Positions 1 through 64,000 of a stretch of DNA of 64,000 nt are shown here, one piece after another. The DNA is taken from IMG/VR virus record IMGVR_UViG_3300021376_000010. The stretch is one strand, 5' to 3'. Both the position numbers and the translations under genes were made by a program. The notes beneath the pieces were generated by a model. That model made no database searches, was not told the origin of the DNA, and was given only the letters and a program-made list of their open reading frames with translations. Source of the stretch: a virus. The number at the start of each line of letters is the position of its first letter. The stretch's first letter is position 1.

Positions 1-3000
1 GTTACTGAAGAAATTAAACCAAAGAGTGAACCAGTTCCAATATATGGTCTTGTTCTTGGTGTTTCTGCACTACCATTAATTGAAAGTAGACCTTCTCCAA
101 GATGAACTGGTTTTGTCTGTGTTCTTGCATTTCCAGCAAGAGTAATAGTACCAGAACCAACTTCTCCGTAAATAAAGAATAGTGTAACAACACCAGTTGC
201 CCTGAATAGAGCACCATCTGTTGGTGGAACAATGGTTTTTCTTTCAATTCCAGAGATATAACGTTGCTTACTACGTGCATCAAGTCCAGAAACTCTTTGT
301 CTGAGATTTAATACACCGCTTCCAATTTCAGATAGTGAAGATACGACTATAGAAGAACCATTGAGTTTAAATAGTACTCCATCTGAACGCAATCTTCCTA
401 CAACAACAGATGTTGCACTATCAAATGTAAATATGCGTCCAGAACCAAAGTATGATTCTGTATTCTTCTCGATTGCATTTCCTGCAAACTTGAAGAGTCC
501 TGTTGAAACCTTAGTTGCTGCAGAAGACTCGGTGGAACTGATAAAGGTAAAGAGTGAACCAGAACCAAAGTATGATTCTGTATTCTTCTCGATTGCATTT
601 CCTGCAAACTTGAAGAGACCTGTTGCTGATGGAGCATTGGATTTGACTTCTGTTTTGGTTCCAAATGCAAAGAGTGAACCAGAACCAACATAAGATTCTG
701 CATTCTTCTCGATTGCATTTCCTGCAAACTTGAAGAGTACTGTTGCAACAAGAGAACTTGTAGTAGATTCTGCCGATCCAGTGAAGGCAAAAATACGTCC
801 AGAACCAATATGTGGTGCGGGAGTAATTGCTTGTGGAGAAGAACCAAAGAACTTGAAGAGACCTGTTGCTGATGGAGCATTGGATTTGACTTCTGTTTTG
901 GTTCCAAATGCAAAGAGTGAACCAGAACCAACATAAGATTCTGCATTCTTCTCGACTGCCGCACCAGAAATAGTAAGTTTTCCAGAACCAATTTGTGGTT
1001 TTGGAGTAACAGATTCTCGACCATCAACAATTGCAAAGAGAGAACCAGAACCAACGTGAACTAGACTAAAACCAATAGTTGCAGAACTAATTCTGGTTAT
1101 TTGTAGGTTTCCACTACCATTATATCCAAATAATCTATGTACAGATACTGGTGTTGAGAATACTTTTGCTCGACCAGAACCAACATAAGATTCTGCATTC
1201 TTCTCGACTGCCGCACCAGAAATAGTAAGTTTTCCAGAACCAATTTGTGGTTTTGGAGTAACAGATTCTTGACCACCAACAATTGCAAAGAGAGAACCAG
1301 AACCAACGTGAGATAGTAAAGCTCTTAATTGTGAAGAACCAAGGAACTTGAATAGTCCTGTTGCTGATGGAATATTTGCTCTTGCTTCTCCAGCACCAGT
1401 AAATGCAAATATACGTCCAGAACCAATATGAGATAGTGATGCTTTAATTGCTGCCTTGTCATCACTAAATCTAAATCTTCCATATGGGAATCTATTTTCA
1501 ACATCAGTAATGTAACCATAATTACGTTTTTGTTGTCCGTAATTTGTTGGTTGTGTAATAAATCCATAATCATCTGGATTATCAACACCAAATTGAGATA
1601 CAATTTGGTTTCCATAAGTACTAATTTGGTCATTAGCATAATCAAATATTACATTACTATTGCTGATATTAATTGGAGTTTCTGTTAAGAAACCATAATC
1701 AAGGGACTCTAGATTTACTACAGAAGACTCATTATAATCATATGCAACTCTTTCTGCATGACCGACAAATCCAAAGAGTGAACCAGAACCAACATAAGAT
1801 TCTGCATTCTTCTCTGTCGCAGCACCAATAAACTTGAATAGTCCTGTTGCTGATGGAATATTTGCTCTTGCTTCTCCAGCACCAGTAAATGCAAATATAC
1901 GTCCAGAACCAATATGTGGTGCTGGAGCAAATGCTTGATTTGCAGAACCATTAATTTTGAATAGTTCTGTTGATTCTGGTGGATTTGCTCCAAGTGATTC
2001 TGCAGATCCAGTAAATGCGAAGATACGTCCAGAACCAACATGGGATAGAGATGCTTTTAGTTCCGCACTTCCACCAAGAACAAATTGACCAGTTCCAACG
2101 TGTATTGGTAATACAAATATTCTTGAGAAACCAGAAATTGATATTTGTACAGAACCAGAAATAAGTGGTGATTGGGAAACTTGAGTAGATGATTCTAATT
2201 TTAGTTTTCCGAATGGGAAAATATTATCTGTTTCTGTTATAAATCCATAATCAACTTTGTTCCATGGTTTTTGTGGACTTGGAATTTCAGTTATCGTTCC
2301 ATAGTCATCTTCTAGATTTTCAATTCCAAACTGCGATACAATTTGGTTTCCATAAGTACTAATTTGGTCATTAGCATAATCAAATATTACATTACTATTA
2401 CTAATATTAACTGGAGAATCAGATATGAATCCATAATCTAACGAATCAATAGTTACTATTGAAGACTCGTTGTAATCATAAGTAACTCTTTCTGCATGAC
2501 CAACAAATCCAAATAGTGAACCAGATGCAGAATAAGATTCTACATTCTTCTCGACTGCAGAACCACTGAAAGCAAATAGATTTGTTTCTGGTTTTGTGAT
2601 GATAACTCTTGAGTATCCCGAACCAGTAAATGCAGAAAACTGTCCAGAACCAATATGTGGTGCTGGTGTAACTGTCTCTTTGGCAGAACCATTAATTTTG
2701 AATAGTTCTGTTGATTCTGGTGGATTTGCTCCAAGTGATTCTGCAGATCCAGTAAATGCGAAGATACGCCCAGAACCAACATGGGATAGAGATGCTTTTA
2801 GCTCAGAATCACCACTAATGTTAAATACACCAGAACCAATATGTATTGGTAATACGAATATACGTACAACACCAGATATAGATATTTCCGCAGAACCGAA
2901 AATAGATGGTGATTGAGAAACTGCAGTTAATGATGATAGTTTTAACTGACCAAATGGAAGTCTAGTATCATTATCAGTAATAAATCCATAATTAACTTTG

Positions 3001-3938
3001 TTCCATGGTTTTTGTGGACTTGGAATTTCAGTTATCGTTCCATAGTCATCTTCTAAATTAGATACACCAAATTGAGATACAATTTGGTTTCCATAAGTAC
3101 TAATTTGGTCATTAGCATAATCAAATATTACATTACTATTGCTGATATTGATTGGAGAATCAGATATAAATCCATAATCTAATCCTTCTGGTCTTATTAC
3201 CGAAGACTCATTATAATCGTATGTAACTTTCTCTGCATGACCAACAAATCCAAATAGTGAACCAGAACCAACATAAGATTCTGCATTCTTCTCGACTGCA
3301 GAACCTATAAACTTGAATATATTTGTTTCTGCTTTTGTAATGATAACTCTTGATAATCCTGCACCAGTAAATGTAGAGAAAAGACCAGTTGCAGAATAGT
3401 TCCCTCTTGAGAACGCATGAAAAGCACCACCAGAAAAGACGATAATACGATTTTTGCTTTCTGATGGTGCGTTAGTTGTTGTATATGTTGAACTACTAAA
3501 TCCGAATAGTTTTCCAATACCATTTTGATTAGCAATTCTGGATTGTTCTGCAGAACCATCTGCTCGAATTCTTCCAGACCCAACGTGTATTGGTAATACA
3601 AATATTTTTGCTTTTCCACTTACGAGGAAAGACAATCCACCAACACTTCTTCTTACTAAAGAAACGTCAGCAAACTCAGTAGATATACTTAGTTTTCCAA
3701 ATGGTATATTTTGACGAAGTATTGTTATACTTCCATAATTGAATATTTGCTTCTCACTGGTGATACTATCTGTAATTAAACCAAAATCGTCATAATAACT
3801 AACAAATTCTCCAATTAATCCATAATCTTCACTTTCAAAAAATATAATGGAGCTAGTGTTATACGAAAAAACACCTCTCTCTTCTAACTCGCCAGAAGAA
3901 AGAGAAGTGTTTTTTCCAGTATAACTAAATACTGCCAT
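1..3938 (-). CDS. Large repetitive virion structural/fibre-like protein, >1312 aa, 3'-truncated by the window edge
   Basis: ATG at 3938 with AAAGGAG RBS upstream. The frame read at the left edge (..YIGTGSLFGLISSV) matches the recurring NAESYVGSGSLF/HIGSG repeats. Absent from the ORF track, consistent with no stop in the window. Confidence 0.85.
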   Translation of the reverse strand, partial: MAVFSYTGKNTSLSSGELEERGVFSYNTSSIIFFESEDYGLIGEFVSYYDDFGLITDSITSEKQIFNYGSITILRQNIPFGKLSISTEFADVSLVRRSVGGLSFLVSGKAKIFVLPIHVGSGRIRADGSAEQSRIANQNGIGKLFGFSSSTYTTTNAPSESKNRIIVFSGGAFHAFSRGNYSATGLFSTFTGAGLSRVIITKAETNIFKFIGSAVEKNAESYVGSGSLFGFVGHAEKVTYDYNESSVIRPEGLDYGFISDSPINISNSNVIFDYANDQISTYGNQIVSQFGVSNLEDDYGTITEIPSPQKPWNKVNYGFITDNDTRLPFGQLKLSSLTAVSQSPSIFGSAEISISGVVRIFVLPIHIGSGVFNISGDSELKASLSHVGSGRIFAFTGSAESLGANPPESTELFKINGSAKETVTPAPHIGSGQFSAFTGSGYSRVIITKPETNLFAFSGSAVEKNVESYSASGSLFGFVGHAERVTYDYNESSIVTIDSLDYGFISDSPVNISNSNVIFDYANDQISTYGNQIVSQFGIENLEDDYGTITEIPSPQKPWNKVDYGFITETDNIFPFGKLKLESSTQVSQSPLISGSVQISISGFSRIFVLPIHVGTGQFVLGGSAELKASLSHVGSGRIFAFTGSAESLGANPPESTELFKINGSANQAFAPAPHIGSGRIFAFTGAGEARANIPSATGLFKFIGAATEKNAESYVGSGSLFGFVGHAERVAYDYNESSVVNLESLDYGFLTETPINISNSNVIFDYANDQISTYGNQIVSQFGVDNPDDYGFITQPTNYGQQKRNYGYITDVENRFPYGRFRFSDDKAAIKASLSHIGSGRIFAFTGAGEARANIPSATGLFKFLGSSQLRALLSHVGSGSLFAIVGGQESVTPKPQIGSGKLTISGAAVEKNAESYVGSGRAKVFSTPVSVHRLFGYNGSGNLQITRISSATIGFSLVHVGSGSLFAIVDGRESVTPKPQIGSGKLTISGAAVEKNAESYVGSGSLFAFGTKTEVKSNAPSATGLFKFFGSSPQAITPAPHIGSGRIFAFTGSAESTTSSLVATVLFKFAGNAIEKNAESYVGSGSLFAFGTKTEVKSNAPSATGLFKFAGNAIEKNTESYFGSGSLFTFISSTESSAATKVSTGLFKFAGNAIEKNTESYFGSGRIFTFDSATSVVVGRLRSDGVLFKLNGSSIVVSSLSEIGSGVLNLRQRVSGLDARSKQRYISGIERKTIVPPTDGALFRATGVVTLFFIYGEVGSGTITLAGNARTQTKPVHLGEGLLSINGSAETPRTRPYIGTGSLFGLISSV
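441..3320. repeat. Nested intragenic direct repeats: ~120-nt units plus 738/741-nt super-units
   Basis: Identical 65-nt block at 1597, 2335 and 3076. ~120-nt period at 441/561/681. Near-identical blocks at ~921 vs ~1173, ~1345 vs ~1831 and ~1942 vs ~2683. Confidence 0.9.
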
Positions 3939-3950
3939 TATGACTCCTTT

Positions 3951-4313
3951 TTAGGTCACTTGAACAGTGCTTAACGTTCCAGTAGTACTAACACTTAATC
4001 TCCACCTTGTACCGTTTGATGCAGTTAGTATTACTCCCTGTGATGTATTTATACCAACTTGTACATCACCCAATACATCCAAAGTTGCTCTTGGTACTGT
4101 ACTTCCAACTCCAACAGCAAATCCAGGAGAAACAATTAAATCACTTGCAACTTGTCCATTTATATCTAAGTTTTTACTTAATTGGACAGTATCTGCATTT
4201 AAATTAATAAAAGCAGGAGAATTAATGTCTATTGTTCCATCTGAAGTAACAGATGAGTATCCATTGGTGCTTATTAATTTTAGATTTTTTGTCGTAAAAT
4301 CGGTATCTGCCAT
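3951..4313 (-). CDS. Small tail-fibre-like structural protein (120 aa)
   Basis: VGVGSTVPRATLDV fibre repeat and GVILTASNGTRWRLSV C-terminal motif typical of cyanophage fibre proteins. Confidence 0.6.
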   Translation of the reverse strand: MADTDFTTKNLKLISTNGYSSVTSDGTIDINSPAFINLNADTVQLSKNLDINGQVASDLIVSPGFAVGVGSTVPRATLDVLGDVQVGINTSQGVILTASNGTRWRLSVSTTGTLSTVQVT

Positions 4314-4325
4314 TTTTTTAAATAT

Positions 4326-6905
4326 TTAGGAGTTTGTTCTTGGGTTATATATTACTCTAGATTTCCCACCTTCAAGACTATTTAAATCTTCCCAATTTGG
4401 ATCATTTGCTGTTCTTGACTCATTTCCTTGATAAAATCTTCCAGTAGATGTTTGTGTAATAATTGAACTCTTCAAATATTTTCTGACATCTCTCCAAGTC
4501 CAATTCCTATTATCTTGCATAAGAGTTGATATAAAACCAGCAGCAACTGGACATGCAGCACTTGTTCCACCAAAACTAGCATCAGATGCTTGAGATATTT
4601 TTCCATTAGCACCAATTTGCAAATCTATTTGTGCTGGGGTGTTTTCATAAAAAATCATTTCCCATACAACTGTTGGAGATCCAAGAACACCCCCATAATA
4701 GGTTGTATGTCCTTCATACCTCACTCTAAAAGTTCTATTTGGAGATAAACCAGAGGTTAGATAATATATTCTTTGACAAGAAGCATCTGATGCCGTTATA
4801 TAAATTTTTGGATATGCGACTCCAGTTGCATTGTAATCATAACTAATTTCCTGATCATAATTTGGTACAGAAGACCTTGCTCCAAAAGTTACATAAGAAT
4901 TTGAATTAACATAAATTTCATTTGTTGTCACACTTCCGAAATTAATATTCCATGGAATTGTAATATCCCAAAAACCATCATCATTTCCACCGTATTGAGG
5001 ATGACCAATTGATGCAGTTACTGTGCTAACTCCTGAAGGACCTACTATTGTATTTGCGATAGAGACGATAGTAGCAGAATTATTGACTGTTGTTGTTATT
5101 CTACGTCCAGTATTGCTACCAAATGTTAAAGTATCTCCACTCATATATGCAGCAGTTACGGCAATTCCAATTGCCCCATTAATAACTAAGGATAAACCAG
5201 GATATGTATCTGCTCTCACACCAACAGCAGGATATCCACCACGATTTGCTGCCAATGTTCCATCTGCTGCAGCATAAATGTCAATTTCATTTCCCATATC
5301 ACTATAGTCTACTTTTCTTTCCTTTCCATCGGGTTGATAATCATCGTCCAATGCACCTACATTTATGACTGGGTATTCTCCTGAAGCAGTTTTTCCCAAT
5401 TGTTGTGGAAATCCTCTTCTATTTGTTGTGTTGTATGCGGTGTAACCAAACTCAGTATGAGTTGCAGAAATTAGTGAAACTCCAATTCCTTGGGCAGTTG
5501 TTGCCCAATAATTATTATAATCTGGATGTGATGGACTTACTTGTTTTTGATTGCTATTTCCTGCAGCTCCAATAAAAATAACTCCAGAATTAACACATTC
5601 ATTGCCTGCAGTTACAATAGAACTTGGAGCATGTTCTCCTTTCATTCTTCCACTATCACCAGTAGTACCGACATATTTAAAATAACCTGGTGCTGTTCCA
5701 GATGTATATGTTACTCCTATTCCACCACTAGTACCTTGTCTATAAAAATAAAATCCATTTGTTAGATGTCCTATTGCACGATACCCCCAACTATTACTAC
5801 TTACTGTTGGATTTCTATTTCCATACTTTGGATTGACTGGTTTATTTTGATGAAAAATTTTTAATATATCAAAATATATTTCAATTGCTGGAGAAAAACC
5901 ACCAATTGAATCAATTAAGAATTTATTTGAATTATACGCCCAACCCATAGTTCTTCCATAGGTTAAGGCACAGCAAGGAGTTCCATGATCTCCTTCTGCG
6001 GAAACTGTACTATTTGAACCGTTGCAATTTGCTCTAGTATAATTAGCAGGAATATTAACAGTACCAATTGAAGAAAATTTTGCTGATCTTTGATTAGAAG
6101 TTGACCACCAAGATTTTGCAACAGATTCGACTGGTACTGTCGTTCCGTCCCAACGGGTTATTAATCTACTTCCAGGAGAACCCTCAAACCATTCTGGGTC
6201 AATATAGTATGGTGCATCTAGAATTAAATCTAGTAAATCACATGTTCCAGTTGTAGCAGATACTGCTGCTGGATGCCAACCTGCCTTTAATACATTTCCC
6301 CCGATATAATCCACTGGAGAATTTGAAGTTCCAGCATTACTTTGAAATTCTGGATGCCCAAACCAACAACCATCATCAGAAACTATTACATCGACATCAA
6401 ATCCACTTGCATGTCCAGGAACTCTACTCGTTAAAACCTGTCTTGCTCCAGTAGATAAACCAGTTTGCCAACTATCATTTTTTTGAGAATGTCTTAATAG
6501 AGAATATCCACATCTACTAATGTCGGTAGAGTCTGGTGATGCTGGCAATAAATTTCCACCATTAAAAAAATCTCTATATTGTTTTGTATTATTGTTGTAT
6601 CTAAATTCTGGTATTACCCCAATTGGGAGATTATATAATTCTCTTGGTCGTGGTTTTGGATATGCCTCTGTATGTACTTGAGGATCCAAATGAATGTAAT
6701 GAATTGAGGGGTGATTCTTCAATTCTACTGCTTCTTCATCAGTTAGAAGATAAGATGCTCTTGTTTCACTAAATTCCTTTAAATCAGCACATTCAACACA
6801 TCTTGATGGAATGCATGAGTCTATACAACCATCATTTATTAGTTCCTGATGTAATTGTTGCCATTCTTCTGCCGTACTGCAACCAAGTGTGTATTGATTT
6901 TCCAT
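4326..6905 (-). CDS. Subtilisin-like serine peptidase (S8), probably virion-associated (859 aa from ATG 6905)
   Basis: Catalytic motifs VIVSDDG (Asp), HGTPC (His), AAGN (oxyanion) and FGGTSAACP (Ser). Prodomain-like N-terminus. ATG lies 2 nt past the upstream stop. Confidence 0.85.
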   Translation of the reverse strand: MENQYTLGCSTAEEWQQLHQELINDGCIDSCIPSRCVECADLKEFSETRASYLLTDEEAVELKNHPSIHYIHLDPQVHTEAYPKPRPRELYNLPIGVIPEFRYNNNTKQYRDFFNGGNLLPASPDSTDISRCGYSLLRHSQKNDSWQTGLSTGARQVLTSRVPGHASGFDVDVIVSDDGCWFGHPEFQSNAGTSNSPVDYIGGNVLKAGWHPAAVSATTGTCDLLDLILDAPYYIDPEWFEGSPGSRLITRWDGTTVPVESVAKSWWSTSNQRSAKFSSIGTVNIPANYTRANCNGSNSTVSAEGDHGTPCCALTYGRTMGWAYNSNKFLIDSIGGFSPAIEIYFDILKIFHQNKPVNPKYGNRNPTVSSNSWGYRAIGHLTNGFYFYRQGTSGGIGVTYTSGTAPGYFKYVGTTGDSGRMKGEHAPSSIVTAGNECVNSGVIFIGAAGNSNQKQVSPSHPDYNNYWATTAQGIGVSLISATHTEFGYTAYNTTNRRGFPQQLGKTASGEYPVINVGALDDDYQPDGKERKVDYSDMGNEIDIYAAADGTLAANRGGYPAVGVRADTYPGLSLVINGAIGIAVTAAYMSGDTLTFGSNTGRRITTTVNNSATIVSIANTIVGPSGVSTVTASIGHPQYGGNDDGFWDITIPWNINFGSVTTNEIYVNSNSYVTFGARSSVPNYDQEISYDYNATGVAYPKIYITASDASCQRIYYLTSGLSPNRTFRVRYEGHTTYYGGVLGSPTVVWEMIFYENTPAQIDLQIGANGKISQASDASFGGTSAACPVAAGFISTLMQDNRNWTWRDVRKYLKSSIITQTSTGRFYQGNESRTANDPNWEDLNSLEGGKSRVIYNPRTNS

Positions 6906-6906
6906 A

Positions 6907-8268
6907 TTAGAGCAATCCTCCTCTTGCAAATCTGTATGTGGTTAAACCAGAAATAGTGGATGCTGGAGTAATTCTGAGTTGGCAAACTCCAGATGATATC
7001 GTTGCTCCGAATGAAACAACAGGAGTATTATTAAAGATAATTGAATATTCTTGTGAATATGCTGTAGTCCCTCCGACCATTACCACACATTTCTGTGTTT
7101 GAATATTGAGACCATTTTCAACATGGATTAAATATTCTAATGATTTAAATGACTTTGTTGAAACTGGGAATGAATCAAAGGTAAATGCTACTCCAACAGT
7201 AGCACTAAATGTTCCTACACCTGTAGATACTGCATATCTCTCGATTTGTAATTTTTCTAATGGATTTGTGGTTCCTATGCCAACATTAGAGAGAGTGTGG
7301 ATTCCTATTCCTGTAGATGTCCAATATGATTCTCCCCCTCCTCCTCCTCCTCCTCCAGTGGCACTAATAGTTACTTGTCCTGTAGAACCACTAAGAATTA
7401 TATTTGAACCCGCAACTAGTGAAGTTACCACTCCTGATAAATTTACTCCAGAACCACTAAAAGTCGTTGCAGTTAAAATACCGACAATTTTGGTATCACC
7501 TATTACTGTAAGTTTTGATGTTGGATTTATTGTCCCTATACCTACCTTAGAAATTCCATTTATGTAAATGTCACTAGTGTATCTTGCCTTTCCTGTTTGA
7601 TCTACACTAACTATTTGTCCAGGAAGACCAGTAGTTGTTCCTAATCCAACAGATCCCTCTGCATAAAGTGCAGTTCTTGATTTTAAATGCCAGGCATCAA
7701 CCCATCCAGGATTGAGAGATGTATTATCATTAATTCCACCAATAGTAACTGTAGGATAACCACCAGAAGTATCACCAATTCTTAACCAACCTCTTTCATT
7801 ATTTGATGAATCTTGAATCTTTACAGTTCCACTAACTTGAAATTTTGCTGAAGGATTTGTAATTCCAATACCAACACTTGAAGTAGTATTAATTCCAGAA
7901 CCAGTTATTGCCCATGGGTTGATAAGACCAGGGATATTATAAAGACCAGATGCATCTCCAATAAATTTAAAAGCAGTTATTATTCCTGTAGTGTTTATGT
8001 TTGCAGTTGATGTTAATGCTGAAGAAATTCCAGAACTTGCAGAATATATTGCGTATGCAGATAAACCAGAATTATTGGAATATGATGAGATACCAGAAAG
8101 AGCAGCATATGAAGAAATACCAGCAGAAGAAGCATAAGTTGCCACTCCTGCTGTTGTTGCATATCCCGAAGCATTCAAATTTTGAAGTTGTTCTACGTCA
8201 ACAGCAATAGAATTAATTACTAATCTCTGTTGTTCAAAAGTTGAATTAATACCTACATTTCTAGCCAT
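6907..8268 (-). CDS. Tail-fibre-like protein (453 aa)
   Basis: N-terminal TFEQQR motif, Ala/Gly/Ser/Thr-rich repeats, repeated VGIGTxNP motifs. Confidence 0.7.
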   Translation of the reverse strand: MARNVGINSTFEQQRLVINSIAVDVEQLQNLNASGYATTAGVATYASSAGISSYAALSGISSYSNNSGLSAYAIYSASSGISSALTSTANINTTGIITAFKFIGDASGLYNIPGLINPWAITGSGINTTSSVGIGITNPSAKFQVSGTVKIQDSSNNERGWLRIGDTSGGYPTVTIGGINDNTSLNPGWVDAWHLKSRTALYAEGSVGLGTTTGLPGQIVSVDQTGKARYTSDIYINGISKVGIGTINPTSKLTVIGDTKIVGILTATTFSGSGVNLSGVVTSLVAGSNIILSGSTGQVTISATGGGGGGGGESYWTSTGIGIHTLSNVGIGTTNPLEKLQIERYAVSTGVGTFSATVGVAFTFDSFPVSTKSFKSLEYLIHVENGLNIQTQKCVVMVGGTTAYSQEYSIIFNNTPVVSFGATISSGVCQLRITPASTISGLTTYRFARGGLL

Positions 8269-8303
8269 AATTCCTTTTAGTCTATTGATAAAAAATTATA
8301 AAG

Positions 8304-8334
8304 AAAAAATAAGGGGATTACATTTGCAATCCCC
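8304..8334 (-). terminator. Rho-independent terminator
   Basis: GGGGATT..AATCCCC hairpin followed by a T-rich run on the minus strand, just after the 459-aa gene. Confidence 0.65.
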
Positions 8335-8364
8335 ACATGATAAATATATTCTTTTTTTGAAAAA

Positions 8365-9744
8365 TCAGTCGAGGCTGATGTTTAGAGTAACCTTAATTTG
8401 GTCTCCGTTGTTCTGAATGTTGTATGGACCGTTTGTAAATCTTTCAGCAAACATGATGCTACTGTAAAGAGTTGCACTTCCAACTCCAGCAAGTGCGGGA
8501 GATGTTCTGAAAACGTTTGTTCCTACAGTCTCAAAAATTGTATATGTTGAAGATGAAGTTGTAGTGTTTGCTGTTCCTGCTGCAATGTAAATTACATCTC
8601 CACGGACTAATCCGTGGTTTAAAGCGGTTACTTCACTGAAATTGAAATAGACAGTAGCACCAGTAGCAGCCTGAATGTTGTTTACTAGGTTATTGCTTAA
8701 GTAAACAATTCTCTGACTTTCATCAAAACCAGTTACTAAAGTATTTGATGGGATTGCATTAACTTCCCCAACAACGTTTCCGTGAGTAACTGCCATACCC
8801 ACAGTAATGTTTTCTCCAACATTTTCTGTAAAGGTAACAATTCCAGTAACTGTGGTTGTGTTTCCTTTATCTAGTACAATAGTATTAGTACCAGCAACAC
8901 CTACAACTCTTGCGTTTGCTGCAACTCCAGTTCCAACAACTCTCTGATTTGTTGTGATGCCAGTTGGATTGTCAACTGTTACTATGAACTGTCCAGTTGA
9001 ACCAACTCCAGTTGGACTATATTTTTTATCAAACAGGGTTACGTAGTTTCTACCAATAGTTCCTGTTGTCTGAGTTTTCGCAACTGCTACTGCGGTTGAA
9101 ACTGATGCAGCATCTTGAACACCATGAATTTCAACAGGCATATTATTTGCTCTTACCAAATAATAACCATACTGATTATTAGCAGCAGAACTAAATGTAA
9201 ATGTTTGCTCTGGATATGATGCAGTGGTTGTTCCTCTACCAAATTCTAATGATTGGTTTAAGAATGTACCAGTGTTTGGAACGGTTAGGACGATTGTGTT
9301 TCCATCAATAGCAGCAACTGTAGCACGGTTGCCAACACCACCACCAGAAACGTAATGACCAACTGCGATGTTTGTGGTTGATGATACGGTGATTGTATAC
9401 TGGTTTACAGTTCCAGAACCATTTGTAGTAACAATTGGAGTAGTAATTGTTCTAACATTCCATGAGTTTCCATTGAGCAAAATACCAAATTGCTCTGAAT
9501 AATCTTGGTCAAATCTATTATTGATTACTCTTGGATATCCGTTAGATGGATCAGTTCCGTAACCAACGTTACCAGAAGCATTAAATGGTTCATAATATTT
9601 AATTTGATCAGGAACATCAGATTCCGCTGGGGTTGTGTCACTTGAATATAGCTTAAGAATTAAATTTCTTGGGATTTCGTGATTGCTATTTACAAGGTAT
9701 CTTAGGGATTGAAGTTCGCCACAATCTGGTACTAATAGTGCCAT
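8365..9744 (-). CDS. Cyanophage virion structural protein (459 aa)
   Basis: MALLVP..GE N-terminus and FAERFTNGPYNIQNNGDQIKVTLN C-terminus. Has its own late promoter, RBS (AGGAG) and terminator. Confidence 0.7.
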   Translation of the reverse strand: MALLVPDCGELQSLRYLVNSNHEIPRNLILKLYSSDTTPAESDVPDQIKYYEPFNASGNVGYGTDPSNGYPRVINNRFDQDYSEQFGILLNGNSWNVRTITTPIVTTNGSGTVNQYTITVSSTTNIAVGHYVSGGGVGNRATVAAIDGNTIVLTVPNTGTFLNQSLEFGRGTTTASYPEQTFTFSSAANNQYGYYLVRANNMPVEIHGVQDAASVSTAVAVAKTQTTGTIGRNYVTLFDKKYSPTGVGSTGQFIVTVDNPTGITTNQRVVGTGVAANARVVGVAGTNTIVLDKGNTTTVTGIVTFTENVGENITVGMAVTHGNVVGEVNAIPSNTLVTGFDESQRIVYLSNNLVNNIQAATGATVYFNFSEVTALNHGLVRGDVIYIAAGTANTTTSSSTYTIFETVGTNVFRTSPALAGVGSATLYSSIMFAERFTNGPYNIQNNGDQIKVTLNISLD

Positions 9745-9787
9745 TGATAATGTCTCCTAACTCGTTTATGAATTAACGTTATATTCT

Positions 9788-9795
9788 TATTTATA
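9788..9795 (-). promoter_or_regulatory. T4-type late promoter TATAAATA
   Basis: Exact T4 late consensus 44 nt upstream of the 9744 start. Confidence 0.75.
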
Positions 9796-9807
9796 TATTG
9801 TTAAAAA

Positions 9808-10515
9808 TTAAATTTTTAACTTCAAAAATACTGAGCATCTCTGTATTCCAACACAACTCAGCACTTGAAATCTCAATACATCACCAAGTTCTAGTGATTT
9901 TGTCCATGTCGTAAGATTATCATCTTTATTCTTGTTTTGATTATTTAGTATAGGATACTCGTTTCCTACAATAGAACTAAAATTATTTGGAAAATTAGTA
10001 TAAGATGATTTTTCAATATTAAATGCTATTGTTCCTGTTGTTTCTGATAATATTGTCCACGATTCTAATGTTCCCGTAGCATCCAGTGTTAAATATCCCT
10101 TATTTCCAGGAGTAATATCTTGAGACCCATTATCAACCATAAAAATAATGGTCCTTGTTAAATCTGCCGTTGTTTGTAGTGCTATTCCAGAAAAATTTGA
10201 TCCAGATACTGGGGGATTTGTAAAATATAAAGTATTTCCAGATACTTGATAATCAACAATTGGTCTTAAAACTATTCCATTAATTGAAATCACCAACTGC
10301 TGCTCATTTGCTGGTCTATATGGTTGACCATTTACTGTTAATAAAAAAGATTTAGTGGACCCATTAAATTGTACTGATATATTATCCAATATTAAATTAG
10401 TATATTGGATACTTCTTAGTGGTGCCTCATAATTTACACCAATATTATATTGGTCTTCTGGAACTAAATTAACATTAAAATTGGGAGATGATACTACTAC
10501 ATCGTAGTTGCTCAT
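9808..10515 (-). CDS. Putative structural protein (235 aa)
   Basis: LDNISVQFNGSTKSF and QLVISINGIVL motifs also occur in neighbouring structural proteins. Confidence 0.6.
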   Translation of the reverse strand: MSNYDVVVSSPNFNVNLVPEDQYNIGVNYEAPLRSIQYTNLILDNISVQFNGSTKSFLLTVNGQPYRPANEQQLVISINGIVLRPIVDYQVSGNTLYFTNPPVSGSNFSGIALQTTADLTRTIIFMVDNGSQDITPGNKGYLTLDATGTLESWTILSETTGTIAFNIEKSSYTNFPNNFSSIVGNEYPILNNQNKNKDDNLTTWTKSLELGDVLRFQVLSCVGIQRCSVFLKLKI

Positions 10516-10847
10516 ATACTAACTCCAGGAGTAACTAAAAGACTTCCTTGAACAACTCTTGTATTATAATTTGATGGAGATGTAATTACAACATCATAAA
10601 CATATCTTCCTCCTTCCATTAATGAGGTTTCTGTTTTTGCCATTGAAACCATTATCTTTCCCTGTGGTCTATCAGGGAAAGAAATAGTAAATGGGTATGT
10701 TTTTGATGAATATGGACTCTTTTTGATATAACTTATTGCAGTATAGTTGAATAAGTTCAATCTTGAACCATTTTCATTATAAATCGTGAAGGTACTTTGA
10801 AAATCTGTACCTTGTTCTAAAACGAGATTTATAATCTTAGCAGACAT
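10512..10847 (-). CDS. Putative baseplate/tail-associated beta-sandwich protein (111 aa)
   Basis: INLVLEQGTDF..GRYVYDV..RVVQG..VTPGV, a motif set common in T4-like cyanophage structural modules. Confidence 0.6.
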   Translation of the reverse strand: MSAKIINLVLEQGTDFQSTFTIYNENGSRLNLFNYTAISYIKKSPYSSKTYPFTISFPDRPQGKIMVSMAKTETSLMEGGRYVYDVVITSPSNYNTRVVQGSLLVTPGVSI

Positions 10848-10863
10848 TGCAAGAAGTTACTTT

Positions 10864-11067
10864 TTAGTTATTTATTCTTTCTACCAATAATTTTAGGCAA
10901 TCTTTTATTTCTTGGATATCTGATTTTATGTTATCCAATTCTTGCTTTTCTTGTAACTTTCTATTCTTTATTTTCATATACTCATTGTATTCGTGTTCAT
11001 TGCAATTCAAAACTGCATTGGTCTCTTCATCTCTAAAGAGACCATTACTATCTTTTATTGGTATCAT
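10864..11067 (-). CDS. Small coiled-coil hypothetical protein (67 aa)
   Basis: LFRDEETNAVLN motif; overlaps the upstream stop. Confidence 0.7.
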   Translation of the reverse strand: MIPIKDSNGLFRDEETNAVLNCNEHEYNEYMKIKNRKLQEKQELDNIKSDIQEIKDCLKLLVERINN

Positions 11068-14000
11068 AATACTGCGATTGCTCTTAGATCTTTAATTTTT
11101 GGTACAACTGATTGATTTCTTCCTGCCATAATAATTTTTATTTGGAACCCATTGAATAATGGTAGGTCTTTGGCAGTATATTCATAACTTCTATATTCTG
11201 ATTCCGAAGAAGAAGGTAAAACATTGATATCTGGAGTACCATCATTATTTTTTGGATCAATCACATTGCCATTTAAATCTACATTTCTAAAACCAGGGAA
11301 CAATTCAAATAGTTGTTGGTCATCTGGAGTATCAGATCTCAACAAACGATACATTACTATAATTTCATTTGAAACATCTCTATAAGCATCAAAGTAAACT
11401 TTGAGGCTATCTGCACCTTTTTGTAATCTAATTATTTTAGAAATATAAATTGCAGAAGTTGGGTCATCATAAAGACTATTGACTCTAGGATCAGTTACAT
11501 AATTTGCAACTGGTCTATCAAGTCTATTCATTGTTGTAATAATATTAACTCTATCTAAATCTATAATTGGTGAAACTTTAGTATCACTAGTAGAAAGAGT
11601 CATTTCCATAACAAAGGACTTATATCCGAGGTAACTCTGGAGATTTGCAACTTCATTGACCCTTGATGCAATAATTCTTGGATTATCAAAGTAATTATTT
11701 GAGTTCAATGATATTGATTCAAATTCTTTAGCACTGAATGGTAGTTCAGTTCCATTTACACTCTTCCCAGTCACTGTTCTGATTTTTGCATCAAGTGATG
11801 TTGTTTCTGGAAGAAGTGATTGAATATTTGGTCTTAAACTATCAAATTGTATATTTTGAGATGCCTTTGGTCCAGAAATAGTATTTGCTCCAGGAGCAAC
11901 AACATTCAAATCATATGTTCCACCTGTCTTTGTTTCACTAAAGAATAATTTTGGTGGACCAAATCTTCTATCTTTTCCTTTCTCGTCAGTTTTTACTTTA
12001 ACATGATAACTATCAAGAGTGATTGGGTACTTATTGATATCTACATCTGCAAATGAGTGTGTTCGATTTATTCTTCTTAAAGAAATACCATTAAATTCAT
12101 ATTTAAATACTGGAGAACCAGAGAAGTGGTATGGTATAACTGTGACATTAAAAACACCAGGATTGTTAATATCAATTCCTCTAGTTATACCAGTAAGTGT
12201 ATTTGCAGCAGAGTCATATCCAGTGTATCTGATTATTTCATTACTTACCTTGATATATCCTGGATTATCCGATGATACTCCAATATTTTCAAAACTAGTA
12301 AAAATTCCAACGGAAGATACTTGTATACTTCCAGTTGCAGCCTGATTGAAGTCACTTACTAATTTTTGTGGAGGAACATCCGATTCAATTCCATAAAGAG
12401 TAACCATATTATTATCAGAATACATTCCATGATTATTATGATTTACTTTGAAATGCAATCCATCAGTTAAGAGTTCAGAGTAATTTACAAGTCCATTTGA
12501 AATTGTTGATATTCCATTGCTTGGATTTACATAAGAAATCTCATTAGCAACATTCGATGTATTAATTTCATCTTGAACTCGATCTATAATCAATGAATTG
12601 AATGATGAAATGATTCCAACTGAATTTGGGATTGTTAATACCAAGTTTCTACCAAATCCACCAGTTTGACTGCTCGGAACAGTTAATGTATCACCAATAG
12701 CATAACCTGTTCCACCAATAGATACTGTTGCTGCAATTGCAACTCCAGATTGGATAGTCAAATTAACTTTAGCACCAGATCCTCTACCTGATAATGTAGT
12801 TAATGGGAGGTTATTGTATACTCTATTTTCAGTGTATCCAACTCCAGGATTTGTTATGCTGAGGTTTGAGTTAATTCCTACCGCACCTACAATGCTTGAT
12901 AACTTTCCAGAGAAATTAGGATAGTTAGATTGTAATATTGTGGTTCCAGGCACTAAATTAGTAACATCATAAGTAGATAATGTTCCTGAAAGACCGACTA
13001 TAATTTTCTTAGAATATGCAACTATTGGATTTGGTCGTAAAGAAGCAATTTGTCTATTTCCTACACCCAAATCGGGGTTGTAGAATCGGAAGCTTCCAGT
13101 GGTTGAAGTGAATTCTGCTCTATGTAGAATGAATTTTAGATCTTCCAACTGAGATGGTTCCCATGTAGCACCATTTTGTGATTTAAATAATGAACCAAGA
13201 GTTGGTTGCTGGGAAACGATGATTTTTTCTGCCTCTGGTTTGTTAATTGTTGATACATCAACCTCAGTCATTCTCGAAATCCAAACATTATATGAGTTTG
13301 AATTTGAAATTAATACAATAGCATAATCATTGCCACCTTCTAAAAATACTGGAGATGGGAAAGTAAATGTTGTTGAGACAGAAGCATCTTCAGATTTTTG
13401 AATTTGATCTGGATTTAAAACCACTTCACCAAATGGAAGAATTTCCTGTGATGGTAAACCAAGATATGATGTTCTTATCTGTAAAGTTATAGGGATATTT
13501 GCTTCGTCTTTAGTTCTGAAGAAAATTTCACATTTAGTTATGAATACACCATTGTTATCATTTACTTCAAATGTTTGAGCAAGTGGGTCTACCCATCTTC
13601 TCTGAATTACTCTAGTTGATATGACCGATCTATTAGTGAGAGTTGTATTTGCAACAAGTCTATCTTCAGTTTCTGTTAAAGTTCTAGAATCTGTTCTAAT
13701 ATTTCTTTCAATATCAGCATTCCTTACTCTCAAAGTCAAACTTTCTACATTATCTACTGTTCCACTAGAAGTAAAGTTTGCTTCAGCAATACTATCGACG
13801 GAACCACCAACAGTCGAATTTGTTGAACTTGTTGTCAATGCTAATGTTTTTGTTCCAGATTCAAATGTTGGATTTGATGGGATAGTTGGATCTGGAATGA
13901 ATAAAGCACCAATAAATGTTCCAGAAGAATCAGTAACAAGTCTAATGTCTGTTACTGTTGCAATCGCATTACTCAATGCTCCAACTAGTTGCATTGAAGG

Positions 14001-17000
14001 GGCAACAGATCCAAAGAATCTTGAATCTGCTTGGTTTTCTAAACTAGCAGTATCAACATTTAAGATGGTTGTTGTTGATGAATATGAACCAGATAATGAA
14101 CTTGTTGGATTATATGGATTTTCCTTATAGAATTCTGTTGGTTGATTATAAGGTCCATATTTGTGATTTTGCTTAGCAAGTCTAAATGTAATTGCACGAT
14201 TTACCCCAGTAACTGGCATAAATCCAGTTATAGTTTCACCTTCAATAAAGGTTCCGCTGGTCATTCTAACTTCAAGAAGTTTAGGGACCATGAATGTGGT
14301 CATATCCCTATTATCAAAGAATGCGTAGAATCTTGTTGATGGTTTTAATCTTCTTGCCAGAATTTCAATATTTCTAGACCTCATTAAGGTTAGGATTGCT
14401 CTAGACACAACTCTGTCCCCAAGACTGGTTGTATCAAATCTTTCACTGACTCCAAATTGTATACCTTGTCTAGTTTGTTCTGTTCTTGTTGTTACTGTAT
14501 TATTTCTAAATTGAGTTAAGGAATCTTGGAAAATATCAGTAGTTGTAATTACATCGCCAGAAGTTACTGTTGTTGAAGATAATAAAGTTGATGGATTTTG
14601 TATCTGTGTGATTACAGGACCTTCAACGGTTGAGGTTCCTGTCCAGTTTGTTTCCCATGCATTCCAATTAATTGGAGATAGACCAGTATTGGTATCAACT
14701 CCAAGCATTTGAATTGCAGTATTGTAGTTGCCCTCTACATCTTGTGTTCTTTCAGTTCTTCTTGTTTCTATCCAAGTATCTGTAGATGGATTTAATTCAA
14801 TAGTTCCAACCCAACTTGGAGTATTGAATGGGTTTACATTTTCCGATCTAGTTGCAAATCTGTTTTCTGTATAAACTACATCGGTATAATCTAAGCAAAC
14901 AATGTCACCGATACGTTTTACATTTTTAGAACCAAGATCATTGGCAAATCTTAAATCCACATTTGGATTTGATGTTGTTCCAATACCAATGATTGCCTCA
15001 GACCCAAGTATTAAATCAACAGAAGTTGTATAATGCTGAGGTCTTAAAACACCAAGTGCAGTATCAACACTTGCTTTATAAGATTGATTTGAAATATCTC
15101 CACCATAATAAGATTTGAAGTTATCCACAAAAAATCCAGATTTGAATTTATCAAGACCAGTTTGTGGATCCCTGATAGAAAGATTTTTAGTATCTGTTTC
15201 CAACAAAGACAGTGAGCTGTAATATTCTACGTTTGATAATCTATTTTCAAGTCTTGAGATATCTTTCATTGTATATCTCTTATGACTAGAAAGAGAAACT
15301 CTAACATCTTTCATATCATAAAGATATGGTGGATAGTAGAATGTTGCAATCTCTAGAGCAGAATCTAAATTATTTGGTGCCTTTGGAAAATTTGATGAAA
15401 CACCATTGTTAATGACGAATGTTCCTTCTTTAGTTAGGAATAATTTATCTATTCTTGGTAGATAATAATTGTAAGAAAGGTTTATTATCCTATCTTTGGT
15501 TAAAATATGATTCGATGCGTTTGCATTCAATGAAAATCTTCTGGATGAATATTCAAAAGGAGATTTTGTAGCAGTCAAAACATCAAATTGTGAAACTCTT
15601 GGTCTTAAATCGATAATATCAGTGTTTCTATACCCGTCAATAATTGGGACATCTTTACTGTATCTATCCTTATCAAATGAATCCGCAGAAACAAAGTCAC
15701 CAGGGTCAGAAGAATTAATTGTATAATGGTTGAATATAACTTTTATTTTTTTAGTTGGTGATGAAACTTCTTTTTTTCTAATTATTCTCGAATAATCATA
15801 ATACTCTGGTCTCTGACCATTATCCAAAATATAATTATCTTTAATATTTTTATCACCAATAGAAACCGCATTAATAGTACCAGAGATATTAGTCTCTGAA
15901 GACGTTACTCTTTCACCTAATGAAAATCTATTTTCATTTAAGTAGACAATCTCAATGCTGTTTACTCCATCATTTCCTACATAAGAAGCAACGGCACCAC
16001 TAGTGCTTCCAATTATTCTCTCACCTTTAATAAAATTATTTAAACTTGAATTTAGAGATGTAAAATAAATTCTAGGTAGTGATGGTTCTGATGTTGCCGA
16101 AGATTCATAAATTCCAAGAATATTAACCACATCTGGAACATTTAAAGATATTGTTTTATCTTGAACTCTAAGACCATATGGTTTTCTATATGTAAGTCCA
16201 TCATTTAATGTGGTTTTCCCAATTCCAGATGAAACTAGTGATGAACCATCAATAACTATGCTTGAGCATCTATTGAATAGTTTTTTCTTTAATTTTGTAT
16301 TTACTTTTTTGTATGTTACCGTTAGTATTGCTTGACCATTTTGACTTAAATTGACTAAACTAACTGTTCTTCCAGAAACATATACTTTTTGATTATCCAA
16401 AGACTCTATGTTTCCATTTAAAACATATGAAAGACTATAATCCTCTTCATCGAATGGTTCTAAATTTAAATCAACATTTGTTTCCAAATTACCATTAAAT
16501 GAATTGTTAACTACTGTTACAATATACGATTTTCTTATAGAAATATCCGATGAACTTAGATCTAAATTGGAAATATTATTATTTCCAATTTTAGCATACA
16601 AAAATGCATTAGAGGTATTTAAAACATCTAATGTTACTTTTTTGAAATCATTAGCAGTAATCACAGCAGAAGGCAATGTTCCATCAGAAACACCAGGAAC
16701 TGTGTTAGTTGGTATCAGGATTAGTTTTTTCTCTGAAGTATTAATACTTACAACTTCATTATATGTTGGTACAACATTCCCTTGCTTTGTATAAGAAACA
16801 ATATCCCCAGTTTTTATGCCAACATAAAAATTGTTGGTTGAAGTTGTTACTGTACTGATTCCTGATGTCCCACTAGTAATGGTATATTGGACACCAGATT
16901 CTGTTAGGGATATTTTTTTGTTTAAAATTGGGTCAGCAGTAAAAGATCCAATTCCAGCAGCAGTGTTTATACCAACAATTTGATGGACATCTGTTAAATT

Positions 17001-18614
17001 ATAATCTCTAACTCTTGTTATGACTCTTCCATCTTCTATACCATCAATGATTAGACCTTCATCTTGCTTGAAAGAACCAGAAACTTGATATAATTTAACT
17101 ATGTTTGAATTGATTACATCAGAAACAACATATCCACTGGAAGAACTATTTTTACCTTCAATAAATGTAGACTCACTTAAAGTTATTGAAGCACTTAACT
17201 CTATGACTGTGTATGTCTGAATGTCATATAGTGAACAATCAAATTCACTTAAAGTATTCGCATATCCAGCATTCCTTAGTTTTAAATCATAAACTCTTGC
17301 AACACCAATCTTTTCTCCAGATGAAAGACCAGGAGTTTGTGTTCTCCTAGAATAAAGAGAAATTTGAGATGTAGATCCAAAACCAACAGGAAGAGACCCA
17401 AAAACATTATTTACTAAGATTTGTCTACCAACACTAAATGGTATAGATTGATTAACTACTTTTTCTGTTGTTCTTGGTTTTTGGAAATCCACAATAGTGG
17501 TATCAATAGTTTCAATATCATATCCTCTTACAACTGCTTTTCCTGGAGAAACTAAGATACAACCTACAGAATCATTTGGAACATTGCCTTGCTTTGTCTG
17601 TTGATTCTCTACAAACAAACCATTATTTCCAATTTGATCATTCAAAGATTCTTTTATTGAAATGTTGAATGGTCTTACATAGTAATCACCAGACTCATCA
17701 TAAGTCCTTCTTGCTAGTTCATCCTTGATTAAATCATAATTAGTAGTTTTAACAAATTTTTGTAGAACACCCCTTTCTACACGCAGCAATTCTACAAAAT
17801 TCTCATCATTAAAATCACTTAATTCTTTCTTAATTAAAGTTACATCAAATTTTAATCTATCTGCACCAGGTGCAGAAAAGTTAGAAAATCCTTGAGCATT
17901 ATCAAACAAATCATTATACGAGTTTGATGCTACTGCTAATTCTTCATTAATAAGTAACCCGACTCTATATGAAGGTGAATTTGAGTATTGGTCTAATATT
18001 ACAGTCTGTGGTTCTACAGTCACAAAGAAACCACGAATAAAATATACACCAGATGCTATTTTTGCTGCAGAACCAATAGCAGTTGAATTTGAAATAATTG
18101 AAGTAGCAAAAGAAGATCCGCTTCTGATAGCAGAAATTCCATAAGTTATATCATTAACTGCTAGTAAATTTTCACCATCAATAAATGTATTGGTTGAAAA
18201 GTTAGTGTCACTTGAACTTTGGTACTTAATATAAAGAGTATAATTTTTCCTGTCTGAAGTTGAATTTGAAATATAATTTTCTACTTTTGCGGTTACACCA
18301 CTTGATTCACCCTTAATCAATTTTCCAACTAAACTACTAATATACAAAGATACTGGTATCCCAAGATGTGTTTCATCAATTTGGACACAAGTATAATTTG
18401 AATCATAAGAAATTTGTCCAGGAATAACCATTGCACCTTCTTTAAAAAAGTGCTGTCCAAACTTTTCAATCTGATTCTGGAGAATTGTTTGTAATGTTGT
18501 TAATTCTCTTGCTTGTATTGGAGTTGCTGGTTTAAATAGAACTCTTTGATAATTTTTCTTTGGATCAAAATCATCAAAGTATGGAGATACATTTAAATTA
18601 GTATTCTGAGGCAT
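11064..18614 (-). CDS. Large virion structural protein, DUF4815/VrlC-like (2516 aa)
   Basis: MPQNTNLNVSPYFDDFD..QARELTTLQ, ARRTYDESGDY, FKSGFFVDNF and DPLAQTF motifs; position after gp8. Confidence 0.85.
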   Translation of the reverse strand: MPQNTNLNVSPYFDDFDPKKNYQRVLFKPATPIQARELTTLQTILQNQIEKFGQHFFKEGAMVIPGQISYDSNYTCVQIDETHLGIPVSLYISSLVGKLIKGESSGVTAKVENYISNSTSDRKNYTLYIKYQSSSDTNFSTNTFIDGENLLAVNDITYGISAIRSGSSFATSIISNSTAIGSAAKIASGVYFIRGFFVTVEPQTVILDQYSNSPSYRVGLLINEELAVASNSYNDLFDNAQGFSNFSAPGADRLKFDVTLIKKELSDFNDENFVELLRVERGVLQKFVKTTNYDLIKDELARRTYDESGDYYVRPFNISIKESLNDQIGNNGLFVENQQTKQGNVPNDSVGCILVSPGKAVVRGYDIETIDTTIVDFQKPRTTEKVVNQSIPFSVGRQILVNNVFGSLPVGFGSTSQISLYSRRTQTPGLSSGEKIGVARVYDLKLRNAGYANTLSEFDCSLYDIQTYTVIELSASITLSESTFIEGKNSSSSGYVVSDVINSNIVKLYQVSGSFKQDEGLIIDGIEDGRVITRVRDYNLTDVHQIVGINTAAGIGSFTADPILNKKISLTESGVQYTITSGTSGISTVTTSTNNFYVGIKTGDIVSYTKQGNVVPTYNEVVSINTSEKKLILIPTNTVPGVSDGTLPSAVITANDFKKVTLDVLNTSNAFLYAKIGNNNISNLDLSSSDISIRKSYIVTVVNNSFNGNLETNVDLNLEPFDEEDYSLSYVLNGNIESLDNQKVYVSGRTVSLVNLSQNGQAILTVTYKKVNTKLKKKLFNRCSSIVIDGSSLVSSGIGKTTLNDGLTYRKPYGLRVQDKTISLNVPDVVNILGIYESSATSEPSLPRIYFTSLNSSLNNFIKGERIIGSTSGAVASYVGNDGVNSIEIVYLNENRFSLGERVTSSETNISGTINAVSIGDKNIKDNYILDNGQRPEYYDYSRIIRKKEVSSPTKKIKVIFNHYTINSSDPGDFVSADSFDKDRYSKDVPIIDGYRNTDIIDLRPRVSQFDVLTATKSPFEYSSRRFSLNANASNHILTKDRIINLSYNYYLPRIDKLFLTKEGTFVINNGVSSNFPKAPNNLDSALEIATFYYPPYLYDMKDVRVSLSSHKRYTMKDISRLENRLSNVEYYSSLSLLETDTKNLSIRDPQTGLDKFKSGFFVDNFKSYYGGDISNQSYKASVDTALGVLRPQHYTTSVDLILGSEAIIGIGTTSNPNVDLRFANDLGSKNVKRIGDIVCLDYTDVVYTENRFATRSENVNPFNTPSWVGTIELNPSTDTWIETRRTERTQDVEGNYNTAIQMLGVDTNTGLSPINWNAWETNWTGTSTVEGPVITQIQNPSTLLSSTTVTSGDVITTTDIFQDSLTQFRNNTVTTRTEQTRQGIQFGVSERFDTTSLGDRVVSRAILTLMRSRNIEILARRLKPSTRFYAFFDNRDMTTFMVPKLLEVRMTSGTFIEGETITGFMPVTGVNRAITFRLAKQNHKYGPYNQPTEFYKENPYNPTSSLSGSYSSTTTILNVDTASLENQADSRFFGSVAPSMQLVGALSNAIATVTDIRLVTDSSGTFIGALFIPDPTIPSNPTFESGTKTLALTTSSTNSTVGGSVDSIAEANFTSSGTVDNVESLTLRVRNADIERNIRTDSRTLTETEDRLVANTTLTNRSVISTRVIQRRWVDPLAQTFEVNDNNGVFITKCEIFFRTKDEANIPITLQIRTSYLGLPSQEILPFGEVVLNPDQIQKSEDASVSTTFTFPSPVFLEGGNDYAIVLISNSNSYNVWISRMTEVDVSTINKPEAEKIIVSQQPTLGSLFKSQNGATWEPSQLEDLKFILHRAEFTSTTGSFRFYNPDLGVGNRQIASLRPNPIVAYSKKIIVGLSGTLSTYDVTNLVPGTTILQSNYPNFSGKLSSIVGAVGINSNLSITNPGVGYTENRVYNNLPLTTLSGRGSGAKVNLTIQSGVAIAATVSIGGTGYAIGDTLTVPSSQTGGFGRNLVLTIPNSVGIISSFNSLIIDRVQDEINTSNVANEISYVNPSNGISTISNGLVNYSELLTDGLHFKVNHNNHGMYSDNNMVTLYGIESDVPPQKLVSDFNQAATGSIQVSSVGIFTSFENIGVSSDNPGYIKVSNEIIRYTGYDSAANTLTGITRGIDINNPGVFNVTVIPYHFSGSPVFKYEFNGISLRRINRTHSFADVDINKYPITLDSYHVKVKTDEKGKDRRFGPPKLFFSETKTGGTYDLNVVAPGANTISGPKASQNIQFDSLRPNIQSLLPETTSLDAKIRTVTGKSVNGTELPFSAKEFESISLNSNNYFDNPRIIASRVNEVANLQSYLGYKSFVMEMTLSTSDTKVSPIIDLDRVNIITTMNRLDRPVANYVTDPRVNSLYDDPTSAIYISKIIRLQKGADSLKVYFDAYRDVSNEIIVMYRLLRSDTPDDQQLFELFPGFRNVDLNGNVIDPKNNDGTPDINVLPSSSESEYRSYEYTAKDLPLFNGFQIKIIMAGRNQSVVPKIKDLRAIAVL

Positions 18615-18620
18615 TTTTCT

Positions 18621-20186
18621 TTAGAACTCCAATACGATTTTAATATCTTCTTTTTGACTTGCTGATCTTGGAATTGCCTTTCTGTTATCGATATAAATTA
18701 TATCACCAGATTTTTTGTTATACTCTGCCGATGATATTCCAGCAACAAAATTGCTTCCCAACTGGTATGTCCTACTATTTATTACTGTACTAATACCCGT
18801 AAAGTTTCTATCAATTGATAATGCTGGACCAACAATATTGGGACAATCTATTGTATATGAACCACCAGCAATAGCAGATGATGTAAACCCATAGATTTTA
18901 TATCCAACACCGACTGTTGCAAGACCAACTGGTTGGTAATATTTTAAAACACCAGTTACATTATCCCAGGAAGCAACAAATCCAATTGCTGTCAATCCTG
19001 TCCCAATTGTTTGTCTAATTACAGAGTCTACTGGATATGTAGTTTGAGTTGTTAAACCAGAAAGTTTTATGGAATTCAAAGCGCTTACCTGTCCCAAACT
19101 TAGTCTTTCTGTATCACTACCAAAAATTGTTGGATTTTTTATAATCCCAATTCTAGCAAAGTCGTTTCCAAGAATAATATCTGGATTTTGTTCATCGGTT
19201 AAATATCTGGAATAAACTAATACTCGATGTGCTCCAAGTTCCCTGTAAATATTATATCCATGTCCTCCTTTTGGTGGAATAATGACATCAAATGTTGCAA
19301 TCCTTCCATCATTCGACAATTCTGATGGAATTCCAGGAGCACCAGGTTGAAATTTGATAATTCCTCTTGTGTATCCAGATCCACCATCTGTAACAAAGAC
19401 TTCCGATACTTTTCCAAAAGAATCTACTGTTATTGTTGCTTTTCCTCCAACTCCATCACCAAGGATGGGAATATTTGTAAATGATTTTGAAATTGGTTGA
19501 TAATTTATTCCTCTATCCGTAATTGTAACAATCTCGACTTTACCATTAACGGCATTATTTTTTGTTGCAATTGTTTCACCAACTTCTCCCCAACTTTCTG
19601 GAACTGGAATGAATTCGATAGAATCAAATTTTACAATTTCAGATGGTTTAATGGTGAATAGATATTTCCAAATATACCCATCACCACTTGTTCCTGCTGG
19701 TCTTGCCTCTAAGTCAATAAATACTGGTTGGTCAAATGATGGTCTTCCCTTTGGGTTTTCTGGATCAGTTCCATTTTGAAGACAAATATAGACTCTAAAA
19801 TCTTCATTAATTACATAAAAATTTGATTCATATAAACTTGGTTGATTTGTTACTGGAGTTTTCTTATAAATTGAATAATCATGTCTGTACATTTCATATG
19901 TTGTTCCAGAAGTCCACTGGACTTTTCTAATCATCCTCCTCACATCATCATTTGTAATTTTTTTCATAGCAATGATGGTTTCTTTGACCTGATTTTCTTC
20001 GTCAAATCCGTCCAATGGAGTCAATCCATCACCCCAAATAGCAGATCCACCTGCCTGTGGATTTAGACTATTTGGTTGACCAATAAAGGTATAATAATTA
20101 TTTGCAGTATTACCAACTGAAACTAGACTTTTCACAAAAGTTTCAGCATTCATCACCCTAAATTGTTCAGTTATGATAGCAGGCAT
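18621..20186 (-). CDS. gp8: Baseplate wedge subunit gp8
   Basis: MPAIITEQFR start, VYICLQNG, DGYIWKYLFTI, SGDIIYIDNR..QKEDIKIVLEF. Confidence 0.9.
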   Translation of the reverse strand: MPAIITEQFRVMNAETFVKSLVSVGNTANNYYTFIGQPNSLNPQAGGSAIWGDGLTPLDGFDEENQVKETIIAMKKITNDDVRRMIRKVQWTSGTTYEMYRHDYSIYKKTPVTNQPSLYESNFYVINEDFRVYICLQNGTDPENPKGRPSFDQPVFIDLEARPAGTSGDGYIWKYLFTIKPSEIVKFDSIEFIPVPESWGEVGETIATKNNAVNGKVEIVTITDRGINYQPISKSFTNIPILGDGVGGKATITVDSFGKVSEVFVTDGGSGYTRGIIKFQPGAPGIPSELSNDGRIATFDVIIPPKGGHGYNIYRELGAHRVLVYSRYLTDEQNPDIILGNDFARIGIIKNPTIFGSDTERLSLGQVSALNSIKLSGLTTQTTYPVDSVIRQTIGTGLTAIGFVASWDNVTGVLKYYQPVGLATVGVGYKIYGFTSSAIAGGSYTIDCPNIVGPALSIDRNFTGISTVINSRTYQLGSNFVAGISSAEYNKKSGDIIYIDNRKAIPRSASQKEDIKIVLEF

Positions 20187-20216
20187 TTTATACAACCGTT
20201 TTTTCTTTATTTAGTT

Positions 20217-23200
20217 CTATTTTAGTCCACGAGTTCTATATACGTCTGGAGCAGTCGATAATCCAATCAATCCATTATTAGTGTTTACAGGGAAATTTCT
20301 TGGTTGGAATCTTGTTCTATTTTGGAAATCATAGATTTTACCCCAAGTGTATTTTCCATAAATTCCATTTTCATTGGTGTTAGTATCTACTTGAATCGGA
20401 ATGTTTCCTGGTCCAGTTGTAAAGTAGCATCTTACCGTAACTATTCCAGAAACAGCAGGTGAAACTGTACCAACTCTATAAACACCATCAAGATAAGAAG
20501 TTGCAGTTCCAACTCTTGATGCTGGATAATTGTTCATTCCTCCCATTGAAGTGGTAATTCCAGTTAATGCATGACCAACTGTGGAATTACTATTGTAAAT
20601 CACAAAATAATCATCCACTTCCAATTGACTATTTGTTACTCCAAATGTATTCAGTGAGGAATAACCAATACCTAAAGTCACATTATCATATTGTTCACTC
20701 TTCAGCACAAAATCAATATGGGTAACACCAACACCAACATAAGTAATTACACCAAAATCACCTTTAGATTTGATTGAATATATCTTTTCACTGACTGAAT
20801 CATTACCTTCAAGAAGAACTGGTGGGGGAGTTGATTGAGAATAACCAAATCCAGGATTTACGACCTGAATTGAAGATACAGCACCAGTTGTTACTGTAGA
20901 AACTCCTGTTGCCCTATTGTAAATTGGTTCTGCATACATTGTGGTTCCAGAAGTTCCAACGAGTAAATACCTACCTTCCTCAGCAATAATTGGTCCAATT
21001 GGTCTTATTTCTGGAGGCAATGGAGCAGGTATGAATGCGAGATCTTTTACTACATTATTTTGGTTTGTTACCCTTTGTGTCCAATATTGTAAATCCAATG
21101 AGAATAATAATTGATTTGTTCCAGTTAAAGCGACATATACCCCATACTCGTATTTTATATTGATTAGGTCATCTGATATATTTGGAATTATTCTTTCCCA
21201 ACCAGTATTTCCAATTCTAGAGACAAAAATTGTTGCATTTTGACCAACAGCAACAAATTGAGTTCCTGTCCATATAATTTTTTCAAAATTTCTGGTTGTT
21301 GGTAAAGAAACGATTCTATCCCAAATATTCCCATCAGTAGAATGAATAATTGTTCCACTATCACCAACTACAACAAATCGTGCATTATTGTTGGCAACAC
21401 CATTTAGATTGGTAAAGACTGGTGGATTTTTCTTAAAGAATGCGGTAGTTCCTATTCCTACACCAGTAAATAGACCAGTTCCGTCACCAACTGCAACAGC
21501 AGTTCTTCTTAATGAAGAATAACTAACATCATTAAATGTATTATAATAACTACTAAAGTTGATGATAGGATTTGGAAGTCCAACAACAACTTGCTCTTCA
21601 AGTAACTTTATTTCTGTCCATGCAGATAAAGTGGTATTAATACCAACTGAGGTTACAATCTTTGCGAATTCACCAACAACATAATAACGATTAGATTCTG
21701 CAACAGATACAGAGTTGAAGGATATTGTCTGTCCATAACCTATGGATGATTGAGACCATTTTATTCCATTCGTAGATATTGCGACTACTCCACTTGAACC
21801 AACAGAAATAATTGGGTTTCCGATTGCAATCTTATTTAAGGTATATGAGGAAGAGATTCCATTATTTGAACCCTTCCAATTATAAATTGGGTCTTTTCTT
21901 TGTATAAATGCAGAAGATATTGCAACAATTGGATTCGTTAATGTATTATAACCAGTTCCTGCATATGAAACAGATAGACTCGAAATTGTTGATGCAGAAG
22001 AAACAATAGCAGTAGATATTGCTGGTTGAATATCAGTTACATCTACAATGATAATATCTCTTAAGTTCTCACTCAGCAAATCAACTTCACTGAAAAGTGG
22101 GAATGCATTATTGACATATATCTTCTCATCTTCAGAGAAAACATTTGTAATTAACTTTGTATTTGGAGTTACTCTTGATTTCAAGTCTGGTCTAGATTTG
22201 GAATACAAGACACCATTAATAATTCTATCTACAGTTTGTTTTGCCCATCTCAATGGTCTTTCTTTTGTTACATCGGTGTTTATACCAATGCTATCATAAG
22301 TAAATGTATCTAAAGCATCAGAAGATATAATCTTTTTGACAATTCTCTCAAATTGGGGTCTATCACCAGGATCTAAAATGTTTTCACCAATTTGTATAGT
22401 ATCACCTTCTTTTATTGTTTTTGGTGGGTCAATCTGTTCAACATCCAAGTCAGACCCTCTAAAGAATAGTATAGTACATTTTGAATTCTCTTTTGGTGCT
22501 TCAGTGAAAGTAAGTCTAGATCCATTAAATGTGTATGATTTTACTGGTTCCTGTAATACATCATTTATAAGCACAAATAGATTATTTTCAATCTGAACAT
22601 CTGTGCTAGGGTCAGATTTTAGGCTCAATACTTCTGTTGTTCCACCTTGGGTTATAGTCAGTGTGAATTTTTTCTTTGAACCAGTAAAGTATTTTGATAT
22701 ATCATCAAATTGTATAAATTGACCTGGATAGAAACCACTAAACTTATCTGTTAGTGTTTCTTCTACTGTAATTCTAAACTCACTGAATCCAATTCCAATT
22801 GATGGATTTGTTGTTACACCAACAACTTTTAACACATCACCTACCTTATAATATAATCCTGGTTCTTCAATAACAAATTCAATTACATTTCCTTGATTTC
22901 CCACAGTAATTGATGCCTTTGCCCCAAATCCATTTCCTGCTGAACCAGAAATATACTCTAAAGGCAAATCACTATAACTTGATGGAATTCCAATTGATAC
23001 TCTTGGAACTGGTGATGTCGTATATCCAGTTCCTGGATTGACAATAGAAATAGAAGTAATAGTTCCTCCAGTTCCTATTGTTGCAACTAAAGATGCACCA
23101 ATGCCAACATTTGATAAAATTTGAATTTTTGGGGGTCTTCTATATCCACTACCAAAACCTTTTATAGTTACTGCCGATATTGTTCCCGCAGCAGAAACTG

Positions 23201-25058
23201 TTACTGTTGCACCAGCTCCAACTAAAGGTTGATAACCATATCCAGTGTTAATACCAGTTCTGACAATTTTTCCTGCACCTGGTGTTCCAGTCAAGAATTT
23301 GATTCTATTTCTTGCCGCATTATCAATAACAAAATCAGTATTTGATATCTGAGGAACATTATTGATTAGTACAATTGGATTATTGTTGATATCAATTGAA
23401 CTTGCTAAAACTGTATTGGTATTTGTATAAATTCCTACAATATCTTGATCATAGTTCTGGAGGAAAAATTCTGTTGAAGAAGCACCAACAAATTTTGTCG
23501 ATATGTCATCGAAAATGACATTTTTATCATTAGGTGTTCCTGGGTCAAACTTTCTTGTAAATGCTCTTCCAGAAAAACTAGAAGTTACTTTAAGACCTTC
23601 GTATCCAGATGGTCCATATGGTGGTGTAGTAAAATGAATTTCATCCTTAGATATATTAAAATCACCTCTAAGGATAGTAACAGCAGCACCAACTGTATGA
23701 TAACCAACCCTTGAACCCAAATACCCTCTTGTTACATTAAAGGCATTTGTAGAACCTATTCCAATGGTATTAATTTTCAAATACTCAGAATCAATTTGGA
23801 TTGTATCTAATGATGTGATTGATGAGATTCCTGAAAGATAGATTATGTTTGTAGTGACACCAACTGTTGAAACTAAAGATACAGATAAATTTCTCTTATA
23901 TAAAGGACTTTGAATGATATTATCTATTGATATAATTGCACTGGCATTTGGATTATTAAATGTGAATGACTGATATCCTGTGCCATAAGAAATTATATCT
24001 AATTCATTTGATGTTGATAGTCCAGATACTTTATAATTATCATTATCTATCTTAGAGACATACAGTGTTGATGGTAATTTATCTGTTCCTAAAACTTTCG
24101 GAGTCAAATACAAATCATCAGCAGGAGTGACTCCACCAACTAAAGAACCTAATATTTTAATCTTATCAGTTAGAGCATATCCAACACCACCATTTGCAAC
24201 AGTGATAGAAGATACATCACCAAATGAATTTCTTGATACATTAAATCTAGCATTAGATCCAAATCCAATTATTGTTGAACTTGGGAGATTTGAATATGAA
24301 CTTCCTGCTTGACCAACAATCCTAGTATTAGCAACAGAAGAAACAGTAAATGACAAATCATTTGTTGGACTTGTTCCATTCATGAAGGTTCCAGAAATTG
24401 AAACCGTATCACCAACTGCATATCCTCTTCCACCTTCTCTCAAAACTAAAGATGTTGAAATGGGATATCCAGTAGATGAGTTGTAAACAATGAAGACATT
24501 GAATTTTGCTCCAGTTCCAACACCACTTGTAGAGTATGCTGGGAATGGGTCAAAAAATCCGTAGAATCTATTTTGGTTAAGAGAAAGGTCTGGGGTTATT
24601 GACGCAGAAGTACCAACAATTGTAGTTGAAATCGCAACATTATAACCATTTTCAAAAATAGAAGTTCCATTTCCACCCTCAACTTGCATAATGATTGAAG
24701 ATTCTGTAGATGCTACAGACAGATATGGAGCAGTATCTGGACCTTTTCTAACTATTAATGAACTTTCAACATATGAAGTGGTTGCAATTCCAACTCGTGT
24801 TCCTAAATCTTCAGTTGTTGGAAAATATCCAGACCCAGAATTTATAATAGCAATTCTTCTAATTGAACCACCAACAATCACTGGATAAAATAAACCCTCA
24901 ACAAGAGGTGGTTTAGTTCCAAATATTTCTATTTTTGGTGGGTCAGTCGAGGCATAACCCGCACCACTATTCAAGACATCTATGGATGAAACACCATACT
25001 CTAAATTAAAGTTAGGTCTTAAAATAGCACCTGAACCTGGAACTTCTCTTGTTGACAT
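20217..25058 (-). CDS. Large virion structural protein with BNR/Ycf48-like beta-propeller repeats (1613 aa)
   Basis: Repeated xNxGxGY motifs and VVGDSGTIIHSTDGNIW-type Asp-box repeats. Confidence 0.75.
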   Translation of the reverse strand: MSTREVPGSGAILRPNFNLEYGVSSIDVLNSGAGYASTDPPKIEIFGTKPPLVEGLFYPVIVGGSIRRIAIINSGSGYFPTTEDLGTRVGIATTSYVESSLIVRKGPDTAPYLSVASTESSIIMQVEGGNGTSIFENGYNVAISTTIVGTSASITPDLSLNQNRFYGFFDPFPAYSTSGVGTGAKFNVFIVYNSSTGYPISTSLVLREGGRGYAVGDTVSISGTFMNGTSPTNDLSFTVSSVANTRIVGQAGSSYSNLPSSTIIGFGSNARFNVSRNSFGDVSSITVANGGVGYALTDKIKILGSLVGGVTPADDLYLTPKVLGTDKLPSTLYVSKIDNDNYKVSGLSTSNELDIISYGTGYQSFTFNNPNASAIISIDNIIQSPLYKRNLSVSLVSTVGVTTNIIYLSGISSITSLDTIQIDSEYLKINTIGIGSTNAFNVTRGYLGSRVGYHTVGAAVTILRGDFNISKDEIHFTTPPYGPSGYEGLKVTSSFSGRAFTRKFDPGTPNDKNVIFDDISTKFVGASSTEFFLQNYDQDIVGIYTNTNTVLASSIDINNNPIVLINNVPQISNTDFVIDNAARNRIKFLTGTPGAGKIVRTGINTGYGYQPLVGAGATVTVSAAGTISAVTIKGFGSGYRRPPKIQILSNVGIGASLVATIGTGGTITSISIVNPGTGYTTSPVPRVSIGIPSSYSDLPLEYISGSAGNGFGAKASITVGNQGNVIEFVIEEPGLYYKVGDVLKVVGVTTNPSIGIGFSEFRITVEETLTDKFSGFYPGQFIQFDDISKYFTGSKKKFTLTITQGGTTEVLSLKSDPSTDVQIENNLFVLINDVLQEPVKSYTFNGSRLTFTEAPKENSKCTILFFRGSDLDVEQIDPPKTIKEGDTIQIGENILDPGDRPQFERIVKKIISSDALDTFTYDSIGINTDVTKERPLRWAKQTVDRIINGVLYSKSRPDLKSRVTPNTKLITNVFSEDEKIYVNNAFPLFSEVDLLSENLRDIIIVDVTDIQPAISTAIVSSASTISSLSVSYAGTGYNTLTNPIVAISSAFIQRKDPIYNWKGSNNGISSSYTLNKIAIGNPIISVGSSGVVAISTNGIKWSQSSIGYGQTISFNSVSVAESNRYYVVGEFAKIVTSVGINTTLSAWTEIKLLEEQVVVGLPNPIINFSSYYNTFNDVSYSSLRRTAVAVGDGTGLFTGVGIGTTAFFKKNPPVFTNLNGVANNNARFVVVGDSGTIIHSTDGNIWDRIVSLPTTRNFEKIIWTGTQFVAVGQNATIFVSRIGNTGWERIIPNISDDLINIKYEYGVYVALTGTNQLLFSLDLQYWTQRVTNQNNVVKDLAFIPAPLPPEIRPIGPIIAEEGRYLLVGTSGTTMYAEPIYNRATGVSTVTTGAVSSIQVVNPGFGYSQSTPPPVLLEGNDSVSEKIYSIKSKGDFGVITYVGVGVTHIDFVLKSEQYDNVTLGIGYSSLNTFGVTNSQLEVDDYFVIYNSNSTVGHALTGITTSMGGMNNYPASRVGTATSYLDGVYRVGTVSPAVSGIVTVRCYFTTGPGNIPIQVDTNTNENGIYGKYTWGKIYDFQNRTRFQPRNFPVNTNNGLIGLSTAPDVYRTRGLK

Positions 25059-25064
25059 ATTTTT

Positions 25065-25295
25065 TTACTTATTATAAACACCACGGGGGAATAATTGTCC
25101 TTTTGCTGGTCTTCTTCCTGTAAGATATCCAGGAGTAGATAAGTCTTCATCTCTTAATGAAAGATTTCCAATAGAAATCGTTCCATTTGTTTCTGGAATT
25201 ACAAATGGTGTCGTTGCGGAATCAAATGTATATTCAACATCTACATTTGTTCCAGAAACTTGAGTCTCTAGTGAAATGAAAGTAAATTCGGGCAT
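25065..25295 (-). CDS. Hypothetical protein (76 aa)
   Basis: Translationally coupled ORF with C-terminal YLTGRRP..GQLFPRGVYNK. Confidence 0.7.
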   Translation of the reverse strand: MPEFTFISLETQVSGTNVDVEYTFDSATTPFVIPETNGTISIGNLSLRDEDLSTPGYLTGRRPAKGQLFPRGVYNK

Positions 25296-27175
25296 TAGAT
25301 ATACCTCGCACAGAATAGAATACCAGTTGTTCTTATTGATTGAACATAAGATCCAGCAATTACTTTATAAACTTCTGATGGACTTACCGTAATTGTGTCA
25401 TTTTGTTGAATATTTACACCAGGTAAATTGTAAGAAAAATCAATTAAAACAAAATCATCAGGCATATAATAAGGTACAGGAATCAATTGTCCATTTATTG
25501 GCACCCCTTTAATTACAGCATTAAAGTCTGCAGTAGATGCTATTTGTCTATTACTATTGGTTCCACCTTTGCCTCTTTCTGGTGCTTGGGATGCACTTCT
25601 ATAATAGATTCTTTTATGTGTGCTATTTGATGAATAATAACTCTCAGAAGGATTGTATGCAGAACTAGAAACATATACATCATCAACCCAAGTGTTTGTC
25701 CAACTAGATGCACCATTCATGGTAGTATACCCAAACTCTGCTGCTCTTTTAGAATGTTGAAAATTACCATCTTGATTTGTGTTTCCTGAAGTATAAGTTC
25801 TAAAATTTATGGATGGTCTGAAATTTCCTGTGCCTGATGAACCTGAAATAACATGAGTGAATCCACTTACAAATAATTCATCCAAATCCCATATATTTGA
25901 TGATTCAAAATTATGTAAAATAAAAGTTCCATATGTATTATCAGAAATTTTTTGACTAGAAAGAGTAGGTGCTTTATATGATAATACAGAGAAAGATGGA
26001 TCAATACCTGAACGATAGATATTTAAATCTAACTTATACCCAGTATTTGAACCAGTAGATATTTTACTATATCCATTTTGACTGGTAAATCTAAACAACC
26101 CATAAACAGACTCAAAACTACTATGATTGTCTCCTGTTGGCCTTCTTGGATTATCAAGCATATCTGTACCAACCCATCTTCTGGAGTATGACATTGCCCC
26201 AAAAGTCAAAGAACCAGCAGCATATGGATGGAATCCACTTCCTGCACCTAAAATTAAATTATAATCATCATGAAATAAGAACATTCTATATGTTGTTCCG
26301 TATTTTTTTTCTGGATTTATTGTTTGTTTTAATATAGCACCACTATTGTATCCACTTGATGTGAGTTGCTTATAATAAAATGAACTTGTTGTGCCATATC
26401 CAATTGGATTTACATCTGCAGTGTCTGCTGGAAGAACAACAATAGTGCCTCCGTTTTGACCAGCATTAGTATTATCTTTAATATAATATGTTCCTGCCTG
26501 ACCAGGAAGAGGTGACCATGTTAAACTAGAACCATTATGTATATTATATGGTGCATTAAATACAAGAGAGTGCATAGCATATGCATATCCAGGAGTAGTT
26601 GTTTTTGAAATTCCTACTGTAAAACCATAATTATTAGTTAATACTAATGTATCTCCTTCCTTAATTGTTATTGTTGTATTTGCTCCACCAACAACGCCAT
26701 TTCTATCTTGTCCATTTATAATCCAATTAAAACTACCCTCACGAGAAACAATTGTAGATGCATATGATGCACGATTAGTTACAGTTGCTGCTATTGATAC
26801 TTTAACTTGGAAATCAGCAGCTCCATTTGCTGCACCACCAATATCTGCTGCGGATACTGTTACTATTTCTCCTGCAGTATATCCATATCCTGGTCTATTA
26901 ACATAAATGTTATCTATTAGTCCATTAGTTCTAAAGACATCTAACGTTAATCCAGTACCAATTTCAGATACTGAAGTTGTAGGAACGTCCTGAAAATCAT
27001 CATTATTAGTGGTGGTTCCACCAATACCAGGAGCAAATGTTGTAACTCCAACGACAAGACCACTATCAGTCGAGCCATGAAGACCCAACCAATCAAAAGC
27101 ACTTTCTAGTTGATTGATTAAACTACTGGATGCCCATCCAGGATTTATAGAAATTGTTGTGGTTGTGATTGCCAT
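25295..27175 (-). CDS. Putative tail-fibre/receptor-binding-associated protein (626 aa)
   Basis: Context between fibre and structural genes; PVPYYMPDDFVLI..LFCAR C-terminus. Confidence 0.55.
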   Translation of the reverse strand: MAITTTTISINPGWASSSLINQLESAFDWLGLHGSTDSGLVVGVTTFAPGIGGTTTNNDDFQDVPTTSVSEIGTGLTLDVFRTNGLIDNIYVNRPGYGYTAGEIVTVSAADIGGAANGAADFQVKVSIAATVTNRASYASTIVSREGSFNWIINGQDRNGVVGGANTTITIKEGDTLVLTNNYGFTVGISKTTTPGYAYAMHSLVFNAPYNIHNGSSLTWSPLPGQAGTYYIKDNTNAGQNGGTIVVLPADTADVNPIGYGTTSSFYYKQLTSSGYNSGAILKQTINPEKKYGTTYRMFLFHDDYNLILGAGSGFHPYAAGSLTFGAMSYSRRWVGTDMLDNPRRPTGDNHSSFESVYGLFRFTSQNGYSKISTGSNTGYKLDLNIYRSGIDPSFSVLSYKAPTLSSQKISDNTYGTFILHNFESSNIWDLDELFVSGFTHVISGSSGTGNFRPSINFRTYTSGNTNQDGNFQHSKRAAEFGYTTMNGASSWTNTWVDDVYVSSSAYNPSESYYSSNSTHKRIYYRSASQAPERGKGGTNSNRQIASTADFNAVIKGVPINGQLIPVPYYMPDDFVLIDFSYNLPGVNIQQNDTITVSPSEVYKVIAGSYVQSIRTTGILFCARYI

Positions 27176-27181
27176 TTAAAC

Positions 27182-29812
27182 TTATGCCTCCAGTTGAAGA
27201 ATGGTTAGATCTGCTGTAATGGATTGGGTAGTTCCCGATAAATTTTTAATTGATGCGTAAATTATAATATCTTCAGGATTATCCATATTACCACCCATAA
27301 CAAATGGAGATATAATTTGTGTGGTAGAAATTCCAGTGGTGATAACCTCAGCAATCACACCACTTCCAGGTAATGGATCAGTACCAACACTTCTATTGGC
27401 ATCATTTTGCCTTGATGTGCTATCAGTATATAGACGTAACCAACCTGCAGTGGAAAGACCAACGTTCATCAAAGCATATGATTTAAATCCAAAGATATCG
27501 GTATTTCCAATGCCATTATTTGCAATGGATGTAGTTATACCAGTAACTACAACTCTTGATTGTAATGAACCACCAGAAGAAGTTACAGTAACAACACCAG
27601 CAGAAACTGGTGAGACATCCAAACCTAAACCAAAATTAATTGTTCCTGCAGTACCTACTATTGCATTATCATCCTTAATTTCAATACCAGTTCCTGATGC
27701 AATAACACCAAATAAGGCACTTCCATCAATTGCAGGTAGTGCTCCCACCAATGCTCCCGAATTAAGATTAGTTAGATTTGCTCCAGAACCAGAGAATGAT
27801 GCTGCTGTAATAAAACCAATAGTGTTAATATCAATCGTTGTCGAAACTGCACTAGATATTCCAGCAGTGGCAGCATAACCAGCAGTTCCTGATGACGTAG
27901 ATACTCCAGCAATTGCTGCATAATTAGAAGTTACAGATGCTGTCGATATTCCAGCAGTTGCTGCATAAGTTGCAATACCAGATACATTTGCATAAGTTGC
28001 TAATCCACTTCCAGTAACAGTAGCAATACCAGAAGCAAAAGAAACATTCAGATTAGAACCAAAGTTAATCGTTCCTGCAGTTCCAACTGGAGTTGCATCA
28101 TCTTGAATTACGACTCCACTACCACTGCCAACGACATTAATTAGTGCAGAACCATCAATTGCAGGTAATGTTCCTGTAAGTTGTCCAGCATTTAGAGTTC
28201 CGTAGAATCCAGTAGCAGATACGATACCAGCAATTGTAAGTGCTTCTGTAACTACTGTAGTCTTAATACCAACATTACCAGATGCATTGGCATATAACTT
28301 AATGTTACCCTCACCATCAGAAAGAATAACATTATTTGAAGAGGTTCTAATATCTAAACTAGTATTATTTCCATCATAAGAACCTAAGATTACATTATAA
28401 TTTCCAGTTGTTATTTCCTTTCCTGCCCTATCACCAACAGCAACATTATATTGACCACTAGTTGTGTCGTATAATGTAAATTCACCAATTGCAATATTAT
28501 GTCCCAATCCAGAATTTAGAGTAAATAATGACTGGTCTCCGATTGAAATATTTCTAGTTGCACCAGAACCCATACTCAAATTACCAATTCTGATATTATC
28601 AGTACCAGCAAATTGAATTCTTCCAGAATTTATGGTAGTTACACCAGAAATAGTTACTCCAGTATTAATTAATATATTACCATTAAAATCTGCATTGCCA
28701 AATAATGATAATGTTGAAGTTGGATTGGTTGTTCCCAGACCAACTTTTGCAAAAGTGTGAACACCAGCATTGGTTGTAACCCAAGATGAATCTGAGTTTA
28801 CATCAATAGTAACTCTACCAAATGAAGTTGTTATACTGACATTTGTACCAGCAACAAGAGATGTCACAATACCTGTTAAATTGGCCCCAGACCCATTGAA
28901 AGTATTTGCTGTTATACTACCACTTGCTATTATGTTATTAGTTGTTGTGATACCAGAAATCCCAAGGTCACCAGTAATACTTACGCCATTAGAAAGGGTC
29001 TGTAATTTTTTGCTGCCATTGTAATATAACAATGAACCTTCACCAGCAACAGCACTAAAAACATTGTTGACTCCATCACCAATTCTAATTGATGATGCAG
29101 TATCAATTCTTAAATCAACAGAGTCGTAATAAATTGATGCGTCAACTGCACCACTAGAACCAAGATTTATTCTTAAACCATCGTTTATTTGTACTCCACC
29201 ACCAGCACCAGTAATACTAAAAAGTCCACTATGCAAATTTAAAGCAGAAATTGGATTTACTGTTCCAATTCCAACTCTAGATGATGTTACAATTCCACTG
29301 GCAACTGTTGTCCATTGAGTCGAAACAGCACTTTGTGCAGTGGAATTTATAGTTACATTTCCACCACTTCTATTAATGGATACATTAGAACCAGCAAGAA
29401 TAGTTGTAACAACCCCAGTTAAATTAACTCCAGAACCATTGTAAGAAGTTGCTGTTACGACCCCAACTGTAATATCTGGAATTGATGAAAAATTACCAGC
29501 AAAAAGAGCAACTGTTGCAATTCCTGCATTTGTTGCATAAGAAGATAATGAAGAAAGACCAGAAATGACAGAATACGATGAGATTCCCGCAGTTACTGCA
29601 AAAGTTGCAATTCCAGCAGTAGATGCATAACCAGATAATGTAGATATACCAGCAGTTCTTGCAAAACCAATAGAATTAGTTATCGTAGTTCCATTTCCAA
29701 TGGCATTATAAATTTCATTAAAATTACTATTAATTTTAATAGCACCTTGTAATATGGAATCTCCAGTACCATCATTCGGAGCGGAACCTGTATTTATTCC
29801 TAATTTCGCCAT
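27182..29812 (-). CDS. Tail fibre protein with a gp9/gp10-like baseplate-attachment N-terminus (876 aa)
   Basis: INTGSAPNDGTGD..KINSNFNEIY N-terminus; AGIAT and LPAIDGSAL repeats; NIAIG repeats. Confidence 0.75.
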   Translation of the reverse strand: MAKLGINTGSAPNDGTGDSILQGAIKINSNFNEIYNAIGNGTTITNSIGFARTAGISTLSGYASTAGIATFAVTAGISSYSVISGLSSLSSYATNAGIATVALFAGNFSSIPDITVGVVTATSYNGSGVNLTGVVTTILAGSNVSINRSGGNVTINSTAQSAVSTQWTTVASGIVTSSRVGIGTVNPISALNLHSGLFSITGAGGGVQINDGLRINLGSSGAVDASIYYDSVDLRIDTASSIRIGDGVNNVFSAVAGEGSLLYYNGSKKLQTLSNGVSITGDLGISGITTTNNIIASGSITANTFNGSGANLTGIVTSLVAGTNVSITTSFGRVTIDVNSDSSWVTTNAGVHTFAKVGLGTTNPTSTLSLFGNADFNGNILINTGVTISGVTTINSGRIQFAGTDNIRIGNLSMGSGATRNISIGDQSLFTLNSGLGHNIAIGEFTLYDTTSGQYNVAVGDRAGKEITTGNYNVILGSYDGNNTSLDIRTSSNNVILSDGEGNIKLYANASGNVGIKTTVVTEALTIAGIVSATGFYGTLNAGQLTGTLPAIDGSALINVVGSGSGVVIQDDATPVGTAGTINFGSNLNVSFASGIATVTGSGLATYANVSGIATYAATAGISTASVTSNYAAIAGVSTSSGTAGYAATAGISSAVSTTIDINTIGFITAASFSGSGANLTNLNSGALVGALPAIDGSALFGVIASGTGIEIKDDNAIVGTAGTINFGLGLDVSPVSAGVVTVTSSGGSLQSRVVVTGITTSIANNGIGNTDIFGFKSYALMNVGLSTAGWLRLYTDSTSRQNDANRSVGTDPLPGSGVIAEVITTGISTTQIISPFVMGGNMDNPEDIIIYASIKNLSGTTQSITADLTILQLEA

Positions 29813-29843
29813 TATACACTAGATGTTTATTTTTATTTATCGT

Positions 29844-32800
29844 TTAATTGGAAGACATCTTTATGATGCTTGAATCAAAACTAACAATAGGACTATCAAA
29901 ATATGATGAAATGCCAGGATAACTAAATCCAGCATCAACCACAGTATTTACCCTAACGTTAGCAGTACCATCTGCCTTAACAACACTGTAGAAAAGTTTT
30001 TGTCCAGATTGGAAATTATTGTTTCTTAACTTAAATTTATTATTGGACAAATCAATCACGGAAGAATCATTTCCTTGGAATTCTCTATAAAATAGTGGTG
30101 TACCTCTATTTTTTAATTTGAAGGTGGTTAATCCAACTATTTGTCCACCAGTCGTAGTTGTAAAACCAGTAAATTGACCACTAATATTATCAATAGGGAC
30201 AACTTTATTTGTTTTGTTTAAAATATATGATTTTAAACTTACACCTGTTGGGAAAAATACTCTCTCTATAGATCCATCTGGGAGAAGTTCATCTTCAGTC
30301 ACCATACTAAAGTTGTAACGATTATACATCGATTCAACACTGTCTACATTAATTAAAACGTTTAGTGATGAATCGCCAACTCCAACTTTCATATTGTTGG
30401 ATGCTTTTCCTATAATGTCTAAATCAGAGAACTCTTTGAAACCTGCTGGGTGAACTAATGACCTAATAGGTTCTTTCCAATCTGTGTATGGAATTTGTGA
30501 TTTAATCGAATAAGAGAATTTTTGATAATAATCGTTATCAGAAATTCTTTGCTGATAATCATTTAAATAACCAATTTTATCGGTAAAATCATTAATTTTA
30601 TCTCTAGTTACATTAAGAGATGAAATTAAATTAAATTGATTTACATTTTCGACTATTCCATTTAGCAATGACCTAGTTCCAAGTAATCTATTTCCTACTT
30701 CCAATTCACCTTTTGAATCAATAAGTCTTAATTGATTTATGTCATTATCCCATCCACTTTCCATGACAACTGCAGAAAATACTGCAAGACCATTAGAATC
30801 ATATCCAACAACGTTTTCTCCAGAATAGTAACCCAAATCATCAATCAATTTCATTTCAAATTTTGCCATAACATTTTCGTTTATGACATAACCATAATTA
30901 TTATCTGTAGTATATTCACCTAGATTATTTGATATCCCGTTCATACTATAGGTTATGGTAAAGTTTGTAGTGCTTATACCAGTAATAGTAAAGAATTTAT
31001 AACTATGATTTGCAGAATTATAGTTATTCTTTTGATTTCCATCGGTTATTCTGCAGTTTTCTACAAAAATTTTATCTCCGACTTTAAATGGGAATACTAC
31101 TTCTTGATTTCCATATTGATTTGCAATTAATGGGTATATTTGATTGTCACTATTAACAAGCTCCAGTGTAACTTGATTGGTTGATGGATTGTAAACAATA
31201 TCATCTATATCATAACCATTGGAGTTTCTAGTTGGAATGACAGATAGAGGAGCACTCATATTAGTGACATTCTCTAAAATATCCACGGAAGTAACTGTAC
31301 CACCCTGTATATTTGCTTTTGATTTAATATTATCATTACCCACTACTTTAAGTACTGGGGCAGTATTATACCCCTTTCCTCCAGTAGTAATACCAATATA
31401 ATCAACTCTTGATATATTTTTTATTTGGCATACTGTTGGAACACTTAATACAGGTTTTAAAGTTGGATCTGTAGGATAGTCAAATCCATCTTTTACTCTT
31501 TCAATGTAATCAATTTTTCCAATAGAATTGGAGAATGCCTTTAAAATTGCATCCTTTCCTGACACTGAAGTTATTGAAGAAATTCTAGGAACTTTTTTGT
31601 ATCCTTTTCCTCCAAAATTTAATTTTATATTTGATATTGGGCCACTAGTATTTTTGGAATCTGTATCATAAAATATTGTAGTTATACCAGAGTTTGCATT
31701 ATACTCAAAGTATTCTGGTTTTTGGTTTAAAATAAATTTAAATGAAGTGCTTCCAGTAGAAACTACAGAATAACTTTGGTTATAGATACTTGGATTTAAT
31801 GATATTTTATTGTATCCAATTACTTCTTTGTCAATTGAAATTTGATACTTTTCAAGAACACTAGGTGATAATGGTATTAAATTATAAAATAAAGTATTTG
31901 TGATACTCTTATCTGTTGTGTCTATTCTTAACTTAGCACCAGAAACTCCAGCATCAATTGCATTTCTAGTATATTTGTATGATTCAACCTCAATTAAGAT
32001 ATTGCCATCTTTATATAATTTGAGATCCATTCCACTCAAAGAAGAATCAGATAAATCAAATTCAATAATATTTCCTTTTGTTGATGTTAGTGGTGGATTT
32101 ACAAGAGCAATTGATTGTACTCCACTTCCTTTAGATGTTAATGGAATATTTACTCCAGACTTTGAACTATCATAATAGTTTGATAATTTGATATAGTCTG
32201 GTTTTTGCTTAATTATATAATATGTCTCATTATGCTGTAATCCACCAATTGTTGTATTCCCATCATTATAATATACAATTTTATCTCCAGTAACATAATT
32301 ATTTTTTGGTAAATATATTTCAGAAGTTTCTGTACTAATTGCTACAGAAGTATTGAAAGATTTAATTTCTGTTGTAATCTTTCTGATGTTTGTATCATAT
32401 CTAAGTTTAAATGTATCAACCAATCTTGGTAAGAGATTAAACGTAATTTCGTCGGAATTACCTAATCCATGAGTTTCTGTGGTTTCTACATTCAAACTGA
32501 AATTTTCTACTTTTCCGACAACTTTTTCATACGTTGTTGATAATGAATGTGCAAGTCCAGTTACAGAGATGTCATCAAAGAAATATAATGAATTTAATGA
32601 TGAACCAATTCCAGTTGAAGTGGTATAACCAACAGTAGATAAACCAATATAATCTTGACCTTTATTTACAATGTAAATATTCTGGTTATCTTGTAGAGTA
32701 AATGCATCTGCCTGAGTGATTGTATTTGAAACAATCATTCCAGTTCCAGCAAATCCAACGTTATACTTTACTAGTTGTCCTGTATAAAAATTGTGATTTT

Positions 32801-35800
32801 TGATATAGATTGATCTATCAGGAACATTTAGATTTCTTTGGTCTGATAAAGTATAATTTTTTCCTGTCGAGCCAAACCCAACAAAAGTTTTTGGATTAAA
32901 ATATACAACATCATTTTTCTTTATTGGATATTTTTGGTCAGCAACGGAGAACGTAAACTTTCTTGGTAATAATTTTACTGAATCAATTCCTACTGTATGA
33001 ACACCAGTATTTTGTAATCTATTTACTATTAACTCGGATTTCTCTGCTGATATATTAGTTACTTTTAATATTTCAGAACCAATAGAAATAAAGTCATCAA
33101 CTTCAAATCCAGATACATCATTTACTACAATAGAAGTAGTTTCTCCACTAACAACTAAAACTGGAATATTGGTAGATATCCCAACTGTTTTTTGAGAAAC
33201 AAAAACATCTTTTATTCCTTCAAAATATGAATAATTTGAATTTGAAATTGCAGTTATTGTAATTTTATCTCCAGTTATTAATTGGTGCGGTTCTTGAGTA
33301 AAACCAATAACATTGTTTCCATATGTATGAAAACTCACATCTAAAGAAGTTTTTACACCAACAACTATACTTTTTATTGGTTTTCCTTTGATTCTTGATA
33401 CAACGGCAGATGCTCCAGATCCACTAGTATTACTATTATCAAATACTATATTGTCTCCAACCTTATAACCAGTTCCATCGGAATATATTTGAACCCCATC
33501 TATAGATGATGAAAGTGTTTTTGTTATAGTAAATTCTTGTTTATATTTTTTGTCAGTATTACTAATTAAATCATAATTAGAATTTCCAGAATTGATATAG
33601 TATGGTCCGATATTTCTAATTAGATTCAAACTTTCCAAATCAATATCTTGATTGAATATTGAAGCATAATTTTCGGGAATTACATAATCCCTGAAATAAT
33701 TTCCAATCATGTATGGGAATTCTGGTATCGAAATTGCACTATTATCAATAGTTGCAAAATACGCATAAATTCCATCTGGATAATCTGGAGTTTTGCAGAA
33801 TCTTCCATTATGTTCATCCAAATCACCAATTGCTCTATCATAATAAAAATCTTGAATGAAGAAACCATCAGGTAGGTTTGGTCTAATATTTTTATCTGGT
33901 TCTACTTTTTTTGTATAACTAGACCTTATTTTTCTAATTTCAGAACCAACTTGTCCATATGGTCCATAAATTGGATTGCCATCATACGCCCACCCAATGA
34001 TTGGTGAATGAACATTGTTTAGTGTTTCTCTATTAGAACTATCAAGATGGTCTTTAATAGACTTTCTAAGCAGTCTTGGCGGATAGAAGTTTACTACTTG
34101 CAATCCAAGATCTTTATTCTTACTTGGAACAATAAATGCCTGATCTTGTATTTCAAGTAATTTCTTATTTTTTTCTACCTGGTTTATTTTCCATTCAAAT
34201 ACATCACCAATGAATTTTGCATCAGAACCTCTTCTTTTGATTGTAATTGATGTAGTATCTTTATCATATCCAATACCACCATTCGCAATATTTACCGCAA
34301 CCAATCTGCCATTTTCTATAACAGGTCTTATATCTGCAAAACTTCCTTTTCCATTTACAATAATATCAATTCCTTTATCATAACCAGAACCGTAACTCAA
34401 GAATTGAATATCAACTATAGTTCCATTCAAAACTATTGGTTTTAAAAGTGCTTCTGATACAATTGGTTTTACTCTAATATCTGGTCTTCTATGGAAGTTT
34501 ACTATGTTAGAAACCCCATAACCAACACCACTATTTTCTAAGAAAATACTTTCAATCGAACCCAAAACAATAGGTTCAAATTGTGGTTCAATTACACTTG
34601 TTGCTCCTATTCCAGATAGTGTCTCAACGACAAGTCTAATTGGTGGATAAGAAAATGTATGAGTGCCAGTTCCTAGAGAATTGAATCTTATATATCTTTT
34701 ATTTTCGTAATTAATATCATAAAATTGTGTTCCAATACCAATAGTTGATAATTTAAATTTATTATTATCAACTACTGTGACTACATATTCTGAAGATGTA
34801 GATAATCCACTTACAGATGTTCCTGTTGTTGAATATCTTAGAATATCTTTATCTTTGAGACCATGATTTTTAGCAAATACATAGTGATCAAATGTATTAA
34901 CACCATTGGTTTTTTCATCAAATGCTAATATTGATGGAATCTTAATAATTCTGTTTGAATAACCAGTTCCAGAATTTTTTACACGAATTTCTGTAATAGT
35001 ATTTTTTGATTTTAGTGTTATGAAAGAATGGAATCCAGAACTAATCCCAACCAAATTTACTTCGTTAGATTTCTTATAAGCATCTTCCAGTCTTTCATAT
35101 AATCTAATCTGGGTAGGACTTATTACTCCAGCATAATAATTTGAATTTGTTTTTAACGGGAAAATCTCAGCATTAAAATTGGCATTATATGAAATTTCTT
35201 CTCCATCATCAAAATTGTGATTTTGTGAAAAAGTTATAGTATTTGTTGTTGGATTTACTCCAGAACCATCACCCTTAAATCCTGCATTAATTTTAGATTT
35301 TACTAAATTTGGTTCAACTACTGCTCCAGAACCATTTCCACCAATCAAAGTAATTTTTGGCTTTATTTGATAACCTACACCTGGAGTTACAATTTTTACT
35401 TCAGAAAGACCACCAACGATATTAGCATATCCTTTAGCATTTCTTCCCGAAACATCAGTTATTTCTATTTCTGGTGGATTTATAATATCGTAACCTTTAC
35501 CTGGATTAGTTACTGTTATGCCATCTAATTTACCATAGTAAATATTTTCATCAAATAGAGTTGGTGAATAAATTTCAACACCATTAATTAAAATACCTAC
35601 TTGTCTATTATTTGTTGTTCTATCCGCAACCTGCTTTAGTGTACTATCACCTTTTACGTAATTGAATTTTTTAAATAATTTTTGATTCTCTACTACTTTA
35701 TTCTCATAATCTAATTTAACAAAAGAATCAGATACTATATTTCTGTCAAAGTTGACATAAACACTTGAATATAAATCACTTTTACTTAAAGATAGTTTAA

Positions 35801-37694
35801 TTTTTTTACTATCTTTATTGTCACCTATTGTTGTAACATGATAGATTCCAGTTTTTATGCCAGAATTGTTTTGTGGGAAATAATAAATTTTTTCTCCAGT
35901 GTAAAAATTATGAACAATGTCAGTTTCTAGAGTATCTGTTTTTCCAACACCAGAAGTTGTTGATGTTTTTACAGTTTGATTTTTTGCATAAAGTGGATAA
36001 TTCGATATGCCAGATGCTGCAACATAAAATGATTTATATGAATCATCAATATAAGTATTTTGTACTGCAACTGGAAGGGAATTTACCGATGGTGTGTGAT
36101 TGGTATCACTAGATCCGAGTAAAATTACTTCTTTTAATAATGTCTTTTTAGTTGCATCCAAATTAGATGACAATTCAATTGTATTTTTAGAAATTATATT
36201 TACTATTTCTGCATCAATTTCTAAATCGTTTGATATATCAAGATTTACTAATTTAACTTTTTGTTCAATATAAAGTTTGACATTATCATAAAAGGAAACA
36301 GTATATATTTTTCCACTAGTATCACCAGATTTGATTATAGATTTAATTTTGTGATTTGTAGATACATTGTACAACCAACTATAAAATTCTGGTTTATCAC
36401 TTAGTTCTGCACCAAATGAAGACAAAGATATTTTATCATTTACCAATAGATTAGAAGTATTTTGGAAATTTACTTTTCCTATTACATTAATTAATCTAAA
36501 TTCTATTTTTTGATTATCTTTATCGTAAGTATAAACAAAATTAGTTTCAAAAACTTCATCACCATACTCTAAACCAACAATTAACCCAGTAATCCCTAAG
36601 AATTGAGTATTTGTTTTGTCTGTATATGTAAGTTTAACAGTAGTATTAGCAGTATTTTTTCCTTTTACTAGAATAGTTCCTGATTTTGGGAATCCTGCTG
36701 TAGAATCAACATAAAGTGTACTTGAAAACCCATTGACTTTCCTTGTAATATTTGTTTTTTTAGTGCTGACAAAATTAGAAATAAAAGAAGTACTATCTAA
36801 ATAAATCTCATAAAGATTTTTTTCATCTACAGGTCTAAATTCAATTGAGTAAATTGAAGCACTGGTAGAACCAATGTCTCCATTATCTTGAAATAATGAT
36901 GCTCTATTTGGACCACTAATTAGGAGTGGATCTGATCCACTTACTTTTTCAACAAGAATATTTTTTGTTACAAAGAAATTATCATCAGATGGCCTTAAAA
37001 TATAATCTTGTGGTTTGATTGCACTGATATCAGCATTAAAAAGAATTTTAAAAAGTATCTTATATGAAGTATCTGTTCCTTTTGTTGTATAGAAATCAAT
37101 AGATCTTGATAAAATATTTTTTATCTTTACTTGAGGAATAAAATTTCTATTCTCAAATCCTGGTAAAAATTGTGCTTTGAATTTTGTAAATAATTCTTGA
37201 TAGAATAAAAGGTTTAAATTATTAACTACACTACCATTAGCATGTTCTTCTGACTGAGTTGTAGCGAAATTAAGAGCGTTTGAACTGCTTAAAGTGTTTA
37301 ATTGATCAATTCCAGAAAATCCACGAGAGCATCCAGTAAATGATGTGGCAGTTTTTCCAGTATATGTAATTATTTCATTGTTGATTTTTAACAGACCGTA
37401 TGATTTTGGAAATCCTACAGTATGATTAACTTCAATTGTGTCATCAAAAGTCAAAAGACTTTCAGTTAATTGGCATGGAACAAATAAAGTAAAGAATAAT
37501 TCGTTGTTATATGTTCTTATATCTTTATATCTATCAAGATTTGCTGCAATATCTGTTATCCCTGTTGGATATTCTTGTGAGATATAATATTGATTTAAAA
37601 ATTCTTTGAACAAAGGGGAATCTTCGTTCAAAAAAGAAGGAACTTGTGACTCAATAATATCTTGAATCCTTACTCTATCGTTAATATCTGCCAT
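29844..37694 (-). CDS. gp7: Baseplate wedge initiator gp7-like protein with an internal YHYH-like domain (2616 aa)
   Basis: Follows gp6. IESQVPSFL..FLNQYY, FYTTKGT, HSPIIGWAYDGNPIYGPYG, DNDYYQKFSYSIKS, LVHPAGF. Confidence 0.8.
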   Translation of the reverse strand: MADINDRVRIQDIIESQVPSFLNEDSPLFKEFLNQYYISQEYPTGITDIAANLDRYKDIRTYNNELFFTLFVPCQLTESLLTFDDTIEVNHTVGFPKSYGLLKINNEIITYTGKTATSFTGCSRGFSGIDQLNTLSSSNALNFATTQSEEHANGSVVNNLNLLFYQELFTKFKAQFLPGFENRNFIPQVKIKNILSRSIDFYTTKGTDTSYKILFKILFNADISAIKPQDYILRPSDDNFFVTKNILVEKVSGSDPLLISGPNRASLFQDNGDIGSTSASIYSIEFRPVDEKNLYEIYLDSTSFISNFVSTKKTNITRKVNGFSSTLYVDSTAGFPKSGTILVKGKNTANTTVKLTYTDKTNTQFLGITGLIVGLEYGDEVFETNFVYTYDKDNQKIEFRLINVIGKVNFQNTSNLLVNDKISLSSFGAELSDKPEFYSWLYNVSTNHKIKSIIKSGDTSGKIYTVSFYDNVKLYIEQKVKLVNLDISNDLEIDAEIVNIISKNTIELSSNLDATKKTLLKEVILLGSSDTNHTPSVNSLPVAVQNTYIDDSYKSFYVAASGISNYPLYAKNQTVKTSTTSGVGKTDTLETDIVHNFYTGEKIYYFPQNNSGIKTGIYHVTTIGDNKDSKKIKLSLSKSDLYSSVYVNFDRNIVSDSFVKLDYENKVVENQKLFKKFNYVKGDSTLKQVADRTTNNRQVGILINGVEIYSPTLFDENIYYGKLDGITVTNPGKGYDIINPPEIEITDVSGRNAKGYANIVGGLSEVKIVTPGVGYQIKPKITLIGGNGSGAVVEPNLVKSKINAGFKGDGSGVNPTTNTITFSQNHNFDDGEEISYNANFNAEIFPLKTNSNYYAGVISPTQIRLYERLEDAYKKSNEVNLVGISSGFHSFITLKSKNTITEIRVKNSGTGYSNRIIKIPSILAFDEKTNGVNTFDHYVFAKNHGLKDKDILRYSTTGTSVSGLSTSSEYVVTVVDNNKFKLSTIGIGTQFYDINYENKRYIRFNSLGTGTHTFSYPPIRLVVETLSGIGATSVIEPQFEPIVLGSIESIFLENSGVGYGVSNIVNFHRRPDIRVKPIVSEALLKPIVLNGTIVDIQFLSYGSGYDKGIDIIVNGKGSFADIRPVIENGRLVAVNIANGGIGYDKDTTSITIKRRGSDAKFIGDVFEWKINQVEKNKKLLEIQDQAFIVPSKNKDLGLQVVNFYPPRLLRKSIKDHLDSSNRETLNNVHSPIIGWAYDGNPIYGPYGQVGSEIRKIRSSYTKKVEPDKNIRPNLPDGFFIQDFYYDRAIGDLDEHNGRFCKTPDYPDGIYAYFATIDNSAISIPEFPYMIGNYFRDYVIPENYASIFNQDIDLESLNLIRNIGPYYINSGNSNYDLISNTDKKYKQEFTITKTLSSSIDGVQIYSDGTGYKVGDNIVFDNSNTSGSGASAVVSRIKGKPIKSIVVGVKTSLDVSFHTYGNNVIGFTQEPHQLITGDKITITAISNSNYSYFEGIKDVFVSQKTVGISTNIPVLVVSGETTSIVVNDVSGFEVDDFISIGSEILKVTNISAEKSELIVNRLQNTGVHTVGIDSVKLLPRKFTFSVADQKYPIKKNDVVYFNPKTFVGFGSTGKNYTLSDQRNLNVPDRSIYIKNHNFYTGQLVKYNVGFAGTGMIVSNTITQADAFTLQDNQNIYIVNKGQDYIGLSTVGYTTSTGIGSSLNSLYFFDDISVTGLAHSLSTTYEKVVGKVENFSLNVETTETHGLGNSDEITFNLLPRLVDTFKLRYDTNIRKITTEIKSFNTSVAISTETSEIYLPKNNYVTGDKIVYYNDGNTTIGGLQHNETYYIIKQKPDYIKLSNYYDSSKSGVNIPLTSKGSGVQSIALVNPPLTSTKGNIIEFDLSDSSLSGMDLKLYKDGNILIEVESYKYTRNAIDAGVSGAKLRIDTTDKSITNTLFYNLIPLSPSVLEKYQISIDKEVIGYNKISLNPSIYNQSYSVVSTGSTSFKFILNQKPEYFEYNANSGITTIFYDTDSKNTSGPISNIKLNFGGKGYKKVPRISSITSVSGKDAILKAFSNSIGKIDYIERVKDGFDYPTDPTLKPVLSVPTVCQIKNISRVDYIGITTGGKGYNTAPVLKVVGNDNIKSKANIQGGTVTSVDILENVTNMSAPLSVIPTRNSNGYDIDDIVYNPSTNQVTLELVNSDNQIYPLIANQYGNQEVVFPFKVGDKIFVENCRITDGNQKNNYNSANHSYKFFTITGISTTNFTITYSMNGISNNLGEYTTDNNYGYVINENVMAKFEMKLIDDLGYYSGENVVGYDSNGLAVFSAVVMESGWDNDINQLRLIDSKGELEVGNRLLGTRSLLNGIVENVNQFNLISSLNVTRDKINDFTDKIGYLNDYQQRISDNDYYQKFSYSIKSQIPYTDWKEPIRSLVHPAGFKEFSDLDIIGKASNNMKVGVGDSSLNVLINVDSVESMYNRYNFSMVTEDELLPDGSIERVFFPTGVSLKSYILNKTNKVVPIDNISGQFTGFTTTTGGQIVGLTTFKLKNRGTPLFYREFQGNDSSVIDLSNNKFKLRNNNFQSGQKLFYSVVKADGTANVRVNTVVDAGFSYPGISSYFDSPIVSFDSSIIKMSSN

Positions 37695-37695
37695 T

Positions 37696-39582
37696 TTATC
37701 TAGTATATGCTCCGTTTGAATAACTTGAAGTTACAATATGTTCAGTTGCAGAAGTATTTTCTCCTGAACTAATTCTATCTTCAATCATATTAACTACAAG
37801 ATTATCAATGCTTAATTCTAAGTATATATCTTGCAATGCAATCACATCATTTGACTCTGGTATTGCTTGGACTTCAATACCATTTGGTTTCAAAGAACTA
37901 GTAATATTGACTGTATCTAAGTATACTTCACCTTTCTTATAATAAACAATACCTGCATTATTTTTAACAATAAATGGAAGATTGTCTTTCAATGTAAAGT
38001 AAAAAATGGTTCCACTTGTTTCATCAATTGGAACATCACTCATGTATACAGTTCCATCCACATCTTTAATTGTGAAACCAGAAGATTTTATATTATAACC
38101 TCTATTGTCTAAAGGATTATTTTTCTTAATATGAAAAGAATTACCAAAACAAAGTTCATAAGTAGCAAAGTTATTAAATGCTGGTTGCAAATCTCTTCTC
38201 ATTCTAACTTTTGTGATGTTAGATGTTATTGAAGAACTTATATCATCAATCAATGCATTTACTTTACTGTATTTAAATCTTCCACCAAAATTATTTAAGT
38301 CATACGATTTACCATAAGCAGTAAGAGTTTCAATAATTTTATTTCTAAGTACTGATGTATCTGCAACTGAACTCTTGTCATAATATACACTTGTATTGAG
38401 TTCTACATACAAATATTTCAAATCAACTAATTCTGGTTTTATTCCTGCAATCGAATATTGTTTTAACTGTTTCTTAATCTCTTCTTTTGATATTCTTGAT
38501 AAAAATTTTCCTTGTCTTGGTTTTACTGATATAAAAACTTTTCCATATTGTGGTGGATCTAATTCATCACCACCATAAGCAGTTACAGATTCAACATTAG
38601 GGAATATAAAAGGAATTAATCCTTTGTAATCATTTGCAGTAACTGCTCTATACTGAGATGAATAAACTCTTGGTGCAAGATATTTAATAGAGTCAATTTT
38701 TTCAATGTCGTCACCGTTCTCAGATGGTAACGTTGTAGTAAGTGGTGATATTCCCGATGTGATTCTATTTTGGTTATTATCTTCTAAAATTCCAGAGAAG
38801 TTGAAGTTAGCACATCCATTTCCTGCTTTTCCATTTGTAAGAATATAACTTACAAAAATAGAACTTCCAGATGCTGGTCTTTTACCAAATACATTGTCAC
38901 CAAACAATAATTCATATTTTTCATCTTCAACTTCTTGAACTAAAAATATTTTAGAATTAGCATCAACGTTTAAGATATTTGAGTATTGATTATATTCTTC
39001 ATTTGCTAAGTCAGTTACAAACACACGAATACTTGTAGTATCAACAGATGGATTTGGAATAACAAATTTTTGATCTGGTTGTGAACTATCTACGATAAAA
39101 CTCTTTGTTAAAAATGTTCCTTCACATAATTCAATATCTGTAAAGTATGCATACCCTGCTGCATCTACTGTTACAGTAATATCTTCTGGTATTGAAAACA
39201 CATAATTTCCACTTTCAATCGCACCTAAACCAATTGCTCCTGCTTTGAGTGTAACTGATTTTACATCTAAAAATCCAGAGGTATTTACAGAAAAACTAAC
39301 TCTTGCTTTTGATGCTCTTCTTGACCTTGGAACATATCCAATATTACGTGCCAAAGAAACAACATTCTCTCGTAAAGTCGCACTATCAAGAAACGACTCA
39401 TTCACCGTCATATTCGTATTGAATGACGTAATGTAAGAATTATATGCTAAGATATCAATCAATACAGAAAAGTTAGAACCCTCAAAGTCAAAATCTGTAA
39501 AATTACTATTTGCTCTTAGATAATCTTTGATTTGTGTTCTTAGATCCTGAAAATCTAAGTTTGTAAATTGATTGAATGACAT
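37696..39582 (-). CDS. gp6: Baseplate wedge subunit gp6
   Basis: LDFQDLRTQIK, FTDFDFEGS, ESFLDSATLRENVVSLARNIGY, RAVTANDY. Confidence 0.95.
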   Translation of the reverse strand: MSFNQFTNLDFQDLRTQIKDYLRANSNFTDFDFEGSNFSVLIDILAYNSYITSFNTNMTVNESFLDSATLRENVVSLARNIGYVPRSRRASKARVSFSVNTSGFLDVKSVTLKAGAIGLGAIESGNYVFSIPEDITVTVDAAGYAYFTDIELCEGTFLTKSFIVDSSQPDQKFVIPNPSVDTTSIRVFVTDLANEEYNQYSNILNVDANSKIFLVQEVEDEKYELLFGDNVFGKRPASGSSIFVSYILTNGKAGNGCANFNFSGILEDNNQNRITSGISPLTTTLPSENGDDIEKIDSIKYLAPRVYSSQYRAVTANDYKGLIPFIFPNVESVTAYGGDELDPPQYGKVFISVKPRQGKFLSRISKEEIKKQLKQYSIAGIKPELVDLKYLYVELNTSVYYDKSSVADTSVLRNKIIETLTAYGKSYDLNNFGGRFKYSKVNALIDDISSSITSNITKVRMRRDLQPAFNNFATYELCFGNSFHIKKNNPLDNRGYNIKSSGFTIKDVDGTVYMSDVPIDETSGTIFYFTLKDNLPFIVKNNAGIVYYKKGEVYLDTVNITSSLKPNGIEVQAIPESNDVIALQDIYLELSIDNLVVNMIEDRISSGENTSATEHIVTSSYSNGAYTR

Positions 39583-39983
39583 TATATTCTAGTTGGTAGT
39601 AAAAGAAACTCTATGTTTTGCTTGGGAAATCCTAGACCAACAATATCATATTCAACTTCAACATTTATTTGATTATCATCTGGTAGAGGTATTACTTTGA
39701 TATCTCTTAATACAATTCTTGGTTCAAAGTTTTTTAACACACTCATGACTTCTTCTCTCATGATGATTCCGATTTCTTCGTCAACCATCTCGAATAAATT
39801 TCTTGTTACGGAAGTTCCGAGTAAAGGGTTAAAATACCTCTCACCAAGAATTGTTCTAACCAAGTTTGTAACAGATTTCTTGATAGCATCCTCGTTTTTG
39901 ATGACTAAAATATCATTAGTTACAGGATGCTTAGCAAAAGATAAACTAATATCTTTAAATGCTCTAGAAATCCTTGTGGCCAT
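39582..39983 (-). CDS. gp25: Baseplate wedge subunit gp25
   Basis: FKDISLSF..HPVTND, AIKKSVTNLVRTILGER, FEPRI. Confidence 0.92.
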   Translation of the reverse strand: MATRISRAFKDISLSFAKHPVTNDILVIKNEDAIKKSVTNLVRTILGERYFNPLLGTSVTRNLFEMVDEEIGIIMREEVMSVLKNFEPRIVLRDIKVIPLPDDNQINVEVEYDIVGLGFPKQNIEFLLLPTRI

Positions 39984-40020
39984 TAAGATTAAAAGTGTAT
40001 TTAATATATCTATAACACTT

Positions 40021-40263
40021 TTAGATCACTTTTTTGCCATATGAAGGTTCTGTTCCATATTCCCAATCATCATAATCTTCATCATTTCTAATCTTTTCAT
40101 GCAATTCAGTTTGCTTCTTTAAATCATGCTTCATCATATCATCATGCATGATTTCTGAAATGACTCTTGGTTGCACTGATTCTTTGTAATCTGTAATCAA
40201 ATGTGTAGTGCCCCACATTTGATACATGTAGTTTTTGTCTCTATCAACTGGTAGGTTGGACAT
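40021..40263 (-). CDS. Hypothetical protein (80 aa)
   Basis: ORF with AGGAG RBS; MWGT..LITDY. Confidence 0.7.
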   Translation of the reverse strand: MSNLPVDRDKNYMYQMWGTTHLITDYKESVQPRVISEIMHDDMMKHDLKKQTELHEKIRNDEDYDDWEYGTEPSYGKKVI

Positions 40264-40332
40264 TTTAGCTCCTGTTTTTTAGTAAAAACAGAACTTTTTT
40301 TTGTAGGAGGTTGCTATCTCCCCTAACCCTAT

Positions 40333-40674
40333 TTAACGTAGCACATGCCTTAAAGTATAATTTTCTGAATTTAAATATTTCAACATCTCTAATGCGATTA
40401 ATTTTGGATTTCCTGGTCCACAAGTATAAACATCAACGGCAATACAACCTTCTTCTGGCCAAGTATGGCATGAAACATGACTTTCTGACAGTGCCATTAC
40501 GATTGTAACACCTTGAGGTACAAAACAATGCTGATAAATGTTAAGAATTGTCATTTCAGCACGTTTGACTCCACTTTCCATTGCCCCTTGAATGGAAATT
40601 CCATCGTTAAGTAAGTCAAACTTAACGTCATAGACCTCCAACAGGAGGTGATTTCCCATCGAAAATTTCTCCAA
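40333..40674 (-). CDS. speD: S-adenosylmethionine decarboxylase proenzyme (auxiliary metabolic gene)
   Basis: F.PQGVT..LSESHVSCHTWPE..AVDVYTCG signature. Alternative ATG start at 40659. Confidence 0.93.
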   Translation of the reverse strand: MEKFSMGNHLLLEVYDVKFDLLNDGISIQGAMESGVKRAEMTILNIYQHCFVPQGVTIVMALSESHVSCHTWPEEGCIAVDVYTCGPGNPKLIALEMLKYLNSENYTLRHVLR

Positions 40675-40705
40675 CTCGCATAAATCTCCAAAAATGGCAC
40701 AAATA

Positions 40706-41188
40706 CTATTTATTTCTAATATTTTGGACTACTTCGTAGTCATAGTCAAGGATTTTTTGCAAATATTCATCATCCCAAGCATCATAATAAGACGTTGTGG
40801 CAAGTTTTTTTCTTAATTTTGTCAAAAATTCCTTATCTTGATACAAAATTAAATTATATTTTTGATTATTTGTCTGTTTTTCACCAAGAAATGTTGGTTG
40901 AGATGCACAATCTTCAAAAAAAGTATATTTTGGATATTTTTTTGAGAGATTTTTACATTTTTCTTTAATAGAATCTAATTCTAGGTCGTCTTCAACAATA
41001 AAAATAACGACACCATACTCTTCAGAAAGAAGTTTGATGTCGTTAATTGGTGATTCTACAATTTTATAAGATTTTTGTCCGTAAATTTTAGCAAATGGAC
41101 ATAAAGAGAACCCGTTTAAGTCTGGATGATGAACTGAAACTCTTTCAATCCAGTCTAAAACGTGACTTTCTTTATTTTCCTTGTCCAC
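40706..41188 (-). CDS. Hypothetical protein, DUF1415-like N-terminus (probable GTG start)
   Basis: WIERV..LNGFSLCPFA motif. Confidence 0.55.
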   Translation of the reverse strand: MDKENKESHVLDWIERVSVHHPDLNGFSLCPFAKIYGQKSYKIVESPINDIKLLSEEYGVVIFIVEDDLELDSIKEKCKNLSKKYPKYTFFEDCASQPTFLGEKQTNNQKYNLILYQDKEFLTKLRKKLATTSYYDAWDDEYLQKILDYDYEVVQNIRNK

Positions 41189-41315
41189 GATACTTTTTCC
41201 TTGCCTTATTACGACTCGTTGCACTATATTTAGTATTACGTCCTGCACCCTGAAGAGTTAGTTTTGGTTTGCTTTCAACTTTAACTCCACCTTTCGCACT
41301 TTTCTTCACTGCCAT
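41172..41315 (-). CDS. Small basic protein (47 aa)
   Basis: MAVKKSAKGG..SRNKARKKYRGQGK with AGGAG RBS; below the ORF-track cutoff. Confidence 0.75.
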   Translation of the reverse strand: MAVKKSAKGGVKVESKPKLTLQGAGRNTKYSATSRNKARKKYRGQGK

Positions 41316-41466
41316 TGTAAAAATCTCCTAGTTGGTTTTCGTTTACGGTTTTTTAACGGGTTTTTTAAGAATTAAAAATGCCCTTAAAGGACTCCTAAAA
41401 ATCTTTCAAGGGCATTCTATCAAAAGTTTCTTAGAACGTCAAGAAGACACTCTCAGAAGGGGTACA

Positions 41467-42219
41467 TCAGATGATTCGAGTCTTCTCGTGACCAACACGA
41501 ATCTTTGGATCACACCAAATCTCAAATCCTGCTTCCTTCGCATCAAGACAGAAGGAAACATCCTCTCCACACATATCTTGAACTTCTCCAGATTCAAATT
41601 GTTGCATCTTAGGTGCAAACCAAGGATACTCAAGAGATTCAAAGACACCTTTCTTAATTAATACCCAACCAAATCCAGTATAATCAACTGTAAATGGTTT
41701 ACGACGATTCTGCATCGTCTCTCCAGTTTCATGATTCATCACTCCACCGTTAGTACGGAAGTCTTCTTCCTCTAACCAGTGTGCAACAGACGTGGTGTGA
41801 CCATCTTCAGTCATGTACCAACCTGCAGCAATATCTTTGTCCATTGCTACAAGACGATAGAACTTCTCAGTGTCAAACACAATGTCGTTATCAATCCAGA
41901 GTTGATAATCATATTCAAGTTTACCATCCCAAGGTTTCTGTCTGGGTCCTCTGAGAACATTTGCTCCAAGACACTTGCAACGTGCAAAGTTTACCATGGA
42001 ACTATAGTCCTGTGAAATCTGAATACTTGCTCCTGCCTGTACCAAATCAAAACACAATTGAACAAATGCTTTCAGAAAAATATATGAACAACCTCTACCT
42101 GGTAAACAAAAAACAATGGACTTTCCTTTTACCATTGCTCTTGCTTCTTCTAAATTAAATTCGTCAACAACTTTCTTAGTCGTCGGTGCGTTTGCTTTAA
42201 TCGTAAATCCTTTTGCCAT
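41467..42219 (-). CDS. Glycosyltransferase family 2-like protein (250 aa)
   Basis: LWIDNDI DxD motif, VDYTGFGWVLI, GEDVSFC, VGHEK. Confidence 0.8.
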   Translation of the reverse strand: MAKGFTIKANAPTTKKVVDEFNLEEARAMVKGKSIVFCLPGRGCSYIFLKAFVQLCFDLVQAGASIQISQDYSSMVNFARCKCLGANVLRGPRQKPWDGKLEYDYQLWIDNDIVFDTEKFYRLVAMDKDIAAGWYMTEDGHTTSVAHWLEEEDFRTNGGVMNHETGETMQNRRKPFTVDYTGFGWVLIKKGVFESLEYPWFAPKMQQFESGEVQDMCGEDVSFCLDAKEAGFEIWCDPKIRVGHEKTRII

Positions 42220-42242
42220 AAAAAAATAATTTCGACGTTAAC

Positions 42243-42271
42243 ATTATACCACTACAAATCAATCATTGCAA
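42243..42271 (-). promoter_or_regulatory. Sigma70-like promoter
   Basis: TTGCAA-17 bp-TATAAT with extended TG, upstream of the glycosyltransferase gene. Confidence 0.7.
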
Positions 42272-42430
42272 TGGGTCTTCCCTATTATTTAGAATCACTT
42301 TGATATCCTCATTATTTCCACCAGAAGTCCACACAAGTCCTCTGACCTGATTTAAAGTCACCTCTAAATCTTCTGGATTTACCTTTTCTACAATTGTAAC
42401 ACCATTTACTTCAATATTATACGTATTCAT
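42263..42430 (-). CDS. Hypothetical protein (55 aa)
   Basis: Manually translated MNTYNIEVNG..EDPLQ. Confidence 0.6.
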   Translation of the reverse strand: MNTYNIEVNGVTIVEKVNPEDLEVTLNQVRGLVWTSGGNNEDIKVILNNREDPLQ

Positions 42431-42569
42431 CAGAATCTTCTACCTTGAAGAGTAATTCTTCTAATTCTTCCCTGAGAATCTCATTTGAATTTGCTGTCTT
42501 GTCCGTTTCGAGTCGGAATTGTATGCATTCAATCAACAACTCTCTCTCATAGTCTGTAACTTCTAACAT
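42417..42569 (-). CDS. Hypothetical acidic protein (50 aa)
   Basis: Manually translated MLEVTDYERE..DEYV; AGGA RBS. Confidence 0.6.
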   Translation of the reverse strand: MLEVTDYERELLIECIQFRLETDKTANSNEILREELEELLFKVEDSDEYV

Positions 42570-42595
42570 ATCCTGTCATATTATTCTTTTTCCAT

Positions 42596-42772
42596 TTATA
42601 TATCAACCTTTTGAGATTTTTTTGCTGCCCGAAAATTTTTTCTAAGATTTTTCACCATAATTCTCATAAGTTCTCCGAGGGTCACTCCGATATACTCAAA
42701 CTCTTCCTTATGGGTGGTTTTCGTACTTAGAGAATTTTTTTTTCTCAAAGACAAATTCAATGGCACAATCAT
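42596..42772 (-). CDS. Hypothetical basic protein (58 aa)
   Basis: Manually translated MIVPLNL..KVDI; weak RBS. Confidence 0.35.
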   Translation of the reverse strand: MIVPLNLSLRKKNSLSTKTTHKEEFEYIGVTLGELMRIMVKNLRKNFRAAKKSQKVDI

Positions 42773-43145
42773 ACTTTTATAGATTAGGGTAGTTATGCGT
42801 TTTTATTTTTAGGGGGGCATCGGTTCTTAATACTTTATACCATCAATCGCAATATACTGTCTATAAGAATTAAACAACACTGTTTAATTATAATAAACGA
42901 ACAATAACGAATAATAATAAAACTATACTGGATATAAAGAATAATAAACTATTACGGGGGTATAAGTATACCGAATCGGGCAGATATAACGAATTAAGTA
43001 ACACTGAGGAATTAGAATAATAAACTATACCCCAGGTATCATAATACTCGAAGACGGCACAGTTGTCAACAGATAAGGACAAAACATAAGGCACTATACA
43101 ACACTGTGTGATTGTTATAAGAAACTGTATCCCAGGTATGATACC

Positions 43146-43209
43146 TGTGGAAAACTCTTATACTTTTTCCACAGGGTTGTGGAAAAAGTATTGTGGAAAC
43201 TGTGGAAAA
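43146..43209. promoter_or_regulatory. Cluster of five cyanobacterial-type DnaA boxes (TTTTCCACA)
   Basis: Perfect boxes at 43146-43154(-), 43165-43173(+), 43178-43186(-) and 43201-43209(-); one-mismatch box at 43192-43200(-). Confidence 0.75.
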
Positions 43210-43283
43210 CTTTATATCAACCCCTGTGCAATTCTTATAAGCATTAGGTGTTTATAACGAATTCCCTCTCCTCCCGCCCTATA

Positions 43284-43341
43284 AATCTAGCACGAACTGC
43301 ATAAGACTCATAAGACGAATGGACAGTTCTCAGAGTGTCCT
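43284..43341 (-). promoter_or_regulatory. Early promoter cassette pointing at the DnaA boxes
   Basis: Palindrome TGGACAG-N8-GTGTCCT at 43320-43341, 30 bp, then TGcTAGATT. Confidence 0.6.
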
Positions 43342-43498
43342 TGGACGAATGAAACGCATAAGTCTTTTGAGTCTCATGGACGAACAAATAAAAATCCTCC
43401 GAGTCTCATAAGACGTATGAGTTCTCAGAGTCTTATTAAGTATTATAATACACGAAACCCCTTGACATAACTGTAAAGTTGTGCTGGGGAATTATCGT

Positions 43499-43556
43499 GT
43501 GCCAGTTTTTGGAGTGTCTTATAGTGCTTGACTTTTCTGAGGTTTTATGATACAAT
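43499..43556 (+). promoter_or_regulatory. Early promoter cassette on the plus strand with no downstream ORF
   Basis: Palindrome variant at 43499-43520, 7 bp, TTGACT-17-TACAAT with extended TG; same geometry as the 52514-52571 promoter. Confidence 0.7.
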
Positions 43557-43650
43557 GCACGCTTAGACGGCAATAACTAGAAGGATTTAGAGAGTATAAG
43601 AACAGGGATTAGAGACCGATTAGAGAGGCATACAATAAGGAGAGAAAGGG

Positions 43651-43658
43651 TATTTATA
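43651..43658 (-). promoter_or_regulatory. T4-type late promoter consensus TATAAATA inside the non-coding region
   Basis: Exact match; could be chance in AT-rich DNA. Confidence 0.4.
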
Positions 43659-43808
43659 ACACTTTTCAACCTCTTATTCTAATCAACACAAAACACAAAC
43701 ATATGTTTTTTAATACATTTTTTTTAATTATCTCTTATTACACAATCACATAAAAAAAGATAATTATCTCTTATTCTTACTGATTCATCTCTTGTTTCTT
43801 GAATTGTA

Positions 43809-44105
43809 TTAGTAAGAAGCAGCTTCGAGTGTAATGTTTTCTTTTCTTGAGAGTTGATCGACTTGATAAGAGATTTCTTCATTCATACAATTATACACAG
43901 TCTCATAGATTACATCATAACAATCTAAATTAGAAAGAACTTCCTCTGCAAGTTCATCATTGTATGGATAAACAATTTCATTTGTAACTGGGTCATAATG
44001 CTCTAATTCTTTTACATCTTGTTTTGTATAAAGAAGAGAAAAGACCGTATCATTCGGATTCATCTTTTCCAGTTGATGAATAACGTCTTTGACTGTTTGT
44101 TTCAT
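43809..44105 (-). CDS. Acidic hypothetical protein (98 aa), paralog-like to 57083-57349
   Basis: ORF track; translational coupling. Confidence 0.75.
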   Translation of the reverse strand: MKQTVKDVIHQLEKMNPNDTVFSLLYTKQDVKELEHYDPVTNEIVYPYNDELAEEVLSNLDCYDVIYETVYNCMNEEISYQVDQLSRKENITLEAASY

Positions 44106-44296
44106 TTGTTTAGGGCAATCAGTTCTTGATGAATAGTAAGTACATCATATTCATCATCTACTTCGTTTAGATCAACAGGTGCAAATTCAGAAAGATTTAC
44201 AGTGTTGTCTGCGTAGATAGGAGCATAATACAACTCTTGAGAATCAGTGTCAAGAGTGAAAATGCAACCGTAATCTTCTTTGCGAATGAGAATCAT
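44102..44296 (-). CDS. Hypothetical protein (64 aa)
   Basis: ORF track; ATGA overlap. Confidence 0.7.
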   Translation of the reverse strand: MILIRKEDYGCIFTLDTDSQELYYAPIYADNTVNLSEFAPVDLNEVDDEYDVLTIHQELIALNK

Positions 44297-44624
44297 TTGA
44301 AGGAATTAAGAATAATCAGAAGTTCGTTACCGTCGATTGCTCTAGACAGCAATTCGATTTTAGTTTTCTTTTTCATCAGTTGGACATTACTTTGTTGAAC
44401 AGAGAATCATAAGCATCTTCATTCATCCAATCAGGAATGTCTCCATCAATGAATTGAAGAACAGATTGAAGAACTTCTAATTCTTCAGGAGTGAATCGGA
44501 AAATCATTTCTTCCATTTGATTTCTTGTGCTTTGAAATACTTGTATTCTCGAATAAAAACTTTAATTGCCCAGATTGCAGTTGCAGTCTTACCAATTAAA
44601 AGTATCCAACCAACTGTTACCATT

Positions 44625-44786
44625 TTAGTTACTCACTTGACGTTGATTCAATCGAGCAGGAGATCCACAAGAACGGTAAAACTCTACCATTCTTTCTGCT
44701 TCCTCAAGAGTGTTAAAATATTGACTTCTCCACTCACAATCATTGTAAGGAATTTGATAAGAAACTTCAAACATTTGTTTAGACAT
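44625..44786 (-). CDS. Hypothetical protein (53 aa), tandem paralog B
   Basis: MSKQMFEVSYQIPYNDCEWRSQYFNTLEEAE..VEFY. Confidence 0.75.
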   Translation of the reverse strand: MSKQMFEVSYQIPYNDCEWRSQYFNTLEEAERMVEFYRSCGSPARLNQRQVSN

Positions 44787-44934
44787 TTTGAGTGTTGATA
44801 ACTTGAGCAGGAAAACCAATAAAAGAATTATAAAACTCTACGGCATCTTCTGCTTCTTGAAGTGTATCATAGAATCGAGTTCTCCACTCATTTGTATATG
44901 GAACTTGAAAAGAGATTTGATACATTTCAGGCAT
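44779..44934 (-). CDS. Hypothetical protein (51 aa), tandem paralog A
   Basis: Manually translated MPEMYQISFQVPYTNEWRTRFYDTLQEAEDAVEFY.. Confidence 0.75.
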   Translation of the reverse strand: MPEMYQISFQVPYTNEWRTRFYDTLQEAEDAVEFYNSFIGFPAQVINTQNV

Positions 44935-45124
44935 TGATCAGAGTTTGCAGTTGATTGAAATCTTTACATTGTGCTGCTTGAATTGCTTTGGTGATGGAAT
45001 AAGTCACAAAACCACAACGTTCAGTCTTGGTTTCACACACAGCATAAACAGGTTGTTTCGTCTGAATGTCGAAAACAGTCTTAATCAGCATTGGTTGTTT
45101 GTTTATGTGGGACAGATGAAAGAT

Positions 45125-45298
45125 TTAGATGCGAGCAAGAGCATCTTTCTTTTGCTTCGGATTGGAAACTTTCTTCACCCAAGAAGATTTACGATGCGAT
45201 TGAATCTGCGAAGGAAGTTTTTGCTTACCCTGAACTTCATCAATCAGTTGAATGAAATGAATGAAGAATTGCTTTTCCATCCGTTGTGCAGCAGTCAT
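45125..45298 (-). CDS. Basic hypothetical protein (57 aa)
   Basis: Manually translated MTAAQRMEKQ..LARI; first gene after the 45361 promoter. Confidence 0.65.
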   Translation of the reverse strand: MTAAQRMEKQFFIHFIQLIDEVQGKQKLPSQIQSHRKSSWVKKVSNPKQKKDALARI

Positions 45299-45360
45299 CT
45301 TGATTCAAATAAAGAATTAGACTTAGGTGGGACAGTGCGACCTGCTCCCTCCACCCTCTT

Positions 45361-45417
45361 AATATAGCACCTTTTGGGGTCTGTGCTCTTTTAGTGTGCC
45401 ACTAGAACAAGTGGCAC
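45361..45417 (-). promoter_or_regulatory. Early promoter cassette
   Basis: GTGCCACTAGAACAAGTGGCAC (45396-45417), 29 bp, TGcTATATT. Confidence 0.8.
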
Positions 45418-45458
45418 ATCGCATAGTTGGACTCACATGAGTTGATGCTACCTTTGAA

Positions 45459-45713
45459 TCAAAGGTGAGAGAGAACTTTCATCATTGCAGAAACTTCTGC
45501 TTTTGTATTCCAACCCATTACATCTTCTGTCATATTACCATTCGGTCGGAAGATTGCAACCTCATAAGTATTCTCATTGATATTACCATACAAACCACAG
45601 TTCGGAGGACCAGCAACAACAGAAATACTCCAATCATTCTCAAACTTATGTCGTGCAGCAATCGCACCAGAAATACCATTCAGATGCGGTTGAAATTGAA
45701 GAAGGTCAAACAT
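45459..45713 (-). CDS. Hypothetical phage protein
   Basis: FENDWSISVV..GLYG..TYEVAIF motif seen in many phage early proteins. Confidence 0.7.
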   Translation of the reverse strand: MFDLLQFQPHLNGISGAIAARHKFENDWSISVVAGPPNCGLYGNINENTYEVAIFRPNGNMTEDVMGWNTKAEVSAMMKVLSHL

Positions 45714-45717
45714 TGTA

Positions 45718-46050
45718 TCAAACAAGTTGTTGGGACAGTGCATACTTAACAATCTCAGTGCGATTGTCTTTATATTGAATCAGCAAATCAATAATTGGTT
45801 TGTAATCATTTGGGTCTTGAATTTCTGGGTCACACTCATCATCGGCAAGTGCAGTAAAAATAGTTGCAATTTCAAAGTCCGACTCAAACAAATGCTCCCG
45901 ATGCTCGTCAATTAGTAGATAATCTTCAATAGCATTAGAACTCAGTTTCAGTGGAATGTCAGGACCAATCAAACCAAGAGTTGCAAGTCGTTCCAATGCA
46001 CCAACAACCCACATTACTTTACACTCACCAACAGACATTTGTGCGTTCAT
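45718..46050 (-). CDS. Hypothetical protein
   Basis: ORF track, start adjusted to ATG. Confidence 0.7.
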   Translation of the reverse strand: MNAQMSVGECKVMWVVGALERLATLGLIGPDIPLKLSSNAIEDYLLIDEHREHLFESDFEIATIFTALADDECDPEIQDPNDYKPIIDLLIQYKDNRTEIVKYALSQQLV

Positions 46051-46091
46051 TGTATCAAGAATCAAAGGGGAAAAAAGAAAGGGTGTTTAAC

Positions 46092-46766
46092 TCACACCCC
46101 ACAGAGTTGTTTAGTCACAGAACCAGATGCTTGACGGTTCAAAGAAACACCAGCACCAACATTGGAACCAGCATAAGCACCAGCACCGTTAGCACCATTC
46201 ATCTTCTTTGCACGTCCAAATCGCATCGTGGAGAGTTTGCTCTTCACTGCATCAGCATCATCATGCACTCGACCTTCTGCTTCTTTCATTTCACGCAGAC
46301 GTTCTGCAACCTTATCAGCAAATGCTTTACGGAAGTTCAATTTGAAACTGCGGGAAACAGTTTTACCAGTCAAATCTGCCATAACTTTTTCTGCTTTATG
46401 TGCAACATCTGCCTCTTTCTCCATCACCTGCACCAGGTAATCATAATAGAGACGCACTTGGATTTGTTGTGCTTCACTACCAATCACTTGCAGAGACTTA
46501 GTATCACCATTCTTCAGGTATGCCATTGCATCATAGAACTTTGCAATCGCATTAGCAATCGTAGTCAGAGCAACATTAGTTTTCTTGAAAGAGATAAAAG
46601 ACTCATCAAGAACTTGAGTTTCAGTTGCTTCAGAGATTGTTACACCATACTGCTTGCACAGTTTATCAATCATCTTAGCAGCAGCATCTGCTTCACCCTC
46701 AAAAGAAGTTCCATTCTGAAGTTTCAGGATGGATTGAATCTTTGCGATGACTTGCTGACGTTCCAT
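46092..46766 (-). CDS. DUF2786-domain protein (224 aa)
   Basis: N-terminal KIQSILKL..EGEADAAAKMIDKLCKQYG; C-terminal FRKAFA..V.ERL. Confidence 0.7.
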   Translation of the reverse strand: MERQQVIAKIQSILKLQNGTSFEGEADAAAKMIDKLCKQYGVTISEATETQVLDESFISFKKTNVALTTIANAIAKFYDAMAYLKNGDTKSLQVIGSEAQQIQVRLYYDYLVQVMEKEADVAHKAEKVMADLTGKTVSRSFKLNFRKAFADKVAERLREMKEAEGRVHDDADAVKSKLSTMRFGRAKKMNGANGAGAYAGSNVGAGVSLNRQASGSVTKQLCGV

Positions 46767-46815
46767 AATCAAATAAAGAATGGGACTCGGGTGGGACTGC
46801 TCCCTCCACCCTCTT

Positions 46816-46872
46816 AATCTACCAGAAAAAAGTTCCAGTGCTCTTTTAGTGTGCCACTAGAACAAGTGGCAC
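46816..46872 (-). promoter_or_regulatory. Early promoter cassette
   Basis: GTGCCACTAGAACAAGTGGCAC (46851-46872), 29 bp, TGgTAGATT. Confidence 0.8.
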
Positions 46873-47030
46873 GTCTCAACACTGGACTCACCGAGTTGTG
46901 CTGATAATGTCAGCAACAGTGTAAAGAGTATTTGCAGTTAGGTTTCTCACACTAGGAGAGAAAATAAATGCAACTGCAAAGATGAGAATTATAGTTTTCA
47001 TCTTATTTGGTGCCTTAAATGTTAATGTCT

Positions 47031-47252
47031 TCACTTATCAATCAGTTCGGTACGACCCTCATCCATCAAATCACCGAAAGCATACATCACATCTTTCTCA
47101 ATGCGAGCAAGATTATCTAAAGTCCAGTTATCCCAAATCTCATCATCACCATCATACAACTCTTCAATCCAATAGTGAAAGCAATTCACATCCCAGTTAT
47201 ACAGATTATTGAGTGCTTCACAGATAGCATCAGACAGTTCTGCTTGAGTCAT
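47031..47252 (-). CDS. Acidic hypothetical protein (73 aa)
   Basis: ORF track. Confidence 0.7.
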   Translation of the reverse strand: MTQAELSDAICEALNNLYNWDVNCFHYWIEELYDGDDEIWDNWTLDNLARIEKDVMYAFGDLMDEGRTELIDK

Positions 47253-47280
47253 TGTTTTACTTTAGTTGTGATGGAAAAAA

Positions 47281-47469
47281 TCAGGCACAGATGGAATAGA
47301 GTTTATCAAACTCGTATTCACCATCTTCACCCTCAACTGCCTGATAAACAATCACAGTTTCACCAGACAGTTCAACACTCCAATCAAGAGCATCTTCTTT
47401 GGCATTATCTACATCTTGATACCACTCAGCATCAATCAGGTCAAAAGAGACAGGGCAAGAAAGAAACAT
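47281..47469 (-). CDS. Acidic hypothetical protein (62 aa)
   Basis: ORF track, start adjusted to MFLSCP. Confidence 0.65.
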   Translation of the reverse strand: MFLSCPVSFDLIDAEWYQDVDNAKEDALDWSVELSGETVIVYQAVEGEDGEYEFDKLYSICA

Positions 47470-47563
47470 CGGAGTCAAAAACAAATGAATTAGTTTGATG
47501 GTGCAAGTGTGATACACCTCATCAGGATGTAACAGGGACTTGCACTCTATCGTTTCTATTTAA

Positions 47564-47767
47564 TCAGACTGCGGCAAGATAAGCAGCAATCTCATCATCA
47601 TTCTCGGGACAATCAGCAATTCCCAGGTCTTCACAAACTTGCTCACGAGTGAGTTCAGTTTGCTCAGGAACCAGAACATTCAGAATGTCAAGAATCTGAG
47701 TTCCAGTCTGCCCCTTGCGAAGCATACCGAGCATCACATCAGCAGAAAAAGTAGCAACAGCAGTCAT
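47564..47767 (-). CDS. Hypothetical protein (67 aa)
   Basis: ORF track; first gene after the 47880 promoter. Confidence 0.7.
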   Translation of the reverse strand: MTAVATFSADVMLGMLRKGQTGTQILDILNVLVPEQTELTREQVCEDLGIADCPENDDEIAAYLAAV

Positions 47768-47879
47768 TTTGATTAAGATAGAGTTTGAGTTGAAGTGATG
47801 AGGTTAGATAACAGCATACTTGCCAAGATGCCATTTGACGTTATCGAGGTGGTCTTATTGCCTCCCTCACCACCCCTAT

Positions 47880-47936
47880 ACAATACCACATTTTGGACCC
47901 CGTGCTCATTTACTGTGCCACTAGAACAAGTGGCAC
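47880..47936 (-). promoter_or_regulatory. Early promoter cassette
   Basis: GTGCCACTAGAACAAGTGGCAC (47915-47936), 29 bp, TGgTATTGT. Confidence 0.75.
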
Positions 47937-48201
47937 ATCGCATAGTTGGACTCGGTGAGAATGGATTTTGCTCGGAAGCACCAACCCCCTGAGTCCTATG
48001 CGGGACACATAATGAGACCGAGAAGAGTTTTTGTTTCTTCTCTGATTCTACCTGCAACCTAGGCACCCCTCCCCGCAGGATGCAGTCCCATTGCAGTCTC
48101 GTGTGAAACTGTTGATTTGGGATTTTTCCGCAATCTGGGGTTCAGGTGCCCTAGGTCATTGGCAGCAGTCTCATCGACGGTCTATCTGAAACTGTTGAGA
48201 A

Positions 48202-48387
48202 TCAGGCAGATTCCAGCAGTTCGGGATTGTATTCCTCAACTTCAGTGAGAAGTTCCTCATCAGTGTAGGCAGAAAGATTCTCTTTCAGAGAACTATAAAC
48301 AAAACACTCCATTGTTTTATAATCCATATTCTCAATGAGTGTTTGGATGTAGTCTTCAGTGAGTTGTGCGCGGTTAAAATCAGACAT
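48202..48387 (-). CDS. Acidic hypothetical protein (61 aa)
   Basis: ORF track. Confidence 0.7.
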   Translation of the reverse strand: MSDFNRAQLTEDYIQTLIENMDYKTMECFVYSSLKENLSAYTDEELLTEVEEYNPELLESA

Positions 48388-48388
48388 T

Positions 48389-48595
48389 TCAGTAGGATTC
48401 AGAAATTACAAGGTAATCAAGTGAATTGACACACCAACCAGTTTGGTCGGAAATCAAATCAGCAAGTTCATCTTCATTATCAACTTCAAAGACTTCACCA
48501 ATCACAGATTTAGCAACTGCAACCTGCTCATCATAGGGAAGTTCATCTTCCCCATCATAAAAGTCAAACTCAATGTCAGTTAGTTTCAGAAGCAT
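48389..48595 (-). CDS. Acidic hypothetical protein (68 aa)
   Basis: TDIEFDF..LADLISDQTGWCV motif. Confidence 0.75.
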   Translation of the reverse strand: MLLKLTDIEFDFYDGEDELPYDEQVAVAKSVIGEVFEVDNEDELADLISDQTGWCVNSLDYLVISESY

Positions 48596-48846
48596 TAGAC
48601 TGCACCATGGAAAGGATTGGCAAGTTGTGGAATCGTATTAAAATCTATAACTTCATAAGGAACATTATGATTGAGATACTCATTGATTTCTCTGTTCATC
48701 TCAACTTTATTGAGAAACTTCTTGGATTGACTTTGACCCATAAAGGTCAATACTTTCAAAAACCAAGTTTTAGAAACATCACCAAAAGGTGTTTTGATGG
48801 GGTAGAAATCTACCACCATATTACCATCGTTAGATTGAAGTTTCAT
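48595..48846 (-). CDS. Hypothetical protein (83 aa)
   Basis: ORF track; coupled start/stop. Confidence 0.7.
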   Translation of the reverse strand: MKLQSNDGNMVVDFYPIKTPFGDVSKTWFLKVLTFMGQSQSKKFLNKVEMNREINEYLNHNVPYEVIDFNTIPQLANPFHGAV

Positions 48847-48994
48847 CAGAAATCGTATTCGTAGGAGTTTGCAATTTCAATTGACTGAAGGATGTGTTCA
48901 TAATCCTTCTTTTCTTCCTCATTGAACTCGTATGCTTGTTGTTCCAAGCAATAGAGAATCAATTCAACTGCCTTGTCTTGAAGATAAAGTCGCA

Positions 48995-49390
48995 TCAGAA
49001 TTGAGTGTCGAACACAAAACCACCTTCATAAACGCAATCGAGATTCTCGAAACTTGCTTCCCAATCAATCTCCAGAAAACCAGGCATGTCCGTAGTATAA
49101 CAGTCATTCACAAAGTTTTCTACATATTCACCTTTAGAACTCCAAGCACCACGGTAGGAATCTTGGAAACCAGGAAGTTGGTCGAGACCATAATACTCAA
49201 CAAAAGCATCTACTGCTTCATAAGAATAATCCTCACCAAGTTCACAGTAATCTTCGTAGAACTTTACGAGGTTATCTTCACCGTGCTCACCGATGAACTC
49301 ATAAATGTCTTCGTCGGAATAGTTATTCTCAACAAGTTCTTTGATGAACTCAACAGTCGATTCTTTGAGATTCACTTCGATTGCAGGCAT
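48995..49390 (-). CDS. ArdA-like antirestriction (DNA-mimic) protein (131 aa)
   Basis: Very acidic; FQDSYRGAWSS..YVENFV..MPGFLEIDWEA resembles the ArdA C-terminal domain. Confidence 0.6.
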   Translation of the reverse strand: MPAIEVNLKESTVEFIKELVENNYSDEDIYEFIGEHGEDNLVKFYEDYCELGEDYSYEAVDAFVEYYGLDQLPGFQDSYRGAWSSKGEYVENFVNDCYTTDMPGFLEIDWEASFENLDCVYEGGFVFDTQF

Positions 49391-49418
49391 TGGGTCTCTC
49401 AACCTCGATTACTTTGTA

Positions 49419-49477
49419 ATGATAGCACCCTCAGCAGGGGTTTGGAGAGTGTAGTGTGCCACCTCTACAAGTGGCAC
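49419..49477 (-). promoter_or_regulatory. Early promoter cassette
   Basis: GTGCCACCTCTACAAGTGGCAC (49456-49477), 31 bp, TGcTATCAT. Confidence 0.8.
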
Positions 49478-49656
49478 AGTCTCACTCAAGACTCACTCAT
49501 CATACCAGTATTCATAATCTCTGATAATGTCATCTGGATGATTATACTTATCAGTCATACGGTCAATAAAGTCTTGAACTTCACCATCATCCAAATCGGC
49601 ATTAAAATAAATCGTGAGATTCACAGATTTATATTGAGTCACGGTCGTTTGTTCCA

Positions 49657-50049
49657 TTAAAATTGTTGTTCGATTAAATTAGAAAGTTCATTGAAAGTGT
49701 AACCCGAATCGTTTAGGTTGGCAATCTCATCGTGATAAAACCAATCATCCTCATCATTATCAGTTACATCCACTCGGACATTTGGATTGCCATGTGATAA
49801 TCCTGCCCAATCCCTAACTGAATCAGGAGTGAACTCACTTTGGTCATCAAAATACCAATAGTCCTGAGATTGAAGATTAGTTTCTGCAATACCCCTGAAC
49901 TCCCATTTAACATCGTGTTCTTGTGAATACAAATCGCACAGAACACCAAGGCAGCAATAACCACTCACACTGCGGAGTTTCTCACTGCCTTGCTCGTATT
50001 TACCAGAACGCAGAGCATCAATCCACTTTTGCTTAACTTCAGGATTCAT
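49657..50049 (-). CDS. Conserved phage hypothetical protein (130 aa)
   Basis: KWIDALRSGKYEQG..CCLGVLCD..LND.G.TF.E motif. Confidence 0.8.
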   Translation of the reverse strand: MNPEVKQKWIDALRSGKYEQGSEKLRSVSGYCCLGVLCDLYSQEHDVKWEFRGIAETNLQSQDYWYFDDQSEFTPDSVRDWAGLSHGNPNVRVDVTDNDEDDWFYHDEIANLNDSGYTFNELSNLIEQQF

Positions 50050-50232
50050 TTTAGTTTTCAACATCATTTACGTCCTCAAACCAAGTGTCGAGTGAATTAA
50101 AGATTTCAGTTACGATGCTATCAGTAATAGCATCAATGTGTGGATTCTCTACATGCTTAAAAGCACGATTGTATCCAAACCTTACACCTTCTTCGATTGC
50201 CATTTCAAGAACAGCACGGAATCTAGGTTTCA

Positions 50233-50439
50233 TCATAATACCTCCCAATCACATTCCCAAAAGTCATTGACATTTACCCAGAAGAAATATTTTTTATTCT
50301 CTGATGCGAGAAACAACATACCATCACCCTTGTCTTGCTCTACAATGCAAGTTGGGTTGTTATCCATTACATTGCAAAGTCTATTCTTTGCTTTCTTGGA
50401 TTTAGGTCTAACAATTACTTTGCGTGGATGCGACATCAA
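50233..50439 (-). CDS. Hypothetical protein (68 aa)
   Basis: V.PKSKKAKNR..FLAS.N.KYFFWV. Confidence 0.7.
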   Translation of the reverse strand: MMSHPRKVIVRPKSKKAKNRLCNVMDNNPTCIVEQDKGDGMLFLASENKKYFFWVNVNDFWECDWEVL

Positions 50440-50642
50440 TTTACAGCAAGGACAAGATTGGCAACTCGGTTCTCAGGAACAAACTCTTGCAACCTGTCAT
50501 AAACCTTTTGGAATTGAACTCCCAGATTCATGTAATAAGCAGCAAGATTGTGGTCTTCTGCAAGATACAGAGAATCTTCTTTCTCTTCAAGTGCAGAGAT
50601 AATGTCCAGCAACTCACCAGATGTAAAAGAGATTGAAGTCAT
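50436..50642 (-). CDS. Hypothetical protein (68 aa)
   Basis: ORF track; ATGA overlap. Confidence 0.7.
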   Translation of the reverse strand: MTSISFTSGELLDIISALEEKEDSLYLAEDHNLAAYYMNLGVQFQKVYDRLQEFVPENRVANLVLAVN

Positions 50643-50839
50643 TTGATGTCAAAGATGTCGAACAGTTCTCGTTGAGTTTTGGTGAACAAAGTATCTTCAG
50701 GAGGATACTCATAGAGTTCCAACTCAAACTCTTTGTAGAAATACATAATGTCCCGAAGAGCAGTCAGTTGCTTCTCAGTCAGGATTTCTTCAATCGTCAG
50801 CACAGTTTCAAGCATAGTTTCAGTAATCAGTTCCGTCAT
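50639..50839 (-). CDS. Acidic hypothetical protein (66 aa)
   Basis: ORF track, start adjusted. Confidence 0.65.
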   Translation of the reverse strand: MTELITETMLETVLTIEEILTEKQLTALRDIMYFYKEFELELYEYPPEDTLFTKTQRELFDIFDIK

Positions 50840-51007
50840 TTTCACATTCTTGAATCCAATAAGCATAGCACGGAAAGTTCAGAGGATGGTCTACATTCCG
50901 TTTATACCAATCAAATGCAAGTCGCACTCGATTCTCTGGCACCTGCAAATAAGGAATGTTTGTCAGATGCGGGGTGTAAGTCATTGGACTTCCTCAATCA
51001 TGAATCC

Positions 51008-51066
51008 ATAATACCCCAGAATCCCAGGCACCGCAACCGCATCTGTGCCACCCCTACAAGTGGCAC
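51008..51066 (-). promoter_or_regulatory. Early promoter cassette
   Basis: GTGCCACCCCTACAAGTGGCAC (51045-51066), 31 bp, TATTAT. Confidence 0.75.
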
Positions 51067-51073
51067 ACCAGGG

Positions 51074-51892
51074 TCAGTAAATCGCAATTAGTTCTTTAAC
51101 TTTTCCTCTTGATTCATTGCTCGCACCTACACTGCGAGTAACATCAACTTCAATAATCTTTCTTGCATCACAATAGAGTTCTCTTGCCCTCTCTACATCA
51201 TGATTGCTGATAATTACTTTTGCTCCTTGACTTTTTAGATACTTTGCAAGTTCAACTAATCGGATTTGGTCTGAATCAGTAAATCCCTCGGTGTGATAAT
51301 CTGTAAAATTAGATGTTTCACTCAATGGAATGTAAGGTGGGTCAAAATAAACAACAGTTTTATCATTGATGTTTTGATACAACTTCATTTCAGAGAAATC
51401 AAGAGAGTGCATGTATAGTTGATTCTTCTCTCTCATTGTGTTGGTGAAGTTAATCATCTCAATCCTTGGGAAAGTCACACTCTTATACTTTCCGAAAGGA
51501 ACATTATACTTACCTTGTTTGTTGTATCGAGTCAATCCATTGAAACTGTGTTTGTTCAGATAGACAAACAATGCAGACTTCTCTCTTTTGTCTGTAGTTT
51601 CATTGAACAGTTCTCGATTTCTATAGAAAACTACTTCATCATTTCCTTCAATGAAGTATGACTCACAATAATCAACAAAGTCTTTTCCTTCAGAAATTAA
51701 ATGTTGATAAATCTGAATCAAATCACTATTTGCATCATTGATAACAATGACTGGGCAATCTACAATGTTCAGTGATACACTTGCTGCACCACTGAACGGT
51801 TCAATAAATTGAGTTGGATACCCAATAATAGGAATAAGTTGGGGCAGCAGTCTAAACTTACCACCTGCCCACTTTAGAAAAGGTTTATTCAT
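51074..51892 (-). CDS. dam: Dam-like DNA adenine methyltransferase (D12 class)
   Basis: FLKWAGGK, FIEPFSG, IND.N, FNGLTRYN..G.YNVPFG, YFDPPY, IISNH. Confidence 0.93.
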   Translation of the reverse strand: MNKPFLKWAGGKFRLLPQLIPIIGYPTQFIEPFSGAASVSLNIVDCPVIVINDANSDLIQIYQHLISEGKDFVDYCESYFIEGNDEVVFYRNRELFNETTDKREKSALFVYLNKHSFNGLTRYNKQGKYNVPFGKYKSVTFPRIEMINFTNTMREKNQLYMHSLDFSEMKLYQNINDKTVVYFDPPYIPLSETSNFTDYHTEGFTDSDQIRLVELAKYLKSQGAKVIISNHDVERARELYCDARKIIEVDVTRSVGASNESRGKVKELIAIY

Positions 51893-51898
51893 TAAAAA

Positions 51899-52492
51899 TC
51901 ATACGATAGTTTTACCGAACTGAGTGCAAAGATAAAATGCCATGTTTTTATCTTTCAGTTGCTTACCATTATAGCACAGAGGCACATAATAACCTTGCTT
52001 AGTTTTAGATGCTTTTGTGCGAATCTGAAGGAGTTTGTTAGGACCAGTAATCGTAGTCAGTTCCTTACCATTGGCATAACGATTGCGAATTTCATTACAA
52101 ATGTATTCATAATCTTCTGCAAGATGAACAAAATGAGTGGGGCAACTATCAAAGTTCATAACAGCAGTTCCAATGTAATCATTAGAACGTGTGAAACCAA
52201 CGTAGATAGTTTGAGCAAGTTTTTGTCCTACCTTGCTATCATAAAAACCCACTTGCTCATCAATAATTTCTTCAAGACAATGCTTAATTTGAGTTATAGC
52301 AATGCTCTCACCTTGAGTAAAAGTTTTGAGTTCACCATCAATCAAATCAGTCAGGGCAGAACTATTAAGAATACCCAGAGCATTTTCAATCAGTTGACCA
52401 CGGGCACCCTTATTCTTGCCAGGTTTATCAAATGCTGTGAAGTCAGTAACTTTCAGTTTAGCAGCAACTTGATTTGTGGACAGTTTGGGCAT
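51899..52492 (-). CDS. MutH/Sau3AI-family PD-(D/E)xK endonuclease (197 aa)
   Basis: NKGARGQLIE..LG, D....ELKT catalytic motif, LQIRTKA and AFYL match MutH/Sau3AI blocks. ATG at 52492 lies downstream of a promoter. Confidence 0.75.
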   Translation of the reverse strand: MPKLSTNQVAAKLKVTDFTAFDKPGKNKGARGQLIENALGILNSSALTDLIDGELKTFTQGESIAITQIKHCLEEIIDEQVGFYDSKVGQKLAQTIYVGFTRSNDYIGTAVMNFDSCPTHFVHLAEDYEYICNEIRNRYANGKELTTITGPNKLLQIRTKASKTKQGYYVPLCYNGKQLKDKNMAFYLCTQFGKTIV

Positions 52493-52513
52493 GTGTTCTT
52501 TGTGTGTGAATAC

Positions 52514-52571
52514 ACTGTAACCGATACAGGTGCAGAAGTCAAGGGGTTTGTGCCACAAGTTCAACTGGCAC
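52514..52571 (-). promoter_or_regulatory. Early promoter cassette driving the nuclease-dam operon
   Basis: GTGCCAG-N8-GTGGCAC, 7 bp, TTGACT-17-TACAGT. Confidence 0.8.
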
Positions 52572-52586
52572 ATGGACTCACAAGAC

Positions 52587-52751
52587 TCAACTGAGATTGT
52601 TTATGTATTTCTTCAGTAGATGTTTTCCCTTATCAACATCAAATCTATGTTCAAAGAGTTCCATAAGTTCCAACACTAGGTCAGCATATACAACTGGAAC
52701 TCTGATATGTTTAGTTTCACCTGATTTAGGAAACTTTTTACTAAATGGCAT
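52587..52751 (-). CDS. Small hypothetical protein (54 aa), possibly ribbon-helix-helix-like
   Basis: Manually translated MPFSKKFPKSGETKHIRVPVVYADLVLELM.. Confidence 0.55.
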   Translation of the reverse strand: MPFSKKFPKSGETKHIRVPVVYADLVLELMELFEHRFDVDKGKHLLKKYINNLS

Positions 52752-52783
52752 TACAATCTATGCGTGACACATAGAGATTTATA

Positions 52784-53080
52784 CTACTTCTTATCTCTCT
52801 TATCTTTAATTCCGTATTCATGCTTGATTTCTTGTCTAATATCATTTCTCAATTTATCAACGTGCTTCACATACTCTTTATGCTCTTCTTCTTCACGTTT
52901 TTGCTCTGACTCATGTTCTTTTCTTTCTTGCTCTTGCTCTCTTTGCTTCATAAATCTTTTCTTTCTGTTTTCAATGTCATCAAACTGTCTTTGTCTTGCT
53001 GCTGCAACTTTTGCAGCATAGACCTTTCTGTATGATTTTGCTTCTTCTAATTGTTGAAGAAATTGAGCAAAGGTTTTCAT
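52784..53080 (-). CDS. Charged coiled-coil hypothetical protein (98 aa)
   Basis: MKTF.QF N-terminus typical of T4-like late small proteins; CTAAATA late-like box upstream. Confidence 0.7.
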   Translation of the reverse strand: MKTFAQFLQQLEEAKSYRKVYAAKVAAARQRQFDDIENRKKRFMKQREQEQERKEHESEQKREEEEHKEYVKHVDKLRNDIRQEIKHEYGIKDKRDKK

Positions 53081-53107
53081 TGAAAAAGAAAGAAAATCTA
53101 AGGGTAT

Positions 53108-54343
53108 TTAGGCAGCAAGCACTTCACCCTTCACAAAGATGGTATCAACCACAGTCTGAAGTTGACGGGCAATCCTATCACCATAGTTGTTGTTGACAGG
53201 AATAGTGATAGTGCCAAAGGGTTTCTTATAGAAAGCAAACTCACCTGCTTTCATCTTACCTTCTGCGATTGCTTGTCTGTCATCACGGTGCATACGAATC
53301 ACACGACCAACAGTTTGTGCCATTTCAATTAGAGGAAGATTGCGAAGCATAATGCAATGAGTCAGACCGTGAACATTCATACCTTCAGACAAGATGCTGT
53401 AGTGAAACACAATGAACTTCTTGTCAGGGTCAGCACCAAACTCATTCATCTTCTCAAAGAAGACTTCACGAGACACTTTCTGTTTGTCAATATAAGCACC
53501 GTGCTTAGAAGTGATGTGCATAATAGTGTAACCCATCTCATTGAGTTGTTGCAGCAAATCACTTTCAGTGAACATTGCCCAAATTACTTTAGTGCTCGGT
53601 GCAGCAACAAGAACTTTAGGTGCATCACAATCAGAAATACCTGACAGAATCCCTACAATGTTCTCTGCATCTACAAAAGGTGCATTTTCCTTAGTGCGAA
53701 TGGTTTGTGCTTCATAAGGCACAACACGAGGAGGAATAATACTGCCTGCCTCGATGAGTTCTTGTGCAGGAATACTGATGATATTATTGCCATACACATC
53801 AGTATTATTCATCGACTCCTTACTGTTATTGAACTTAGGAGTTGCAGTAAAGAAATAAGCATTATCTGCAACTGCTGAAGTGTGTGCGATACCTACAAAG
53901 TTAGAAGGTTTCACACAGTGGTGTGCTTCATCGAAATACACAACATCAATGTTAATGTCTGCTTCATTCACCCGACCAATCGAATTGTAAGTGGTAAAGA
54001 TAAACTGATGCTTGCCACTTCCGATTGCTGTGTCATTGTATTCTGCAATGACAGATGGACGTGTAGAGGATTGATGATGAGTTTCACCACTATGAACGTG
54101 CATATAAGCAACGTTTTGCTCTTTGAGATATTCTTCGAACTCCGAACAGAGTTGATTTGCAAGCAGGATTCGAGGTGCAACAACAACAAACGTCATCGGT
54201 TCTTTTGCATTAAGAACACGTTGACGGGCATCTTCCATCATCACAACAGTCTTCCCACCACCAGTAGGAATATACACAGAACCCCTGATTGCTTTTTGCA
54301 CAGCATCAAGAGCACGTTGTTGATAAGGAAGAAGAGTCAGCAT
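53108..54343 (-). CDS. SF2 DEAD/ResIII-like helicase (411 aa)
   Basis: PTGGGKT, DEAHH, FTAT, LSEG, QTVGRVIR. Confidence 0.9.
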   Translation of the reverse strand: MLTLLPYQQRALDAVQKAIRGSVYIPTGGGKTVVMMEDARQRVLNAKEPMTFVVVAPRILLANQLCSEFEEYLKEQNVAYMHVHSGETHHQSSTRPSVIAEYNDTAIGSGKHQFIFTTYNSIGRVNEADINIDVVYFDEAHHCVKPSNFVGIAHTSAVADNAYFFTATPKFNNSKESMNNTDVYGNNIISIPAQELIEAGSIIPPRVVPYEAQTIRTKENAPFVDAENIVGILSGISDCDAPKVLVAAPSTKVIWAMFTESDLLQQLNEMGYTIMHITSKHGAYIDKQKVSREVFFEKMNEFGADPDKKFIVFHYSILSEGMNVHGLTHCIMLRNLPLIEMAQTVGRVIRMHRDDRQAIAEGKMKAGEFAFYKKPFGTITIPVNNNYGDRIARQLQTVVDTIFVKGEVLAA

Positions 54344-54373
54344 CAATAGGTCAGGTCACGTTTGTATTCATAC

Positions 54374-54430
54374 AGTATAGCACCCTCCCGTGGAATCGGG
54401 AAGGATGCTGGACGGTCTCACAAGTGGAAC
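54374..54430 (-). promoter_or_regulatory. Early promoter cassette
   Basis: Palindrome variant at 54409-54430, 29 bp, TGcTATACT. Confidence 0.7.
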
Positions 54431-54436
54431 AAAAGG

Positions 54437-54781
54437 TTAAGATTCCAACCACTCATAAAACTCAGAAATAGTCGGGAGTTCTTCTCCTTTCTCCATTGCA
54501 ATTTGACACATTAAATCATACATTTCAATCTCTGCTTCATCAAGTTGTTGATAAAACTCTTCATTATCTTGTTCTGGTTCATGATAATGATGAACTTCTA
54601 CAACTTGAGATTGTGATTGGGCAACTGGTACTTGATTATAGGTGGCAACTCTTTTGCCACCAGTCATACTCAATGCTGCATTTTGAGCATCGACATAGTT
54701 AAAACTTCCAGGAACTTTAACTGTCTCGTAAATACCAGTTTGAGTAATAACTTGTATTTCCCATTCCCAATCTGACATCAA
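54437..54781 (-). CDS. Hypothetical protein (114 aa)
   Basis: ORF track. Confidence 0.7.
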   Translation of the reverse strand: MMSDWEWEIQVITQTGIYETVKVPGSFNYVDAQNAALSMTGGKRVATYNQVPVAQSQSQVVEVHHYHEPEQDNEEFYQQLDEAEIEMYDLMCQIAMEKGEELPTISEFYEWLES

Positions 54782-55002
54782 ACAAACTCCGCAAGGTAAT
54801 AATCAACAGTCACTTCAAGTTCTGCTGCTTTACGTTCAATTTCCATTGCATACTCATCTGCAAACTCGTCAGAGTCATGATTGCAAAAGAGGTCAAGAGT
54901 AGATTCATGCATCGTGTTTATCTTGCGAATTAAGTGAATGAAGGCAATAATTAAATCCAACAGATACTCCCAGAAGTATCAAATATACTATCAAATAAGT
55001 CA

Positions 55003-55380
55003 TCAGAACTCAATCGGTTCAAGAGTTGGTTTAGCAAATCCAAACTCACTCGGACACACTTCCTCAAACTTATCAGTTCCAGGAACTTGCTTATAGCAAT
55101 GCAAAGAACCCTCAAGTTTCTTATTGAGTTCAGGATTGACCTTATCAACCTCCACAGAGTCATTATACACATCAGCAGGAGTGTTGTCAACCTCAAAGAT
55201 AATCAGGTTGATACAAGCATCCTTTGCCTCTTTGAGTGTCTTAGAAACATGCTGAGGAGTATCTACAACATCAGTCACAATCCACTTAGATGCAGTTGCT
55301 TTACGAATGAATCCAACAGTGTTAGAATCCTTCTGAACTTCGTAGATACCAGCAGACAAACGGGTGAAGTTAATAGTCAT
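55003..55380 (-). CDS. Hypothetical protein (125 aa)
   Basis: ORF track. Confidence 0.75.
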   Translation of the reverse strand: MTINFTRLSAGIYEVQKDSNTVGFIRKATASKWIVTDVVDTPQHVSKTLKEAKDACINLIIFEVDNTPADVYNDSVEVDKVNPELNKKLEGSLHCYKQVPGTDKFEEVCPSEFGFAKPTLEPIEF

Positions 55381-55553
55381 AATCAGTTTTGTTCGATTTC
55401 AGTTACTTCAACAAAAACAATAGTTTCTGCCCATTCTAGGATTGCCTGCTCCCTTGTTTCCGCATAAACATAATCAGGAAACTCAAATCCAGGAGCAGTA
55501 ATAGCAAACTGCTTCACTTTTTTACCATTAACTTGTGTAAGTGTCATAATCAA

Positions 55554-55802
55554 TCAAACAGCAACAGAGAACTCAGGAAGAATACTGAAAGAACCACAGA
55601 ACTTGCGAACCCATTGAAGAGTATCAGCATAGCAACGAGGTTCACTCATCACCATACTTACATCCTTGCGAGGATTGTATGCAACAGCAACATAACGGTA
55701 GCAATCAGGAGATTCCTCAATCTCTTGAATCCACATCTGATTCACATTACCATCGTGCCAATCCCAACGGGAAGTGGTGTAGTGAAACACATCAAGAATC
55801 AT
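55554..55802 (-). CDS. Hypothetical protein (~82 aa)
   Basis: ORF track; AGGAG RBS after the promoter. Confidence 0.65.
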   Translation of the reverse strand: MILDVFHYTTSRWDWHDGNVNQMWIQEIEESPDCYRYVAVAYNPRKDVSMVMSEPRCYADTLQWVRKFCGSFSILPEFSVAV

Positions 55803-55828
55803 ATGGTCTCCTTTGCTTGTGTCCCTGT

Positions 55829-55886
55829 ATTATAGGGCATCAGGGGGTGCCACGGGACTTTACAGTGCCACCTCTACAAGTGGCAT
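55829..55886 (-). promoter_or_regulatory. Early promoter cassette
   Basis: GTGCCACCTCTACAAGTGGCAT (55865-55886), 30 bp, TATAAT. Confidence 0.8.
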
Positions 55887-56117
55887 ATCGGTATCATAAA
55901 CCGACTCCCTTGATGTCACATATTCAAGTTGATTCCATTGGTTCTGATAGCACAGAATAAGAAGGTGGTCTTTCTTATGAAAGGAACCTTTGTTGCAGAG
56001 TTTATCCTTTACTGCAATCTCAATAGAAATGTACTCCTCATCTTTGAAATACACCCATCCCTCCATGTGTTTCCATTTGACATAATCATTAACTTTTGGA
56101 ATGTAATGAAATGGCAT
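55860..56117 (-). CDS. Hypothetical protein (85 aa)
   Basis: P.VNDYV.W..EGWVYF..EYISIE. Confidence 0.7.
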   Translation of the reverse strand: MPFHYIPKVNDYVKWKHMEGWVYFKDEEYISIEIAVKDKLCNKGSFHKKDHLLILCYQNQWNQLEYVTSRESVYDTDMPLVEVAL

Positions 56118-56150
56118 CTGTCAATTAAACAACTTCTTTAATTTATACAA

Positions 56151-56357
56151 TCATTCAACATTACAATCTGGATGCCAACCTGCCTGCCTCTCGCACCAAG
56201 TCTTTAGAGAATTGCTTGGTGGATACTTCAACCGTTCAATGCCTACTGCTTTATCATAAGCATCAAACATTTTTTTATCACGTTGAATAATAAAGGAGTT
56301 CCATAAAAGAACTGCAATAAATGCGAGAAAAATGTAAGCAGTAGTTTTAGAGTTCAT
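56151..56357 (-). CDS. Small membrane-anchored hypothetical protein (68 aa)
   Basis: N-terminal hydrophobic helix; C-terminal C..WHPDC. Confidence 0.65.
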   Translation of the reverse strand: MNSKTTAYIFLAFIAVLLWNSFIIQRDKKMFDAYDKAVGIERLKYPPSNSLKTWCERQAGWHPDCNVE

Positions 56358-56764
56358 TTGTAAAGATAACCTCCTGCCCAGTCAGCACGTTGATACATTT
56401 CCTGACGAGACTTCTCATCAGCAAGATTAAACCTCACACCATTCTTTGCAGGTGCTTTCCAAGATGCAGACTTATATACATCACCAGTGCTCAAGTCAAC
56501 AAATGCGTGAGCACTGCGTTGACCTTCGGGTGTGTGCATTATAATCTTTGCATACTTCCTTGCTTTATCACAAGTGAAATTATAGAGTCCTTCACCCATA
56601 GAAAGTTCATCAATGCACTTTTGGTGATAGTCTACATTCTCACCTTTGGTAATGTATTCTTGATGACGTGCAATAGAATATGATTGAAAGTTGGTGCGAA
56701 GAACATCGCAAAATTGTTGTATCAAATCAAGGATTTGTTCTTGCACTAGAGTGGTGTTGTTCAT
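56354..56764 (-). CDS. Conserved phage hypothetical protein (136 aa)
   Basis: RKYAKI..SAHAFVD..TGDVYK.ASWKAPAK..RFNL..WAGGYLY motif. Confidence 0.8.
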   Translation of the reverse strand: MNNTTLVQEQILDLIQQFCDVLRTNFQSYSIARHQEYITKGENVDYHQKCIDELSMGEGLYNFTCDKARKYAKIIMHTPEGQRSAHAFVDLSTGDVYKSASWKAPAKNGVRFNLADEKSRQEMYQRADWAGGYLYK

Positions 56765-57082
56765 CCGTTGTTTAACTCGTTTGTAATGACTTCAATTCGT
56801 TTGATTTTCTCAGTGAGAGATTTGATTTTAGAAACTATAAAATCATAATCATCTTGTGTTTTACCCATCAGTGCCTCATCAATTCTTTCAAAGGCAGCAG
56901 CAGTTTGTATGGTCAGTTTCATTATTCAGTTGTTCCTACACTTACATCTGGTTCAGAATCATCATACTCAAGGATTGCTTCTCCCGCATCATGATTCAGT
57001 TGCTCGTAAATGCTTTCATAAATCCAATCGCAAGAGGGTTGGTCATCCTCCAGGACAAGTTTAACAGTGATAGTAACTTCTT

Positions 57083-57349
57083 TCATTTTTTGATAGTTTT
57101 CTTGATTTTTAGACGGGCAATTTCATCATCAATAATCTCACCGATTTGCTCGTAAATGTAATCGGTGTTTCCTACCTCATAAAGAACTTCACAAACATCT
57201 TCATCGGGAAGATAGATTTCATCATTGTTTTCATCCATCTCGAATACATCAGCAGGACTGAAAACAAATGCAGCAACGTAGGCATCTTCACCATAAGTTG
57301 CAATCAGGTCATCAACCCGTTGTTTTAGGTCAGCAAGGTTACGATACAT
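57083..57349 (-). CDS. Acidic hypothetical protein (88 aa)
   Basis: ORF track; similar to 43809-44105. Confidence 0.75.
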   Translation of the reverse strand: MYRNLADLKQRVDDLIATYGEDAYVAAFVFSPADVFEMDENNDEIYLPDEDVCEVLYEVGNTDYIYEQIGEIIDDEIARLKIKKTIKK

Positions 57350-57670
57350 AATCAGAAGGAAATGTAAGGGTGCTCGGGGTCAAGGACATCAACAGTTTTA
57401 TCTGTGAAATGAAAACCATTCATCGGATAAAACTCATCATCACCCATGTCATAGATTGTCACATCCATCTTCAACTGCTCCAGAGTGAGAGTCTGAAGAA
57501 TCTCCAGAAGATTTTGATAAGTCATTTAATTACTTCGAGTTTGCGTTTAATGTGCTGAAGTGCTTGTTTTCTTGCTTTGAGTTTCCCTTTGCAAGAACCT
57601 TTAGTGTTCTTTTGCTTGCCAGAGTTATGCTGCCAATTCGGTGTCATTCCTCCCCTTTGCTTGTCTCCAT

Positions 57671-57728
57671 AGTATAACACCCCTCCCAAGCAAATGGAAG
57701 GGGTGATGGACAGTGCAACAAGTGGCAC
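57671..57728 (-). promoter_or_regulatory. Early promoter cassette
   Basis: TGGACAG-N8-GTGGCAC (57707-57728), 30 bp, TGtTATACT. Confidence 0.75.
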
Positions 57729-57890
57729 ACTGACTATTTTTTGAGAGACCTATTTTCTAACCCATTTACACCCATTCCTTTCTTAATCATTTTCATCATT
57801 GCTTCTTGTGCAGATTCAAGATTAAAGTAGCAAGCAAACTTAGTTTCACCCATAAGTTCATACTCTACAGTATAAAACTCATCATCGAGT

Positions 57891-58367
57891 TTAGGCATAA
57901 GAGTATTCTTTCCATTCAGGAACATTCGACCTATCCAGAGAGAATAACATCTTATTGATTGGTTTTCTTGGAACAGATTGAAGAACTAAATTAGTATCTT
58001 CAAGAAGTTTATCACTCTTTTTAGTATTGCAAGGCATACAAGCAACAACTAGATTCTCCCAAGTATCTTGTCCACCACGGGAACGAGGAATAATGTGGTC
58101 AATGGTAAGTTCTTTTGTTGAACCACAATACTGACACTTGTGACCATCACGTTTGTAAATCATTGTCCTTGATGGTTTGTTTTGTGCGAGTTTCTCATAC
58201 GGCAACTTAATGTAATTAACCAGACGGATAACTCTTTTGCCAAGTGCCTGTGCCTTATTCTTCATAAGCAGCACAATTGCTCTCTTCCAATTAGTGAAGT
58301 TGATTGGTTCGTAAGATGCGTTTAGAACAAGTATTGTTTGATTTGGTTCAATTTGTAAGTAGTCCAT
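57891..58367 (-). CDS. HNH endonuclease (McrA-like family, 158 aa)
   Basis: LVLNASYEP, RDGHKCQYCG, LTIDHIIPRSRGG..WENLV.AC..CN..K. Confidence 0.9.
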   Translation of the reverse strand: MDYLQIEPNQTILVLNASYEPINFTNWKRAIVLLMKNKAQALGKRVIRLVNYIKLPYEKLAQNKPSRTMIYKRDGHKCQYCGSTKELTIDHIIPRSRGGQDTWENLVVACMPCNTKKSDKLLEDTNLVLQSVPRKPINKMLFSLDRSNVPEWKEYSYA

Positions 58368-58416
58368 CGACCTATTGAGTGTTTAGTAAGTGGGGAGATT
58401 CTACCTCCCCTTATAT

Positions 58417-59187
58417 CTAGATGTCAAAGAACAAATCTGGATTGCATCCAGTATTTTGACCAGGATAACCACCAGGATTACAAACCACTCGGCAACCTTC
58501 AATCATATAATCAAAAGCATTGTGAGTATGTCCGTGAACCCAGTATTTGATTTGAGGATGATTTAGAATGAGAGTATCAAGATTACTACAATAAGCACCA
58601 TTTGCATTCTTTTTGTATTCCTGAGGAATCGACTGATAACTTGGTGCGTGATGACTGATGACAAATACGTTTTCATTCAGTGTTTGTAGTTGATTCAACA
58701 GATACTTCTTACTGTCCTTATGGAAATTAAGAGTATCAGTTGGATTCAGTTTCCGATACTTTGGAGTGATACGAATAACTTTGTAGTCATTCATACACTG
58801 TGCTGCTTCCATCATCTCTAGAGCATTTTCATTTCTAAAGTCAGTCCAGAGAGTGAAACCTATAAAGTTCCAGTCTCCAATCTTAACTGTGTCATTATCA
58901 AGGATTTGAAAATTATTAGGAAGATGCTCTTTTATTTTTTTCTTACTTCCTTCGTAATTGTATCCATAGTATTCGTGATTTCCAAATACATAAAGAACTT
59001 TATCATAGTTCTTGCTGCAATCATCCAAGAATCTATCATAGACTGCGTGGATATAACCATTAGTCTTGAAATGCTTGGCATTAAGAATATCACCAGCAAG
59101 AACTAGAACATCACCCTCACCAACAGGATACACCTGACAGGCAGTAAAATGCTCCAGGTGTAAATCACTAAGAACTTTGAGTTTCAT
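58417..59187 (-). CDS. Calcineurin-like metallophosphoesterase (256 aa)
   Basis: SDLH, AGD, GNHE, SHH.P, HGHTH motifs. Confidence 0.92.
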   Translation of the reverse strand: MKLKVLSDLHLEHFTACQVYPVGEGDVLVLAGDILNAKHFKTNGYIHAVYDRFLDDCSKNYDKVLYVFGNHEYYGYNYEGSKKKIKEHLPNNFQILDNDTVKIGDWNFIGFTLWTDFRNENALEMMEAAQCMNDYKVIRITPKYRKLNPTDTLNFHKDSKKYLLNQLQTLNENVFVISHHAPSYQSIPQEYKKNANGAYCSNLDTLILNHPQIKYWVHGHTHNAFDYMIEGCRVVCNPGGYPGQNTGCNPDLFFDI

Positions 59188-59202
59188 GATAAGAAGGAAT
59201 AA

Positions 59203-59276
59203 CGTCTCAGGTAGGATTCGAACCTACGACTAACCGCTTAGAAGGCGGATACTCTTGTCCACTGAGTTACTGAGAC
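59203..59276 (-). tRNA. tRNA-Arg (anticodon TCT)
   Basis: GTCTCAG/CTGAGAC acceptor stem, anticodon arm CCGC-CTTCTAA-GCGG, T-loop GGTTCGAATCC; CCA not encoded. Confidence 0.95.
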
Positions 59277-59280
59277 ATAA

Positions 59281-59370
59281 ACCTCCAGGTTTGTGCATTG
59301 TTAAGAGGCATAGGAGGTGTGGGTCTTACTCAAAGTTTGGACCTTTGATGCCCGTAAGAATTAACCGTGA
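59281..59370 (-). ncRNA. Putative structured RNA immediately 5' of tRNA-Arg
   Basis: Stems CTTAC/GTAAG, TCAAAG/CTTTGA and ACCTCC/GGAGGT; possible GGG/CCC pseudoknot. Confidence 0.45.
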
Positions 59371-59372
59371 AA

Positions 59373-59516
59373 TTAAGCACCTACAGGATGCTCAACTTCG
59401 ATTTCATCTTCGTCACCGAGACCAAGTTGAAGATTTACATAATCTTCATAATCAACACCGAGAAACTTCTGTGCGAAGTCCTCGTAGTCATCGTGAAGAA
59501 TACAAGTGTCAATCAT
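59373..59516 (-). CDS. Acidic hypothetical protein (47 aa)
   Basis: Manually translated MIDTCILHDDYEDFAQKFLG..; strong AGGAGG RBS. Confidence 0.7.
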   Translation of the reverse strand: MIDTCILHDDYEDFAQKFLGVDYEDYVNLQLGLGDEDEIEVEHPVGA

Positions 59517-59544
59517 CTTGAAACCTCCTTGACTTGATGAATAC

Positions 59545-59602
59545 ATCATAGCAGATGTGGGGGCATCTGTAAAGTGTTATGTTCCAGAAGGATTAGTGGC
59601 AC
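59545..59602 (-). promoter_or_regulatory. Early promoter cassette upstream of the small ORF and tRNA
   Basis: Palindrome variant at 59581-59602, 7 bp, TTTACA-17-TATGAT. Confidence 0.75.
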
Positions 59603-59766
59603 AAGGGTATCAAACGTCATACCACTTGTATTCATTGAAGTGTTCCCTATAAAAGAACTCATCAATTTCATTGTCAACATCATTCAAGAGTTGATTGTAG
59701 TGTTTCATCCCTTGAGTGCAAACAAGTTCAAGAACCTCAAAGTTTTTTTGACAATAACCATAGGTA

Positions 59767-60033
59767 TCAGGTTTTAGCATTGTCTTCGAGTTCGACTCCG
59801 AATCGTTGGAGGACATAAGGGAAACATTCAGCACATTCTTGAATGATGTAATCTTCTTGGTTATCATCACATTGCTTATGCAAGTCTTGAAGAAGACTAT
59901 CTGCATAAGAACGGATAATATCCTTCGGGTCCATTGAATCAATTACTTCATCAACAAACTCTTGAAGGAAGTTATCCCTAACTGTTGTATTTTCGACTAA
60001 TTCGTTTGCAAATTCACTAGCAGTTTTTGCCAT
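59767..60033 (-). CDS. Acidic hypothetical protein (88 aa)
   Basis: ORF track, start adjusted to MAKTAS. Confidence 0.7.
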   Translation of the reverse strand: MAKTASEFANELVENTTVRDNFLQEFVDEVIDSMDPKDIIRSYADSLLQDLHKQCDDNQEDYIIQECAECFPYVLQRFGVELEDNAKT

Positions 60034-60034
60034 G

Positions 60035-60265
60035 TCAATAAGATTCAATTTCCGCAAGTTTCTTTTGTTGACGCAATTCTTTGACAATCATCTGAAGTTC
60101 AGAGATGTCTTCATTTAGAATTGTAAGGTCATCATACATCATCTCTGCTTGATAAGCACTCCTACACTTTTTGTATTGCTTTGAGAGTTTATCGAACTTT
60201 TTCTTTGCTTCCTTGAGGTCTTTCTCATACTCGGGAAGTGTTTTTTCGAATTGTTGATAATTCAT
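60035..60265 (-). CDS. Coiled-coil hypothetical protein (76 aa)
   Basis: ORF track. Confidence 0.7.
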   Translation of the reverse strand: MNYQQFEKTLPEYEKDLKEAKKKFDKLSKQYKKCRSAYQAEMMYDDLTILNEDISELQMIVKELRQQKKLAEIESY

Positions 60266-60405
60266 TTGCGATAAGGACTAGACCAGTAAGAACGAAAAAC
60301 GGAATAAACAATAACAACAGTGCTGATAACACCAACCAAACCAATAAGGGTAATGGCATCACCTGTAAATTGATAAGTACCTGTAAATTGATAAGTTTCG
60401 GGCAT
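60262..60405 (-). CDS. Small single-pass membrane protein (47 aa) with a duplicated TYQFTG
   Basis: Manually translated MPETYQFTGTYQFTGDAITLIGLVGVISTVVIVYSVFRSYWSSPYRK; GAGGT RBS. Confidence 0.7.
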   Translation of the reverse strand: MPETYQFTGTYQFTGDAITLIGLVGVISTVVIVYSVFRSYWSSPYRK

Positions 60406-60428
60406 AACCTCGATTTGTTTACCTTGTA

Positions 60429-60486
60429 ATCATAGCACCTTTAGGGTGCGGAATCAAGTATAAATGGACGGTCCAAAAACCGTCCA
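60429..60486 (-). promoter_or_regulatory. Early promoter cassette
   Basis: TGGACGG-N8-CCGTCCA (60465-60486), 7 bp, TTGATT-17-TATGAT. Confidence 0.75.
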
Positions 60487-60703
60487 TCGTTATACATATG
60501 TATTTAATCAACCAACCACTTTTAAGGAGTAGGGTCAAAGTAAACAATTTCTTCCAGCATTGGAAGAATCTCGTATTGAATATCATCAAGATGTTGACTC
60601 ATAATAGTCATATCCATCTCATGAAGTTTGTTCTCACGTTCCACAAGTTCAGTTAGAATCTTGTAGGCACGTTCAACTTCTGCGTAAGCATAAACAGTAG
60701 TTC

Positions 60704-60967
60704 TCACCACTCACCTCGTTGAATCAGAATCTTTTTGATTTCATTGAAGATAAACTTCTTCAGTTTTGCATCATTGGTTGCCACATAGGCACAGTGAAGA
60801 CGTTGCAAATAATCTTTTTGAGTGTTGACTTTAACTACCTTTACATTAGTCACACCAAGGTCACGCATCGGGGAACCTGCTTTTACTTTAGCACGTCCGA
60901 AGTTCCCAGACACAACACCTTGAGTGCGAAGTTTGGGTTTGATTTTGGAGAGATTGGAGTCGGTCAT
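60704..60967 (-). CDS. Basic hypothetical protein (87 aa)
   Basis: SNLSKIKPKLRTQG..GNFGR.KVKAGS. Confidence 0.7.
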   Translation of the reverse strand: MTDSNLSKIKPKLRTQGVVSGNFGRAKVKAGSPMRDLGVTNVKVVKVNTQKDYLQRLHCAYVATNDAKLKKFIFNEIKKILIQRGEW

Positions 60968-60988
60968 TACCCTTTTGAGGATGCTCTT

Positions 60989-61047
60989 ATTATAGGGGAA
61001 ACACCGACCCAATGGGAGGGGTGCTGTGCCAGTTCCACAAGTGTCAG
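60989..61047 (-). promoter_or_regulatory. Early promoter cassette
   Basis: GTGCCAG-N8-GTGTCAG (61026-61047), 31 bp, TATAAT. Confidence 0.7.
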
Positions 61048-61476
61048 TCGGTGGTTAAATGACGATACTGAAGTTTATCCATATAATGATAAATGGTGTT
61101 GTCGTCATAAAACTCATAGAATCTTTGCGGATTCTTTTCTTTCATCTTTGTGAGCATGTTTATCCACTGATAATCACAATCAATCTCATATCCAATGTGT
61201 CTTTCATTCATTTTTATTTCTCTCGTCTAGATAATCAAATACAGGTGAATAAAGAACAAAGAAGAACCAAGCAAAAGAAGCAGAAATAATTAGAAAATAA
61301 ATCATCGTTTCAACAAAGTAAGTTGACGTTTGAGTTCAATTTCAATTGGAATTAAGTGAGATACAAAAAATTTCTCATATTCATTCCCCTCAACAATCTT
61401 TGAGAGATTGTCAATCTGAATAAGAGCAAGAGTAAACTTAGTTTGTTTGTCCATTGGGTGTTTGTTTCATTAACCC

Positions 61477-61534
61477 ATTATAGGGCATCCAAGTCTCCAC
61501 CGTGCCTCTCAGTGGACAGTTCATATGCTGGTTC
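61477..61534 (-). promoter_or_regulatory. Early promoter cassette overlapping the 3' end of ORF 61478-61684
   Basis: Degenerate palindrome at 61513-61534, 30 bp, TATAAT. Confidence 0.65.
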
Positions 61535-61684
61535 AACATATCCAATTTTTGCATCTGCAAAAAAATTGTTTAGGATTTCATCGCAGATTTGATATTTTTT
61601 ACTGCTAAGTGAAGCAAAGGACATTTGATAATGACGCACTGCATCATAGATTACTTTTTTGTGTTCTTTGGAAAGTTCACTCAT
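61478..61684 (-). CDS. Hypothetical protein (68 aa), tandem paralog of 61681-61842
   Basis: LSKE..IYDAVRHYQ..C.EIL. Confidence 0.7.
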   Translation of the reverse strand: MSELSKEHKKVIYDAVRHYQMSFASLSSKKYQICDEILNNFFADAKIGYVEPAYELSTERHGGDLDAL

Positions 61685-61842
61685 CGCACTTGCTCTCTCT
61701 TTTGAGTATAAGTTAAATCAAACAAAGTAGTCAGAATATCAACGCAATCATTATATAATTTTATATCTTGAATATTATTATGTTGATATTTACGAACAGC
61801 AGCAACAACGATTTCTAATTGTTCTTTAGATAGATTATTCAT
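61681..61842 (-). CDS. Hypothetical protein (53 aa)
   Basis: Manually translated MNNLSKEQLEIVVAAVRKYQ..DCVDIL.. Confidence 0.65.
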   Translation of the reverse strand: MNNLSKEQLEIVVAAVRKYQHNNIQDIKLYNDCVDILTTLFDLTYTQKREQVR

Positions 61843-62561
61843 TTTATGCAACTCACACTAATCTGAATGTTCTTAAATGCTTCTGACATTTGACGATAAC
61901 CTGCACCAATATAAATTTGCCCACCAACTACAGCAACTGCCATAGCACCCCAAAAGATATAATACCAACGAGATTTAATTTGGTGTTTCTTGTTCTTCAT
62001 TTTTCAGTTTATCAAGATGGTCGGAAATTGCTTTAATAAAATCTTCTTCGGTCCAAGTATTAAACATAGACTCTTGTGGGTCATTTTCATCCCAAGAAAT
62101 TGTGAATGAACCATCAGTTTCTTCTTTTACTTCAATCATTTTTCATACACGGGTCGAGTGTTGTTGCAATGTAAAAAGTAATGATACTCAGCAAGAGGAC
62201 CATATTTCCATTCTACTATATCACATCCTTTGTAGGTGTCAACTACTTTTGCACTTCTTGGAATATCCTTCGCAGTTTTTGTCGTTGACCAATAGACATC
62301 ATCAATCCACTGTCTCATCCGAGTAATTAACATAAAGATTGTCCCCACCAATGTTTAGATGAAAAATTTGCCCGTTATTAAGATAGATTCCCAACCATAC
62401 AGCACGACCTTCTTCCATCGTCTCATAATGAACCATCTTTACATCTTCCAGAACAATCTCGTCTGGGTTTTTAGTCCACCGTGTCATTTCAATACCTCAT
62501 CAACATCAATACCATCAGGTAATTCATCCATAAACAGTATAGCAGTTATACTATTTAACAT

Positions 62562-62816
62562 TCAATAATGATCGATATCCTCACAAGGGACTCGTTCCCA
62601 TTCAGTCCAGGTTCTAACATATCCAGAACGATACCTGTTACCTGGGACATATTCCTCGTGATGAACCCTGACATTACACATCGGAATATAACGTATGTGG
62701 CGTGGATAATAGTGATGATGGCTTTCAACTCTAAATGGTTCCCAGAACTCTTTCCAAGTAATTGCCTGTGCTGGAAGAGAGAGGAAGGGTAGAAGAAGAA
62801 AAGGTAGGAATTTCAT
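62562..62816 (-). CDS. Putative secreted/periplasmic small protein (84 aa)
   Basis: Signal peptide MKFLPFLLLPFLSLPAQA; C..EEYVPG..GYV..VPC. Confidence 0.7.
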   Translation of the reverse strand: MKFLPFLLLPFLSLPAQAITWKEFWEPFRVESHHHYYPRHIRYIPMCNVRVHHEEYVPGNRYRSGYVRTWTEWERVPCEDIDHY

Positions 62817-62962
62817 AGGAATTGATCCAGTGGACCTGTTGCTTTTTTAGAGAGTTTCACTTGCTTCTGCCTTCATTTCAGGAGTAGAAGTTTTCGCAAT
62901 CTCATCATAGAAGTTTGTGAGTGCGACTGTAAGAAGTGCTGTTTGTCTGCGTGCGAGTTCCA

Positions 62963-63202
62963 TCAACCAACTCCATATGCTTCAAGAATAGCACGGGCAA
63001 GTCCGATTGCCAAATCCTTCTGTTCAATACTGATATCCTCACGAGCACCACCAGAACAAGAAGTAATGAAAATACCAGCATTATCTACTGTGAGTTCTAC
63101 TCGTTCAGTTTCATTCTCATTTTCAGGATTAGTCCAAGTAAAGACATCAATCTTACTGCGGAGCACATCAGTTCCAGGAATGAGAGTGTAGAAGTTAGAC
63201 AT
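62963..63202 (-). CDS. Hypothetical protein (79 aa)
   Basis: ORF track; follows a promoter. Confidence 0.7.
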   Translation of the reverse strand: MSNFYTLIPGTDVLRSKIDVFTWTNPENENETERVELTVDNAGIFITSCSGGAREDISIEQKDLAIGLARAILEAYGVG

Positions 63203-63225
63203 TAGAGTTCTGTGTGTATGAGTGT

Positions 63226-63283
63226 ATTATAGGGCATCCAAGTCCCGTCTGCGGTGCTTTGTGGACACTTTTTCAACTGTTCC
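63226..63283 (-). promoter_or_regulatory. Early promoter cassette overlapping the 3' end of ORF 63227-63487
   Basis: TGGACAC-N8-CTGTTCC (63262-63283), 30 bp, TATAAT. Confidence 0.7.
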
Positions 63284-63487
63284 ATCACCCTGTCTCATAA
63301 GTTCCTTAGCAAGAAACAAAAGGTCTTCAACGGGAATACTTTCTTTGTAGTTATACTTTCGGGCAAATGCTTTTACAGCACATTCAAGAGTGATTGCCTG
63401 TAAGTGTTCCATACTGATAGGTGTGCCATGAGAAAGTCCAGCACACTCATCATTATAAAACTGATTGTACCTATCTAATAGTTTCAT
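63227..63487 (-). CDS. Hypothetical protein (86 aa)
   Basis: ORF track. Confidence 0.65.
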   Translation of the reverse strand: MKLLDRYNQFYNDECAGLSHGTPISMEHLQAITLECAVKAFARKYNYKESIPVEDLLFLAKELMRQGDGTVEKVSTKHRRRDLDAL

Positions 63488-63792
63488 TATGAGTAATTAA
63501 AGTGATAATGTGTTTCCCAAGTAAATACAGGTTGGTCTCTTCGTTGAAGCATCATTTTAACATTATGAGGAACCAGAGTATCATATCTTTTCATAAACTC
63601 TTCTTCTGTGAGTTCCTCAAATCCGTACATATAATGGTCTGCACCAAGACCAATAAACGATGCAAATTTTTCTTTCTCACGGTCTCTATCATCTACAGAT
63701 TGATAGTTGCGACAAATTTTTAACCAGTAAGACCTACCCTCACCTGTTGCCAAATAATCAACGACAAAGAAACGATAAAATGGTTCAGTCAC
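63487..63792 (-). CDS. Hypothetical protein (101 aa)
   Basis: DY.ATGEG motif; GTG start. Confidence 0.7.
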   Translation of the reverse strand: MTEPFYRFFVVDYLATGEGRSYWLKICRNYQSVDDRDREKEKFASFIGLGADHYMYGFEELTEEEFMKRYDTLVPHNVKMMLQRRDQPVFTWETHYHFNYS

Positions 63793-64000
63793 GATAGAAA
63801 TACCTTAAGTGTGCGTCCGTTGTCTTGTTCTGATACTTGAACGTGAGAGCAGTCATATTGAACAAACTCTCGTCCAGTTTTACCAATCACTTCTACACGA
63901 TTGATGAGTGGATAAGACTTGATATAGTCTCCGTTTGGTGCTTCATAATCTACATCATCTTCACCTTTGAAATCCTCATAATCAATTCCAAGTGATGCTA

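Follow-up and report, generated by a model that had tools for sequence, protein, structure and literature searches.

Host-type DnaA boxes beside a candidate replication-start cassette in a freshwater T4-like cyanophage

In both the ocean and lakes, T4-like cyanophages rank among the most abundant viruses. To our knowledge, neither the site nor the mode of their replication start has been mapped and, as far as we know, they reportedly do without the MotA/AsiA system on which the origins of T4 depend. The question of where such a virus begins to copy itself is raised anew by a stretch of 64,000 nucleotides (IMG/VR record IMGVR_UViG_3300021376_000010; hereafter the window), in which a preliminary description had pointed to a cluster of host-type DnaA boxes and proposed either an oriC-like origin opened by borrowed DnaA or a multicopy sponge for that protein. 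Does the cluster mark a replication start, and what would host DnaA do there?

The box array and its setting

We assign the window to a divergent freshwater T4-like cyanophage. The T4-like affiliation was confirmed by the baseplate genes gp6 and gp25 (Table 1), the top GenBank relatives are Kyanoviridae (for example, S-SRM01 and Sf-FS3) at only ~69% nucleotide identity, and the public runs holding the stretch are lake-water metagenomes. Giant ORFs further along the window have, with size as the sole basis for the comparison, the length usual for structural proteins of such phages. ARAGORN called one tRNA-Ile (gat) at 28545-28633, within an 876-aa ORF (27182-29812) on the same strand, which makes it a false call or an overlap.

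The boxes lie in a gap of ~1.04 kb (42773-43808) that contains short ORFs only and is, as initially described, non-coding; no other stretch of the window without an ORF of at least 50 aa is as long. The short ORFs are unlikely to be genes because relatives carry indels in this region whose lengths are not divisible by three. Every gene around the gap is on the minus strand. To its left are a 58-aa ORF (42596-42772), a conserved 250-aa protein (phrog_1574, ‘p250’) and the baseplate genes; to its right follow small early-type ORFs, a Dam methylase, a UvsW-like SF2 helicase and a metallophosphoesterase. Pfam and PHROGs assigned no function to the small flanking ORFs, an Rfam search of 40000-47000 returned no credible family, and blastn of the gap against GenBank phages gave no match at E 1e-5; at relaxed thresholds, the box core alone matched. 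Immediately upstream of the 58-aa ORF lies a strongly conserved non-coding block (TTTATAGATTAGGGTAGT ... GGGGGGCATCGGTT; window 42776-42825, L121 13630-13660, L122 ~14430-14480), and even S-SRM01 and P-SSM2, which have no box cluster, contain a similar one. Separately, we noted a GATC desert in the early region: 44936-62570 has 0 GATC in 17.6 kb compared to 61.5 expected from base composition, encloses the D12-class Dam methylase gene (51074-51892) and is likewise poor in GTAC (4), while GATC density in the structural region is normal.

Table 1 Features of the gap and the neighboring baseplate genes (window coordinates).
Feature	Position	Strand	Remarks
gp6	37696-39582	minus	T4-type baseplate wedge protein
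gp25	39582-39983	minus	T4-type baseplate wedge protein
Four iteron-like direct-repeat units (AACACTGT..ATTAGAATAA..AAACTATACCCCAGGTAT)	42867..43241	(+)	unit cores invariant in four-way alignment A1
AT-rich tract	42887..42947	.	~90-150 nt downstream of P(-); 7th least stable 60-mer
P(-), predicted sigma-70-type promoter	43041..43069	(-)	TTGACA, 17 nt, TATTAT; 11/12 matches
Palindrome CAGGTAT-G-ATACCTG	43133..43147	.	end of direct-repeat unit plus flank of box A
DnaA box A	43146..43154	(-)	perfect TTTTCCACA; unchanged in A1
DnaA box B	43165..43173	(+)	perfect TTTTCCACA; left half of head-to-head pair B-N4-C
DnaA box C	43178..43186	(-)	perfect TTTTCCACA; right half of head-to-head pair B-N4-C
DnaA box D	43192..43200	(-)	one mismatch, GTTTCCACA; present in L002 and L102, absent in L087
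DnaA box E	43201..43209	(-)	perfect TTTTCCACA; contiguous with box D
TATAAAT, T4-late-promoter-like	43281..43287	(+)	within block conserved in A1; likeness judged from the motif
CATAAGAC / GAGTCTCAT direct and inverted repeats	43294..43440	.	fold better than shuffles, z = -3.2
P(+), predicted sigma-70-type promoter	43528..43556	(+)	TTGACT, 17 nt, TACAAT with TG
Putative short non-coding P(+) transcript	43563..43702	(+)	no ORF; repeated GATTAGAGA motifs
Decayed second box pair (TTTTCAACC ...)	43663..43682	.	intact in L102: TTTTCCACA-N4-TGTGGAAAA
Conserved AT-rich element ATGTTTTTTAATACATTTTTTTTAATTA	43703..43730	(+)	candidate unwinding element or meeting point of converging transcripts

A pattern search recovered the cluster as it had been reported, with four perfect copies of TTTTCCACA and one single-mismatch copy, in both orientations, within 43146-43209. 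The expectation that the cluster would be unique also held, these four being the only perfect copies in the 64 kb. Shuffled sequences contain 1.7 perfect copies, scattered, so that four within 64 bp represent clustering far beyond chance; single-mismatch copies elsewhere in the window are at chance level (34 observed, 39 expected). The identification of the motif was likewise correct, as the 9-mer is identical to the DnaA box consensus documented for cyanobacteria (PMC4674748). The palindrome reported beside the boxes exists and overlaps box A by 2 nt, but it is not kept in the relative L087 and is, therefore, probably incidental.

Conservation at the syntenic gap had been named beforehand as a point on which the proposal could fail, and there the boxes are kept. 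In the three closest relatives (loci L002, L087 and L102), the box flanks are 71-81% identical, with the perfect boxes unchanged. Of the 36 box columns in four-way alignment A1, 35 are invariant, compared to 53% of neighboring non-box columns (P ~1e-10), and the sole variable box column is an artefact of a gap placed by the aligner in a run of A. The sequence of the 4-nt spacer of the B-C pair varies freely (GGGT, GCCC or ACCC). We conclude from this column-by-column comparison that selection acts on the boxes.

Similar arrays are found well beyond these relatives. Scanning IMG/VR for TTTTCCACA-N2-10-TGTGGAAAA yielded at least 120 loci, many with three to six perfect boxes within 150 bp. Among the 120 listed contigs, all found via the box pair, gp6/gp25/p250 are present in 51, always on the same side of the boxes. 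The cyanophage isolate DSL-LC03 has eight of its ten genomic boxes in one gap beyond gp6/gp25, arrays occupy the same gap in isolates DSL-LC02 and ACG-2014d, and S-PM2 has three boxes in 34 bp, located in its early small-gene region; no box cluster was found in the genomes of S-SRM01 and P-SSM2. The S-PM2 RefSeq record (NC_006820.1, L123) has tRNA-Asn and tRNA-Leu annotated over the array (19177-19333) and several further tRNAs over nearby coding sequences; ARAGORN found no tRNA in 2000-4600 of L123, and the annotated tRNA coordinates look misplaced. Metagenome contigs also speak for conservation of the boxes: several match the box core only and then continue into unrelated sequence, and depth over the core rises ~25-fold in one run. 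The gap and boxes are also spanned by contigs of a ~90%-identical relative from two metatranscriptome runs; contigs of this kind are silent on transcription, strand and ends, and carry-over of DNA is possible. Of 108 fetched viral contigs with tandem TGTGGAAAA-N2-4-TGTGGAAAA arrays (L253-L360, G+C 0.29-0.68), 73 are not T4-like cyanophages, high-G+C ones among them, and DnaA-box arrays may thus be a frequent feature of viruses or virus-like elements across many hosts.

Relatives use the 9-mer as single, tandem (N2-4) or inverted copies at varied spacing, consistent with a protein that, like DnaA, binds as a monomer. None of four complete box-bearing cyanophage genomes encodes a DnaA-type DNA-binding domain. 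We thus regard the array as a set of putative high-affinity docking sites for host DnaA. It is highly improbable, in our view, that the 9-mers instead serve another phage or host protein whose site happens to coincide with the DnaA box, or that they are functionless captured host DNA. DnaA binding is deduced from the motif, which leaves room for another binder, and one candidate sits at the gap edge: ORF 42596-42772 appears to be the counterpart of a 58-aa S-SRM01 protein annotated as DNA-binding, a correspondence based on position and the conserved upstream block. However, S-SRM01 has this ORF yet no boxes, the varied orientation and spacing speak against a dimer that reads a palindrome, and nine nucleotides identical to the host DnaA consensus are perfectly conserved.

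Capture from a host can be judged from the chromosomes themselves. Of 401 genomes sampled from the cyanobacterial phylum, 2 contain a perfect head-to-head pair. Many small genomes of this sample are non-photosynthetic, psbA being missing in four of five checked, so picocyanobacterial hosts are represented by few genomes. The one studied in detail, a psbA-bearing cyanobacterial genome of 2.4 Mb (G127), contains eight perfect boxes in total, none of them clustered, and no perfect box upstream of dnaN. In bacteria at large, head-to-head pairs are widespread, the matches listed coming largely from unrelated groups such as Streptococcus, Clostridia and Acidobacteria. Given the rarity of the pair in the sampled phylum and the phage-specific flanks of the array, recent capture of a host oriC is unlikely.

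A promoter and AT-rich cassette with optional boxes

The array shares the gap with several further elements (Table 1). It is located between the third and fourth of the direct-repeat units, which start at 42867, 42991, 43091 and 43215. P(-) is directed to the left, toward ORF 42772-42596 and the baseplate module, and its -35 block AGTTGTCAACA is invariant in four relatives (A1). P(+) points against all neighboring genes; the promoter and its first transcribed bases are kept in L002 and L102, and its family is found beside box arrays in ~30 loci. The AT-rich flanks noted in the preliminary description are real, 43707-43767 and 42887-42947 being the third and seventh least stable of all 60-bp duplex windows in the 64 kb. 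The element ATGTTTTTTAATACATTTTTTTTAATTA, present once in the window, is the least stable part of the gap and lies ~80 nt beyond the stop of the last early gene upstream, a place where transcripts would converge.

The putative P(+) transcript matches no Rfam family. It is 62% purine, the 99.7th percentile for the + strand; this richness fits transcription of that strand and is not specific to R-loops. A reading as structured RNA was considered and dropped, as no significant fold was obtained (z = -0.69). Purine-rich motifs (GATTAGAGA, AGAAGGATTTAAAGGG and AGACATTAA) recur in 43563-43702 and in related loci (for example, L374, L367 and L057); they vary between lineages, yet they are always repeated. 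A further class of repeats, of the CATAAG type represented here by CATAAGAC / GAGTCTCAT, also accompanies arrays in the divergent loci L069, L097, L126 and L033, and S-SRM01 carries CTCGTCGAGAT repeats at the equivalent place. Judged by their recurrence, these repeats may be a second set of protein sites.

For a view of the cassette that is blind to boxes, we anchored a census on an 18-mer of the AT-rich element. The 18-mer occurs exactly, and always in the same orientation, in at least 119 viral contigs, from which 77 distinct sites were sampled. Perfect boxes are present between -700 and +400 nt in 44 of these 77 sites, compared to ~0.03 expected. In 25 sites, a box lies within 45 nt of the AT-rich element at fixed offsets, namely +20 and +32 for tandem boxes and -40 and -27 for the head-to-head pair, and there are almost none beyond +60, in the flanking genes. 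The other 33 sites have no perfect box, a few of them being chance 18-mer matches in coding DNA. A P(+)-type promoter stands 110-200 nt ahead of the AT-rich element with or without boxes, and S-SRM01 has kept promoter, transcript and AT-rich element without any box. Relative to P(+), the boxes are ~320 nt upstream in the window, 18-46 nt upstream in some lineages and inside the transcript in others.

Read together, these alignments define a conserved core that consists of a backward sigma-70-type promoter, a short unstructured predicted transcript and an AT-rich element. To this core, DnaA boxes are often added, but they are optional and, as the comparison of lineages indicates, are gained, moved and lost. 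Because S-SRM01 and P-SSM2 have no cluster and 33 of 77 cassettes no perfect box, DnaA cannot be the obligatory opener in this phage group.

What host DnaA might do at the cassette

We consider the cassette the best candidate for the replication start of this virus. Our favored reading, to which we give a probability of about 0.4, is that host DnaA is recruited to a promoter-plus-unwinding cassette resembling T4 oriF and helps or gates initiation there. A sigma-70-type promoter directed against the neighboring genes would produce a short, unstructured, purine-rich transcript of ~50-230 nt, which would invade the easily melted AT-rich stretch downstream and prime replication through an R-loop, as in origins of the oriF/oriG type. 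In the window, P(-) would fire the opposite way into the second AT-rich tract, with the array between the two promoters. DnaA bound alongside would either help to melt the AT-rich DNA or stall RNA polymerase there, and either effect would make the first replication round of the phage depend on the state of the host initiator.

For a role as an origin we count the identity and uniqueness of the motif, the conservation of the boxes, their monomer-type spacing and the lack of a phage DnaA domain, together with the shared gp6/gp25 position, the link between boxes and cassette, the promoter spacing, the instability of the AT-rich DNA and the parallel to oriF. The pairing of promoter and downstream unwinding element that marks T4-type origins is present in the sequence, with the AT-rich element 145-205 nt past P(+). 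Against an origin stand the dispensability of the boxes, the lack of DnaA-trios and a box-promoter position that varies by lineage and is looser than known origin architecture. In the window, moreover, the box pair beside the AT-rich element is decayed and the surviving array is 500 nt off. GC skew, suggested earlier as a check for an origin, shows no inflection at the gap; this result is uninformative since the genes all run in one direction and later replication proceeds by recombination. As for an iteron-type origin, there are four repeat units and no Rep-like family among the neighboring ORFs scanned.

The same arrangement can be read in terms of transcription. DnaA is an established transcription factor, and its complex with boxes can block RNA polymerase, as at E. 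coli dnaA, mioC and asnC. Array-bound DnaA might regulate the two divergent early promoters between which the array lies, both of them conserved and of sigma-70 type, in which case the module would be a boundary between early and baseplate transcription and not an origin. In a roadblock variant, boxes beside the AT-rich element would halt both the P(+) transcript and the incoming early operon, and the location of that element just past the last upstream early gene suits this, as do the lineages with boxes close upstream of the P(+) -35 or inside the transcript. In the window, however, the boxes are 77-145 nt upstream of the P(-) -35 and far upstream of P(+), distances that are long for classical regulation; four to nine perfect sites exceed the number usual at regulated promoters; and no phage gene lies downstream of P(+) to benefit. 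Overall, we judge transcription control or a roadblock to be somewhat unlikely.

A further possibility, which we hold to be unlikely, is that the array acts on DnaA itself, either as a decoy of the datA kind that stops host initiation as phage copies rise or as a DARS-like site that alters the nucleotide state of DnaA. The location would then be explained by the gap being the main gene-free stretch of the region. The conserved sites are all perfect consensus, with no graded weak ones, and box number, order and position turn over fast among relatives, which suits titration more than a fixed machine. With only eight scattered perfect boxes in the 2.4-Mb G127 genome, a hundred phage copies would outnumber the host sites. 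A single infecting genome, on the other hand, cannot titrate DnaA, and a pure sponge has no need of the fixed offsets between boxes and AT-rich element seen in many loci. T4-like phages already have other ways of stopping host replication and break down host DNA.

The DARS variant draws on geometry. The E. coli K-12 DARS1 core, read directly, is TTATCCACT-N5-TGTGGATAA-N3-TGTGTATTA, that is, -> N5 <- N3 <-; the window has -> N4 <- N5 <-(1 mismatch) N0 <- and S-PM2 -> N4 <- N3 <-, so the boxes follow one another in the order and orientation of the DARS1 core, at spacings close to it. In addition, the head-to-head spacer is confined to 3-6 nt when 2-10 are allowed, with a mode of 4 in 39 of 65 distinct T4-like sites. 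Against this, a third tandem box accompanies only 16 of the 65 head-to-head sites, and other T4-like arrays are purely tandem. Nucleotide recharging may also matter less in cyanobacteria, because DnaA of S. elongatus unwinds its origin with ADP as with ATP (PMC8287927). That the array is a viral counterpart of DARS, in which head-to-head contact of DnaA molecules changes their nucleotide state or availability, we regard, by analogy with DARS1, as quite improbable. If true, it would mean that a lytic virus actively reprogrammes the host initiator, beyond merely binding it, with the outcome that its own origin cassette is fired or host initiation is derailed.

Recruitment of DnaA as a helper or gate at the cassette remains our preferred reading. 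A conserved promoter/AT-rich cassette with perfect host DnaA sites in many lineages provides a concrete, testable candidate, and it suggests that infection is coupled to the replication or cell-cycle state of the host. In picocyanobacteria, cell-cycle state follows the day-night cycle. The same layout exists in the laboratory phage S-PM2, which makes experiments feasible. A full-text literature search, with subscription journals largely outside its coverage, found no paper linking cyanophages with DnaA boxes. The present analysis contributes a box-blind census around the AT-rich element, the observation of fixed box offsets and of a narrow length range for the head-to-head spacer, a comparison with DARS1, and the observation that the head-to-head pair is rare among the sampled genomes of the cyanobacterial phylum.

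Comparison with known systems

The description of the array as oriC-like was not borne out. With cyanobacterial oriC it shares the identical 9-mer, AT-rich DNA nearby and a short G+C-rich 4-mer after a box, which in the phages is the B-C spacer. The unwinding module of S. elongatus consists of two tandem TTTTCCACA, GCCC and CTA repeats, the DnaA-trios (PMC8287927 supplement). The phage array, in contrast, is without them: no trio repeat (CTA on the box strand, at most 16 nt from the box) follows any box in the window, relaxed and weak matches occur in 2 of 57 related loci, and an inverted box occupies the trio position. Neither dnaA nor dnaN is adjacent, and the head-to-head pair is the arrangement that so few of the 401 sampled genomes contain.

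Like DARS1, DARS2 and datA, the array is a cluster of DnaA boxes that is not a chromosomal origin, and the window and S-PM2 repeat the order and orientation of the DARS core, with boxes I and II head-to-head and box III in tandem. Unlike in DARS1, the phage head-to-head spacer measures 4 nt instead of 5, and in the window the third box comes at N5 with one mismatch. The element, moreover, is on a lytic phage and not on a chromosome, the likeness being one of sequence alone. We know of no IHF or Fis partner sites in cyanobacteria.

DnaA-assisted origins include P1 oriR and those of F and pSC101, and DnaA stimulates transcriptional activation of lambda ori. These systems resemble the gap in combining DnaA boxes with iteron-like repeats and AT-rich DNA, and in all of them DnaA is a helper and not the sole initiator, the part that we would assign to it here. 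They differ in having an iteron-binding Rep or O-type initiator, of which none is evident beside the phage gap; the phage, moreover, is lytic and T4-like and has a replisome of its own.

A further parallel is offered by oriF (ori uvsY) and oriG of T4. Both are origins, whereas the cassette is a candidate read from its sequence; they use MotA-dependent middle promoters and no host DnaA, while the promoter here is of the sigma-70 type, non-coding and accompanied by DnaA boxes. In the T4 record, oriF is a promoter with a transcript that primes replication, located between gene 25 and uvsY/uvsW. The synteny is loose, since the orientation of gene 25 to the gap is reversed and ~25 small ORFs intervene. 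Even so, the gap lies between gp25 and a UvsW-like helicase, and the cassette shares with oriF and oriG a T4-like genome and a promoter followed, 110-200 nt downstream, by an easily melted AT-rich stretch.

Follow-up and report, generated by a model that had tools for sequence, protein, structure and literature searches.

A block of small early-type genes, lying directly upstream of the baseplate genes gp25-gp6 in a T4-like cyanomyovirus (Kyanoviridae), is depleted of short double-strand words such as Type II restriction enzymes cut; selection against these words also acts on the remainder of the genome, where its effect is less complete by a factor of at least 10. The stretch of DNA analysed here (the window) comprises 64,000 nt of the IMG/VR virus record IMGVR_UViG_3300021376_000010; within it the block covers at least 20 kb, and in the nearest long relative, G002 (about 90% identical), some 34-36 kb. 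We favour, with moderate confidence, the reading that restriction-type words are still being selected against, and most strongly so in an early module that passes horizontally between phages.

The original prediction had described a GATC-free stretch at 44940-62569, and a computed count upholds it, with sites at 44936 and 62570 and none between, as it does the claimed abundance of GATT, GATG and GATA (134, 71 and 88 occurrences). When amino-acid sequence and codon usage are held constant (the codon-preserving shuffle), 53.5±5.4 GATC are expected there (minimum 37, n=500), which excludes a near-expected frequency; base composition gives an expectation of 61, dinucleotide composition 77, a trinucleotide Markov model 87, and the site density found elsewhere in the window (69 over 44.9 kb) about 27, with P(0) about 1e-12. 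The depletion had also been thought confined to the early region. It is far deeper in the block, but since region 1-43800 is itself some 2-fold depleted (65 GATC against 132±8 expected from the same shuffle), it is unequal rather than confined. Nor does the length of 17.6 kb hold, since it depends on the window end and on two isolated GATC, at 62570 and 62824, of which the former lies inside, and the latter 8 bp outside, an 84-aa ORF (62562-62816, minus strand) for which no homologue was found in the relatives G001, G002 and G003, while G002 has only two GATC across the last 36 kb of its contig; the length is therefore contingent.

Regional selection against GATC is thus supported, yet GATC is not its sole target, for AGCT, RGCY, GGCC, GTAC, AATT, ATAT and TTAA share the regional pattern. 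By word counts and codon-preserving shuffles, AGCT and RGCY are missing from 43822 to the window end at 64000; the shuffles predict 101 RGCY within 44940-62569 and 53 AGCT within the block, where none of either is found, and give z values of -6.5 to -7.8 for AATT, ATAT and TTAA in the block. GTAC occurs four times in 44940-62569 against 40 expected, with two further sites past 63.4 kb. GGCC does not occur from 40458 onward, AGCC and GGCT vanish from about 44 kb onward, CCGG is absent from the block and CATG partly depleted, and the block is enriched in GATT, GATG, TGCT and AGCA. In this lineage the avoidance of RGCY has broadened to nearly all other GC contexts: past about 44 kb the GC dinucleotides stand almost always as TGC or GCA, such that VGCB in 44940-62569 is found once inside genes against 165 expected, and accounts for 3 of the 582 GC dinucleotides overall. 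Since complementary words are depleted to the same depth (AGCC as GGCT, AGCG as CGCT) and the palindromic TGCA is spared, specific words of double-stranded DNA must be at work, not RNA and not palindromes per se. The edges of the depleted stretches (deserts) are likewise word-specific, AGCT stopping at 43821 and GATC at 44936. In the backbone, codon-preserving shuffles give observed/expected counts of 22/160 for RGCY and 63/132 for GTAC, beside the 65/132 for GATC. Among the methylated motifs reported from marine myovirus-like genomes, RGCY (m4C) is the one found most often (PMC8919816). A C5 or N4/N6 methyltransferase was sought and not found, and therefore interference of methylation with early transcription, one of the causes proposed earlier, cannot explain the purge of RGCY and VGCB.

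The late structural backbone starts with gp25 (39582-39983, minus strand; a full-length match, at 50% identity, to what is annotated as gp25 in S-SSM7) and gp6 (37696-39582, minus strand; phrog_219, E 4e-199; 60-63% identical to S-SSM7 and S-SCSM2R). On the side facing gp25, the edge of the block has a cluster of four TTTTCCACA DnaA boxes (43146-43209) in a stretch of about 1 kb without confident genes, its ORFs being short ones of 45-50 codons. As a marker for the block we used the gene of a superfamily-2 helicase (ResIII/DEAD; 53108-54346, minus strand), the orthologues of which, at 63 loci, contain 0-1 RGCY each. On the same strand are a candidate anti-restriction protein, ArdA-like (48995-49402; phrog_36653 'anti-restriction protein', E 2.4e-20, with a weak Pfam ArdA match at E 0.009, under the curated cut-off), an HNH endonuclease (57891-58367; Pfam PF01844, E 2e-17), a calcineurin-like metallophosphoesterase (58417-59187; Pfam PF00149, E 2e-11) and a tRNA-Arg(TCT) (59202-59277), beside which an abiF-type RNA match is seen at 59281-59317. 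A palindromic operator, GTGCCAC-N8-GTGGCAC, at 45396-45417 and some 30 bp upstream of a -10 box, recurs at 46851, 47915, 49456, 51045, 52550, 55865 and 59581. Copies with at most two mismatches are restricted to 45.4-59.6 kb of the window, a weaker copy at 61026 extending the range to 61.0 kb, and the operator is found also inside the deserts of S-SSM7 (43-51 kb) and G001. Judged by its sequence, the block coincides with an apparent regulon of palindromic operator-promoter cassettes, its genes being predicted to be driven by host-type -10 promoters paired with the operator; a generic sigma-70 scan barely exceeds shuffles (71 vs 59±8.5), and it is only from the promoter-like cassettes and the small ORFs that we infer early expression of the block. 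In S-SSM7 the desert extends into a 7-kb gene annotated as tail fibre (RGCY 11/68, observed/expected), so the block is not purely one of small early genes.

Across 61 related loci of at least 8 kb the observed/expected ratio (O/E) of RGCY has a median of 0.03 and a maximum of 0.18, and other words vary with the lineage, with ratios of 0-1.12 for GATC, 0.05-0.55 for GTAC and 0.03-1.37 for CATG. The syntenic region of S-SSM7 has a 28.6-kb AGCT gap (23121-51677), in which RGCY is at 10/235 observed/expected vs 737/1968 elsewhere, and in G001 a VGCB desert spans 229.8-249.1 kb, and 43 kb contain about ten GATC (genome-wide O/E 0.25). At orthologous positions the window retains 7% of the relatives' 480 GATC vs 55% for control words, the words being swapped for one-step neighbours such as GACC, GATT and GAAC. 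In the block, the window and G002 share not a single GATC or RGCY site at 87% identity; in the backbone the shared fractions are 0.46 for GATC, 0.36 for GTAC and 0.21 for RGCY, with controls at 0.55-0.76. For the sites left in the backbone, turnover outpaces that of control words, which points to continuing selection.

The early block also carries the Dam and MutH-like genes that had been placed at the centre of the desert, a position that is off-centre in the longer G002 desert. The Dam-type N6-adenine DNA methyltransferase (51074-51892, minus strand; Pfam PF02086, E 6.6e-56) matches E. coli Dam 2g1p over its full length (E 1.9e-56), and DpnM, DPPY motif included. Seven nt away, behind the same single operator cassette, stands a MutH/Sau3AI-like single-domain nuclease (51899-52573, minus strand) for which a Pfam search gave no match at E<=0.01; the best Foldseek matches of its AlphaFold model (pLDDT 79) are MutH 2aoq/2aor/2azo (E 2e-6, probability 1.0), then Sau3AI, and its motifs D..E-L-K, RTKAS and FYL align with ELK, RPKGA and FYL of MutH, bearing out the earlier assignment of both genes. 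Translation probably begins some 27 codons into this ORF, since homologues have about 197 aa. It might be supposed that this enzyme, made early, nicks or cuts un- or hemimethylated GATC, so that GATC would be lost from the block while Dam catches up. The pairing of the two genes is in keeping with such self-protection, as are the strong GATC poverty of four out of four loci with both genes (O/E 0.05-0.12) and the O/E of 0.82 in S-SSM7, which has neither. We nevertheless regard it as very unlikely, for G003 is GATC-depleted in its early block (O/E about 0.2, vs about 1 elsewhere) without the nuclease or a close Dam, ten GATC-poor loci have no such pair within 20 kb, the MutH-like carriers L013-L019 retain 19-39 GATC around the nuclease gene, and the co-extensive purge of RGCY, GTAC and AT-palindromes would go unexplained. 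Relatives with the same block have different word sets, and hence the nearby Dam and MutH-like genes are not the cause; their cassette is an optional passenger, which accompanies the deepest GATC depletion and is neither necessary nor sufficient for it. Of the original prediction as a whole, regional selection on GATC stands, whereas its GATC specificity, length, centring and dependence on the gene pair do not.

Gene identities show the block to be a semi-autonomous module exchanged between phage lineages: of the early genes, 11 have homologues in both complete relatives and every one of these is nearer to G003 (helicase 93 vs 76%, HNH 91 vs 66%), six out of seven backbone genes being nearer to G001 (gp6 77 vs 69%), and GC is 0.387 in the block vs 0.332 outside, a shift that recurs in G003. 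This discordant phylogeny and the different GC lend partial support to the proposed import from a GATC-avoiding lineage, and ancestry might even account for everything, the block having come from, or circulating in, a gene pool purged elsewhere, with no extra present selection on it. Repeated promoter cassettes could mediate the shuffling, the G003 contrast is of the expected kind, and the window's block is CATG-depleted unlike its own backbone and like that of G003. Ancestry by itself is nonetheless rather unlikely, since purging has gone further in the block than in the accompanying backbone in all four genomes examined, none of which has a backbone as depleted as that block and thus fit to be the donor, and since orthologous genes differ by substitution at the sites themselves, as the lack of shared sites with G002 also shows, and so were purged in place. 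Polar or two-step DNA entry, in which preferred genome ends would bring in the early block first and only its sites would be exposed before counter-defence is made, would match the pattern of T5 and T7 (PMC10644984, PMC12455610). The G003 contrast is again consistent with it, as are the sharp gp25-proximal edge with a DnaA-box and repeat-rich stretch in the window, G002 and G001, resembling the T5 FST/SST border, and the fact that no more than about 25 kb separates the block from a contig end in six of six contigs longer than 100 kb. However, no DnaA-box cluster was found in G003 or S-SSM7, both of which have deserts; the edges differ from word to word; and contigs end at differing positions (at the block edge in G001, inside the block in G003), their ends clustering loosely near a promoter cassette, at 55.3-56.0 kb, and not on a single base, in a manner resembling assembly breaks at repeats. 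T4-type terminases package by headful, S-SSM7 carries gp16/gp17, cyanomyovirus genomes are reported to be circularly permuted, and the ends of T4-type genomes are regarded as permuted and their entry as fast, so that we know of no established reason for cuts outside the early block to hurt such a phage less; ordered entry is accordingly unlikely. A region-specific cost without ordered entry would arise if, by analogy with T-even marker exclusion, the loss of cut sites shielded variable accessory cassettes from replacement by gene conversion, which the site-specific nucleases of a co-infecting competitor phage would trigger, conversion being harmless in conserved backbone genes. It is in the block that the genome varies and its cassettes are shuffled, and phage-borne nucleases (MutH-like, HNH) are encoded there, but no RGCY-specific phage nuclease was identified and purging extends to the conserved helicase gene of the block, and to this proposal we give the least credence.

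Among the causes proposed earlier, early exposure to host restriction is the best general idea, although it does not single out GATC and no physical basis for it is known in a phage of the T4 type. If selection against restriction-type words continues and is strongest in the exchanged early module, the block would have to remain uncut and transcribable by the host polymerase during the first minutes of infection, a protection needed until its products (the ArdA-like protein, Dam and others) could blunt host nucleases, and it may be the functional counterpart of the first-step-transfer DNA of T5 or the leading region of T7. Because it moves among backbones and hosts, such a module would accumulate the union of the words avoided there. 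Backbones retain hundreds of GATC and RGCY sites (217 GATC in G001), and a classical 4-bp cutter would therefore still destroy the genome. Module ancestry, together with higher recombination, which makes weak selection more efficient, could yield part of the contrast without special vulnerability.

Several known systems invite comparison. In T4-type phages, the promoter-early stem-loop (PeSL) cassettes of Arbiol et al. 2010, reportedly subject to modular shuffling, resemble the block in that the small early genes of a hyperplastic region are flanked by repeated promoter-plus-palindrome units, with evidence of module exchange; we know of no described link between PeSL regions and the purging of restriction words. 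With MutH/Sau3AI and Dam/DpnII-type GATC systems the cassette shares the MutH fold, the catalytic D..E-x-K, the recognition-loop motifs and an adjoining orthodox Dam, but here the nuclease is a phage-borne single domain with no MutS/MutL partners in view, sporadic among relatives and not tracking the desert. Genome-wide avoidance of restriction sites (palindromes) in phages (Rusinov et al. 2018, PMC6286503) likewise leaves short palindromes under-represented relative to composition and codon use, in lineage-specific word sets, whereas here two tiers with a sharp edge lie in one genome and the RGCY/VGCB set is degenerate and partly non-palindromic. In T5-like and T7-like phages restriction depends only on sites in the first-entering early DNA (PMC10644984, PMC12455610). 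The T7-like leading region of Autographiviridae (PMC12455610) is highly variable, contains anti-defence genes and makes the position of motifs, not their number, decide sensitivity; it differs in that its motifs are of Type I and transcription draws the DNA in from a fixed end, as against 4-bp Type II-like words in a myovirus. As for the first-step-transfer (pre-early) DNA of T5 and other Tequintaviruses (Davison & Brunel 1979, as summarised in PMC10644984), a physical cause is at work there, the DNA being injected in two steps from a fixed genome end, unlike a T4-type phage without evidence of fixed ends, and the extent is about 8-10 kb vs 20-36 kb here, where in addition two desert-bearing relatives have no DnaA boxes and the backbone is partly purged; the likeness lies in small early genes including anti-defence functions, in sites that matter or are absent there and are tolerated elsewhere, and in a repeat-rich border stretch with DnaA boxes.

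The early-type gene block of the window, a region of small genes from ~44 kb onward and upstream of the baseplate genes gp25-gp6, contains no GATC between 44940 and 62569, an interval for which composition models predict 61-87 sites. A codon-preserving shuffle, in which synonymous codons were permuted within the block's 53 minus-strand ORFs, predicts 53.5±5.4, with a minimum of 37 over 500 shuffles. As genes, we took minus-strand ORFs with homology support. In the window outside the block, the depletion is 2-fold (65 sites vs 132±8 expected). The GATC desert of the original prediction is thus real, and so is the avoidance of the word, but not the supposed specificity for GATC, because the degenerate words RGCY and VGCB, AGCT, GTAC and the AT palindromes are likewise depleted. 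The last AGCT of the window lies at 43821 and the last GGCC at 40457, just four GTAC sites occur from 44140 to 63467, and CCGG is absent from the entire window. The counts observed in the block over those expected from the shuffles are 0/101 for RGCY, 1/165 for VGCB, 0/53 for AGCT and 4/40 for GTAC, corresponding to z values of -13.1 for RGCY, -17.8 for VGCB and -7.0 for GTAC, with -9.9 for GATC; AATT, ATAT and TTAA reach -6.5 to -7.8 in the block and show no depletion in the remainder of the window, the backbone. Neither composition nor codon use nor the encoded amino acids account for this under-representation. Counted directly, 3 of the 582 GC dinucleotides of the block are not written TGCN or NGCA, and the nine VGCB words total 3 vs ~314 expected from base composition, the figures for 1-43800 being 50 (among 928 GC dinucleotides) vs ~530. 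Window-wide, GC dinucleotides are tolerated nearly only as TGC/GCA, most strongly so in 44940-64000.

What is avoided is a set of specific double-strand words. The words most depleted on the coding strand are either palindromes or pairs depleted alike in both orientations (GGCT/AGCC, AGCG/CGCT), raw word counts are symmetric between orientations, and the one-step neighbours GATT, GATG, TGCT and AGCA are enriched on the coding strand. The target could in principle be sought in the transcript, as avoidance of an mRNA word to escape an RNase, but the equal depletion of non-palindromic words in both orientations argues against this. Nor is it a generic aversion to palindromes, since TGCA, although low by Markov expectations, is not depleted in codon-preserving shuffles, whereas the non-palindromic AGCC/GGCT and AGCG/CGCT are. 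A T4-type GCT primase site can be rejected on the abundance of TGCT. We know of no enzyme with a VGCB-type specificity.

The window, in which every long ORF is on the minus strand, derives from a T4-like cyanomyovirus. Among the encoded proteins are the T4-type baseplate wedge proteins gp6 (37696-39582, minus strand; phrog_219, E 4e-199) and gp8-like (18621-20195, minus strand), together with giant virion proteins. Its gp6 is 60-63% identical to those of the Synechococcus phages S-SCSM2R, Sf-FS3 and S-SSM7 (Kyanoviridae), and no close relative at the DNA level emerged when the block was compared with cultured phages by megablast. The sole match, 159 nt at 62314-62472, shares 83% identity with a hypothetical gene found in Synechococcus phage S-RIM8 and KBS-M-1A. 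Much nearer kin are uncultured and found in IMG/VR, namely the 77.7-kb G002 (gp6 98%, nucleotide identity ~90%) and two complete genomes, G001 of 250.6 kb (gp6 77%) and G003 of 247.1 kb (gp6 69%). Between the block and gp25 lies a 250-aa protein (phrog_1574, 41467-42219, minus strand), which is 81-89% identical across all four compared genomes and conserved far above its neighbours. ARAGORN calls a tRNA-Ile(GAT) at 28545-28633 (minus strand), within an 876-aa tail-fibre-like ORF (27182-29812) and with no Rfam support, which is probably a false positive.

A block that is site-free while the remaining genome keeps its sites is found in the window, G002, G001, G003 and S-SSM7. In S-SSM7, GATC is genome-wide near expectation (1081 vs 1323), and the syntenic region upstream of gp25 shows a 28.6-kb AGCT gap (23121-51677), in which RGCY stands at 10/235 vs 737/1968 in the rest of the genome; the transition at ~51 kb is sharp. 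This phage avoids the RGCY subset only, and therefore the avoided set has widened in the lineage of the window. The complete relative G001 is GATC-poor genome-wide (O/E ~0.25), with ~10 sites in its final 43 kb and a complete VGCB desert at 229.8-249.1 kb. From 41.6 kb to the contig end at 77.7 kb, G002 has GATC at 45284 and 67644 only, and RGCY/VGCB are nearly absent from 40.7 to ~75 kb; its distal part again consists of small ORFs, ending near peptide deformylase and 2OG-Fe(II) oxygenase genes. In G003, the GATC O/E is ~1 in the backbone and ~0.2 over ~45 kb of block, and no RGCY/VGCB remain in the stretches 231-245 kb and 1-10.5 kb. CCGG is missing from the entire S-SSM7 genome (232,878 bp); G001 has a single copy and G003 ~50. 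A survey of 61 loci of at least 8 kb around orthologues of the SF2 helicase, a marker gene of the block, gave RGCY O/E values with a median of 0.03 and a maximum of 0.18, those of the other words ranging over 0-1.12 (GATC), 0.05-0.55 (GTAC), 0.03-1.37 (CATG) and 0-0.27 (VGCB). RGCY is thus uniformly low and the others are variable, so that all of this phage group avoids RGCY in the block, whereas the remaining words are avoided in a lineage-specific manner. As a separate observation, GTAC is 2 to 5 times above expectation at ~160-190 kb of the otherwise GTAC-poor G003 (87 vs 18 and 62 vs 17 expected per 5 kb within 180-190 kb); this stretch may be a repeat-rich gene.

Comparison of orthologous positions shows that sites are purged in place, by a selection that is still at work. 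Of the columns at which relatives have GATC (480 non-independent occurrences), the window keeps the word in 7%, all in flanks outside the desert, compared with 55% for control words; the replacements are GACC, GATT, GACA, GAAC and AATC. In the helicase orthologues themselves, RGCY occurs 0-1 times, and the GATC count varies with lineage (0-6). In the backbone, where the window and G002 are 92% identical, the fraction of shared sites is 0.46 for GATC, 0.36 for GTAC, 0.21 for RGCY and 0.25 for VGCB vs 0.55-0.76 for control words. The remaining backbone sites are therefore short-lived, and the selection that purges the block also operates, less effectively, in the backbone. At the same time, the block is a module evolving separately. 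Of the early genes, 11 have homologues in G001 as well as in G003, and every one of them is more similar to its G003 counterpart (helicase 93 vs 76%, HNH endonuclease 91 vs 66%), and the metallophosphoesterase has a homologue in G003 only of the two (94%), whereas for 6 of 7 backbone genes the G001 counterpart is the more similar (gp6 77 vs 69%, gp8-like 84 vs 70%). The GC content is 0.387 in the block vs 0.332 outside, a shift also seen in G003. Exchange can explain how a GATC-poor block came to reside in the GATC-neutral genome of G003, as well as the CATG depletion of the window's block, which is missing from its own backbone. Ancestry alone, however, does not explain why each block is more thoroughly purged than the backbone of the same genome.

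The block comprises ~55 small ORFs, and its genes include those for a Dam methyltransferase, a MutH-like protein, the SF2 helicase, an HNH endonuclease, a metallophosphoesterase, DUF7717, an ArdA-like candidate and tRNA-Arg. An Rfam abiF RNA match (59281-59317, minus strand; 49.8 bits vs a gathering cut-off of 37) immediately adjoins the tRNA-Arg(TCT) on its 5' side. A 22-bp palindrome, GTGCCAC-N8-GTGGCAC, recurs ~30 bp upstream of -10-like hexamers in eight or nine copies at 45.4-61.0 kb (45396-61047) and nowhere else in the window. The same element is present in nine copies at 43-51 kb of S-SSM7 (42982-51052) and in two at 241-245 kb of G001 (241177, 244740). This shared operator-promoter element makes the block a regulon with host-type promoters, which we infer to be expressed early. 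The putative operator is conserved among phages with a gp6 identity of only 60%. A generic sigma-70 promoter scan was uninformative (71 matches vs 59±8.5). At the gp25-proximal edge of the block, a ~1-kb stretch without confident genes contains four TTTTCCACA DnaA boxes (43146-43209); clusters of these boxes also occur at that edge in G002 (40294-40347) and G001 (247693-248223), again where no confident genes lie.

The pair of Dam and MutH-like genes had been placed at the centre of the desert and offered as its possible cause. The assignment of both members is supported. The methyltransferase (51074-51892) has a D12 domain (PF02086, E 6.6e-56) and matches E. coli Dam (2g1p, E 1.9e-56) and DpnM (2dpm, E 1.4e-43) over its full length with the DPPY motif aligned, and by these matches appears to be an orthodox Dam. 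For the 224-aa protein at 51899-52573, whose true length is probably 197 aa, the best Foldseek matches of the predicted model (pLDDT 79) are MutH structures (2aoq/2aor/2azo, E 2e-6 to 7e-6, probability 1.0, TM ~0.5), followed by Sau3AI (4pxg/7xm0). D76/D79, E81-L-K83, R185-T-K187-A-S and F213-Y214-L215 do not vary among 23 homologues, and their aligned counterparts in H. influenzae MutH are ELK, RPKGA and FYL; by analogy with MutH, we take these invariant residues to be the catalytic Asp...Glu-x-Lys, an RPK-type recognition loop and the F-Y-L element. Since no Pfam family matches at E<=0.01 and a profile search against PDB reaches MutH at just E 0.47, the predicted MutH/Sau3AI membership is a matter of fold and motifs. 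JGI labels some of its 858 metagenomic homologues MutH. The two genes, adjacent, co-oriented, 7 nt apart and behind one operator cassette, may form a Type II restriction-modification pair with a common, putative GATC specificity. In G002 (49616-50334), Dam is 95% identical and the MutH-like gene only 55%, matching in two pieces, which suggests an allele swap or frameshift in an otherwise conserved cassette. The central position is not general, the pair of G002 lying near one end of its desert, and the desert does not stem from the pair: G003 has no nuclease and only a distant D12 enzyme, ten GATC-poor loci have no pair within 20 kb, and 19-39 GATC persist near the nuclease gene in its more distant carriers, of which the loci L015-L019 have no Dam next to it. 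An association of the pair with GATC poverty remains, all four loci with both genes being very GATC-poor and S-SSM7, with neither, undepleted. Of the original interpretation, the concentration of avoidance in the early region stands, but the emphasis shifts to a multi-word, conserved, restriction-word-free early module.

Why the block should be singled out is suggested by T5-like and T7-like phages, in which the only restriction sites that matter are those in the DNA active ahead of counter-defence (PMC10644984, PMC12455610). The block of the window encodes candidate counter-defence (ArdA-like protein, Dam) and has host-type promoters. By analogy, a cut or a bound nuclease in it could be far costlier than elsewhere, and a module travelling among hosts would gather the union of the avoided words. 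Costly cuts in the block, together with a union of words collected across hosts, would be the simplest reading. A stronger version would give T4-like cyanomyoviruses a functional equivalent of T5 first-step-transfer (FST) DNA, that is, a 20-45-kb early module exposed, or mattering, first via ordered or limited-permutation entry or other position-dependent protection, so that only its sites would be strongly selected and the purged words would report host restriction specificities. The layout of DnaA boxes at the block edge does resemble the DnaA-box and repeat region at the border of T5 FST with second-step-transfer DNA. As a universal border of the block, however, the DnaA boxes fail, no cluster being found in G003 or S-SSM7, both of which have deserts; the border element of repeats or DnaA boxes is present in the window, G002 and G001. 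The weak point already of the simplest reading is that ordered DNA delivery is not known in T4-type phages; T4-like cyanomyoviruses package by headful. Contig ends fall near or inside the block at differing positions, with a loose cluster at the promoter cassette (55.3-56.0 kb) and others elsewhere, so that no fixed genome end was found among them and a fixed terminus is unsupported. We regard the FST-like version as rather improbable.

With regard to the universally avoided word, neither PF00145 nor PF01555 is represented in G001, G002, G003 or S-SSM7; in the absence of C5 and N4/N6 cytosine methyltransferases, RGCY is dealt with solely by avoidance. Among the motifs reported as m4C-methylated in marine myovirus-like genomes, RGCY is the most frequent (PMC8919816), and is therefore under defence/counter-defence pressure there, which fits its avoidance in the block and lends indirect support to a putative cognate host enzyme. 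Together with GATC, GTAC, CATG and CCGG, it is probably among the words that picocyanobacterial defences target. The deserts could serve as a sequence-only marker for an early anti-defence block in uncultured large phages, in which an eye-catching Dam/MutH-like pair can be a passenger. They imply either a position-dependent vulnerability of T4-type cyanophages that has gone unrecognised or an early accessory module under its own selective regime. To our knowledge, two-tier site avoidance has been explained experimentally only for phages with fixed-order entry (T5, T7-like); in T4-type cyanophages it is conserved, with lineage-specific words.
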